The notes under the pieces: generated by a model
What the model was told of the DNA's origin: nothing
Seen by the model: the letters and a program-made list of their open reading frames with translations, nothing else
The model's database searches: none
Made by a program: the position numbers and the translations under genes
Source of the DNA: Pyrinomonadaceae bacterium
Lineage (GTDB): Bacteria > Acidobacteriota > Blastocatellia > Pyrinomonadales > Pyrinomonadaceae
DNA length: 30,000 nt
Reading direction: 5' to 3'
Assembly: GCA_036266295.1 (NCBI GenBank)
Contig: DATANL010000550.1
Location: 1-30,000, forward strand
In this document: positions 1 to 30,000 of the stretch, piece by piece
Layout: each line of letters opens with the position of its first letter
Position numbering within the stretch: the first letter of the stretch is position 1

Positions 1-415
1 CCAGCTCCTCCGAAACGCCGGCCAAACCTCGCGGATGACGGTGAATCCAGGCCGTGAGCCAGCTCCCGATATAGCCGCCACCAGAAACTGTCGAAAGGAA
101 ATCGAATTGGCCCAGCAGGCCGTAACGCGCCAAACCCTGTAGCAGGCCGAGCGCAAACGTGCCGCTACGAATCCCACCGCCGGAAAGGCAAAGCGCCGTG
201 CGACGTATTTTGTTTACGCGCAGCCAGCGGAAAAACTCGCCCAGCATCGCATCATTAATCCTGGTTTCGCGCTCACGAGCATCGGAAATATCGGCGAAGC
301 TCACGGTGACACGTTCTAGCATTGCGGCTACAGCTTCATCAGAGAGCCTTACTTTCGACTGAGCGTTATGCTCCGCAATCAGAACGTTATAGACCGGAAT
401 TGGCGATTCATTCAT
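1..415 (-). CDS. Patatin-like phospholipase, N-terminal part (runs off the left edge; absent from ORF track)
   Basis: Manual translation from ATG at 415: MNESPIPVYNVLIAEH...TALCLSGGGIRSGTFALGLLQGLARYGLLGQFDFLSTVSGGGYIGSWLTAWIHRHP, with no stop to position 1. It contains the patatin oxyanion-hole motif GGGIRS and the nucleophile-type motif TVSGG (x-x-S-x-G). Confidence 0.9.
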   Translation of the reverse strand, partial: MNESPIPVYNVLIAEHNAQSKVRLSDEAVAAMLERVTVSFADISDARERETRINDAMLGEFFRWLRVNKIRRTALCLSGGGIRSGTFALGLLQGLARYGLLGQFDFLSTVSGGGYIGSWLTAWIHRHPRGLAGVSEEL

Positions 416-632
416 GAGGAACCCCCCAAGACAATTCAAGGTAAGCGGTCAAGGTGCCTGGTAATAGCTAACGAACAGGCGCCGGTAATACTCCAGCCGC
501 TCCCCTCTACGTTTCGCCTTCCTATTACGACAAAGCGTAGCGAGAACGCAAATTAAATTTGGACGTTGCCCGACCGCAGACGTTTCATGCAGCCCAGGGA
601 GCACTCCCGTTTTCGCGCGCGATTTGCGAAGG

Positions 633-2684
633 CTATTGGTTCAACGCCTTCTTGGCCAACCAAAGCGCAATCAACTTGTCGGTGTCCAGGCCAAACCCGA
701 AATTAAATCTAAAGTGGCGCTTCTTTTGCTCCTCGGTTGCATTCGCATACGTGACCGCCAGCGGCAACGAAAATCCTGTGAAGACGGGAATCTCCATCTT
801 TAGCTGGCCCGCAGCAAGGTCGGCTTTCTTGTTGGTGCCCTTTGTGTTCTCCAACATTCGTTGGTAGCTGCCGGAAACTGAGAAGGTGATCTGGCTCTCG
901 TCCATCGTCGTAGTTACAAATGGACTGCGACCCAGTTTCCCCTCGATTGCCATCGTGAATAATCCGTCGCGTAACCTTTGCTGATTCAGCCTCGGATCGG
1001 GGTTGTGATAAAACGAGAACTCCCCGTTCAAGGCGATCTTCATCGGTGCGAATGCCTTCTGCAGATAGAGACCCTTAATCACCGAGTAATACGATCCGGC
1101 CGCCGGTCTGACGTTGGTGTATGAGACTGACGCTATCGGCTTGTCATCCAGCCGTTTGATCTCTGCGCGAACCTGGTTGCGGCCTTCGTCCGCGTCCAGC
1201 TCGGCTTGTGCGAAATCGCTAATCGATTTGTTTAGCGAGGCGACGGCTGCGGGCGGAACGATGATGTTGCCCTTGTTCAGCGGGTTATAAACTTCGTCTC
1301 TCAGGCGACAAAGAATCTCCTGCTTCACCGCAGACGTCTGACTATCCGCAGCAGCGGCCTTGGTGTTCTCCACCACCGTGATTAAATATCCATTTGGACC
1401 TTCGAAATTGTCGCGAACCGACCGTCGAAGTCTTTCGAGGGGGCGGACATCGTTGAACAGGTCATTAAATCCGGTCGTCAAAACAATGGCCCTCTTGCCG
1501 ATGAGGGGCAGCACGTTGGCATCCCAAAATTTCTGAAAATCATGGCCGCGAGCAGTGCGGTCCGGATTCAGCCTGAACTTGAGTGACCACTCATTGAGCT
1601 GCTTTCGGCTCGCGTTCGCCAGCACGTTATCCTGATTGTTCAGGTTGAAATTTGCCGAGATCCCGATGCGATTAAAAAAATCGTATTGCTGGTAGACATC
1701 CGAAGTGTCTCCATGAATGCTGGCGATCAGCGCATACGGTGAAGTGCTGAGGGTCAGGCTGGTTTGGTTGACTTCTTTCTGGATCGCACCGTGGTCAATC
1801 GCGAACGAGAGAATATCCGAGAAGTTCGGTTTTTCGAATAAGCTCGTCGAGCCACCGGCTCTGGCCGAAGCACCAATCTGCTTATCAGTTCTCCTGGTCT
1901 CTGCCGAAAACTGCTGCCACTTCAGCTTTCGTAGACCCACCTTTTGCGCATCCGTAAAGAGGGCGTCGGCAATCGTCAAAAACACCGCCTCGGTGTAATG
2001 CTTTTCGAATTGATCATAGACATGCTGCGCGACCACGCCGGCTTTGGCGCGATCCTCATTTGCCTGGTCAACGATCAGCACCGCTATTGCCTGGGCCATT
2101 TGGTCAAGTCGCGGAGGTGGATTCGGGTAGGAACCGGAGCATGGCGCAGGAGGTGCACTGGCCGCCGCCGTCCCCGAATTCGAGTTTGCAGTAGAGAGAG
2201 GTTTCGATTCAGATTCGCGCGTGTCTGAGACATCGCCGACCGCCGCGGACGGGCGGGACGCGGGGACGTTGCTGTCCTCAGTCTCAGTACCCACATCTGC
2301 CGGCCGGTTGGCGGCTTTGTCCGCCGGGCGCGGATCCGAATTCAGACTGCGAACGCCGGCTTGCAGTGCTTGAATCGAGGTTTCGATCTGCGCTCTCTCG
2401 TCCGAGCTGAGCGTAGATTCCATTTTGATTTGATAGGCACGTAAGTCCGCGATCCGTTTGTCGATCAATTCGCGAAGCTGTTGCCGGCGAGCGTTCAAGA
2501 ACTGTCGATTCAACGTTTTTACTTCCGCGGAAATCGAAGCGTCACCGTCGACGGCCTCCATTCGCTTAATTTGCTCTTTGAGTTGCTCGATGGTATCCGT
2601 TCGTGGCTGCTGGGCCACCGCGAACTTCATCGGTAACAAAGTAATGGCGCAGGCGAGTAGTAAGACGATCAGTTTGGAACGCAT
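633..2684 (-). CDS. Secreted hypothetical protein, 683 aa (signal peptide, coiled coil, Ser/Ala/Pro linker, beta-strand-rich C-terminus; possible outer-membrane protein)
   Basis: Long ORF. N-terminus MRSKLIVLLLACAITLLPMKFAVAQ is a Sec signal with an AVA-Q cleavage site. Heptad-rich residues ~30-110. The C-terminal ~170 aa has alternating hydrophobic strands (FSVSGSYQR, LKMEIPV, FRFNFGFGLD). Confidence 0.85.
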   Translation of the reverse strand: MRSKLIVLLLACAITLLPMKFAVAQQPRTDTIEQLKEQIKRMEAVDGDASISAEVKTLNRQFLNARRQQLRELIDKRIADLRAYQIKMESTLSSDERAQIETSIQALQAGVRSLNSDPRPADKAANRPADVGTETEDSNVPASRPSAAVGDVSDTRESESKPLSTANSNSGTAAASAPPAPCSGSYPNPPPRLDQMAQAIAVLIVDQANEDRAKAGVVAQHVYDQFEKHYTEAVFLTIADALFTDAQKVGLRKLKWQQFSAETRRTDKQIGASARAGGSTSLFEKPNFSDILSFAIDHGAIQKEVNQTSLTLSTSPYALIASIHGDTSDVYQQYDFFNRIGISANFNLNNQDNVLANASRKQLNEWSLKFRLNPDRTARGHDFQKFWDANVLPLIGKRAIVLTTGFNDLFNDVRPLERLRRSVRDNFEGPNGYLITVVENTKAAAADSQTSAVKQEILCRLRDEVYNPLNKGNIIVPPAAVASLNKSISDFAQAELDADEGRNQVRAEIKRLDDKPIASVSYTNVRPAAGSYYSVIKGLYLQKAFAPMKIALNGEFSFYHNPDPRLNQQRLRDGLFTMAIEGKLGRSPFVTTTMDESQITFSVSGSYQRMLENTKGTNKKADLAAGQLKMEIPVFTGFSLPLAVTYANATEEQKKRHFRFNFGFGLDTDKLIALWLAKKALNQ

Positions 2685-2726
2685 GTCGGAACCCTTTCCT
2701 GGTGAGATTAGAAATTAACTACGGCT

Positions 2727-3068
2727 TCACAGCGGAAACTCGAACTCGATGGCCACCGGCTCTTCCGAGTCCGGGTCGTCCTTTGCGATGGTTGGACCAT
2801 CGAACGGCCCTGAGCCGGGACTCGACACTTTTACTTGAAAGCTTGCTCCATCCTGCGCGGCGGTGAAATCACAAGTGACTGCGCCGAAGATGGCCGCGAC
2901 GCCACCGTCGGCGGTGAACCTGAAAGTTCGCGGACTTGCGGCGATTTGGTCCACGGTGGCGGGCGATGCCGTGAACGTTGCGGTATCGCCGACCTGAGTG
3001 GCGATGATTTGTACCGTGATAACTTCGCCTGGGCTTACCTCATACCGCGATGTTGTTTTTTGTTCCAT
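2727..3068 (-). CDS. Hypothetical protein, 113 aa, beta-strand-rich, acidic, no signal peptide
   Basis: ATG preceded by GAGAGGAATC (SD-like). GC-rich third codon positions. Co-oriented with the 683-aa gene, 42 nt upstream of it. Confidence 0.8.
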   Translation of the reverse strand: MEQKTTSRYEVSPGEVITVQIIATQVGDTATFTASPATVDQIAASPRTFRFTADGGVAAIFGAVTCDFTAAQDGASFQVKVSSPGSGPFDGPTIAKDDPDSEEPVAIEFEFPL

Positions 3069-3223
3069 CGTTGATTCCTCTCTTGATCAGGGACATGGGT
3101 TGCCGCTACACCTGTGATTTCAATGGCAAGTTGACGCTTTAACGAGCCCATTCGGAATGAACTCAGCTGCATAGAGTGTGTGAAAGCAGTGCGCGCGGCG
3201 CTGAAGATATTTGGGACAGGCGG

Positions 3224-3252
3224 CTTATACTCTGATGCGCTGGTGGTGTCAA
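3224..3252 (-). promoter_or_regulatory. sigma70-type promoter TTGACA-N17-TATAAG for the 113 aa / 683 aa / patatin locus
   Basis: On the minus strand, TTGACA (3252-3247), a 17-nt spacer and TATAAG (3229-3224). Confidence 0.75.
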
Positions 3253-3325
3253 TAAATATTTCCAGCTCAAGATGATTCGCGCGCTTGAGAAGCTTTTTAC
3301 GTGTTCCTTTTGTTAACGCACCGCA

Positions 3326-3862
3326 ATGGCCGCAGACCTATCAATCTGGACTATCGGGCACTCAACTTTGTCACTGGAAAATTTTCTGGGCAGTTTGAGT
3401 TCCTTCAATATCCAACTGCTCGCCGATGTGCGCAGCTTTCCTGGGTCACGACGGTATCCGCATTTCAACAAGGAGAATTTGTCGACGGCTTTAACGGACG
3501 CAGGGATTCGGTATGAGCATTTGCGTGAGCTGGGCGGTCGCAGGCGCCCTCGACCGGATTCACTTAATATGACCTGGCGCAACGAATCATTTCGTGGCTA
3601 TGCCGATTACATGGAAACGAACGAGTTTCGCGAAGGCGTGGAACGACTAATCGAGTTGGCGTCAAAACAACGGGTCGCGATTATGTGCTCGGAGGCTGTC
3701 TGGTGGCGCTGTCATCGCAGCATGATTTCGGATTACTTGAAGGTGAAGGGAATCGATGTCATGCACATCATGGGTGAAGGAAAGTCCGAGCCGCATCCGT
3801 TCACTTCCGCCGCGCGCGTCGTTGATGGTGAGTTGTCCTATCGCGGCGTCTTAAGTGAATGA
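3326..3862 (+). CDS. DUF488 domain-containing protein
   Basis: Family motifs IWTIGHST, LADVRSFPGSRRYPHF, LGGRR, FRGYADYM, IMCSEAVWWRCHRSMISDYL. Confidence 0.92.
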   Translation: MAADLSIWTIGHSTLSLENFLGSLSSFNIQLLADVRSFPGSRRYPHFNKENLSTALTDAGIRYEHLRELGGRRRPRPDSLNMTWRNESFRGYADYMETNEFREGVERLIELASKQRVAIMCSEAVWWRCHRSMISDYLKVKGIDVMHIMGEGKSEPHPFTSAARVVDGELSYRGVLSE

Positions 3863-3895
3863 GAGCGGGATGCTTCGGCTGCGACCTCAGCGGCG

Positions 3896-3904
3896 TGATA
3901 AGAT
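3896..3904 (+). promoter_or_regulatory. Extended -10 element (TGnTAAGAT) upstream of the small Cys protein
   Basis: TG-A-TAAGAT lies 16 nt before ATG 3921, which supports 3921 rather than 3855 as the start. Confidence 0.4.
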
Positions 3905-3920
3905 TCACGCCATCGAAATC

Positions 3921-4166
3921 ATGATTCCCGGACAGAACGACAAAACTCATCGCTGTGAACGCTGCGATCGCGAGACGCCTCACGTGGTTGAATCGATCGG
4001 CGATGACAACCGCGCGCACTACGTTTGTTGGGACTGTGTCGCCAGGCAAGAGAAGCGCTTCAATCAAAAGCCCGGGTGGCGTCGCCACCACCGCACGCGC
4101 CGCTATGAACCAACCGCGCCGGTTCCGGCGCCGCAGGGTTTACCTGAACCGCCGAAGATTTCCTGA
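3921..4166 (+). CDS. Small hypothetical protein (~81 aa) with CxxC...CxxC, putative zinc ribbon
   Basis: MIPGQNDKTHRCERCDRETPHVVESIGDDNRAHYVCWDCVARQEKR. The two CxxC pairs are 20 residues apart. The ORF fills the gap between DUF488 and zwf and stops 2 nt from the zwf stop. The start is uncertain (ORF track gives 3855). Confidence 0.6.
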   Translation: MIPGQNDKTHRCERCDRETPHVVESIGDDNRAHYVCWDCVARQEKRFNQKPGWRRHHRTRRYEPTAPVPAPQGLPEPPKIS

Positions 4167-4168
4167 TT

Positions 4169-5710
4169 TTAAGACGCCTGAAATTTTCTGATATCGTGAG
4201 TTTTGTCCCACGCGCGATCATCTTTCGCCAGGAACTCATCAGCTTCTTTTGGACCCCACGTGCCGGCCGCATAATTTGGGAAACTGGGCGCCGGGGAATT
4301 GGCCCATGCTTCCTGAATCGGCTTGACGACGGCCCACCCCGCCTCGACCTGGTCGGCTCGCTGAAATAAAGTCGCATCACCCATCATGCAGTCATGCAGC
4401 AACCGTTCGTATCCGGTGCTGGGCACATCGCCGAAATAATCTTCGTAATCGAAATTCATGTTGACGGCGCCGATGTTGAGAATCGGCCCCGGAATTTTTG
4501 CGCCGAAGCTCAGAGAGATTCCTTCGTCGGGCTGAATGTGAAGCACCAGGCGGTTCGCCGATAATTGATCGACTTCCGTTTCGCGGAAAAGAATGAACGG
4601 CGCGCTCTTGAATTTGATTACGATTTCCGTGTCGCGCGCGGCGAGTCGCTTGCCGGTGCGCAGATAGAAAGGCACGCCGCTCCAACGCCAGTTGTCGATC
4701 AAAATCTTCAGCGCGACAAACGTATCGACCGACGAGTCAGGCGCGACGTTGGGTTCGCTGCGATATGCCGGCACAGGCTTACCAGCGATTGTGCCCGCAT
4801 CGTATTGTCCGCGAACGGCGCGTTGCCCGGCTTCTTCCGGCGAAGGACATTGGATCGCGTGCAGCACCTTCGCCTGTTCGTCGCGCACCGCGTTAGCCTT
4901 GAACGAAACCGGCGGTTCCATAGCGGTCAGGGTCACGAGCTGAAGCAGATGATTCGGCACCATGTCGCGCAGGGCGCCGGCTTGTTCGTAATAGCCGCCG
5001 CGCTGCTCGACGCCTACCTTCTCAGCTGCGGTTATCTGCACACATTCGATGTAACGCCGGTTCCAAATCGGCTCAAAGATTCCGTTGCCGAAGCGAAACA
5101 CCAGAATGTTCTGCACTGTTTCTTTGCCGAGATAATGATCGATGCGATAGATCTGATCTTCTTTCAACACCTGCTGAATGTCGCGATTCAGTTCCTGCGC
5201 TGAACTGAGATCGGACCCGAACGGCTTCTCGATGATCACGCGCCGCCAATGATCGTCATTCTCCTCGGTCAATTCAGCCGTGCCGAGTTGGTGGACGACG
5301 CTGGCGAAGTATTGCGGCGCCGTGGCCAGGTAGAAACAATAATTTCCACCGGTGTTGTGTTCCTGATCGAGCCTGGTCAGGGTGCTCTTTAGATCGGCAA
5401 ACGTGCTGTCGTCAGCGAAATCTCCGGACCGATAGAACAGCCTCTGCGTGAGCCATTCGACTACCGCCGGGTCGAGTTTCTCGGTCGCAAATTCATGCAG
5501 GTCGTCGCTGAGTCGCCGTCGAAATTCGTCGTCATTCATCTCAGCGCGCGCGACGCCGACGACGGCAAATTGATCCGGCAGCAGTTCGTTCTTCCGCAGG
5601 TTATAGAGCGCGGGAATTAATTTGCGTTTGGTCAGATCGCCGGCTGCGCCAAAGATCACCAGGATGCATGGCGGGCTGACGTGGGATTTGTTTTGCTTCG
5701 TGTCGGTCAT
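4169..5710 (-). CDS. zwf: Glucose-6-phosphate 1-dehydrogenase
   Basis: [12 protein letters not shown]-binding motif, RIDHYLGKE active-site motif, [25 protein letters not shown]. Confidence 0.98.
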
Positions 5711-5721
5711 CTGATCGTTTG

Positions 5722-5809
5722 CCCTCTCCTTTGGGAGAGGGCTGGGGTGAGGGCCGACGATGCGCTTCTACATAAGCCCTCACCCTGACCCTCTCCCAGA
5801 GGGAGAGGG
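5722..5809. repeat. REP doublet, family A (CCCTCACCC..CCCTCTCCC-N4-GGGAGAGGG)
   Basis: CCCTCTCCTTTGGGAGAGGGCTGGGGTGAGGG (5722-5753) and the inverted arm CCCTCACCCTGACCCTCTCCCAGAGGGAGAGGG (5777-5809), between gnd and zwf. Confidence 0.9.
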
Positions 5810-5816
5810 AATCAAC

Positions 5817-6791
<975 letters not shown>

Positions 6792-6803
6792 AAAATGTCT
6801 TCC

Positions 6804-6875
6804 TGTAGGGGCAGGGCTCGTCCCTGCCCGTCCTTTGTTGTCGAGAGCGGGCAGGGACAAAGCCCCGCCCGTACA
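6804..6875. repeat. REP doublet, family B (TGTAGGGGCAGGGCTYGTCCCTGCCCG), copy 1
   Basis: TGTAGGGGCAGGGCTCGTCCCTGCCCG (6804-6830) and the inverted arm CGGGCAGGGACAAAGCCCCGCCCGTACA (6848-6875). GTAG tetranucleotide followed by a hairpin. Confidence 0.9.
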
Positions 6876-6876
6876 G

Positions 6877-8616
6877 TCATAGCGCCTCCGCAATCGCAGT
6901 CCGCAGCGTACGCAATCCCTCATCAACATTTGCGTCCAAATGCACTCGTAGTGCGCGACGGCCACGCTCGCTCAACACTTCAAAATCACCACGTGCCTGC
7001 GCGGCCTTCACCACGCCAAAAGTATATTTCTGTTCCGGCACTGCCAGGTCGTTCTGATCGTCGCAAGTGATTTGCAGAAACACGCCCGTCTTCGGCCCAC
7101 CCTTGTAAGCCTGGCCCGTCGAATGAAGAAAGCGCGGGCCAAAACCTAAACATGTCGCCACTCGTTTCGCGTCGCGCACACTCGCGCGGGTTGCCTGGAG
7201 TAACTGCTCGTGCGCTTCGTTCATTTCGAGATAAGCGAGTATCGCGAAGTAATCATTGTGCTCAAGACGATCGAGATGAGCTTTGAGGTAAGCCGTCAAC
7301 GACTCTTCGCTTACCGCTTTTCGCAACGCCGCGGCGTTGTCAGAATCGGCAAACAGTTTGATGCCGTTAGCGTCGAAAAACGGAGACTCGGCAGGCAGCG
7401 AGCCACTGCGCTCGTACTCATCAGTTAGTTTGCGCGTTTCGATCTTGCTGGCTTCGACATCGGGTTGATCGAATGGATTGATGCCGATGATCGAGCCGGC
7501 GACCGCCGTCGCAATCTCCCAGCGAAAAAATTCCTGACCGAGATCGTAAACGTCCCCGATCGAAATCATTACCAGCGGATGTCCGGCCTCGATTAGCAGT
7601 TTGATCGCGGCGTCCTGCGAACTGTCCGGCGCCGATTCCAAACGTAGATAGACGAACACGCGATCGTCGCCATAGGCATCGGGCGTGGTGACACTCTCGC
7701 GATCGACCGGAATCAAACCCTTGCCGTTCTTGCCGGTCGATTCGGCCACCAGCTGCTCCAACCACGCGCCGAGATCGTATATGCCCGGTGACGAGATGAT
7801 TGTAAGTTTGTCTCGTCCGGCATTGTGCGCCGACCCGAGAACGCCACCGAGGATCACGCCGGGATTATTTCTCGCCGATGCTTCACCGCAAGCTCGCACC
7901 ATGGGAATCGCGCGCTCAAGAAAATTGGCGACGTCGATGCCCATCGCGGCCGCGGGCGCCAGACCGAAATCAGAAAGCGCCGAGTAACGTCCGCCGATCG
8001 ACGGCACTCCCAGAAAAATCTTGCGGAAGTTTTCGCGCTCGGCTTCTTCGCGCAGCTGCGATCCCGGATCGGTAATGGCGATAAAACGGCTGGCGGCCTC
8101 GTCTCCGACCGCGTCCTGGGCGCGGGCAAAGAAATATTGTTTGAAGATGTTCGGCTCGAGCGTGGCGCCGGACTTACTCGACACGATGAAGAGCGTATTG
8201 GCGAGATCGATTCTATCTTCAATCGATTTCACTTGCGCTGGATCAGTCGAGTCGAGCACGTGAAGTCCCGGAAACCCTGCCTGCACGCCGAACGACTTGG
8301 CCAGGACGTCCGGACAAAGACTTGAACCACCCATGCCGAGCAGGAGGACGTGGCTGAACCGCGCGTCTCTTACCTCAGCCGCGAAGTTGGTAAAGCGCTT
8401 CACGGTTTTGAGTTGCTCGTCCGCGATGTGCAGCCAGCCGAGCCACTTGTCTTCGCCTTTATCAGTCCAAAGAGAAGGGTCCCGGGCCCAAAGCCTCGCG
8501 ACCTTTCGTTGCGCGTCCCAGTTATCGAGCGCCAGCTCGACCGTGCGCAACAAATCGTCGGGCAAGGACAGGTTCTGTTGATTGAGTTTGTATTGAATCG
8601 CGACCTCCCCGGTCAT
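6877..8616 (-). CDS. pgi: Glucose-6-phosphate isomerase of the transaldolase/PGI-fusion type (PGI half only), 579 aa
   Basis: [67 protein letters not shown] 8616 overlaps the mtnA stop (ATGA). Confidence 0.88.
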
Positions 8617-9680
8617 GGTGCGTTCGCCGAAAGCACGTTGCACAATTTTTGGAGGCTCTCAGTGTATGGAGGACGCGCGACACCGCGGTCGGTGATAATC
8701 GCGGCAATGAATTCATTCGGGGTCACGTCAAAAGCGAAGTTGTGCACGGCGACGCCGTCAGGAGTTAGCTGCTGATCGCTGAGGTGCGTTACTTCCCTGG
8801 GATCGCGCTGCTCAATCGGAATGTCATCGCCGGTGGCCGTGGCCAGATCGATGGTCGATAAAGGCGCGGCGACATAAAAGGGGATGTTGTGTTGCTTAGC
8901 CAGCACCGCAACCATGTAAGTGCCGATCTTGTTAGCTGCGTCACCATTCGCGGCGATGCGATCGGCGCCCACCACCACGCAATCGATCTTGCCTTGTTTC
9001 ATGATGTGCCCGGCCATGTTATCGGTGATCACCGTGACGGGAATGTTATCTTTCGCCAGCTCCCATGCAGTCAGCCGGGCCCCTTGCAGGAACGGACGGG
9101 TTTCGTCAGCGATGACTGCGACGCGCTTGCCGGCCTTAATCGCGCCGCGCACTACACCCAGGGCAGTTCCGTAATCGCCGGCCGTGGCCAGCGCGCCGGC
9201 GTTGCAATGCGTCAAGACGGTTGCGTTATCGGGAATCAATTTGCCGCCGAACAGTCCAATCGCGCGGTTGGCTTCGATGTCTTCGTTGTAAATCAAGAGC
9301 GCTTCGTCGGTCAGCCGCTGCTTTATCTCTTCAACGTCGCGCACCTTTTCAGACTTGGCTTTGACAATTACCGCGCGCATGCGCTCGATGGCCCAGAACA
9401 GATTGACGGCGGTGGGGCGCGTAGCTGCCATTACCTTGCACATGAAATCGAAATCGAATTCCAGATCGGCGACCGAAGTTCCGACTGACTGGCTGGCGCC
9501 CAGCGCTAGTCCCATCGCGGCGGACACGCCGATTGCCGGGGCGCCACGCACCACCATTTTCTTGATGGCATCTGCGACTTCTTCGTACGAGCGAAGCATC
9601 AGGTACTTCTCTTCGTTGGGCAGAATGCGCTGGTCCAACATGCGGACACCTTCACTGGTCCATTCGACGGTTTTGATCAT
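8613..9680 (-). CDS. mtnA: S-methyl-5-thioribose-1-phosphate isomerase (eIF2B-alpha-like family)
   Basis: [84 protein letters not shown]. Confidence 0.96.
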
Positions 9681-9715
9681 GCGAGTTAATTAATTATGCC
9701 TTGGATTGAGCGGGA

Positions 9716-9744
9716 ATCTTAACTGAGGGCGACATTCGTGGCAA
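9716..9744 (-). promoter_or_regulatory. sigma70-type promoter TTGCCA-N17-TAAGAT for the mtnA-pgi-gnd-zwf operon
   Basis: On the minus strand, TTGCCA (9744-9739), a 17-nt spacer and TAAGAT (9721-9716), 35 nt upstream of the mtnA ATG. Confidence 0.65.
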
Positions 9745-9774
9745 CGACGCGTTTGTGAGATCGGCATATCAACG

Positions 9775-10008
9775 TCAGGGAAACGTCTGAAGCAGAACGA
9801 TGATCGCCATTAAGCCGAACATCACACCGCCGCCGACGCCGCCCACGCGAAACAGGATGTCCGTCATCAGCCGTTGCTCTGCTTCTGATTTGCCGATGGA
9901 TTTGATCCACCACGGTGTCGGCAATTTGCTCCGTGCAGATTTGCTGAGAGCGACCACCCAGCACAGCGCGGTGACGAGAGTCAGTAGCAGCAGCTCGAGA
10001 GAGTTCAA
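9775..10008 (-). CDS. Small hypothetical membrane protein, 77 aa, two hydrophobic segments
   Basis: LLLLTLVTALCWVVAL and VGGVGGGVMFGLMAIIVLL. GC-rich third positions. TTG start 15 nt after the dinB stop, with no clear SD. Confidence 0.55.
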   Translation of the reverse strand: MNSLELLLLTLVTALCWVVALSKSARSKLPTPWWIKSIGKSEAEQRLMTDILFRVGGVGGGVMFGLMAIIVLLQTFP

Positions 10009-10023
10009 GGCGCGAAATATTTT

Positions 10024-10596
10024 TCAGACCGATTCGCCGGTCGAGGCTGCTTCGAGACCCGAACCAAACGCGGCGGCGATTTCACGGACCTGGAGTGTGT
10101 GCCGGGCTTCATGACTGCCATTGAACAGAACCCACTGATACATATTGATCGGACCAAGTATCGGATGGGGCTGAATAACTTGTGCCAGCGCCAATCCGTC
10201 ACCGTTCAGAAAGGCCGCGCGCAGACTTTCTCGCGCCTGATCGAATTCATTCCAGGCAGTTTGAATGTCGACTTGATCGCGCGGACGAATTTTTTCGGGC
10301 GCGGGGACCTTGCGGCTGCGATCGAGAATTCGCTCCGCCGGAATTGTGTTCAGCACAGACGAGGTTGCGGTCTCGGGTCCCAGGCCCGCGGTCTGCGCTT
10401 CGCTGATCGCTTTCCCGACGAGCGTAGCTACAAGTCTATGGGCGATGGCCAGGTGATCGAGCACCTGGGCTGCAGACCATCGATCGGCGGCAGGTTTCTG
10501 ATCGCGGAGGTCGGCCGGAATCGAATCCACCGCCGCGCGCAATTCGTCACGCGTCTTATTGAGATAATTGAGTACCTCTTCAGTTCTGGGATGCAT
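10024..10596 (-). CDS. DinB/YfiT-like family protein
   Basis: WSAAQVLDHLAIAH and HPILGPINMYQWVLFNGSHEARHTLQV (metal-binding His triad). SD GAAGGAG upstream of the start. Confidence 0.9.
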   Translation of the reverse strand: MHPRTEEVLNYLNKTRDELRAAVDSIPADLRDQKPAADRWSAAQVLDHLAIAHRLVATLVGKAISEAQTAGLGPETATSSVLNTIPAERILDRSRKVPAPEKIRPRDQVDIQTAWNEFDQARESLRAAFLNGDGLALAQVIQPHPILGPINMYQWVLFNGSHEARHTLQVREIAAAFGSGLEAASTGESV

Positions 10597-10628
10597 CGGT
10601 TCTCCTTCTGGTCTGAACTATCATTAAT

Positions 10629-10646
10629 CAAAGGGCAAAGGTCAAA
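10629..10646. repeat. Short heptamer tandem repeat CAAAGGG-CAAAGGT-CAAA
   Basis: Direct reading; about 2.5 units of a 7-nt period. Confidence 0.45.
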
Positions 10647-10668
10647 CGAGGACGACGTGACTGTGTAT

Positions 10669-10738
10669 TTGACTGGAGCGCAACCGTCTCGGTTGCTCTT
10701 TAGAGAAATGCAAGCGAGGACGCTTGCGCTCCAGTCAA
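10669..10738. repeat. REP doublet, family C (GACTGGAGCGCAA..), copy 1
   Basis: GACTGGAGCGCAACCGTCTCGGTTGC (10671-10696), a 13-nt spacer, then GCAAGCGAGGACGCTTGCGCTCCAGTC (10710-10736). Both arms are identical to the copy at 26684-26752. Confidence 0.92.
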
Positions 10739-10790
10739 GTCGTTCGGGTCATGACACCAAATTAACCAACCGCCCGGGGCGAACACTCTT

Positions 10791-10820
10791 TTGACTTCGA
10801 ATCGTTGCCCGTGGTAATTT
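10791..10820 (+). promoter_or_regulatory. sigma70-type promoter TTGACT-N18-(TGn)TAATTT for the cobalamin riboswitch/btu operon
   Basis: TTGACT at 10791-10796 and extended -10 TG-G-TAATTT at 10812-10820, about 25 nt before riboswitch P1. Confidence 0.65.
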
Positions 10821-10844
10821 TCGCGTCGCTTCAAGTTCTTTCAA

Positions 10845-10973
10845 ACACGTTCTGGTGCCCCGCATAAAAGCGGGGAGAATAGGGAAGCGGGTGAGAATCC
10901 CGCGCGGTCGCGCCACTGTAAATGACTTCGTTGAGTGTCAGCGAAGCAAAGCCAGGAGACCTGCCCGAACGTT
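10845..10973 (+). ncRNA. Cobalamin (B12) riboswitch, compact form
   Basis: Conserved B12-element motifs GGTGCCC...AATAGGGAA, GGTGAGAATCC, GCCACTGTA, and the B12 box AAGCCAGGAGACCTGCC. P1 is ACGTTC/GAACGT. It lies directly upstream of an ABC transporter plus TonB receptor operon. Confidence 0.95.
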
Positions 10974-11039
10974 ACAGCAGCATTCGAACGCCCGCGAAAA
11001 GGTGTTCAGGCCGCACAGGGAATTTCCTTTCAAGGAACA

Positions 11040-11098
11040 ATCCCGTTGCCAGCCTGTCGTCTTCGCGCGGCAGATGAGGTGACGGGATTTTAATTTTT
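11040..11098 (+). terminator. Riboswitch expression-platform hairpin (intrinsic terminator and/or SD-sequestering hairpin)
   Basis: ATCCCGTTGCC (11040-11050) pairs with GGTGACGGGAT (11078-11088), with an inner CTGTCG/CGGCAG stem, followed by TTTAATTTTT. The 3' arm overlaps SD-like GAGGTGA (11076-11082). Confidence 0.75.
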
Positions 11099-11105
11099 AA
11101 GACAC

Positions 11106-11222
11106 AAATTTGGAGTGCGCCGGCAGAGTCCCGATTATATCGGGACGGCGACGGCGCTTTGGATCGCCGGTCCGCTATTCGTGCGAATCCAAAGCGGCGT
11201 CAAGCCGCCGCACTCCAAATTT
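11106..11222. repeat. REP doublet, family D (TTTGGAGTGCGGCGGCTTGACGCCGCTTT), copy 1
   Basis: 14-bp perfect terminal inverted repeat AAATTTGGAGTGCG/CGCACTCCAAATTT. The right arm ATCCAAAGCGGCGTCAAGCCGCCGCACTCCAAA matches the arms at 22972-23061. The left arm carries a nested hairpin. Confidence 0.9.
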
Positions 11223-12118
11223 GCGTGTTCGCAATTCTTTCGCTGCTGATTGTTACGTCGTGTTCGCGCATCCGAAATAACGAACCACAATCAAACGCGC
11301 AGACTCACGAAGTCACGGACGAAGCCGGCCGCCGCGTCCGTATCCCGCAGAAAATAGATCGCATCGTTTCGCTGGCGCCGAATCTCACTGAGATCGTTTA
11401 CGCAGTCGGCGCCGGCGAGCAGTTAGTCGGTGACACTGAATACTGCGACTATCCGCCGCAGGCAAAGAATGTCGCGAAGATCGGCGATACACTTCATCCC
11501 AGCATCGAGCGCATCATCGCGCTCAAGCCACAGATTGTTCTGGTCTCGACCGCTTCGCAACTCGAATCCTTCACCAAACAACTCGACGAACAGCACATCG
11601 CCGTCTACGTTACCGAGCCACAAAATTTGGATGATGCTTTGAAATCAATTCAGACTTTGGGAGATGCGCTCAATCATCACGACAAGGCCACGACATTGGT
11701 TGATGAATTGCGCCGTCGTAGCTCGGCGGTCGAAAACGCGGTCAAAGCTTCCCAGCCGGTTAAAGTTTTCTACCAGGTTTCGGGTGAGCCGCTTTACACG
11801 ATTGGTCGTGAGTCATATTTGACTGATCTCGTGCGCCGCGCCGGCGGCGTCTCAGTTACCGCGGACGTGCCGGGTGCGTTTCCACGTTTCAGCGATGAAG
11901 CCGCGCTGGCGTTGCGGCCGGACGCGGTCATTTTGTCGACTGGCGGCTCGATGGGCGAAGCGAACGCGACGATCGCGCCGTCGCTCAAGAACTCACCGGC
12001 GGTCCTGAATAATCGCGTCTACCGAATCAACGGCGATCTGCTTTCGCGTCCCGGCCCCCGGCTCGTAGACGGACTGGAAGCCATCGCGCGCGCGCTGCAT
12101 CCGGAGGCTTTCCGATGA
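11159..12118 (+). CDS. btuF: Cobalamin ABC transporter substrate-binding lipoprotein (start uncertain: 11087 ATT, 11159 TTG or 11225 GTG)
   Basis: RIVSLAPNLTEIVYAVG, CDYPP, PSIERIIALKP, RPGPRLVDGLE. Lipobox IVTS-C. First gene after the B12 riboswitch. Confidence 0.88.
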   Translation: MDRRSAIRANPKRRQAAALQICVFAILSLLIVTSCSRIRNNEPQSNAQTHEVTDEAGRRVRIPQKIDRIVSLAPNLTEIVYAVGAGEQLVGDTEYCDYPPQAKNVAKIGDTLHPSIERIIALKPQIVLVSTASQLESFTKQLDEQHIAVYVTEPQNLDDALKSIQTLGDALNHHDKATTLVDELRRRSSAVENAVKASQPVKVFYQVSGEPLYTIGRESYLTDLVRRAGGVSVTADVPGAFPRFSDEAALALRPDAVILSTGGSMGEANATIAPSLKNSPAVLNNRVYRINGDLLSRPGPRLVDGLEAIARALHPEAFR

Positions 12119-13131
12119 GGCGAGCACCACTCAGTACGTTCAAGCGGACGATCAGCATCTGCGGGTTGCTGTTATTGGCCCTGCTTGGAATCGTCACCGT
12201 TGCGTCACTGTTCGGCAGTGAGCGTTTGCCGCTACTAAATTCGCTCTGCGCCTTGACCGGCAGAAGCAATTGCGGTTTGTCTGCCGAGCAACAGGCCATC
12301 CTTTATGAAATTCGTTTGCCCCGCGTCTCACTGGCGGGAGTTGTGGGAATGTGTCTGGCGGCCGCCGGCGCGGGTTATCAGTCCCTGTTGCGGAATCCTT
12401 TGGCGGAACCTTATCTGCTCGGCGTTTCGAATGGCGCGGCGGTCGGCACGATGCTGGCGATGGTTTTCTTCGGCGCGCACGAATGGAGCCGGCCGTTGTT
12501 GGCTTTCGGCGGGGCGATCATCGCCAGTGCCGTCGTTTATCAACTCGCGCGAGGTCGCGCGGGCGCGACGCCGGATCGCCTGATTCTCGCCGGAGTGATC
12601 GTCACCACTTTTCTTTCTTCAGCGATTGTTTTTCTGACGGTCTTGATGGATGCCACGCGCATTCGCTCGTTCACGTTTTGGCTGCTGGGCGATTTGTCGG
12701 GCACCAGCGGCCGCTTGCTGACAATGGCTTTGATTGGTGTGGTAATTGGCGTCGTCGTGCTGATGTTCACTGCCCGTTCGCTGAATCTGATGATGCTGGG
12801 CGAGCGTGATGCTTTCGATCTGGGCGTCGAAGTCGGTCGCATTCGCTTGCTGGTGTTTCTGGCTGCGAGTGTCCTGGTCGGCTCGTCAGTCGCCGCGAGC
12901 GGATCGGTTGGTTACGTCGGTCTGGTGGTGCCGCATCTGGTCCGGCTTTCCTTTGGCAGCGACAATCGCATGGTCATTCCTGCTTCCGCGCTGGCGGGCG
13001 CAAGTTTCGTCATCGTGGCGGACACCCTGGCGCGCACGCTGATCGCGCCGCGCGAATTGCCGGTCGGCGCGATCACTGCCCTCATCGGCGCGCCGCTTTT
13101 CATTTACCTGCTGCGGAGAGGATCAAACTGA
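12115..13131 (+). CDS. btuC: Cobalamin ABC transporter permease (FecCD/BtuC family)
   Basis: IRLPRV, QSLLRNPLAEPYLLGVSNGA, FWLLGDL, GYVGLVVPH, ELPVGAITALIGAPLF. ATGA overlap with btuF. Confidence 0.9.
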   Translation: MRRAPLSTFKRTISICGLLLLALLGIVTVASLFGSERLPLLNSLCALTGRSNCGLSAEQQAILYEIRLPRVSLAGVVGMCLAAAGAGYQSLLRNPLAEPYLLGVSNGAAVGTMLAMVFFGAHEWSRPLLAFGGAIIASAVVYQLARGRAGATPDRLILAGVIVTTFLSSAIVFLTVLMDATRIRSFTFWLLGDLSGTSGRLLTMALIGVVIGVVVLMFTARSLNLMMLGERDAFDLGVEVGRIRLLVFLAASVLVGSSVAASGSVGYVGLVVPHLVRLSFGSDNRMVIPASALAGASFVIVADTLARTLIAPRELPVGAITALIGAPLFIYLLRRGSN

Positions 13132-13829
13132 TGGCGAAGAAAACTCTCCTGAGCTGGAGCAGCGGTAAGGACAGCGCCTGGACACTGCACGTGCTGCGAC
13201 AACGGTCCGATGTGGAGGTGGTAGGGCTGATGACCACGATGAAACAGGTCTATCAACGGATCGCGATTCATGCAGTGCGCCTGGAACTGCTGCAACTTCA
13301 AGCGCAGGCAGCCGGCCTGCCTTTGCACTTGATCGATCTTCCGAGTCCCTGCACGAACGCTCAATACGAGCAGGCGATGTCAGGTTTCATCGAGCAGTCG
13401 CAGCGTGACGGAATTGAATGCATCGCGTTCGGCGATCTCTTTCTCGCTGACATCAAGGCTTATCGAGAAGAGAAATTATCAGGGACGGGAATCGCGCCGC
13501 TGTTTCCCATCTGGCAGACGCCGACGGATGTATTGGCGAAGGAAATGATCTCGAGCGGATTGCGCGCGGTCGTGACCTGCGTCGATCCAAAATGTCTCCC
13601 GGCCGGCTTTGCCGGACGCGAGTTCAACGAACAATTGCTGTCGGACCTTCCCAGCGAAGTCGATCCGTGCGGCGAGCGCGGAGAATTTCACACCTTCGCG
13701 TTTGCCGGGCCGATGTTCAATCACCCGGTACCGGTTGCAGTCGGAGAGATTGTCGAGCGCGAAGGTTTTGTTTATGCGGACGTGTTGCCGTCGCCGGCAA
13801 ACAGTTACGAAACTGCGGGTGTCAACTAG
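13131..13829 (+). CDS. DUF71/COG2102 (Dph6/diphthine-ammonia-ligase-like) PP-loop ATPase
   Basis: PP-loop SWSSGKDS, FGDLFLADIKAYRE, FPIW, FAGREF, DPCGERGEFHTF. TGATG overlap with btuC. Confidence 0.92.
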   Translation: MAKKTLLSWSSGKDSAWTLHVLRQRSDVEVVGLMTTMKQVYQRIAIHAVRLELLQLQAQAAGLPLHLIDLPSPCTNAQYEQAMSGFIEQSQRDGIECIAFGDLFLADIKAYREEKLSGTGIAPLFPIWQTPTDVLAKEMISSGLRAVVTCVDPKCLPAGFAGREFNEQLLSDLPSEVDPCGERGEFHTFAFAGPMFNHPVPVAVGEIVEREGFVYADVLPSPANSYETAGVN

Positions 13830-13832
13830 AAG

Positions 13833-14615
13833 ATGCTGGAAGCGCGCCACATTACGATCAAGTTCGAACAGCGCACGGCAGTCGCCGATGTTTCGTTGCG
13901 CGCTGAACCTGGTCAGGTGATCGCAATCATCGGTCCGAATGGCGCGGGCAAGTCGACCTTGTTGCGAGCTTTGAACGGCAGCGTGGGCCTTACGAGTGGC
14001 GAAGTATTTCTGAACGAGAAACCGATTGCGACCTATGCGCGACGCGCGGTCGCGCGGCAGATCGCTGTAGTCGCGCAGGAGTCCGACCTCCGATTTCCCG
14101 TCACGGTGATGGAATTTGTTCTGGGTGGCCGGTACGCATGGGCCAATGCCTGGGGTTGGGAGACCGAACGAGATGTCGAAATCGCGCGCGACGTCTTGCG
14201 CCAGACCGAACTGGAAAACTTTGCGGACCGTTTGATGAACAAACTCTCCGGCGGCGAGCGTCAGCGCGTGATCATGGCGCGCACTTTGGTCACGGAAGCG
14301 AAGACGTTTCTGCTTGATGAACCGACAGCGAACCTCGATCTCGCGCACCAGGCCGCGATGCTCAAACTGGTGCGCAACTGTTGCGATCGCGATCACACGG
14401 CGGCGGTCGTCGTGACTCACGACGTGAATCTGGCGGCCGAGTTTGCCGATCGAGTGGTCCTTTTGAAAAGCGGTCGCGCTATCGCTGCGGGTCGTCCGCA
14501 TGAAGTGTTGACGACAAATTTAATGCACGAGCTTTTTGGTTTGCAGATCCTGGTTGATGCTCATCCGATTTCGGGCGCGCCAAGGATCACCCCCGTACAC
14601 ACAAGACAAGGATGA
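13833..14615 (+). CDS. btuD: Cobalamin ABC transporter ATP-binding protein (BtuD/FecE family)
   Basis: Walker A GPNGAGKST, signature LSGGERQR, Walker B LLDEPT, H-loop VTHD. Confidence 0.9.
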   Translation: MLEARHITIKFEQRTAVADVSLRAEPGQVIAIIGPNGAGKSTLLRALNGSVGLTSGEVFLNEKPIATYARRAVARQIAVVAQESDLRFPVTVMEFVLGGRYAWANAWGWETERDVEIARDVLRQTELENFADRLMNKLSGGERQRVIMARTLVTEAKTFLLDEPTANLDLAHQAAMLKLVRNCCDRDHTAAVVVTHDVNLAAEFADRVVLLKSGRAIAAGRPHEVLTTNLMHELFGLQILVDAHPISGAPRITPVHTRQG

Positions 14616-14638
14616 AAGATGAAGGAGGAAGGATGAAG
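14611..14638. repeat. Heptamer tandem array GATGAAA-GATGAAG-GAGGAAG-GATGAAG
   Basis: Four units at the btuD/TonB-receptor junction. The array contains the btuD stop, an AGGAGG SD and the receptor ATG. Confidence 0.7.
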
Positions 14639-16969
14639 ACTATCCTGATTAGTCTGGCAGTTTTGGTTTTGAGCACGAGCGCCCTGGCGCAGAGCGCCAC
14701 GGACATTCATGGGCGTGTGACTGACCAACGCAAAGCCAGTGTCGCCGGCGCTGAGGTGTCTCTGCGCGCGCGTTCCGGCGCAGAAGTTGTGGCGCTGACC
14801 GATGACAACGGCGAGTACAAATTCAAGGGGCTGGCCGCCAGCGATTACGTCATCGAGGTAAAAGCGAAAGGCTTTGCGGTATTCACTTCAAAGGCGCTGC
14901 ACCTTGAGCGTGGGCAATCAATGTCGAACGACATTGAACTCCTGGTGGAAGCCGTCAACGGCACCGTCGTAATCACGGCCAACGGCACGGCGCAAAGCAC
15001 CGACGAAATCTCAAAGGCGATCAGCGTCCTCAGCGATCAAACCATCGAAGCCAAGCACGAATTGACGCTGGCCGAGAGTGTGCGCGGTCTTCCGGGTGTG
15101 CGCATCCAACAACAAGGTTCCTACGGCACCGTGACGACGATTCGACTCAGAGGCCAGCGCATCTGGGACACCTCGGTGCTTTTGGATGGGGTGCGGGTTC
15201 GCGATTCGTCAGACATCAACGGCGCGGCCGTACCTTTCATCACGGACCTGTTGCCGGTTGATCTCGATCAGGTGGAACTCCTGCGCGGCTCTGGATCGTC
15301 GATCTATGGAACGAACGCGATTGGCGGCGTTATCAATCTGGTGCCGAAGACCGGCCAGGGCAAGCCGGCATTTGAATTTGGATTCGAGGGCGGCAGCCTG
15401 GCTTTATTTCAGGAAAGGATCAAAGGTTCCGGTGGCCTGGGCCAACGCGCGGGCTTCAGCTTTGGCCTCACGCGGCTCGACGTGCGACGCGGCGTCGATG
15501 GCAACGACGAATACAGCAACACCTCCGGGGCCGGCCGGTTTACTTTTGACGCAACACCGGCCATCAAAATCAGCGCGAATTTTTTTGGCACGACTTCGAA
15601 CGCGCGCGTGAACGACAGTCCGTTTCCTCTGCCGGCTGCGTTTACCGCCGGCGCTTTTCCGAAAGCGATCGCCGGCGTGACCTTTCATCCTGATTTCAAT
15701 AATCCCGATCAGGGCCGGCGCAATCGGATTTGGGTCGGCGCCGTCAAGCTGGCCCATGAAGTGAACGACGTGGTTTCATATACGATCGCTTATCAGCACG
15801 TCGGCACGCGGCGGCGAAACTATAACGGACCCAACTTTGATCCGCAGTTCGCGGCTTTGTATCCGTTCGGCGACTTTGCCTTCCAGAGCGTCAATAACGG
15901 CGGCACCGATACGTTTGATGCGCGCGCGAACCTTCGACTAGGCCGGCACAACCTGGCAACCGCCGGTTTTGAATACGAGCACGAATCGATCTTTCAGTCG
16001 TCGACGCCGGCGTTCAGCCCGGTTAACAACACGACGGATAAGCAAACCACCCTGGCGCTCTTTGGACAGGACCAGATTTTTCTGCTCGCGGATCGCCTGC
16101 AGATCTCGTTCGGTGTTCGTGGCCAGTCCTTTCGCATTCGCGCTGCCGACCGACCGGGTTTCCTGGCGGCGGTCACTCCAGACAATGCAATCACCGGCGA
16201 CGGCTCGATTGCCTATTTTATTCGCTCTACCAATACCAAGTTGCGCGCGCACGTGGGCAATGGATTCCGCGCGCCGTCGTTATTCGAGAGGTTCGGGCAG
16301 GGAACTTTCGCGTCGGCCGGCTTCGTCCGATTCGGCGATCCGACGCTAAAGGCCGAGCAATCAATCAGCGTCGACGGCGGCTTCGACCAGTCGGTTGCCA
16401 ATGACCGGGCCCGCTTTGGCGCCACCTATTTCTATACTCACTTGCAGCGGACGATTGGGTTCAAGTCCTTCGCCCTCGATCCGCTTGGCTTGGGACGTTT
16501 CAGTGGTTATCTCAATCTGCCGGGCGGCATCTCGCGCGGGGTCGAGACCTATGCTGAGTTTGTGCCGTGGCGCAACGGCAACGTGCGCACCTCTTACACC
16601 TATACCAATAGCGATCGGTTTACGAGCCCCGGCGGTCTGCAACGCGAATACGTGGTCTCGAAAAACATTTTTGGGTTTGATTTCAGTCAACGATACCGGG
16701 CAATCCAAATCAACTTCGACTTGAACTATACGGGCGATTACATCACGCAGACTTTTGAAAATAACTTTCCGTTCCGAGTCGTCGAGATGACTTTTCCCGG
16801 TTACACGAAGGCGGATCTGTTCGCCAGTTATGAGCGCAGTCTCTCAGACAGGGTTACGTTGGTTCTCTTCGGCGGCGCCAACAACCTGTTTGACGTGAAG
16901 TACTACGAGAGTGGATTTCTGGCGCCTGGGATTACGGCGCGCGGCGGCGTGAACGTGCGGATTCGGTAG
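14633..16969 (+). CDS. btuB: TonB-dependent receptor with N-terminal carboxypeptidase-regulatory-like domain, probable cobalamin receptor (778 aa)
   Basis: Signal MKTILISLAVLVLSTSALA-Q, TonB-box-like TVVITA, plug motifs LPGV, IRLRG, VLLDG, VELLRGSGSSIYGTNAIGGVINL, barrel motifs FRAPSL and NNLFD. The B12 assignment rests on riboswitch-operon context. Confidence 0.85.
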   Translation: MKTILISLAVLVLSTSALAQSATDIHGRVTDQRKASVAGAEVSLRARSGAEVVALTDDNGEYKFKGLAASDYVIEVKAKGFAVFTSKALHLERGQSMSNDIELLVEAVNGTVVITANGTAQSTDEISKAISVLSDQTIEAKHELTLAESVRGLPGVRIQQQGSYGTVTTIRLRGQRIWDTSVLLDGVRVRDSSDINGAAVPFITDLLPVDLDQVELLRGSGSSIYGTNAIGGVINLVPKTGQGKPAFEFGFEGGSLALFQERIKGSGGLGQRAGFSFGLTRLDVRRGVDGNDEYSNTSGAGRFTFDATPAIKISANFFGTTSNARVNDSPFPLPAAFTAGAFPKAIAGVTFHPDFNNPDQGRRNRIWVGAVKLAHEVNDVVSYTIAYQHVGTRRRNYNGPNFDPQFAALYPFGDFAFQSVNNGGTDTFDARANLRLGRHNLATAGFEYEHESIFQSSTPAFSPVNNTTDKQTTLALFGQDQIFLLADRLQISFGVRGQSFRIRAADRPGFLAAVTPDNAITGDGSIAYFIRSTNTKLRAHVGNGFRAPSLFERFGQGTFASAGFVRFGDPTLKAEQSISVDGGFDQSVANDRARFGATYFYTHLQRTIGFKSFALDPLGLGRFSGYLNLPGGISRGVETYAEFVPWRNGNVRTSYTYTNSDRFTSPGGLQREYVVSKNIFGFDFSQRYRAIQINFDLNYTGDYITQTFENNFPFRVVEMTFPGYTKADLFASYERSLSDRVTLVLFGGANNLFDVKYYESGFLAPGITARGGVNVRIR

Positions 16970-17018
16970 ATCAAGACAGGTTCCGCGATGGCAATCTCGC
17001 GAAACTGCCAGTCCTTTC

Positions 17019-17073
17019 TGTAGGGGCAGCTGATGACTGCCCGTGACGGGCAGGGACAAGCCCTGCCCCTACA
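17019..17073. repeat. REP doublet, family B, copy 2
   Basis: TGTAGGGGCAGCTGATGACTGCCCG plus the inverted arm CGGGCAGGGACAAGCCCTGCCCCTACA, whose reverse complement differs from the 6804 arm at one position. Lies between the convergent receptor and DUF4383 genes. Confidence 0.9.
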
Positions 17074-17081
17074 GTGGATGG

Positions 17082-17483
17082 TTAAGCGTCTCGACCGCCC
17101 AGCAAACCGCCGGCGAGGAATACAACTCCCAGCAGACAGTGCACGATGTGATCCATCTTACCGAGCTCCAGAGTTCCCGGAAGCACTGGCCAAAGTTTGC
17201 TGTCTTCCATGTGCATGCCGGCAATCGCCGAAGCGCCGGGATGTCCCATCACAAACCCGACGATTCCCAAGAGCAAATACACTGCGCCAAACACGAGACA
17301 GAAAGTGCGCGCGGCGCTTGGTGAGCCGGCGAATCCCAAATACAAGGCGATTGCGCCGGAGATTAGGTGAACGGCGTTGTGTGCGAGACTTAAGTGTGTG
17401 CCTAAGAATCCCGGCATCACAAATCCGGCGACGCCAACCAGCACAAACACCACGCCCAGAATCTTACATACCAGTTTAGCCAT
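17082..17483 (-). CDS. DUF4383 domain membrane protein
   Basis: LGVVFVLVGVAGF, HNAVHLISGAIAL, FGAVYLLLGIVGF, DHIVH. SD AGGAGG upstream. Confidence 0.85.
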   Translation of the reverse strand: MAKLVCKILGVVFVLVGVAGFVMPGFLGTHLSLAHNAVHLISGAIALYLGFAGSPSAARTFCLVFGAVYLLLGIVGFVMGHPGASAIAGMHMEDSKLWPVLPGTLELGKMDHIVHCLLGVVFLAGGLLGGRDA

Positions 17484-17558
17484 TGATCGTCTTCCTCCTG
17501 TGAACCGTTATGGGGCCATCAATACAACGATGCCGTCTCTACCAAAGGGGGGTTACCC

Positions 17559-17592
17559 TATTGTCGGCAAGACTTACTGTGAGCCGACAATA
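17559..17592. repeat. Perfect 10-bp inverted repeat TATTGTCGGC-N14-GCCGACAATA in a divergent intergenic region
   Basis: Direct reading of the sequence. Confidence 0.6.
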
Positions 17593-17713
17593 ATCAATGT
17601 TCTATATACGTTGTCCCTGGAACTGGTGGATTGTACCTCAACGAAACAAAATAATGACAACCTTTTTGGATTAAACGTGCTGATCGACGTTTTAATCTTC
17701 AAAGTACCGAGAG

Positions 17714-17719
17714 TATAAT
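17714..17719 (+). promoter_or_regulatory. -10 box TATAAT upstream of the VWA gene
   Basis: Consensus TATAAT 40 nt before ATG 17760, which has SD AAGGGGG. No clear -35. Confidence 0.5.
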
Positions 17720-17759
17720 GCGGTCCACAATCAAATATAGTTTCAAGGGGGTAGCGACC

Positions 17760-19463
17760 ATGAAGTTCTTCGTCGCAGTCTTTCTTGTCCTGACAACGTT
17801 CAGCTCGGGGGCTGTTACTTTAGGGCAAAATCCGCCTCGAAGAACAACGCAGACGTCTGCCTCGCAGTCCCAGGAATCAAAGAGCGACACAATCAAGATT
17901 TGTCAGGGCGTTCCGATGCCTGATGGCTACGTAGTCGTGGCTTACATGACTTCGGCAGCGTGTCCTCACGGCGCCTACCTGCTGCGGAAACAGAATAATT
18001 ACGAGAGCTCTCTTGCGGTAAACGGCGATTCGCGTGGAGCAACTGATCAGACGATCAGTGGTAAGCCATCGAGTTCAGCGGGAAACAATAGTCGCTCGAA
18101 CTCGCCATCGGCCAGACCCGGTTCGGGGCGCAGCAAATCAACGTCGAATCCTTCGACCGGTGGGTCGTCCACACAAGTTGCCTCGTCGGTAACTCGCCCG
18201 CGTGTCGTCGCGTCAAGTTCAAAGGATCCGGCTTCTTCGCAAACCACCGCGGCAGCTTCGCAGCCAAATCCTGCGGCAGCTACGAAACCTTTGTCTGCTG
18301 ATCCGAACCAATCGCAGGACGCAAACGACTCGTCCGTCCAGGGACCGCCTGCGTTAATCGGCGGCCAGTCTGCGCGTCCGCTTACACCGCCGACCCTGGC
18401 AAATGCGGGCACAACGTCGTCGTCGTCCCCGACTAATTCTGCTGATGCAGCCGCGGCAACCGGGCCGGAAGAGGTGAGCGAAGGCGACGTCGTGAAGGTC
18501 AACACCTCGATCGTGACCGTCCCTGTGAGCGTGCTGGATCGCCAGGGTCGTTTTGTGCCGAATCTTCAGAAGGATGATTTTCGCGTTTTCGATAATGGCG
18601 TCGAGCAATCGATTGCCTACTTCGAGCCAGCCGAGAAACCATTCACGGTGGCGTTGCTGTTGGATACGTCAGCGTCGACCCATTTTCATCTGCAGGAAAT
18701 CAGAGAAGCGGCGGTTGCCTTTGCCAAACAGTTGCGGCCGCAGGATCGAATGTTGGTGGTCACCTTCAACGATGAAGTGTTGTTGCTGACGCCGAACGCC
18801 ACGAACGATCTGGATACGGTCGAGAATCTTATCGACGAGTATGCGAACACCGGCAGTTCGACGCGGCTCTACGACGCGGTGCACCTGACGATTCGCGAAC
18901 GGCTGAATCAGATTAAGGGACGCAAAGCGATTGTGCTTTTTACTGACGGCGTCGATACCTCCAGCCAACAGGCGACGTATCAAACGACACTGCGCGAAGC
19001 TGAGGAACTCGACGCGCTGATTTATCCGATTCAGTACGACACGACGGACTATGCGCGTTCGATGCAGGGCGGCGGCAACACCGTCACCGTGGTCACGACG
19101 ACGCATTCCATTTTTGGCACGAAGACGTCGCAGCAGACCTACAACGTGCCGGGGAATAACGGCCAGCCGATGCCGGGAACGAGCAAGGCCGATTACGATC
19201 GGGCCGACAAGTATCTGCACTCGCTGGCCGACGAAACCGGCGGGCGGTTGTACCAGGCGAACGACACCTCGCAACTTGCGAATGCATTTTCGAGAATCGC
19301 TGAGGAGTTGCGGCGTCAGTACAGCATCGGTTATTACCCGAAGTCTGATAATTCCGAAGACAACGTGCGCCGTGAGATCAAGGTCCGGGTAAAGCGATCC
19401 GATCTCGCAGTCAAGGCGCGCGACAGTTACTCAAAGTCATCGAGCGGAAATCCGAATAAGTGA
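17760..19463 (+). CDS. Secreted VWA domain protein (Acidobacterial VWFA-related type), 567 aa
   Basis: Signal MKFFVAVFLVLTTFSSGA. VKVNTSIVTVPVSVLDRQGRFVPNLQKDDF, MIDAS-like LLLDTSAST, TRLYDA, RKAIVLFTDGVD, LADETGG, ELRRQYSIGYYP. Confidence 0.93.
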   Translation: MKFFVAVFLVLTTFSSGAVTLGQNPPRRTTQTSASQSQESKSDTIKICQGVPMPDGYVVVAYMTSAACPHGAYLLRKQNNYESSLAVNGDSRGATDQTISGKPSSSAGNNSRSNSPSARPGSGRSKSTSNPSTGGSSTQVASSVTRPRVVASSSKDPASSQTTAAASQPNPAAATKPLSADPNQSQDANDSSVQGPPALIGGQSARPLTPPTLANAGTTSSSSPTNSADAAAATGPEEVSEGDVVKVNTSIVTVPVSVLDRQGRFVPNLQKDDFRVFDNGVEQSIAYFEPAEKPFTVALLLDTSASTHFHLQEIREAAVAFAKQLRPQDRMLVVTFNDEVLLLTPNATNDLDTVENLIDEYANTGSSTRLYDAVHLTIRERLNQIKGRKAIVLFTDGVDTSSQQATYQTTLREAEELDALIYPIQYDTTDYARSMQGGGNTVTVVTTTHSIFGTKTSQQTYNVPGNNGQPMPGTSKADYDRADKYLHSLADETGGRLYQANDTSQLANAFSRIAEELRRQYSIGYYPKSDNSEDNVRREIKVRVKRSDLAVKARDSYSKSSSGNPNK

Positions 19464-19480
19464 AACGTTCAGAGAATTGT

Positions 19481-19502
19481 TTGACAGAGTGCGGTCTGTC
19501 AA
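19481..19502. repeat. Perfect 8-bp inverted repeat TTGACAGA-N6-TCTGTCAA
   Basis: Direct reading; lies 17 nt after the VWA stop and 39 nt before the next ATG. Confidence 0.55.
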
Positions 19503-19541
19503 TCGCGAATTACAAAGAGTAGGAAAAGGAGAGGGTTTATC

Positions 19542-20555
19542 ATGTCTGCGCATACCTGGCCGCAAAACTTGAGACACGCGTTGGCCCAATTGTCGGCAAT
19601 CGTCACTCTTATTTTACTGATCGCGGTTGCAGCATCCGCTTACACACTCGTGTTGCGTGACGGCCGGCGCATCGAAATACCTGCAGAGTTCATTCTCACC
19701 AGGACTACTCTGACCTACGAGATATCGCCGGGATTCAATCAGACATTCGTGTTGTCTCTGGTCGACATTGCCGCGACCGAGCGCGCCAACGGCGAACCAC
19801 TGGGCGGATTTTTCAAGCATCGCCAGGATGCGGTCCGGCCGCCTGCGACCAACAACGAACCGGTGCGCCCGGCTGTGAAGACGCTGACAAATCTCGATCT
19901 TGATGCTGTGCGTCAAAGACGCGTCGAGAGCGAACAGGCTTACGAGTCGCGGCGCAAGCAACTGGGATTACCGACACTCGAGGAGTCGCGTCGCCGGCAG
20001 GATGCCGAGGCCACCGAGATGCGCCAGATGGCGCGGGCGAAAAATGAAGCCGACGCGCGCGATGAAGCCTTCTGGAAAGGACGCGCGCGCGAACTGCGCA
20101 ACGAGATTGCCATGGTCGATTCGCAGATTAGTTATCTGCGCGGCCGCGTCTATGACGCGAATCAGCAGGCGATGCAGAACCGCAGTTGGGTCACCGGCGT
20201 CTATCCGACCTGGCGCAACGGGCCCTGGCCCAATGGAAATTTCCCGAACGGCCGTTACCCGGACGCCAGACCAAACGGACCAATCATCGGCATGGGCCTG
20301 CCAAACATTTACGGATCGCCGAACGTCTACGGCTACCCCGGTCCTTACGGATATCCGGGCACGTATGGCTATCCGACTTACGGCTATCCGAACGGCTCAA
20401 TCAACAACAATCCGCCTTACAGCTCCGACCCGGTGGAACTAAACGGCCGTCTCGATGATTTGCTCGTCAGGCGGCAAGGCCTGGCGATGCAGTGGCGTCA
20501 GTTGGAAGACGACGCCCGCGACGCACGCATCCCGCAGGTTTGGCTGGAGCCGTAA
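19542..20555 (+). CDS. Secreted hypothetical protein, 337 aa (coiled coil plus Gly-Tyr-Pro repeats)
   Basis: SD AGGAGAGG. Hydrophobic N-terminal segment ending AASA-Y, coiled-coil core, low-complexity YGYP x4 segment. Confidence 0.85.
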   Translation: MSAHTWPQNLRHALAQLSAIVTLILLIAVAASAYTLVLRDGRRIEIPAEFILTRTTLTYEISPGFNQTFVLSLVDIAATERANGEPLGGFFKHRQDAVRPPATNNEPVRPAVKTLTNLDLDAVRQRRVESEQAYESRRKQLGLPTLEESRRRQDAEATEMRQMARAKNEADARDEAFWKGRARELRNEIAMVDSQISYLRGRVYDANQQAMQNRSWVTGVYPTWRNGPWPNGNFPNGRYPDARPNGPIIGMGLPNIYGSPNVYGYPGPYGYPGTYGYPTYGYPNGSINNNPPYSSDPVELNGRLDDLLVRRQGLAMQWRQLEDDARDARIPQVWLEP

Positions 20556-20557
20556 CG

Positions 20558-20657
20558 AGTTTCAAGTTTCGGTTTAAGGTTTCAAGTTGGCGCGGTCCGA
20601 TTGCATCGATGCGCGCGCTTGGACTAACCTGCAACTTGAAACATGAAACCTGAAACT
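20558..20657. repeat. Inverted pair of heptamer arrays (TTTCAAG-type / CTTGAAA-type)
   Basis: AGTT-TCAAGTT-TCGGTT-TAAGGTT-TCAAGTT (20558-20588) faces AACCTGC-AACTTGA-AACATGA-AACCTGA-AACT (20626-20657). Confidence 0.8.
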
Positions 20658-22130
20658 AATCCTGGCTGGGAAACCATCATCGGGCTGGAAGTTCACGCCC
20701 AATTAAGCACTGAATCGAAAATCTTCTGCGGCTGTTCGACGCGCTTCGGCTCTGAGCCGAACGCGAATACCTGTCCGGTGTGCCTGGGCCTGCCAGGTGC
20801 GCTGCCGGTTTTGAATCGACGCGTCGTCGAATTGGGCGCGCGCGCCGCACTGGCGCTGGGGCTGCACGTCAACGAGCGTTCGATCTTCGCGCGCAAGAAT
20901 TATTTCTACCCTGACCTGCCGAAGGGTTATCAAATCTCGCAATACGATCAGCCATTCTCGGCAAACGGCACGTTGGAAATAATGACTGCCGATCGCGACG
21001 AAGCCGGTCATGCGCACGAATGGAAGCCCATGACGATTGGGATCACGCGTCTGCATCTCGAGGAAGACGCGGGCAAGAACGTGCACGAAGGTTTGCCCGA
21101 CGTCGATCGGTATTCCTATATCGATTTGAATCGCGCCGGTGTGCCGCTGGCCGAGATCGTTACCGAGCCGGACTTCCGCTCGTCGTGGGAAGCCTACGAT
21201 TACGTCAATCACGTGCGCCGGGCGCTGCAATGGGTGGGCGCGTCGGACGCTGACATGGAGAAAGGAAATCTGCGCTGCGAAGCCAACGTCTCGGTGCGGC
21301 GCAAAGGCGACACGACCTTCGGCACGAAAGTCGAGCTGAAGAATCTCAACTCAGTTCGTTTCATGCAGAAAGCGATCGAGTTTGAAGTGGAACGCCACAT
21401 CAAGACTCTGGAAGAAGGCGGACGCCTGGTCCAGGAGACGCGTCTTTGGGATGAACGTCTGAATGAGACGCGCGCGATGCGTTCGAAAGAAGAGGCGCAT
21501 GACTATAGATATTTTCCGGAACCTGATTTGCCGCCGTTGACGGTCGACAAGACTTTCATTGATGAAGTGCGCGCTGGATTACCTGAATTGCCTGGCCCGC
21601 GCGCGAAGCGATTTACTGAGAGCTATGGTTTGTCTTACTCAGACGCTTCGCAATTAACCGGTGATCGTGCGCTGGCGGATTATTACGAGGCAACGGTCGC
21701 AGCCAGCGGCAACGCGCGAGCCGCAGCGAATTGGATACGCTCGGAGTTGCTCCGCGAGTTGGAGAACGCGGCCTTGACCGCCGACAAGTCGCCCGTAGCC
21801 GCAACTGAACTCGGCGCTTTGGTGCGCATGATCGACGAGGGCCAGATCAGCGGCAAGCAAGGCAAAGAGGTGCTGGTCGAGATGTTCGCCTCGGGCAAAT
21901 CAGCTGCCGCCATTGTTGCCGAAAAAGGATTGGTGCAGGTCAGCGACACCGGCGAAATCGATCGCGTGATCGACGAAATCATGGCTGCCAACCCGGACCA
22001 GTTGGCGCAGTACCGCGGCGGCAAAGAAGCGCTCTTCGGATTCTTCGTCGGCCAGGCGATGAAAGCTTCGAAGGGCAAAGCGAACCCCAAGATTGTGAAC
22101 GAGCGGCTGCGAGAAAAGTTGAAAGCGTGA
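20643..22130 (+). CDS. gatB: Aspartyl/glutamyl-tRNA amidotransferase subunit B
   Basis: IGLEVHAQL, CPVCLGLPGALP, RKNYFYPDLPKGYQISQ, HLEEDAGK, DLNRAGVPLAEIVTEPD, ELKNLNS, DYRYFPEPDL, GFFVGQAMK. Confidence 0.98.
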   Translation: MKPETNPGWETIIGLEVHAQLSTESKIFCGCSTRFGSEPNANTCPVCLGLPGALPVLNRRVVELGARAALALGLHVNERSIFARKNYFYPDLPKGYQISQYDQPFSANGTLEIMTADRDEAGHAHEWKPMTIGITRLHLEEDAGKNVHEGLPDVDRYSYIDLNRAGVPLAEIVTEPDFRSSWEAYDYVNHVRRALQWVGASDADMEKGNLRCEANVSVRRKGDTTFGTKVELKNLNSVRFMQKAIEFEVERHIKTLEEGGRLVQETRLWDERLNETRAMRSKEEAHDYRYFPEPDLPPLTVDKTFIDEVRAGLPELPGPRAKRFTESYGLSYSDASQLTGDRALADYYEATVAASGNARAAANWIRSELLRELENAALTADKSPVAATELGALVRMIDEGQISGKQGKEVLVEMFASGKSAAAIVAEKGLVQVSDTGEIDRVIDEIMAANPDQLAQYRGGKEALFGFFVGQAMKASKGKANPKIVNERLREKLKA

Positions 22131-22132
22131 AC

Positions 22133-22241
22133 GGAGCGCGGGCATCCCTGCCCGCATGAGCGCGAAGCGCGAACGTCGCCTATTTGATTAAGCACATCGA
22201 GCGTGCTGCGCAGGGTTTGCGGGCAGAGATGCCCGCGCTCC
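22133..22241. repeat. REP doublet, family E (GGAGCGCGGGCATCYCTGCCCGC)
   Basis: GGAGCGCGGGCATCCCTGCCCGC (22133-22155) and the inverted arm GCGGGCAGAGATGCCCGCGCTCC (22219-22241), with a 63-nt spacer. Same family as the RAYT flanks. Confidence 0.92.
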
Positions 22242-22248
22242 AATCAAG

Positions 22249-22968
22249 ATGGACCTCAAAAACAAAGTCGCCATCGTTACGGGTGGCACGAAAGGAATCG
22301 GGCGCGCAATCGCGGACGCGCTGTTGCGCGAAGGCGTATCAGTTTGTGTCTCGGCGCGGAACGTTGAGGTGATCGGGCAAACGTTGAAGCAGGCTGAGAA
22401 TCCGAGTGGTGGCCGCGAAATCATGTTTCCGTGCGACGTGCGCGAGTACGAGCACGTAAAAGGCCTGATCGGTTTCACCGTTAAAGAGTTTGGTGGGCTC
22501 GACATTCTCATCAACAACGCCGGCATCGGCATTTTCGAAACCGTCGAAAGAACTTCACCGGAAGATTTTCGCGCCGTACTGGAAACAAATCTCTTCGGTG
22601 TCTTTCATTGTTGCCACGCGGCAATTCCTGAAATGAAGCAGCGTGGCGGTGGTTACATCATCAACATCTCTTCGCTGGCCGGCGCGAATCCGCATCCGCG
22701 CATGGCGGCTTACAATGCTTCGAAGTTCGGTCTCAACGGTTTCAGCGAAGCGTTGATGCAGGAGGTGCGTCACGACAACATCAAGGTCAGTTACATCATG
22801 CCGGGTTCAGTGAATACGGAATTCGGCGGCGACGCGCCGAGCGGTGAGAAGAATTGGCAACTGACTCCTGATGACGTGGCGCGCGTGGTTGTCGATCTGC
22901 TTCATCACGACGATCGTTCACTGCCGAGTCGCGTAGAGATTCGTCCGAGTAAACCACCGAAGAAATAA
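22249..22968 (+). CDS. Short-chain dehydrogenase/reductase (SDR)
   Basis: TGGTKGIG, NNAG, catalytic S...YNASK. Confidence 0.93.
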   Translation: MDLKNKVAIVTGGTKGIGRAIADALLREGVSVCVSARNVEVIGQTLKQAENPSGGREIMFPCDVREYEHVKGLIGFTVKEFGGLDILINNAGIGIFETVERTSPEDFRAVLETNLFGVFHCCHAAIPEMKQRGGGYIINISSLAGANPHPRMAAYNASKFGLNGFSEALMQEVRHDNIKVSYIMPGSVNTEFGGDAPSGEKNWQLTPDDVARVVVDLLHHDDRSLPSRVEIRPSKPPKK

Positions 22969-22971
22969 AAA

Positions 22972-23061
22972 TTTGGAGTGTGGCGGCTTGACGCCGCTGT
23001 TTCAAATCTGCCATCGCGCCGGTGATGAAGTGGAAAGCGGCGTCAAGCCGCGCACTCCAAA
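22972..23061. repeat. REP doublet, family D, copy 2
   Basis: TTTGGAGTGTGGCGGCTTGACGCCGCT (22972-22998) and the inverted arm AAAGCGGCGTCAAGCCGCGCACTCCAAA (23034-23061). Confidence 0.9.
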
Positions 23062-23117
23062 AGTTGGCGTGTTAAGTGGTTATGAATCATGTCGCTGTGT
23101 CTATTTTAATGAACTAA

Positions 23118-23567
23118 ATGCGAGCCGTAGTTCAGCGCGTCACGCGCGCTTCAGTTGCAGTTGATGGAGAAGTGCTCGGCGAGATCGGAAACGGTCTCGT
23201 CGTTCTTGTAGGGATCGCGCGCGATGATACGAAGGTCGAAGCGGCTTACCTCGTCGACAAGATTTCGAACCTGCGCATCTTTGATGACGAAGACGGGAAG
23301 ATGAATCTCTCGGTCAAAGACGTAAACGGCGGGTTGCTGATTGTTTCCCAATTTACTTTGTACGGTGATGTCCGTCGGGGCCTGCGGCCGTCATGGATCG
23401 ATGCTGCGCCGCCGGAAGTCGCTGAGCCGCTCTATGATTTTTTTGTGCGTCAGGCGCGCTCAACCTTGGACGAAGTTGCGACAGGTAGATTTCAGGCGAT
23501 GATGCAGGTCGAGTTGATTAATGATGGACCAGTAACGATACTGCTCGACAGTAAGAAATTGTTTTAG
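23118..23567 (+). CDS. dtd: D-aminoacyl-tRNA deacylase
   Basis: [45 protein letters not shown]. Confidence 0.97.
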
Positions 23568-23604
23568 CGCACGCATTCTGCGGCGGGCCGCGTGCACTGC
23601 CCGC
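23566..23604. repeat. Decayed family-E REP
   Basis: AGCGCACGCATTCTGCG-GCGGGC...GCCCGC aligns with GGAGCGCCCGCATCCCTGCGGGC and overlaps the dtd stop codon. Confidence 0.5.
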
Positions 23605-23622
23605 ATTCAATAGGAGGATGGA

Positions 23623-24291
23623 TTGTTAATTAAAGCGAGACTCATTCTGATTTTAGGCGCCCTGGCTTTGCTGGCATTTGCCGGATGTGACAATAAACCA
23701 AATTCGAACTCGCCGGCCAACAAACCAGCGAACACCAACGCGCCCACCGGCGACGTCAAGACGGCGATCAAGCCCGCGCCCGACTCGCAAGTCGCGGTCA
23801 TTGAAACCGCCGATTACGATCGCATCGTGATCGAGCTTTACCCGAACGTCGCGCCCAAGCACGTCGAGCGCTTCAAGAAGTTGATTAGCGAGAAATTTTA
23901 TGATGGCACCGCGATCCATCGCATCGATCCCAGCCTGGGAATTATTCAAGGCGGCGACCCGGTTACGAAGACAGGTAACAAGTCGATGTGGGGCACCGGC
24001 AATTCTCCTTATCCCAATGTGCCGGCCGAGTTCAGCGACATTCCTTACGAGCGCGGCACGCTGGGCGCGGCGCGCACCAACGACATCAACGGCGCCAACT
24101 GCCAGTGGTTCATCACGCTCAAGCGCCAACCCGCGTTCGACAAGAAGTACACCGTCTTCGGCAAAGTGATCGAGGGCATCAAGAACGCGGAAGTGATCAT
24201 GATGGCGCCGACCGAAGAAGGCAGCACGCGGCCGGCTGAGAAAGTATTGATTAAGAGCGTGACGCTGCAGCCCCGATCTAATTTCCCGTAG
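23623..24291 (+). CDS. Cyclophilin-type peptidyl-prolyl cis-trans isomerase, lipoprotein
   Basis: SD AGGAGG with TTG start. Lipobox FAG-C. APKHVERF, FYDGTAIHR, IQGGDP, CQWFI, YTVFGKVIEG. Confidence 0.92.
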   Translation: MLIKARLILILGALALLAFAGCDNKPNSNSPANKPANTNAPTGDVKTAIKPAPDSQVAVIETADYDRIVIELYPNVAPKHVERFKKLISEKFYDGTAIHRIDPSLGIIQGGDPVTKTGNKSMWGTGNSPYPNVPAEFSDIPYERGTLGAARTNDINGANCQWFITLKRQPAFDKKYTVFGKVIEGIKNAEVIMMAPTEEGSTRPAEKVLIKSVTLQPRSNFP

Positions 24292-24336
24292 GAGCGCCCG
24301 CATCCCTGCGGGCGGGTCGCGCGCATCCCTGCGCGC
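24291..24336 (+). repeat. Left REP doublet flanking RAYT (family E)
   Basis: GGAGC-GCCCGCA-TCCC-TGCGGGC followed by GGGTC-GCGCGCA-TCCC-TGCGCGC. Confidence 0.92.
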
Positions 24337-24344
24337 ATGTCTTT

Positions 24345-24947
24345 ATGAAAGCGCAACTTCCAGGATCAGAGTCGCGCTTAGGTTGGCACGGCCGCGGCTA
24401 CCTCCCTCACTTCGAGGGTGGCGAGCTCGCCCAATTCATCACTTTCAGATTGCATGACTCACTGCCGCGAGATGTAGTCATTCGCTGGAAAGAAGAGTTG
24501 AAGCTTCAGCCGAGCCTTGAAGTGCAATCCTTGATGCGAAAACGCGTTGAGGTCTACCTCGATCAAGGACACGGAGACTGCTATTTGCGAAATCCTCATA
24601 TTGCTAACGTGGTTCAGCGCGCCCTCCTCTTTCATGATCAAATAAAATACCGGCTGAGCGCGTGGGTAATCATGCCGAATCACGTCCATTTGCTTTGCAC
24701 ACCATTGGCAGGACACTCTCTTGCTGACATCATGCACTCGATTAAATCGTTCACCGCGAGTGAGGCGAACAAGATGCTGAACCGGAAAGGAAGATTTTGG
24801 CAGAAAGAGTATTTTGATCGATACATTCGAAATTCGAGACAGTTCGGCCGGGCTGTGACTTATCTTGAGAACAATCCAGTGAAGGGAAATCTGTGTTATA
24901 AGGCGGAAGATTGGCCGTTTAGTAGCGCGGCGTTGCGAACGAAATAA
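24345..24947 (+). mobile_element. rayT: REP-associated tyrosine transposase (RAYT / TnpA-REP, Y1 HUH family), 200 aa
   Basis: RGYLPH, FITFRL, HUH motif in WVIMPNHVHLL, IKSFTA, FWQKEYFDRYIRN, catalytic Tyr in YLENNP, WPFSSA. REP hairpins on both sides. Confidence 0.93.
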
Positions 24948-24950
24948 GAA

Positions 24951-24995
24951 GCAGGCAGGGATGCCTGCGCACCGCCCGCAGGATGCGGGCGCTCC
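24951..24995 (-). repeat. Right REP doublet flanking RAYT (family E), inverted relative to the left
   Basis: The reverse complement reads GGAGC-GCCCGCA-TCC-TGCGGGC then GGTGC-GCAGGCA-TCCC-TGCCTGC. Confidence 0.92.
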
Positions 24996-25003
24996 GACGG
25001 CGC

Positions 25004-26005
25004 TTAAACCTTCGGAAATAAAATCGGCAGCGCAACTTCGGCGGTGAACATGCAGCGGGCGTTGTGACCGCACAGGGGCACGACGACGACTTGATGCTGC
25101 GCGTTGTATTTGGCTTTAACGTAAGCCGCAAAGGCCTGGCCGCGGGCGAGTCGCGTCGGTCCCTGGGCCATCGCCGGACACGACGAATCGAATCCCGCCA
25201 GCGGTAACACATCCAACTCGCCGAGTAGATAAGTAACCGGCCGCGACGCCAGTTGCTTCTTCAATTGCTCGTCGGGAATCTTTGCGGTGTAGCCGGTGCG
25301 GCTTTTCAAACCATAGGGCCAGGTGTCGTAAGTCGTGCAGTTGCGCGCGTCGCCGAACGGACGCAACTCGTTGGTGGCGCCGCCCGGACGTTCAGCATCG
25401 AGATAGGAATAGCTCGAGGGATTGGAAACTACGTAAGTAATCGGAATCGAGATCGATTCGTGCACCTGGTTGCCCATCTCATAGCGCGTCACGAATTGTC
25501 CGCCGGCCGAATGACCTGAGATGACAATGGCTTTGAGGTTCGGAAAGTTTGCTTTATTTGCCAGCGCCCGCACGATCGCGTCCATGAAATCATAAGACGT
25601 CAGCTTTGGATTATTCGTGGCCACGCCGCCTGATCGCCAACTGTCGCCGCCGCAAGGCCAATTGACTTCTTTCGGCCCCAGCGCGTCACGGCAGCCGGTG
25701 CCGTTGTTTGAAGCCATGCGCGGTGAGATCACGATCGTGTCGTTGAAGGCGTTGGCGAGAAATGCCGCCGCCAGGCTGGTGCGAAAATAATTATCCGCGT
25801 CGCGACCCTGACCGTGCACCACGATGAGAGCGCGCACAATCTTTTCGTTCTTCTGGTCCAAAGGGTACGTGCTGTAAACGAGTGAGCGAGATTCACCGGC
25901 GAGACTTACCCAACGGGTGCATTCATCGGTGGCTTTGATGCAAGGTTCCGCGGCGTACGCGGGCATGAAGACGAATAAGGCAGTCAGCAGAAGCAGGATG
26001 CGCAT
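25004..26005 (-). CDS. Secreted alpha/beta hydrolase, 333 aa
   Basis: Signal MRILLLLTALFVFMPAYA-A, HGQG oxyanion region, nucleophile GHSAG, C-terminal catalytic His candidate (CGHN). Start moved from 26092 to 26005. Confidence 0.88.
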   Translation of the reverse strand: MRILLLLTALFVFMPAYAAEPCIKATDECTRWVSLAGESRSLVYSTYPLDQKNEKIVRALIVVHGQGRDADNYFRTSLAAAFLANAFNDTIVISPRMASNNGTGCRDALGPKEVNWPCGGDSWRSGGVATNNPKLTSYDFMDAIVRALANKANFPNLKAIVISGHSAGGQFVTRYEMGNQVHESISIPITYVVSNPSSYSYLDAERPGGATNELRPFGDARNCTTYDTWPYGLKSRTGYTAKIPDEQLKKQLASRPVTYLLGELDVLPLAGFDSSCPAMAQGPTRLARGQAFAAYVKAKYNAQHQVVVVPLCGHNARCMFTAEVALPILFPKV

Positions 26006-26117
26006 AATGCGCGGGAGAATATCGTGAGAGGAAAAATCGCGCAAGCAAGTAGCGCAGATTATTATCTGCGTTTGTCGGATTGAACAACGCAAATAACAAT
26101 CTGTGTTACCTGCTTAG

Positions 26118-26513
26118 CTAGATCGTATCGTCGCGGGTCTTCGATTGTTGTTCCAGTTCAAATCGATCGCGATCGCGCCGTTCTATCTTATCGAGAAAAT
26201 CCAGTTCTTCGTTGTCCTCGAAATTGACGCCGATGGCGTGCGCGTTCTCTTCGACCATCGATTGATCGGGCGTCGGACTGTCACCTCCGACTGCTTCGGA
26301 ACCTGAGCTGTTTACATCTTCCCAGTCCGCGTCGAGATCGCCGCCCGCATCTGCCGGAGAGGCCGAGCGATTTCGCAGACGCTGCGCGAGCAGATCAGGA
26401 TCCTTGGGCGCGTGCGCGATCTCTTCTTCCATAAACTCTTCGATTTCCGGATCGGGCACAAATTCGGGATCGTTACTCAGGTAGTTGAATGATTCAGGTT
26501 GTTTCTTCGGCAT
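26118..26513 (-). CDS. DUF6335 family acidic protein
   Basis: GGDLDADWE, EAVGGDSPTPDQ, IERRDRDRFEL resemble the DUF6335 family. SD AGAGGAG upstream. Confidence 0.72.
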   Translation of the reverse strand: MPKKQPESFNYLSNDPEFVPDPEIEEFMEEEIAHAPKDPDLLAQRLRNRSASPADAGGDLDADWEDVNSSGSEAVGGDSPTPDQSMVEENAHAIGVNFEDNEELDFLDKIERRDRDRFELEQQSKTRDDTI

Positions 26514-26612
26514 GAATGCGGCTCCTCTGTAATGGAGTTCGTTCGCTCACGCGTTGGAGGGCATCGCGCTCGCATCAATTCAAATCAGAGGGGAATCGTT
26601 TATCTGACTGCG

Positions 26613-26641
26613 ACTATAACAAATGAACAGATCGCCAGCAA
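26613..26641 (-). promoter_or_regulatory. Promoter TTGCTG-N17-TATAGT (with extended TG) for the DUF6335 gene
   Basis: On the minus strand, TTGCTG (26641-26636), a 17-nt spacer ending in TGn, and TATAGT (26618-26613). Confidence 0.55.
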
Positions 26642-26683
26642 CAGAGGTGCGACGCGACCAGTTCACCTGCTTGATTTGACACA

Positions 26684-26755
26684 GACTGGAGCGCAACCGT
26701 CTCGGTTGCTACTCTCGAGACACACGCAAGCGAGGACGCTTGCGCTCCAGTCAAG
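26684..26755. repeat. REP doublet, family C, copy 2
   Basis: Arms identical to 10671-10736, with a different 16-nt spacer. Lies between the divergent DUF6335 and acnA promoters. Confidence 0.92.
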
Positions 26756-26771
26756 CGACAAGTTCACGTGC

Positions 26772-26800
26772 TTGACGATTGCAAATCGCGCTCTTAAACT
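26772..26800 (+). promoter_or_regulatory. sigma70-type promoter TTGACG-N17-TAAACT for acnA
   Basis: TTGACG at 26772-26777, a 17-nt spacer, TAAACT at 26795-26800. Confidence 0.7.
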
Positions 26801-26920
26801 TGAATTTGATCATCCACCACGAACGCATTTACCCAGAGAAGCCGTCCGCTTCTTTTACATTCAACTGTGCGCGCAGTACGAGCGCCGGAGCTTCAGACAC
26901 GAGGTCAAAGACAATCACTT

Positions 26921-29857
26921 ATGCCGCATAATCTCTTCAATTCCCTGCAAGACTTCACGCCGAACGCCAATTCATCCGGCCAATTTTATTCGCTGCCGCA
27001 ACTCGAGAAGGAAGGCCTCGGCAAGATTTCCCGGCTGCCGGTGAGCATTCGCATTGTGCTCGAATCGGTCCTGCGAAATTTCGATGGATCGAAGATCACG
27101 GAAGACGACGTGCGCGCAGTTGCGAACTGGCAACCGAATGCCGAACGTACCGAGGAAGTTCCGTTCACGGTCGCGCGAGTGCTGCTGCAGGACTTTACCG
27201 GCGTTCCTTTGTTGGTCGATCTCGCTGCGATGCGATCGGCGGTCGTGCGATTGAACAAGAACCCGGGTGTGATCGAGCCGCTGGTCCCGGTCGATCTCGT
27301 GATCGATCACTCGGTGCAGGTTGATTTCTCAGCCACCTCGGACGCGTTTCGCAAGAACATGGAGATGGAGTTCAAGCGAAACAACTCGCGTTACCAATTT
27401 CTGAAGTGGGGCATGCAGGCGTTTGACGGCTTCCGCGTGATCCCGCCGGGCATCGGGATCTGTCACCAGGTGAATCTTGAATATCTCGCCAAGTGCGTGT
27501 GGGAGAAAAACGACGTTTATTATCCCGACAGCCTGGTCGGGACCGATTCGCATACGACGATGGTCAATGGCTTGAGCGTAGTCGGTTGGGGCGTCGGTGG
27601 AATTGAGGCCGAAGCCGCGATGCTGGGCCAGCCCGTTTACTTCCTGACGCCGGACGTCGTCGGTGTGCACCTGACCGGAAAGCTGCATGAAGGTGTCACC
27701 GCAACCGACCTCGTGTTGGCGGTGACTGAGTTGCTGCGCAAAACAAAAGTCGTCGGCAAGTTCGTCGAGTTTCATGGCGAGGGCGCGGCCTCTCTGTCCG
27801 TCACCGATCGAGCGACCATCGCGAACATGTCGCCGGAATACGGCGCGACCATGGGATATTTTCCGCCGGATGAAGAGACGTGCGCGTACCTGAAAGCGAC
27901 TGGTCGCGACGATGCGCACGTCGAAGCCGTGCGAAATTATTTCAAGGCCCAGGGTCTGTTCGGTATGCCGCGTAAAGGCGATATCGATTACACGGTGGTG
28001 CTGGAACTCGATCTCGAAACGATCGTTCCGAGCGTGGCCGGACCGAAGCGGCCGCAGGACCGCATCGCTCTGCCGGAACTCAAGAACACTTTCATAAATC
28101 TGCTGCAACAGGATGCGAAGAGCGGCGGTTACGGCAAGCCTTTCAGTGAACTCGACGTTCGATATGCCGCTGACATCGGTGCGGGTCAACACGCGCTCGC
28201 GATGATAGTCGGAGGCGGCGAACAACATCCGACGACGGCGCCTTTGCCGAATGTGGACCAGGTCACTCACAAAGACACCAGCGCCTGGACGGAAACCGAA
28301 ATGATGAACAACCGGCCGACGCCCGATCGCGTCGCTGAGGTCCTGCCCGAAGAATTTCCGAGAGCACATGTTGATTTAGGTCACGGCGATGTGCTGATTG
28401 CGGCGATCACTTCGTGCACCAACACGTCGAACCCGAGCGTGATGCTGGCCGCTGGACTGTTGGCGAAGAAGGCAGTCGAGCACGGATTGAAAGTGCGGGC
28501 TACGGTGAAGACCTCGCTGGCTCCAGGTTCGCGCGTGGTGACTGATTATCTCGAGAAGACCGGCTTGCAGCCTTACCTGAATCAACTCGGTTTCAACCTG
28601 GTCGGCTATGGCTGCACGACGTGCATCGGAAATTCCGGCCCACTCGATCCGACGATTGAAGAGATGGTCAACGACCATGACTTGATTGCCGTCAGCGTGC
28701 TTTCAGGCAATCGCAATTTCGAAGCGCGCGTTCATCAGAGCATCAAAGCGAATTTTCTGATGAGCCCGCCGCTGGTCGTGGCCTTTGCGCTCGCCGGCAC
28801 TGTCGAGAAAGACCTGTCGAAAGATCCCCTGGGCCAGAATGAACAAGGCGAAGATGTTTTTCTGAAGGACATCTGGCCGACGATGGATGAGATCGGCGCG
28901 GTAATGAGCGATGCGCTGGATGCTGAGACCTTCCGCAGCCTCTACGCAAATTTTGCCGATCAAAATCCGATGTGGAACTCGATTCCGACCACGCCGGGTT
29001 TGACCTATCAATGGGACGGGAACTCCACCTACATCCAGGAGCCGCCGTTCTTCGAAGGCTTTGGCGCCGAAGCCGGCGAGATGGCGAATATTGAAGGCGC
29101 TCGACCGCTGGCGATCTTCGGCGATTCAGTCACGACGGATCACATCAGTCCCGCCGGAGCGATCAAAGCGACGTCACCGGCCGGCGTTTATCTGCAACAG
29201 AAGCGCGTCGACGTCGCAGACTTCAACAGCTACGGCTCGCGGCGCGGCAATCATGAAGTGATGATGCGCGGCACTTTCGCGAACGTGCGTATCAAGAACC
29301 TGATGGTGCCCGGAACTGAAGGCGGCGTCACGGTTCATCGATCGGCAGATCAAACTGACGGTGAACGCATGAGCATCTACGACGCGGCGATGAAATATCA
29401 AAGCGAAGGCACACCGCTGGTGGTGGTCGCCGGACAGGAGTACGGCACCGGCTCATCGCGCGACTGGGCCGCGAAGGGAACGCGGCTGCTGGGAATAAAA
29501 GCGGTAGTGGCGGAGAGTTTCGAACGCATTCATCGCAGCAACCTTGTAGGCATGGGCGTCCTGCCGTGCCAATTCAAAGAAGGCATCAACGCTGCGTCCT
29601 TGAATCTCGACGGCACCGAGACCTTCGACATCACCGGTCTTGTCCCGACGGATCAAAATTCGAACGGCTCAGGCAAAGGATTCGAAGTCACGCCGCGCAT
29701 GGATGTCACACTCACGATTCACCGCGCCGACGGATCGGATGAACAAGTGCCATTGACTCTTCGCATCGACACGCCGATCGAGATTGATTACTACCTGCAC
29801 GGCGGGATTTTGCCGTATGTGTTGCGGCAGTTGTTGGCAGGGACGACGGGGTTTTAA
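26921..29857 (+). CDS. acnA: Aconitate hydratase A, 978 aa
   Basis: [90 protein letters not shown]. Start moved from 26867 to ATG 26921. Confidence 0.98.
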
Positions 29858-29955
29858 CTATGGTTCAAACGACCCCAGAGTAATCGCGCAAAGAGCCGTT
29901 AGCTTAGGTGAATTCTGTTTCAGGTTTGTGGCTTAAAGGAGCTATCATTGTTGCC

Positions 29956-30000
29956 ATGAAGCTTCGCTTAGTTGTCGAATTCGATCCTGAAAGCAAACGT
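29956..30000 (+). CDS. Probable HicB-family antitoxin, N-terminus only (truncated by window)
   Basis: MKLRLVVEFDPESKR resembles the first beta-strand of HicB-like proteins. A TATCAT -10-like box lies just upstream. Only 15 codons are visible. Confidence 0.45.
   Translation, partial: MKLRLVVEFDPESKR

Follow-up and report, generated by a model that had tools for sequence, protein, structure and literature searches.

GGAGC-tagged REP hairpins with compensated stems and their RAYT transposases in a soil Pyrinomonadaceae genome

Introduction

Ten short hairpins are found in a 30,000-nucleotide stretch of DNA (the window) from the Pyrinomonadaceae MAG of a soil acidobacterium (Acidobacteriota, Blastocatellia). 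They share an unpaired tag and similar loops, and their stems differ in sequence. The locus raises the question of whether all of them are substrates of the one RAYT encoded in their midst or belong to several related systems. A preliminary description of the window had regarded families C and E as one structure-recognised substrate class of the local RAYT 'or paralogs'. The hairpins are REP sequences, mostly present as REPINs. We consider it probable (about 0.7) that they constitute one REP superfamily which has co-diversified with one clade of RAYTs (HUH/Y1). This would mean paralogous REP-RAYT systems and not one substrate pool. Such an element is of a known kind, well documented here, and does not represent a new mechanism.

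Results

REP elements and a RAYT gene in the window

All ten hairpins are present as initially described, and GGAGC precedes each of them except the two inner hairpins of the RAYT cassette (Table 1). The five REP sites of the window are intergenic and located near gene ends. A T-run was not found 3' of any window hairpin. As single-stranded DNA, the first family C REPIN (10671-10736) is predicted to form a single long hairpin with bulges (-29.9 kcal/mol, z -9.0). For each of the two doublets flanking the RAYT gene, two local hairpins were computed (-22 kcal/mol for the left doublet). The GCGGGCA-type REPIN has a conserved inner spacer that starts with ATGAGCGCGAAGCGCGAAC.

Table 1. REP elements and RAYT gene in the window. 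Scores are from the covariance model described in the text.
Feature	Position	Strand	Details
Family C REPIN, left REP	10671-10696	+	GACT; tag GGAGC 10675-10679; stem GCAACCG 10680-10686; loop TCT; stem 10690-10696
Family C REPIN, right REP	10710-10736	-	stem GCAAGCG and loop TCCT 10710-10727; tag complement GCTCC 10728-10732; AGTC 10733-10736; whole REPIN 27.3 + 33.3 bits
GCGGGCA-type REPIN	22133-22241		between gatB stop and SDR gene start; 35.5 + 33.8 bits
GCGGGCA-type REPIN, left REP	22133-22155		loop TCCC
GCGGGCA-type REPIN, right REP	22219-22241	-	loop TCTC
RAYT cassette	24291-24995
Left tandem REP doublet	24291-24336	+	outer GGAGC-GCCCGCA-TCCC 24291-24313; inner GGGTC-GCGCGCA-TCCC 24314-24336
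RAYT gene	24345-24947	+	Y1 HUH transposase, 200 aa; NHVH, WQ, YLENNP motifs
Right tandem REP doublet	24951-24995	-	outer GGAGC-GCCCGCA-TCC 24974-24995; inner GGTGC-GCAGGCA-TCCC 24951-24973; 32.8 + 20.3 bits
Second family C REPIN	26684-26752		GACT-GGAGC-GCAACCG-TCT on +; GCAAGCG-TCCT on -; 27.4 + 32.8 bits

The window RAYT (P0001) belongs to the RAYT family: it has an HUH motif and a catalytic tyrosine, and it scores above the cut-offs of PF01797 (40 bits versus 23) and NF047646 (REP-associated tyrosine transposase; 91.3 bits versus 80). In the alignment to E. coli TnpAREP 4ER8 (E 3.8e-9), NHVH and YLENNP lie opposite HMH and YIYINP. By motif match only, its NHVH, WQ and YLENNP motifs and its 200 aa fit Quentin subclass 2.4 (NH[IFV]H, WQ, YIxNNP, ~194 aa; PMC6006769) better than subclass 2.5. 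The long, GT[AG]G-footed or 'double foot' REPs of subclass 2.4 (Bertels group 4) were not seen, as the REPs here have 7 bp and a GGAGC foot (PMC6006769).

RAYT genes of the window clade are syntenic across species and lie between a cyclophilin gene and an alpha/beta-hydrolase gene. The cyclophilin gene was matched in 18 locus entries, with the hydrolase gene alongside in most of them (some genomes are entered twice). At these loci, other species hold orthologous doublets whose hairpins differ between species by compensated changes only. Each lineage carries one copy of the gene, which is passed on vertically at a fixed locus and in this differs from IS200 copies. An IS200/IS605 insertion sequence was ruled out: only two paralogues of this clade, 57% identical, exist (window and contig C821), the gene is syntenic, and the hairpins are dispersed hundreds of times without it. 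No tnpB adjoins the RAYT gene among the window ORFs.

A hairpin class conserved in structure

The genome contains 5781 GGAGC sites, and at 151 of them a 7-bp stem without mismatch and with a loop of 3-5 nt comes next. For seven control pentamers of equal composition, which occur 5408-15923 times, the number of such hairpin sites was 2-6 each. Thus, the combination of GGAGC and perfect stem is far above chance. Anchoring on the tag and a TCC[CT] loop without demanding any pairing revealed a bimodal distribution: 95 copies are perfectly paired, 15 have six of seven pairs and the remainder 0-5. About 35 one-mismatch GGAGC copies accompany the 151 perfect ones. Among the latter, 14 different stems are found; G1, C2 and C6 are present in all, R7 in all but one, and the loop is TCY or TCYY in 134 (89%). 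In 113 distinct hairpins near RAYT homologues, pairs 1, 2 and 6 show (almost) no variation, and each of pairs 3-5 occurs as 3-4 Watson-Crick types. This bears out the initial view of a fixed tag, a TCC-type loop and fully compensated central pairs.

The shared frame comprises an unpaired 5' GG-N-N-C tag, a perfect 7-bp stem (G1, C2, C6, R7) and a 3-4 nt loop starting with TC. The tag is mostly GGAGC; GGAAC, GGACC or GGTAC is found in other clades, and GGTTC, GGGTC or GGTGC at inner hairpins. Bases 5' of GGAG are not conserved across the class. The canonical unpaired GT[AG]G foot of REPs was not found; GGAGC takes its place. As short (20-40 nt) stem-loop palindromes in high copy number, the hairpins are REPs, and 46 head-to-head pairs in the genome are REPINs, with those of family C and the GCGGGCA type folding as long hairpins. 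The class amounts to 254 oriented hairpins when inner tags are counted. Its highest-ranked 21-mer occupies about rank 26 in the genome with 20 copies, so that a k-mer search would indeed split the class or rank it low, as had been anticipated.

A covariance model search, suggested in the preliminary description, was performed with a model trained solely on RAYT-flanking hairpins, all but four of them from other genomes. It recovered 10/10 window hairpins, eight at 27-36 bits and the two inner ones at 19-20, with the next-best window match at 16. Hairpins of the same design (GGNNC tag, GC-NNN-C-R stem, TCC-type loop) also lie beside RAYT homologues in numerous genomes, among them MAGs that are labelled as other phyla. 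In the window cassette, on contig C821 and at the majority of the roughly 120 loci with RAYT homologues that were inspected in other genomes, the REPs are inverted with their tags outward. One homologous, structure-conserved class with covarying stems that is tied to RAYTs, as originally proposed, is supported.

REP subfamilies

At least four REP subfamilies are present in the genome: C, GCGGACG, GCGGGCA and E. Subfamily C consists of two hairpins with the tag lengthened to GACT-GGAGC; its REPINs are the most homogeneous (79% mean identity). The GCGGGCA subfamily comprises sixteen similar REPINs with the conserved inner spacer. Type E is built of tandem double hairpins, often as one four-hairpin unit of about 97 bp. 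Type E units were anchored on tag and linker alone, leaving the second hairpin unfiltered for pairing. In this second hairpin, 175 of 189 central cells are Watson-Crick pairs versus 101.6 +/- 5.1 with shuffled arms, and 13 central triplets occur. The 63 tandem units display 37 combinations of first and second stem and thus many stems, although the conserved RAYT flanks are GCCCGCA. Judging from the computed folds of the two RAYT-flanking doublets, four-hairpin units are expected to fold locally and not into one long hairpin.

Stem type follows RAYT clade

Thirteen Y1_Tnp matches were found in the genome, and most of the intact ones have flanking hairpins of their own type. The second RAYT of the clade, on C821, is flanked by GCGGGCA REPs and pairs with L033 on the RAYT tree (support 98). 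The window RAYT clade (support 100) is associated with GCCCGCA double hairpins. In relatives, the GCAAGCG/GCAACCG stems of family C go with a clade of their own (support 96), whose RAYTs share 54-58% identity with the window RAYT, and GCGGACG stems go with a further clade (support 98). Stem type follows RAYT clade on the tree of 92 proteins: labels change 35 times versus 57.1 +/- 1.8 when shuffled. Because a stem label is passed on along with its RAYT clade, this statistic overstates independence. Each subfamily is found beside a RAYT clade of its own in relatives, which argues for paralogous REP-RAYT systems.

Neither a C-clade RAYT nor a cognate RAYT for GCGGACG was found in the assembly; as this is 87% complete in 833 contigs, their absence from the genome is not proven. 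The site that holds the C-clade RAYT in four relatives is contiguous here and contains no RAYT. Cognate RAYTs and REPs are not always paired. In G018 (99% complete), the window-clade RAYT is the only one present, yet GCGGGCA/GCGGCCA stems make up most of the GGAGC matches listed for it. Likewise, G001, G002, G010, G020 and G021 contain 44-204 family C matches, and a C-clade RAYT was not detected in them.

Since stem type follows RAYT clade and the C-clade was not found here, the data speak for one superfamily made up of paralogous systems rather than for a single substrate pool. The 'or paralogs' hedge of the preliminary description is therefore the better reading, and its assignment of families C and E to the local RAYT is not upheld. 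That description had named two findings that together would contradict a common class: a different RAYT lineage for family C and a lack of intermediate stems. The former applies in relatives, but intermediate stems are present across the clade.

Mobility of the REPINs

In a contig of another metagenome with flanks 97% identical to the window, 10663-10770 is missing. The second family C REPIN is missing in contigs of two other metagenomes (flanks 95-97% identical), where 26651 is joined to 26753. The orthologous site of G002 lacks it as well, despite 204 family C tag-plus-stem matches elsewhere in that genome. Therefore, family C was gained or lost recently. In G015, the orthologous position also carries the GCGGGCA-type REPIN; in other species this position is occupied by a different REP type or by no REP, and intergenic sites differ in REP type between species. 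The homogeneity of family C and its polymorphism between close strains do not fit a decaying relic, though its cognate RAYT was not found. Family C may have been moved in trans, or its cognate RAYT may be unassembled.

Discussion

In this reading of paralogous systems, the window RAYT is the cognate of type E and the C821 RAYT that of the GCGGGCA type. The three central base pairs vary in sequence but keep their complementarity. For the mechanism, we propose by analogy with assayed group 3 TnpAREP that the RAYT would bind the folded single strand and recognise three features: the tag, which cleavage requires; one or two bases of the loop; and a stem free of interruptions. Only perfectly paired copies would remain substrates, so stems are proposed to drift by compensated changes. 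We infer the features read by this RAYT clade from hairpin conservation alone.

A possible, though doubtful, alternative is that tag, loop and hairpin geometry are all that the resident RAYTs recognise. Every GGAGC stem variant, family C included, would then belong to one class that is moved in trans by whichever RAYT of the clade is at hand. Tag, loop and fixed stem positions are indeed common to all subfamilies and the whole RAYT clade, and those group 3 enzymes that have been assayed accept complementary swaps in the stem (PMC8266576). The abundance of family C in several genomes with no detected C-clade RAYT, the homogeneity of its copies, the insertion/deletion polymorphism of both window copies against near-identical strains and the many type E stems despite conserved GCCCGCA flanks point in the same direction. 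Against it, stem type tracks RAYT clade on the tree, and subfamily-private traits (GACT- or GCTG- tag extensions, conserved spacers, two- versus four-hairpin build) suggest separate lineages. Moreover, a cognate RAYT could be hidden by MAG incompleteness, and RAYT loss or REP switching already explains a like pattern in published work (PMC3686654).

Compensation might also be produced mainly by a mutational mechanism such as self-templated repair, template switching in the hairpin or conversion between REPs, with a lesser role of RAYT selection. Perfect pairing is seen in about 80% of copies, although there are 14-24 stem types, and the 37 stem combinations in type E look as if modules were exchanged. 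We regard this as unlikely to be the main cause: the conserved unpaired tag and loop would still demand selection by a reader protein. It is compatible with co-diversified paralogous systems and does not replace them.

Host regulatory stem-loops at gene ends (terminator-like or mRNA-stabilising), with pairing kept by per-site host selection and an incidental RAYT association, are very improbable: all window copies are intergenic near gene ends and REPs of other bacteria have such secondary roles (PMC3733652, PMC2817692), but this explains neither a strand-specific unpaired tag and loop kept across MAGs labelled as several phyla, always RAYT-flanking and inverted, nor the presence/absence polymorphism between near-identical strains, nor differing REP types at the same intergenic site by species, and the hairpins lack a T-run.

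Within the co-diversified superfamily, a rather speculative extension can be envisaged. RAYTs of the clade may read only the GG-N-N-C tag, C as second loop base and an uninterrupted 7-bp helix, leaving the central pairs as a free 'address'. If this were true, any resident clade RAYT would mobilise every subfamily, which would explain both the recent polymorphism of family C here and its abundance in several relatives without a detected cognate RAYT. The four-hairpin type E elements would keep unlike stems, ensuring local folding without cross-pairing, and this would drive rapid compensated stem turnover.

The closest counterparts are the group 3 REPtrons of Stenotrophomonas maltophilia and Marinomonas (Corneloup et al., 2021, PMC8266576). 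As here, the RAYT gene lies between inverted copies of a short perfect hairpin that has a 3-4 nt loop and carries an unpaired tag on its 5' side. For cleavage, group 3 TnpAREP depends on the tag; it also requires one specific loop base and a stem without mismatches, whereas it largely tolerates complementary stem swaps (PMC8266576). These assayed requirements match the conservation pattern of the present clade, which is known from sequence only. Tag and stem are GTAG and 8 bp there versus GGAGC (GG-N-N-C) and 7 bp in Acidobacteriota. The GTAG- and CGTC-tagged superfamilies (Di Nocera et al., 2013, PMC3733652) are likewise large families of tagged palindromes, present as singles and head-to-head or tail-to-tail dimers and tied to tyrosine transposases. 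In that paper, the word GGAG is absent from the text and from the tag variants listed, and tandem double hairpins forming four-hairpin units, present here, are not described.

The REP/RAYT 'orthoswitch' of Pseudomonas fluorescens and Stenotrophomonas (Nunvar et al., 2013, PMC3686654) shares three features with our system: the REP class differs between orthologous (syntenic) RAYTs, REPs are mostly, though not in every case, abundant where the cognate RAYT is present, and RAYTs are duplicated with concomitant REP diversification. Phylum and tag differ here, divergence is limited to three central base pairs in a fixed frame, and type E is hypervariable within a single genome. In P. fluorescens SBW25 and E. 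coli, inverted REP doublets also yield one long hairpin, and RAYTs are single-copy per lineage, vertically inherited and at a fixed locus (Bertels and Rainey, 2011, PMC3116915; Bertels et al., 2017, PMC5581495). In contrast to these REPINs, the four hairpins of type E differ in their stems, and the genome has at least two RAYTs from one clade alongside four REP subfamilies. REP subfamilies with compensated stems have been published before, as have the switching of REPs at orthologous RAYTs and REP classes that lack a cognate RAYT; the new details are the non-GTAG tag and the four-hairpin elements, whose stems are hypervariable.

Genome-wide Occurrence of the GGAGC-Tagged Hairpins

The GGAGC-tagged hairpins constitute one evolutionary REP superfamily that is attached to one clade of REP-associated tyrosine transposases (RAYTs). 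The window is one complete contig of a 4.48 Mb assembly comprising 833 contigs. When all perfect 7-bp hairpins with loops of 3-5 nt were listed without bias, GGAGC ranked first among the 5' pentamers. Genome-wide, it is followed by a perfect stem at 151 of 5781 sites, whereas seven compositionally matched control pentamers gave 2-6 perfect stems each. When copies were anchored on tag and loop and pairing was not required, pairing was bimodal: 95 of 169 stems were perfect and 15 had six of the seven pairs. The 151 perfect copies comprise 14 stems, all GC-NNN-C and then A or G (150/151), and 89% of them have a TCY or TCYY loop. With inner tags counted, the class amounts to 254 oriented hairpins in the genome. 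As anticipated in the preliminary description, k-mer detection ranks this class low (its first 21-mer appears at about position 26, with 20 copies); it also splits the class, although this is the largest hairpin class of the genome.

The covariance model proposed there was built from RAYT-flanking hairpins (four from this genome, the remainder from others) and recovers 10/10 window hairpins. In the genome it matches at least 123 copies; since 150 of 5502 candidates were scored, this search is no census, and genome-wide counts were taken from regex and pairing scans instead.

A sequence check located each of the ten hairpins at its position and confirmed that tags other than GGAGC are confined to the two inner RAYT hairpins (GGGTC, GGTGC). 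The RAYT-flanking doublets fold into two local hairpins, and the two-hairpin REPINs (inverted REP pairs) into one long bulged hairpin. GTAG directly upstream of GGAGC was considered as a tag and rejected: it is found in the window cassette (GTAGGAGC), yet the bases preceding GGAG vary across copies and species.

GGAGC-class elements and the RAYT gene in the window
Feature	Position (nt)	Basis	Remarks
Family C REPIN (GCAACCG/GCAAGCG stems)	10671-10736	sequence	
Family C REPIN	26684-26752	sequence	
GCGGGCA REPIN	22133-22241	sequence	
Intact Y1 transposase (RAYT) gene, 200 aa	24345-24947		
Tandem hairpin doublets either side of the RAYT gene	24291-24336 and 24951-24995		mirror images, GGAGC tags outermost

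The RAYT and Its Homologues

The window ORF matches PF01797 and, in NCBIfam, exceeds the cut-off of the equivalog model 'REP-associated tyrosine transposase'. In an alignment with E. coli TnpAREP (4ER8), the HUH and tyrosine motifs line up. Judged by motifs alone (NHVH, WQ and YLENNP), the protein resembles Quentin subclass 2.4. The closest homologues come from records titled Pyrinomonadaceae, Blastocatellia and Acidobacteriota MAGs.

RAYT homologues and their flanks were gathered from 40 relatives and a scan of species-representative genomes. Nearly all flanks share the tag GG-N-N-C, the stem GC-NNN-C-R and a TCC, TCT or TCCY loop, with some CCCT or GCC loops. The same design is present in MAGs labelled Chlorobium, Heliomicrobium, Binatia, Alphaproteobacteria, Anaerolineales and others. 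Among 113 distinct RAYT-flanking hairpins, pairs 1, 2 and 6 are invariant or nearly so, and pairs 3-5 show three to four Watson-Crick types each. Because perfect pairing was the selection criterion for this alignment, its 100% pairing follows from the way it was made, and only the distribution of the variable pairs counts. Fixed positions are G1, G2 and C5 of the tag, stem pairs 1, 2 and 6 and loop base 2. In many loci, the window-clade RAYT is syntenic, with a cyclophilin gene on one side and an alpha/beta-hydrolase gene on the other. Here, every difference between species in the flanking hairpins is a compensated substitution; the left inner stem, for instance, is GCGCGCA, GCATGCA, GCACGCA or GCAGGCA.

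Stem Types Follow RAYT Clades

A tree of 92 RAYT proteins was calculated by a quick method with SH-aLRT supports. The window RAYT clade (support 100) is characterized by a double-hairpin layout with GCCCGCA in the outer hairpins, and GCGGACG flanks another clade (support 98). The second local RAYT, on contig C821, carries GCGGGCA and groups with a RAYT locus of another genome, L033 (support 98). Stem labels change 35 times on the tree versus 57.1 +/- 1.8 times with labels shuffled, a contrast inflated by co-inheritance. Thus, of the proposal that family C and the tandem type E hairpins form one substrate class, the single superfamily stands but not a free pool of stems: stems partition by RAYT clade, which makes C and E paralogous systems. 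Association of family C with a different RAYT lineage, combined with a genome-wide lack of intermediate stems, had been named as an argument against a single class; as to the lineage, GCAAGCG/GCAACCG flanks on the tree do belong to a separate RAYT clade (support 96), within the common superfamily.

Each subfamily has its own architecture. Family C has the extended tag GACT-GGAGC and pairs GCAACCG (loop TCT) with GCAAGCG (loop TCCT) in REPINs of about 70 nt with a mean identity of 79%. The GCGGACG subfamily has the extended tag GCTG-GGAGC or GGAAC, and the GCGGGCA subfamily forms REPINs that measure about 100 nt and share a conserved inner spacer. Type E consists of doublets, GGAGC-S1 followed by a GGTTC-like tag and S2, which often form an inverted doublet pair of about 97 nt. 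It is hypervariable, with 37 distinct S1/S2 combinations in 63 tandem units. In its S2 hairpins, to which no pairing filter was applied, Watson-Crick pairs occupy 175 of 189 central cells versus 101.6 +/- 5.1 with arms shuffled. Avoidance of identical stems within a tandem (0/63 versus roughly 3 expected by a rough estimate) was too weak to be upheld.

Family C, for Which No Cognate RAYT Was Detected

In the assembly, the superfamily's clade is represented by only two detected RAYTs, one in the window and one on C821. The site at which four relatives carry the C-clade RAYT maps to contig C756, which is contiguous and has neither a RAYT nor a GGAGC hairpin there. Two C-clade loci in other contexts (L026, L063) are uninformative, their neighbours mapping to different contigs here. 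In the genus sample, five relatives (G001, G002, G010, G020, G021) have 44-204 family C tag-plus-stem matches each, and no C-clade RAYT was detected in them; four others (G012, G015, G016, G022) have this RAYT and 6-82 matches. G018 (99% complete), whose RAYT is of the window clade only, has 137 GGAGC matches, mostly GCGGGCA/GCGGCCA among those listed. Family C is homogeneous and recently polymorphic, which speaks against a decaying relic, and the MAG is incomplete and fragmented, so that the family C RAYT should not be taken as truly absent. The resident RAYTs may also move family C.

Mobility and Insertion Sites

The GCGGGCA REPIN occupies the gatB/SDR intergenic site both here and in G015. 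At this site, G004, G006, G008 and G013 have different palindromic repeats, and no REP could be recognised in G014 and G010. The REPIN of 26684 is absent from the orthologous site of G002. Contigs from two other soil/rhizosphere metagenomes, with flanks 95-97% identical, join 26651 to 26753; in a further contig, only two additional letters lie between 10662 and 10771. This means that both window family C copies are presence/absence polymorphic among close strains. Joints with a short side (<30 nt), e.g., 24328>24951, were left out as apparent repeat cross-matches.

The 101 nt missing at the 26651/26753 junction consist of the REPIN and a diverged duplicate of the sequence to its right: the 32 nt at 26652-26683 repeat the approximately 32 nt at 26753-26784 that follow the REPIN. 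The core of this duplicate is a 15-nt repeat at 26661/26762 (AGTTCACCTGCTTGA versus AGTTCACGTGCTTGA), and related strains without the REPIN also lack one repeat copy. Y1/HUH elements are not expected to duplicate their targets. Apart from this 15-nt repeat, direct repeats in the 35-nt flanks of 51 REPINs were no longer than those in mismatched controls, and none of the other REPINs examined has a duplicate of this kind beside it.

Unitigs from the metagenome that is the likely source (run X1) terminate at or within window REPs (22133, 10696, 11193, 26650). REP repeats probably contribute to the breakage of MAG assemblies in this group (here 833 contigs).

Relation to Known REP/RAYT Systems

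To our knowledge, REP/RAYT biology is known almost wholly from Proteobacteria and GTAG-tagged REPs. There, tagged REP superfamilies contain subfamilies with alternative complementary stem residues (PMC3733652), orthologous RAYTs occur with different REP classes, over-represented REPs exist without a cognate RAYT (PMC3686654), and TnpAREP co-evolves with its REPs (PMC8266576). The group 3 TnpAREP enzymes that were assayed tolerated complementary stem swaps, and the features fixed here (tag, loop base, terminal stem pairs, uninterrupted helix) are those that proved important in these assays (PMC8266576). The text of Nunvar 2010 does not mention Acidobacteria, GGAG or tetranucleotide. New are the GG-N-N-C tag replacing GT[AG]G, the breadth of the clade across Acidobacteriota and beyond, the limitation of variation to three central pairs of a very compact hairpin, and the hypervariable four-hairpin type E element. 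This large RAYT clade has its centre in soil Acidobacteriota; homologues also occur in MAGs whose labels name other phyla. Its REPs provide a natural mutagenesis series convenient for studying the recognition of folded single-stranded DNA by HUH enzymes, and cross-mobilisation of REPs between paralogous RAYTs becomes a testable question.

Other Hairpin Families and Y1 Transposases

The genome has 13 Y1_Tnp matches. Most intact ones lie beside their own hairpin type, so several REP families run in parallel. One of these (tag GTAGG, stem GGCAGGG, loop CTYGT) is located at 6803-6832 and 17045-17074, and has 65 perfect copies genome-wide when anchored on tag and loop; at the end of contig C496, its hairpin also flanks another Y1 transposase. 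Copies of a GGAGT-tagged family with a CTTG loop were found at 11092-11236 and 22969-22998. A related TTAGA-tagged family, also with a CTTG loop, has 29 different perfect stems in 80 perfect copies; these compensated stems indicate that the combination of a constant tag and loop with a variable paired stem is general in this genome. Clusters of several differing hairpins (ATAGC-tagged and others) flank five IS200-like Y1 genes (contigs C407, C220, C653, C201 and C696), two of which contain internal stops; this arrangement suggests additional REP-RAYT-like systems that belong to another subclass. Two repeats are unrelated to the GGAGC class: the one containing GATCCGGTCGCTACCGCTCGCGGTTCTGAC, which provides the top 21-mers (up to 62 copies), and a distinct palindromic element at 5728-5802 with a 27-nt inverted repeat of the GGGAGAGGGCTGGGGTGAGGGC type.

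What the first reader, a model, noticed from the sequence alone, without database searches (positions are those of the whole stretch)
13131..13829. Dph6-like (DUF71) ATPase translationally embedded in a B12-riboswitch uptake operon
Seen: order btuF-btuC-DUF71-btuD-TonB receptor. DUF71 starts on the btuC stop (TGATG) and ends 3 nt before btuD, so it splits the permease from its ATPase and is under riboswitch control. Established: archaeal/eukaryotic Dph6 is an ATP-dependent amidase for diphthamide, which bacteria lack. Comparative genomics has linked a bacterial DUF71 subgroup to B12 salvage, but as far as I know its reaction is unproven. No cob/cbi genes are in the window. Inference: an ATP-dependent corrinoid side-chain (re)amidation or repair enzyme acting on imported cobamides, making this a compact uptake-and-repair system.
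Basis: partly seen in the sequence, partly recalled or inferred. Interest (0 to 1): 0.65.

Follow-up and report, generated by a model that had tools for sequence, protein, structure and literature searches.

The report
B12-type Dph6 homologue inside B12 importer
A soil-type bacterium that cannot make vitamin B12 has inserted an ATP-using enzyme of a known but still untested "DUF71-B12" family into the middle of its riboswitch-controlled B12 import operon, which fits, but does not prove, a role in processing or repairing imported B12.

Summary
One cobalamin riboswitch with a terminator leads five tightly coupled genes: btuF, btuC, DUF71, btuD and a TonB receptor.

The enzyme is not Dph6. It belongs to the DUF71-B12 subgroup published in 2012 (His replaces Glu188; motif ERGEFH). 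That subgroup's clustering with btuFCD is already known and its reaction is still untested. This scan has noted the family before on other DNA.

New here:
- Same-genus and same-family genomes carry the same operon without the gene, so it is a lineage-specific insertion between btuC and btuD.
- In a 200-genome phylum sample, none of about 57 DUF71-positive genomes has CbiB and only 4 have CobS. The window's genome also shows no CbiB, CobS, CobU or CbiZ, but does have B12-dependent enzymes and a PduO adenosyltransferase. This argues against the published CbiZ-like remodelling idea and for action on complete imported cobamides.
- Only about 30% of 142 close homologues sit in B12 transport loci, but that is the only recurrent context and it arose at least 9 times.
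- Many homologues are fused to a cytoplasmic BtuF-like domain.

Verdict: new member of a known kind, moderate interest.

The parts
10836..10982 (+). Cobalamin riboswitch aptamer (RF00174)
   Evidence: cmscan gives 85 bits against a gathering score of 31.5, covering the full model 1-189. It is the only one found in the genome.
11039..11100 (+). Expression platform: intrinsic terminator hairpin plus U-run
   Evidence: RNA fold gives -27.6 kcal/mol, z = -4.0 against shuffles, followed by UUUUAAUUUUU. Its function as an OFF switch is inferred.
11159..12118 (+). btuF-like substrate-binding lipoprotein
   Evidence: Peripla_BP_2 110 bits. BtuF model NF002894 115 bits, below its cut-off. The N-terminus has a basic region, a hydrophobic stretch and a Cys lipobox. 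Congeners have orthologues 59-69% identical.
12115..13131 (+). btuC-like FecCD permease
   Evidence: FecCD 303 bits. BtuC models 264 and 230 bits, below cut-offs. Relatives have orthologues 73-77% identical.
13131..13829 (+). DUF71-B12-type PP-loop ATP pyrophosphatase (P0001, 232 aa)
   Evidence: PF01902 92 bits. Dph6 TIGR03679 67 bits against a cut-off of 197. It has SSGKDS and ERGEFH motifs. The AF2 model has pLDDT 92 and best matches PH1257/PF0828. The gene is absent from the syntenic operon of relatives.
13833..14615 (+). btuD-like ABC ATPase
   Evidence: ABC_tran 113 bits. Heme/corrinoid ABC ATPase models 265 and 239 bits. Relatives have orthologues 65-69% identical.
14612..16969 (+). TonB-dependent outer-membrane receptor
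   Evidence: CarboxypepD_reg plus Plug. TonB-B12 and TonB-hemin models match below cut-off. Relatives have orthologues 39-67% identical in the same position.

Best explanation
Identity and setting (confidence about 0.9): the gene encodes a cytoplasmic PP-loop ATP pyrophosphatase of the published DUF71-B12 subgroup. It was acquired in this lineage and inserted between btuC and btuD. It is therefore made together with the B12 importer, and only when the cobalamin riboswitch senses too little B12.

Mechanism (inferred, about 0.35): like its relative Dph6, the enzyme adenylates a carboxylate with ATP and lets ammonia displace AMP. The host has no CbiB, CobS, CobU or CbiZ and can only use complete cobamides. 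The only corrinoid carboxylates it would meet are deamidated (monocarboxylic-acid) cobamides. The enzyme would re-amidate these after import, turning inactive analogues into usable cofactor before PduO-type adenosylation.

Shown: family, motifs, fold, operon structure, insertion, phyletic pattern and fusions. Inferred: corrinoid as substrate, the ligase direction, ammonia as nucleophile, and which side chain.
For: Family and catalytic apparatus:
- PF01902 92 bits.
- The PP-loop S10-x-G12-K13-D14, H47, E185 and T188 align with the ATP-site residues of PF0828.
- These residues are invariant or nearly invariant among 24 phylum homologues.
- The AF2 model has pLDDT 92.4 and TM 0.7-0.84 to PH1257/PF0828.

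B12 subgroup: His187 replaces Glu188 and the motif is ERGEFH, the published ENGEF/YH signature.

Co-expression with import:
- The gene has a 1-nt overlap with btuC and a 3-nt spacer to btuD.
- The riboswitch and terminator lie upstream.

Selected insertion:
- Four relatives, two of them congeners, have riboswitch-btuF-btuC-btuD-receptor with the same flanks and only 33-95 nt between btuC and btuD. One instead carries an unrelated small gene there.
- The window's protein lies in a subclade whose 14 other members are unlinked.

Action on complete cobamides:
- The own genome has MetH-like and other B12-binding proteins and a PduO adenosyltransferase.
- It shows no CbiB, CobS, CobU, CbiZ or CobA.
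- In the phylum sample, 0 of about 57 DUF71-positive genomes have CbiB and 4 have CobS.

Corrinoid link:
- 42 of 142 homologues lie in riboswitch/btu loci. The tree needs at least 9 changes on starred branches and 20 overall.
- No other recurrent neighbour was found.
- About 45 of 77 long homologues are DUF71 fused to a Peripla_BP_2 domain that must be cytoplasmic. One is fused to CobT.

Ligase rather than hydrolase direction: this is the rule for PP-loop enzymes, a point already raised by a reviewer of PMC3541065.
Against: - No biochemical or genetic test of any DUF71-B12 protein was found.
- About 70% of close homologues, including the nearest ones, are not next to any B12 gene.
- All DUF71-negative genomes tested in the phylum also have cobalamin riboswitches. 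The enzyme is therefore dispensable for B12 use.
- The catalytic Glu188 of Dph6 is replaced by His and a Cys is nearly invariant. The chemistry may therefore differ from plain amidation.
- The ligand of the fused binding domain is not established.
- That deamidated cobamides are common enough in nature to select for repair rests on my own knowledge, not on a tool result.
- The genome is a MAG of 833 contigs, 87% complete, so absences in it alone are weak.
Confidence: 0.35

Rival explanations
1. ATP-dependent hand-off or processing factor without amide chemistry. The protein binds ATP and the imported corrinoid, alone or with a cytoplasmic BtuF-like partner. It helps release the corrinoid from the importer or deliver it to the adenosyltransferase or to B12 enzymes.
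For: The gene sits between the permease and ATPase genes. Fusions and neighbourhood with a signal-less BtuF-like domain are frequent. The Dph6 catalytic Glu is lost.
Against: The PP-loop and other ATP-site residues are conserved as in catalytic relatives. Known B12 chaperones belong to other folds (my knowledge). This genome has no cytoplasmic BtuF-like partner.
Confidence: 0.15
2. The substrate is not a corrinoid. The enzyme performs a B12-sparing or unrelated reaction that is useful when B12 is scarce, and is riboswitch-controlled for that reason, as B12-independent isozymes are.
For: About 70% of close homologues are in unrelated contexts. The window's nearest relatives are unlinked.
Against: Insertion inside the transporter operon, rather than as a separate riboswitch unit. 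Repeated independent linkage to btu genes specifically. Fusions to a BtuF-like domain and to CobT. No alternative recurrent neighbour.
Confidence: 0.12
3. CbiB-like or other ligase acting on incomplete corrinoids. It would adenylate the f-carboxylate of cobyric acid, or another precursor carboxylate, and attach aminopropanol phosphate or another amine as a salvage step.
For: This is the right type of chemistry for a PP-loop enzyme. DUF71 and CbiB do not co-occur in the phylum sample, as a non-orthologous replacement would predict. In two genomes a DUF71 gene lies 7-10 kb from cobS.
Against: 53 of about 57 DUF71-positive genomes also lack CobS. The own genome lacks CobS and CobU, so the product could not be completed. 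In other phyla 18 of 102 DUF71-B12 genes are adjacent to cbiB (PMC3541065).
Confidence: 0.08
4. Published hypothesis (de Crecy-Lagard et al. 2012). DUF71-B12 replaces bacterial CbiZ, cleaving adenosyl-pseudo-B12 or otherwise feeding it into remodelling through cobyric acid and CbiB.
For: DUF71 and CbiZ do not co-occur here either. CbiZ is in 3 of 200 genomes and none of them has DUF71. The own genome has none. The paper reports strict anti-correlation in bacteria.
Against: All three CbiZ genes lie next to cbiB, and no DUF71-positive genome in the sample has CbiB. The anti-correlation is therefore explained by lifestyle: remodellers versus pure importers. In this host the product cobyric acid would be a dead end. 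An ATP-dependent PP-loop amidohydrolase is unprecedented, a reviewer objection recorded in PMC3541065.
Confidence: 0.07

Closest known systems
DUF71-B12 subgroup of DUF71/COG2102/PF01902 (de Crecy-Lagard et al. 2012, Biol Direct 7:32, PMC3541065)
   Same: It has the PP-loop ATPase fold. It carries the His-for-Glu188 signature (E-N/R-G-E-F/Y-H). It is a bacterial protein clustered with btuFCD. It does not co-occur with CbiZ.
   Different: The gene sits between btuC and btuD. The usual orders in my sample are riboswitch-receptor-btuD-btuC-btuF-DUF71 or riboswitch-DUF71-DUF6580-btuF-like. The host and nearly all phylum relatives lack CbiB/CobS, whereas the paper tied the subgroup to CbiB-containing genomes.
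Dph6, diphthine-ammonia ligase (PF0828, PH1257, yeast YLR143w)
   Same: It has the same fold (TM 0.7-0.84) and the same ATP-binding residues. The adenylate-then-amidate chemistry is probably shared.
   Different: Sequence identity is about 21%. The score is far below the Dph6 equivalog cut-off. Catalytic Glu188 is His. Residues proposed to contact EF-2 are not conserved, according to the paper. Bacteria have no diphthamide.
CbiZ (adenosylcobinamide / pseudo-B12 amidohydrolase)
   Same: It has been proposed to fill the same niche in B12 salvage, and the two do not occur together.
   Different: It has an unrelated fold, is a hydrolase and needs no ATP. In this phylum CbiZ is found only next to cbiB, while DUF71 is found only without CbiB.
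CobQ/CbiP and CobB/CbiA corrinoid amidotransferases
   Same: These are ATP-dependent amidations of corrin side-chain carboxylates, the reaction type proposed here.
   Different: They are glutamine amidotransferase fusions of a different ATPase fold. They act on biosynthetic intermediates and use phosphorylated rather than adenylated intermediates (my knowledge). No convincing homologue was seen in this genome; GATase_3 matches are weak.
E. coli BtuB-BtuFCD system under a cobalamin riboswitch
   Same: It has an outer-membrane TonB receptor plus a binding protein, permease and ATPase, repressed by B12 through RF00174.
   Different: Here all parts are in one operon, and an extra cytoplasmic enzyme gene is translationally coupled inside it.

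Membership tests
DUF71 / PF01902 PP-loop ATP pyrophosphatases | Match to the PF01902 profile above the gathering score, over the whole domain | tested here: met
   92.1 bits against 23.2; residues 4-217 match profile positions 2-213 of 219.
DUF71 / PF01902 PP-loop ATP pyrophosphatases | PP-loop SGGKDS and the other ATP-site residues (H48, E186, T189 in PF0828 numbering) | tested here: met
   SSGKDS (G13 replaced by S, as in most phylum homologues), H47, E185 and T188 align with PF0828.
DUF71 / PF01902 PP-loop ATP pyrophosphatases | Fold of PF0828 / PH1257 | tested here: met
   The AF2 model has pLDDT 92.4. Foldseek gives E 9e-13 to 1e-10 and TM 0.69-0.84 to 2d13, 3rjz and 3rk1.
Dph6 (diphthine-ammonia ligase) | Score above the equivalog cut-off of TIGR03679 | tested here: not met
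   67.2 bits against a cut-off of 197.3.
Dph6 (diphthine-ammonia ligase) | EGGE/DxE188 motif with catalytic Glu188 | tested here: not met
   The motif is GERGEFH; His187 aligns with Glu188.
Dph6 (diphthine-ammonia ligase) | Host makes diphthamide (Dph1-5, EF-2 substrate) | not tested
   From established knowledge bacteria lack diphthamide. I did not search this genome for dph2 or dph5.
DUF71-B12 subgroup (PMC3541065) | E-N-G-E-F/Y-H188 signature | tested here: met
   The motif is ERGEFH with Asn replaced by Arg. N and R alternate among 62 phylum homologues, all of which have the His.
DUF71-B12 subgroup (PMC3541065) | Physical clustering with B12 transport (btuFCD) or cbiB genes | tested here: met
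   The gene lies inside a riboswitch-led btuF-btuC-btuD-receptor operon.
DUF71-B12 subgroup (PMC3541065) | Placement in the bacterial 'cluster 2' of the family tree, apart from archaeal/eukaryotic Dph6 | tested here: inconclusive
   My tree holds only bacterial relatives, all with the His signature. No Dph6 outgroup was included.
DUF71-B12 subgroup (PMC3541065) | No co-occurrence with bacterial CbiZ | tested here: met
   The own genome has no CbiZ. In the phylum, CbiZ is in G043, G048 and G106 only, and none of these has DUF71.
CbiZ-like cobamide remodelling role (functional hypothesis of PMC3541065) | Host can rebuild the nucleotide loop from cobyric acid (CbiB, CobU/CobY, CobS) | tested here: not met
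   CbiB, CobS and CobU were not found in the own genome, which is 87% complete. CbiB is in 0 and CobS in 4 of about 57 DUF71-positive genomes that are at least 90% complete.
Riboswitch-controlled BtuFCD/TonB cobalamin importer | RF00174 aptamer upstream on the same strand, with an expression platform | tested here: met
   85 bits; terminator hairpin of -27.6 kcal/mol plus a U-run.
Riboswitch-controlled BtuFCD/TonB cobalamin importer | Cobalamin as the transported substrate | not testable with these tools
   The BtuF, BtuC, BtuD and BtuB models match below their equivalog cut-offs. Specificity is inferred from the riboswitch.

The most novel reading that the evidence does not exclude
DUF71-B12 proteins are cobamide repair ligases, a new enzyme activity (cobamide monocarboxylate:ammonia ligase, AMP-forming). 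The activity would let strict B12 auxotrophs convert deamidated, otherwise inactive or inhibitory, environmental cobamides back into cofactor. It would be independent of any nucleotide-loop or de novo pathway. This would add damage repair as a third leg of B12 economy, beside synthesis and remodelling.
Probability: 0.3. Interest if true: 0.75.

Novelty: new member of a known kind. Interest (0 to 1): 0.45.

Why it matters
DUF71-B12 is a widespread family. At least 600 matching stretches were found in one genome collection. It has had a function prediction but no experiment since 2012.

This locus, with its relatives, narrows the question:
- The enzyme works in organisms that can do nothing with a corrinoid except import, adenosylate and use it.
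- It was recruited into B12 import operons many times independently.
- It is often fused to a cytoplasmic BtuF-like domain.

Together these largely exclude the published CbiZ-like model for these lineages. They point to a simple experiment with commercially derivable substrates, the cobalamin monocarboxylic acids. If the repair idea holds, it changes how the pool of usable B12 in soils is estimated and how B12 auxotrophs compete for it.

Tried and rejected
- Gene calling by longest ORF, and by GC3, failed on these GC-rich loci. A 340-aa antisense ORF at 13479-14501 outscored the real genes. I replaced both methods with homology-resolved ORFs.
- The + strand ORF 17033-17479 that looked like a sixth operon gene is spurious. 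The conserved frame is the minus-strand gene 17082-17483.
- I tested riboswitch co-occurrence as evidence for a B12 link. It is uninformative, because 55 of 56 DUF71-positive and 80 of 80 DUF71-negative genomes have RF00174.
- I searched for a second, cytoplasmic BtuF-like gene or a CobT in the own genome and found none.
- I looked for a compositional sign of recent transfer. The gene's GC (57.1%) and GC3 match those of its neighbours.
- The contexts of the nearest relatives, L102 and L105, are hypotheticals, a phosphoribosyltransferase, a NUDIX protein and a resolvase, and gave no lead.
- The family name behind the precomputed label PF28410 could not be looked up, because it is not in the local library.
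- No complex prediction was run, because this report claims no protein-protein binding in this window.
Full report
**Observation**

The window holds one Cobalamin riboswitch at 10836-10982 (85 bits). It is followed by a strong hairpin at 11039-11089 with a U-run (-27.6 kcal/mol, z = -4.0). Five + strand genes then follow:
- A BtuF-like lipoprotein, 11159-12118. Its signal and lipobox are seen.
- A FecCD/BtuC permease, 12115-13131.
- A PF01902 (DUF71) protein, 13131-13829.
- An ABC ATPase, 13833-14615.
- A TonB-dependent receptor, 14612-16969.

The btuC stop and the DUF71 start share a base (TGATG), with a GGAG-rich stretch 8 nt upstream. Three bases separate DUF71 from btuD. The other two junctions overlap by 4 nt. 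The next conserved gene is convergent (17082-17483 on the minus strand), so the unit has five genes.

**What the protein is**

It matches PF01902 at 92 bits. It reaches only 67 bits on the archaeal Dph6 equivalog model, whose cut-off is 197.

Against the solved Dph6-type proteins PF0828 and PH1257 it keeps the PP-loop (SSGKDS), H47, E185 and T188. It has His187 where Dph6 has the catalytic Glu188.

That change, E-N/R-G-E-F/Y-H, is exactly the signature by which de Crecy-Lagard et al. (2012, PMC3541065) separated a DUF71-B12 subgroup from Dph6. They also reported that 75 of 102 such genes lie next to btuCDF-type genes and 18 of 102 next to cbiB.

An AlphaFold model is confident (pLDDT 92.4). 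Its best PDB matches are PH1257 and PF0828 (TM 0.7-0.84). No DUF71-B12 structure is in the PDB copy.

The gene is thus a member of a known, named but uncharacterised subgroup, and it is not a diphthamide enzyme. Full-text searches found no later paper that tests the reaction. Earlier notes of this scan had reached the same family assignment on other genomes.

**The host**

The genome is a MAG (4.48 Mb, 833 contigs, 87% complete). Its VWA protein matches an Acidobacteria-specific model. The named relatives of its DUF71 are largely Acidobacteriota.

It has one DUF71 and one cobalamin riboswitch, both in this window. It has six B12-binding-domain proteins, including a 1225-aa MetH-like frame, and a PduO-type adenosyltransferase.

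CbiB, CobS, CobU, CbiZ and CobA-type transferase were not found. tblastn found no CobT and no second BtuF-like gene of the fused type. On this evidence it is a cobamide user that can import and adenosylate but cannot build or rebuild the nucleotide loop.

**The insertion**

Two genomes of the same genus and two of the same family carry the same neighbourhood. It runs: a divergent IF-2B-family gene, riboswitch, btuF, btuC, btuD, receptor, then the same downstream genes. The proteins are 59-84% identical, apart from the receptor of one same-family genome at 39%. None of the four has a DUF71.

Between btuC and btuD they have 33-95 nt. One has a palindromic element there, and one has an unrelated small membrane-protein gene. 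The DUF71 gene's composition matches its neighbours.

In a tree of 142 homologues the window's protein falls in a subclade of 15 whose other members are not B12-linked. Its nearest relative (67%) is from a Nitrospirae MAG. The simplest reading is acquisition and precise insertion into an existing operon in this lineage.

**Phyletic pattern in the phylum**

The sample was 200 genomes of the phylum, each at least 90% complete.
- DUF71 is present above cut-off in 57 genomes, counting the window's genome.
- CbiB is in 11, with no overlap with the DUF71 set. A Fisher test gives 0/56 against 11/144, p = 0.036; the genomes are related, so this overstates the evidence.
- CobS is in 14, of which 4 also have DUF71.
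- CbiZ is in 3, all CbiB-positive and next to cbiB, none with DUF71.

The published anti-correlation of DUF71-B12 and CbiZ therefore holds. Here it has a simpler cause than functional equivalence: CbiZ lives in genomes that can remodel, and DUF71 lives in genomes that cannot.

Among 50 more diverse genomes that carry close homologues, 40 gave no CbiB match (their completeness is unknown).

The riboswitch is present in 55 of 56 DUF71-positive and 80 of 80 DUF71-negative genomes tested. One of the latter, G023, is unpublished; without it the count is 79 of 79. G023 is also one of the 200 in the tallies above. So the enzyme is an accessory, not a requirement for B12 use.

**Genomic context of homologues**

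I fetched 60 places from the phylum sample and the 80 best matches in the genome collection. I mapped btu homologues by tblastn. I mapped riboswitches with an nhmmer profile that recovered two known sites left out of its training set.

42 of 142 homologues (30%) have a riboswitch upstream on the same strand and/or an adjacent btu gene. 100 do not, although some of these sit on short contigs.

Typical orders are riboswitch-receptor-btuD-btuC-btuF-DUF71(-second btuF-like), or riboswitch-DUF71-DUF6580-btuF-like. The window's order was not seen elsewhere.

No other neighbour recurs across lineages. The largest non-btu neighbour clusters are lineage-specific synteny, for example NifU, GAF, NmrA-DUF2867 and inositol monophosphatase in one family.

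On the tree the B12 label needs 20 changes, against a shuffled mean of 36.5 with 0 of 500 shuffles as low. Well-supported branches alone force at least 9. Physical linkage is thus a minority state, but it is repeatedly and independently evolved.

**Fusions**

Among 77 longer homologues (48-65% identical over most of the query for the best ones), about 45 carry PF01497 as well. In three that I checked, the DUF71 domain is N-terminal and the binding-protein domain C-terminal. That domain therefore cannot be exported.

One protein is a DUF71-CobT fusion. The fused binding domain is a divergent class-III binding protein whose ligand is not established.

This agrees with earlier scan notes on signal-less BtuF-like partners. 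Together with the second btuF-like gene that follows DUF71 in many loci, it is the strongest hint that the substrate is a bound corrinoid.

**Mechanism**

PP-loop enzymes adenylate a carboxylate or carbonyl oxygen and let a nucleophile displace AMP. Dph6 does this with ammonia on diphthine.

A reviewer of the 2012 paper already objected that an ATP-dependent PP-loop enzyme is an unlikely amidohydrolase. My data add that in this host, and in nearly all DUF71-positive relatives, the product of a CbiZ-type cleavage could not be used.

In an organism limited to complete cobamides, the only corrinoid carboxylates are deamidated side chains. I put it at about 0.35.

The E188H change and a nearly invariant Cys180 warn that the chemistry may differ. 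The rivals, with my odds, are:
- An ATP-dependent hand-off factor, 0.15.
- A non-corrinoid, B12-sparing function, 0.12.
- A CbiB-like ligase on incomplete corrinoids, 0.08.
- The CbiZ-like model, 0.07.

**Verdict**

The feature is real and the family is known. It is a new gene arrangement produced by a lineage-specific insertion. The reaction remains unproven. The main value is a sharper, testable hypothesis for a widespread uncharacterised family.

Noticed in passing
window 13479-14501 (-): A 340-aa open frame runs antisense across DUF71 and btuD, with coding-like GC3. It has no family support and is most likely a spurious ORF of a GC-rich region. It fooled two simple gene callers.
   Followed up: partly
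window 17033-17483: Two overlapping ORFs lie here. The conserved one is 17082-17483 on the minus strand (133 aa, 77% identical in a congener, no Pfam family for the + strand ORF). It is convergent with the operon.
   Followed up: partly
L188 7660-7775, L191 8954-9552: The btuC-btuD junction is variable in relatives. One congener has a long palindromic REP-like element there. A same-family genome has a roughly 170-aa gene for a membrane protein with a PepSY-like N-terminus.
   Followed up: no
L189 7047-7160, L191 10393-10533: Two same-family genomes have a second cobalamin riboswitch between btuD and the TonB receptor gene. The window has a 4-nt overlap at that position instead.
   Followed up: no
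L045, L047, L053, L054, L068: A DUF6580 gene (about 200 aa, PF20221, 136 bits) lies between DUF71 and a BtuF-like gene, with -4 and +9 nt junctions, directly behind a riboswitch. It is possibly another B12-handling component.
   Followed up: partly
L042 9087-9680, L044 9074-9673, L046 8987-9592: A second, divergent DUF71 type (32-33% identical to the window's protein, motif GE[HE]GEYH) forms its own clade. It is riboswitch-linked in all three cases. In one locus it sits in tandem with the common type.
   Followed up: partly
G175 (10 matches), G184 (3 matches): One genus of the phylum has an expansion of DUF71 paralogues, none near its single riboswitch. This recalls the five copies reported for Dehalococcoides.
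   Followed up: no
P0040: A 588-aa protein fuses DUF71 (residues 10-207) to a full CobT phosphoribosyltransferase domain (residues 239-578, 384 bits).
   Followed up: partly
L105 5230-6204 (-): A serine resolvase gene lies next to the DUF71 gene of a planctomycete relative. This hints at mobility of the gene.
   Followed up: no
G246:C4:834519-835290: The CbiB frame of one DUF71-carrying acidobacterial genome is split, with an internal TGA. It is possibly a decaying cbiB.
   Followed up: no

Follow-up and report, generated by a model that had tools for sequence, protein, structure and literature searches.

The window, meaning the whole stretch of 30,000 nucleotides of DNA that was analysed, is contig C550 of a soil MAG that named relatives place in the Pyrinomonadaceae (Blastocatellia, Acidobacteriota), and which comprises 833 contigs, is 87% complete and has a G+C content of 56.6%. 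Between two convergent genes of this window lies a cassette of 705 bp (24291–24995) composed of a RAYT gene and the hairpins on each side of it. The conserved left neighbour (23623–24291, plus strand) encodes a cyclophilin-type peptidyl-prolyl isomerase (Pfam PF00160, 1.5e-36) and adjoins the RAYT gene in every occupied genome. The right neighbour (25004–26092, minus strand) is an alpha/beta-hydrolase-like gene, with a match to Pfam PF12697 (3.3e-5) that is below the cut-off of that model, and its presence is mosaic across the genus. The stop codon of the cyclophilin gene (TAG, 24289–24291) and the left end of the cassette overlap by one G, and the hydrolase stop codon (25004–25006) lies 8 nt beyond the right end; these coordinates bear out the tight fit between convergent genes that had been claimed for the cassette.

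The RAYT ORF (24345–24947, plus strand) is intact and encodes a Y1 HUH nuclease of the TnpAREP type with a length of 200 aa, an assignment based on profile searches, a structure match and motifs. The gene product matches Pfam Y1_Tnp (E 4.8e-10, score of 40 against a cut-off of 23) and passes the threshold of NCBIfam NF047646, the REP-associated tyrosine transposase model (91.3 bits, cut-off 80); the IS200 transposase model NF033573 gave 28 bits and fails its cut-off of 55. The sole relative with a solved structure is TnpAREP of E. coli (PDB 4ER8, E 3.8e-9). H113-V-H115 forms the HUH motif and Y173-x3-N177-P the tyrosine motif, and in the alignment to 4ER8 the residues H113/H115, Y173 and N177 pair with H59/H61, Y115 and N119. 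The claim of an intact Y1-HUH transposase is therefore upheld by the Y1_Tnp, NF047646 and 4ER8 matches together with the catalytic motifs. Since dS is saturated (>1) in most RAYT pairs, only the closer, unsaturated pairs are informative for dN/dS; in these the ratio is approximately 0.08–0.10, and the medians of the neighbouring genes are 0.05–0.09. These ratios indicate that the intact RAYT copies are under strong purifying selection.

The left flank of the gene begins with an outer REP (24291–24313, plus strand) composed of a GGAGC tag (24291–24295) and a hairpin (24296–24313) with the stem GCCCGC/GCGGGC around the loop ATCCCT. The linker GGGTC (24314–24318) and an inner hairpin (24319–24336) with two GCGCGC arms around the same loop follow on the same strand (24314–24336), and 8 nt separate the end of this hairpin from the RAYT ATG. 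A mini-ORF of three codons (ATG TCT TTA TGA, 24337–24348) starts at the base of this hairpin and shares bases with the start codon of the RAYT; no Shine-Dalgarno sequence is evident. On the right, 3 nt past the RAYT stop codon, the minus-strand inner unit (24951–24973) consists of a hairpin with the arms GCAGGC and GCCTGC around AGGGAT (24951–24968) and a linker (24969–24973). It is followed by the outer REP (24974–24995, minus strand), which contains a hairpin (24974–24990) and the tag GCTCC (24991–24995), reading GGAGC on the minus strand.

Each two-hairpin unit therefore consists of a GGAGC tag followed by two 6-bp stems, which carry the same ATCC(C)T loop and are separated by a linker of five bases. 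The two arms of the cassette are mirror images with their tags facing outward; they are identical at 39 of 46 positions, and the differences in the inner stems are compensated. This layout confirms in every detail the original prediction of two tandem, mirrored hairpins per side with GGAG outward at 24291–24995. Folded as single-stranded DNA, each flank forms two hairpins, and the two flanks reach -22 and -20 kcal/mol (z -4.1 and -3.1), respectively. The left outer REP is present at all orthologous loci with compensated stem changes, and the left inner stem of the orthologues reads GCGCGC, GCACGC or GCAGGC, compensated every time. The conserved foot is GGAG(C) and not the canonical GTAG (GT[AG]G), and TAGGAGC is read in only some of the copies. 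Atypical REP feet have been reported for some classes (PMC6006769), and the GGAG(C) foot is a variant that does not disqualify the gene from RAYT membership.

Copy number and descent of the RAYT gene

Among 36 genomes of the genus, all hits with 63–83% identity to the RAYT lie directly after the cyclophilin gene; the rest exhibit at most 59% identity and are paralogues located elsewhere. The same split by locus was observed when a single genome from each of 185,579 GTDB species was scanned. The orthologue occupies the cyclophilin site in 18 genomes and is syntenic in 18/18, although it is broken by a stop codon or frameshift in five of them (G007, G015, G017, G032 and G033). The best second match in the host genome, itself 87% complete, is a paralogue with 57% identity, and no second orthologue was found in any relative within the 45 genus genomes and the one-per-species scan. 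Two candidates for a second copy were rejected: G007:C568 covers the cyclophilin-proximal part of the known locus and reflects a contig overlap, and G020:C392 represents a third paralogue, whose REP is different. The plasmid collection contained one distant match only (32% identity), and the phage collection contained no RAYT match. RAYTs with 50–59% identity (L108–L173) also occur in MAGs labelled Chlorobium, Gemmata, Binatia, Anaerolineales, Verrucomicrobiota, Alphaproteobacteria and others, a distribution across phyla that suggests old horizontal spread or binning errors.

A host tree was built from six flanking proteins (2163 columns) with an outgroup from five other families. The well-supported clades G000/G015/G023, G008/G017, G018/G033, and G036 with G007/G024/G029/G031 are common to the host and RAYT trees. 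G032 is the first branch of the host tree and falls in the unresolved base of the RAYT tree, and the sole discordance between the trees is the unresolved position of G001/G020. The RAYT tree is thus broadly congruent with the host tree, a pattern that points to vertical inheritance. Domesticated RAYTs are characterised in the literature by a fixed locus with a congruent phylogeny (PMC5581495; bioRxiv 10.1101/2021.07.10.451892).

The original prediction regarded the cassette as a candidate autonomous element, a view to be abandoned if the RAYT proved to be single-copy, syntenic and vertically inherited with no empty sites. The gene is single-copy, it is syntenic in all of its carriers, and the broadly matching trees and the low dN/dS suggest vertical inheritance; empty sites do exist. 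The candidacy therefore fails on three of these four counts.

The dispersed doublet family and other REPs of the genome

A pattern search identified 47 copies of the two-hairpin unit, or doublet, in this genome. Nothing but the tag, loop frame and linker is fixed in the pattern, and its reversed form gave no matches in all 45 genus genomes, so that chance is excluded as the source of the 47 forward matches. In 44 of the 47 doublets, the free triplets at the centre of the outer stem show perfect complementarity, with six stem variants represented; of 39 inner stems 33 pair, and these comprise ten variants. Because the stems pair across so many variants, it is the structure that is conserved and not the stem sequence. 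GCCCGC, the outer stem of the RAYT's own flanks, is a minority form (7/47, two of which are these flanks). At six loci (on C48, C182, C436, C540, C608 and C639) doublets occur as inverted pairs, approximately 55 nt apart and with tags outward, and these are REPINs built of doublets. As the doublet is the unit of a dispersed family with some inverted pairs, the cassette looks like a doublet REPIN with a gene in its spacer. The description of the locus as a REPIN with the transposase in its spacer is apt, the layouts being equal except that the RAYT replaces a spacer of 15–20 nt.

The doublets are plausibly the cognate repeat family of the window RAYT. Their median density is 5.75 per Mb in genomes with the RAYT, intact or broken (n=16), and 1.16 per Mb in those without it (n=15). 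In phylogenetically independent pairs, the association of RAYT presence with doublet density has the expected direction and is not significant (p ~0.125), so it is not counted as support. The genome G035 (95% complete) is an exception to the trend, with 43 doublets and no RAYT of any clade in the whole genome at E 1e-10; an intact doublet lies directly upstream of its cyclophilin gene.

Two related REPs had been noted 0.7 and 2.1 kb upstream of the cassette. Both exist, but they differ in kind. The nearer one (23566–23604, plus strand), in the spacer between dtd and the cyclophilin gene, is a decayed doublet of the window RAYT's family (D1). The other (22133–22241) is a REPIN of a sister family (I1) with the stem GCGGGC...GCCCGC, and its inner sequence matches the flank of the 57% identical second RAYT, which is located on C821 (L002, G000, 1436–2140) between two FtsX/MacB-type permease genes. 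The flanks of the C821 RAYT carry the commonest REP of the genome, with the same stem. The REPIN at 22133–22241 belongs with the C821 paralogue and not with the window RAYT, because both the stem and the adjoining inner sequence are common to the C821 flanks. The proposal that the cassette is the likely source of the local REP population is consequently retained for the doublets, as plausibly cognate, and dropped for the REPIN 2.1 kb upstream.

The genome contains at least two more families of GGAG-tagged REPs. A REPIN at 22975–23058 of the window belongs to an unrelated GGAG-tagged family; it carries GCGGCTTGACGCCGC in its arms, which are 100% complementary, and approximately 70 tagged copies occur in the genome.

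Empty sites, rearranged cassettes and their explanation

A search for empty cyclophilin-hydrolase junctions in relatives had been proposed, and such junctions were found nested inside occupied clades: G035 beside G025, G022 and G012 with G018 and G033, G019 beside G036, and G011 and G013 with G029. Parsimony requires at least 12 presence/absence changes over 31 genomes. The empty sites are best read as losses, and not as places that never held the cassette, because they are nested among occupied sites and the RAYT tree is congruent. At G022 the joint is exact and the two stop codons abut (TAG/CTA), and its close relatives G018 and G033 keep the cassette. G012, of the same clade, has GGAGC joined straight to TCC, and one terminal tag is left in G009. 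Decayed left doublets remain in G010 and G004, and G030 retains the left doublet and 37 codons, along with a foreign REPIN and the right tag. In G002 another REPIN family occupies the site, and in G027 (L037 2155–3500) the cassette is replaced by 1.35 kb of other genes, an insert with two paralogous small ORFs of 210 and 149 aa that have a hydrophobic N-terminal stretch. A metagenome contig from a near relative (X3) joins 24290 to 25008 with 71 other letters replacing the cassette, and is a RAYT-less allele.

Precise excision as a general account of the clean empty sites was rejected, as G035 and G019 are clean but not base-precise and G022 alone is exact. Joints from 24328 to 24951 or 24960 in X2 and X4 were likewise discarded as excision at this locus, since their sides are short and they come from dispersed doublet REPINs. 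The spacer is a general indel hot spot, given that the hydrolase gene is itself mosaic, and allele exchange between relatives could be a source of nested empty sites. A different conserved palindrome, of the CTCCGTGTCCTCTGTGG type, is located in the cyclophilin-orf131 spacer of G014, G011 and G003 (L043, L044 and L047), which have neither the RAYT nor the hydrolase gene there.

Occupied sites also exhibit rearrangements. In G001 (L013 1431–2145) and G020 (L012 1–740) the ORF is inverted relative to the cyclophilin and hydrolase genes, and the doublets keep their sides, as judged by the inner stems; the two genomes are sisters in the RAYT tree, and the flip is one event in their common ancestor. 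Outside the right end there are tandem copies of the terminal half-stem with the GCTCC tag, five in G026 (L009), three in G029 (L010) and two in five others (L007, L013, L015, L017 and L030). A partial repeat of the tag is found outside the left end in several genomes, and also at 13 of the 47 dispersed doublets of G000. The joints, the flip and the end-tag copies could be scars of cutting and joining by the RAYT, or of ordinary slippage and recombination at inverted repeats.

The locus is very probably a REPtron, namely a RAYT that is single-copy, chromosomally fixed and vertically inherited and that lies between the two members of an inverted pair of cognate two-hairpin REP units. This explanation rests on homology, the catalytic motifs, the conserved and compensated flanks, the dispersed cognate family, synteny, tree congruence and selection. 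Catalysis, mobilisation in trans and regulation by the RAYT system are proposed from what is known of related systems. By analogy with E. coli TnpAREP, the protein would bind the hairpins in single-stranded DNA, guided by the 5' GGAG(C) foot, and would cut and rejoin DNA by means of Y173 and the metal bound at the HUH motif, and dispersed doublets and doublet REPINs may occasionally be mobilised in trans. On this explanation the RAYT gene itself does not move and was already in place behind the cyclophilin stop codon when the genus began to diversify. It is under purifying selection where it is kept and has been deleted or pseudogenised many times, and the hairpins beside the start codon may damp read-through expression from the cyclophilin gene. 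Several observations count against a REPtron: the tag is GGAG(C) where GTAG is canonical, the association of the RAYT with doublet density is not significant in independent pairs, the 12 or more changes amount to a high rate of loss given how strongly selection preserves the gene, the outer stem of the RAYT's flanks is a minority form among the doublets, and G035 retains its 43 doublets with no RAYT found. According to PMC6006769 and PMC3733652, the published REPtron does not transpose as a unit, and the behaviour of the RAYT here agrees with that of published RAYTs (PMC5581495; bioRxiv 10.1101/2021.07.10.451892; PMC6006769).

That the 705-bp cassette is instead an autonomous IS-like element, a REPIN with its own transposase that still moves as a unit and seeds REPs, is extremely unlikely and already largely refuted. 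Its symmetric ends, the layout it shares with the mobile-looking doublet REPINs, the existence of empty sites and the inverted gene of the G001/G020 lineage are all in keeping with such an element. Yet a second locus or copy was never found in the 45 genus genomes and the species-wide scan, and the gene is practically absent from plasmids and phages. The broad congruence of the RAYT and host trees, a dN/dS resembling that of the neighbouring genes and the nesting of empty sites within occupied clades also speak against it. Nor is the RAYT at all likely to be a relic, inactive on repeats, with flank hairpins whose main role is to terminate transcription of the convergent genes or to stabilise their RNA. 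REPs in the window commonly adjoin stop codons and the gene is lost or broken in many lineages, as a relic would lead one to expect, but the intact copies are under strong purifying selection with conserved catalytic residues, the exact doublet architecture is kept across the genus with compensated stems, and fewer doublets tend to occur in gene-less genomes.

The proposal that the RAYT product still excises or flips its own cassette in place, with no reinsertion elsewhere, is an extension of the REPtron explanation and not a strict rival to it. The clean losses, the footprint, the inversion and the end-tag copies would then be its scars. This is possible but on the whole doubtful. The exact joint of G022 beside cassette-bearing relatives, the GGAGC-TCC footprint in G012, the lone terminal tag in G009, the repeated tags at both ends and at dispersed doublets, and doublets that stay put around a flipped ORF in G001/G020 are all consistent with it, and REPIN excision has been observed in Pseudomonas (PMC3337134). 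However, inverted repeats can give rise to deletions and inversions, and short repeats to slippage, in the absence of any transposase, and other losses are plainly imprecise (G035 and G019) or leave decayed remnants (G010, G004 and G030). Nested empty sites could arise through allele exchange between related strains as well, and the adjoining hydrolase gene has the same mosaic presence and absence. If the cassette is indeed acted upon by its own product, the scars would be a natural read-out of the cutting sites of the enzyme; the exact joints and duplicated end tags, which might mark these sites, are the only parts worth further work.

Comparison with known systems

The domesticated view of RAYTs is not overturned by this locus, which is an ordinary REPtron in a little-described phylum. 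It adds a clean, well-sampled REPIN-RAYT system from the Acidobacteriota to a literature based mostly on Gammaproteobacteria, one in which the repeat unit has two hairpins, the foot is GGAG and the stems are free to vary while pairing. The published rules hold in this distant phylum: each repeat family has a single RAYT, the locus is fixed, descent is vertical and repeats tend to be fewer after loss of the gene.

Members of the IS200/IS605 family (IS608 and ISDra2) share the catalytic fold, subterminal hairpins and a guide tetranucleotide with the system described here, and their hallmark is precise excision. They are multi-copy, found at varied loci and carried on plasmids, unlike this RAYT, and their ends are asymmetric where those of the cassette are mirror images. 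Their tyrosine motif contains Q, whereas N is found here. The TIRtrons and TIRYT genes of Acidobacteria (Di Nocera 2013, PMC3733652) are closer in setting, being RAYT-like genes framed by inverted repeats, some of them double palindromic, and some of these repeats are moderately abundant dispersed families (PMC3733652). The present locus differs in its classic tagged hairpins and clear dispersed family, and the likeness to TIRtrons is one of shared motifs only (PMC3733652 supplement).

The REPIN-RAYT systems of Pseudomonas and Neisseria (PMC3116915, PMC3337134, bioRxiv 10.1101/2021.07.10.451892) similarly pair each REPIN family with a single RAYT, and several such families and paralogues share a genome. 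Their RAYTs occupy the same extragenic space across relatives with a congruent phylogeny, and their repeats tend to thin where the RAYT is lost. Repeat populations are smaller here, in the tens as against hundreds, and the unit is a hairpin doublet, hence a REPIN with four hairpins. REPINs have been reported only for RAYT Groups 2 and 3 (Bertels and Rainey; PMC3116915, PMC3337134, bioRxiv 10.1101/2021.07.10.451892). Group 1 / subclass 2.1 is reported to have no REPs, so the clear REPIN family seen here would be more notable if the RAYT belonged there.

The REPtron of E. coli K-12 (tnpAREP/yafM between REP/BIMEs; 4ER8, PMC3479197) has the same Y1 HUH catalytic residues. As Ton-Hoang 2012 is cited in PMC6006769, it is likewise a single-copy gene between inverted REP hairpins whose 5' foot has four bases, further copies of these REPs are scattered through intergenic DNA, and the unit is, in that account, not seen to move. 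Protein similarity to E. coli TnpAREP is low (40 bits) and the host here is acidobacterial. The foot is GGAG(C) here and GTAG in E. coli, and one inverted pair is present in place of three REPINs. The flanks of the acidobacterial gene are fixed two-hairpin units with short, perfect 6-bp stems, in contrast to the long, imperfect stems of the E. coli REPtron.
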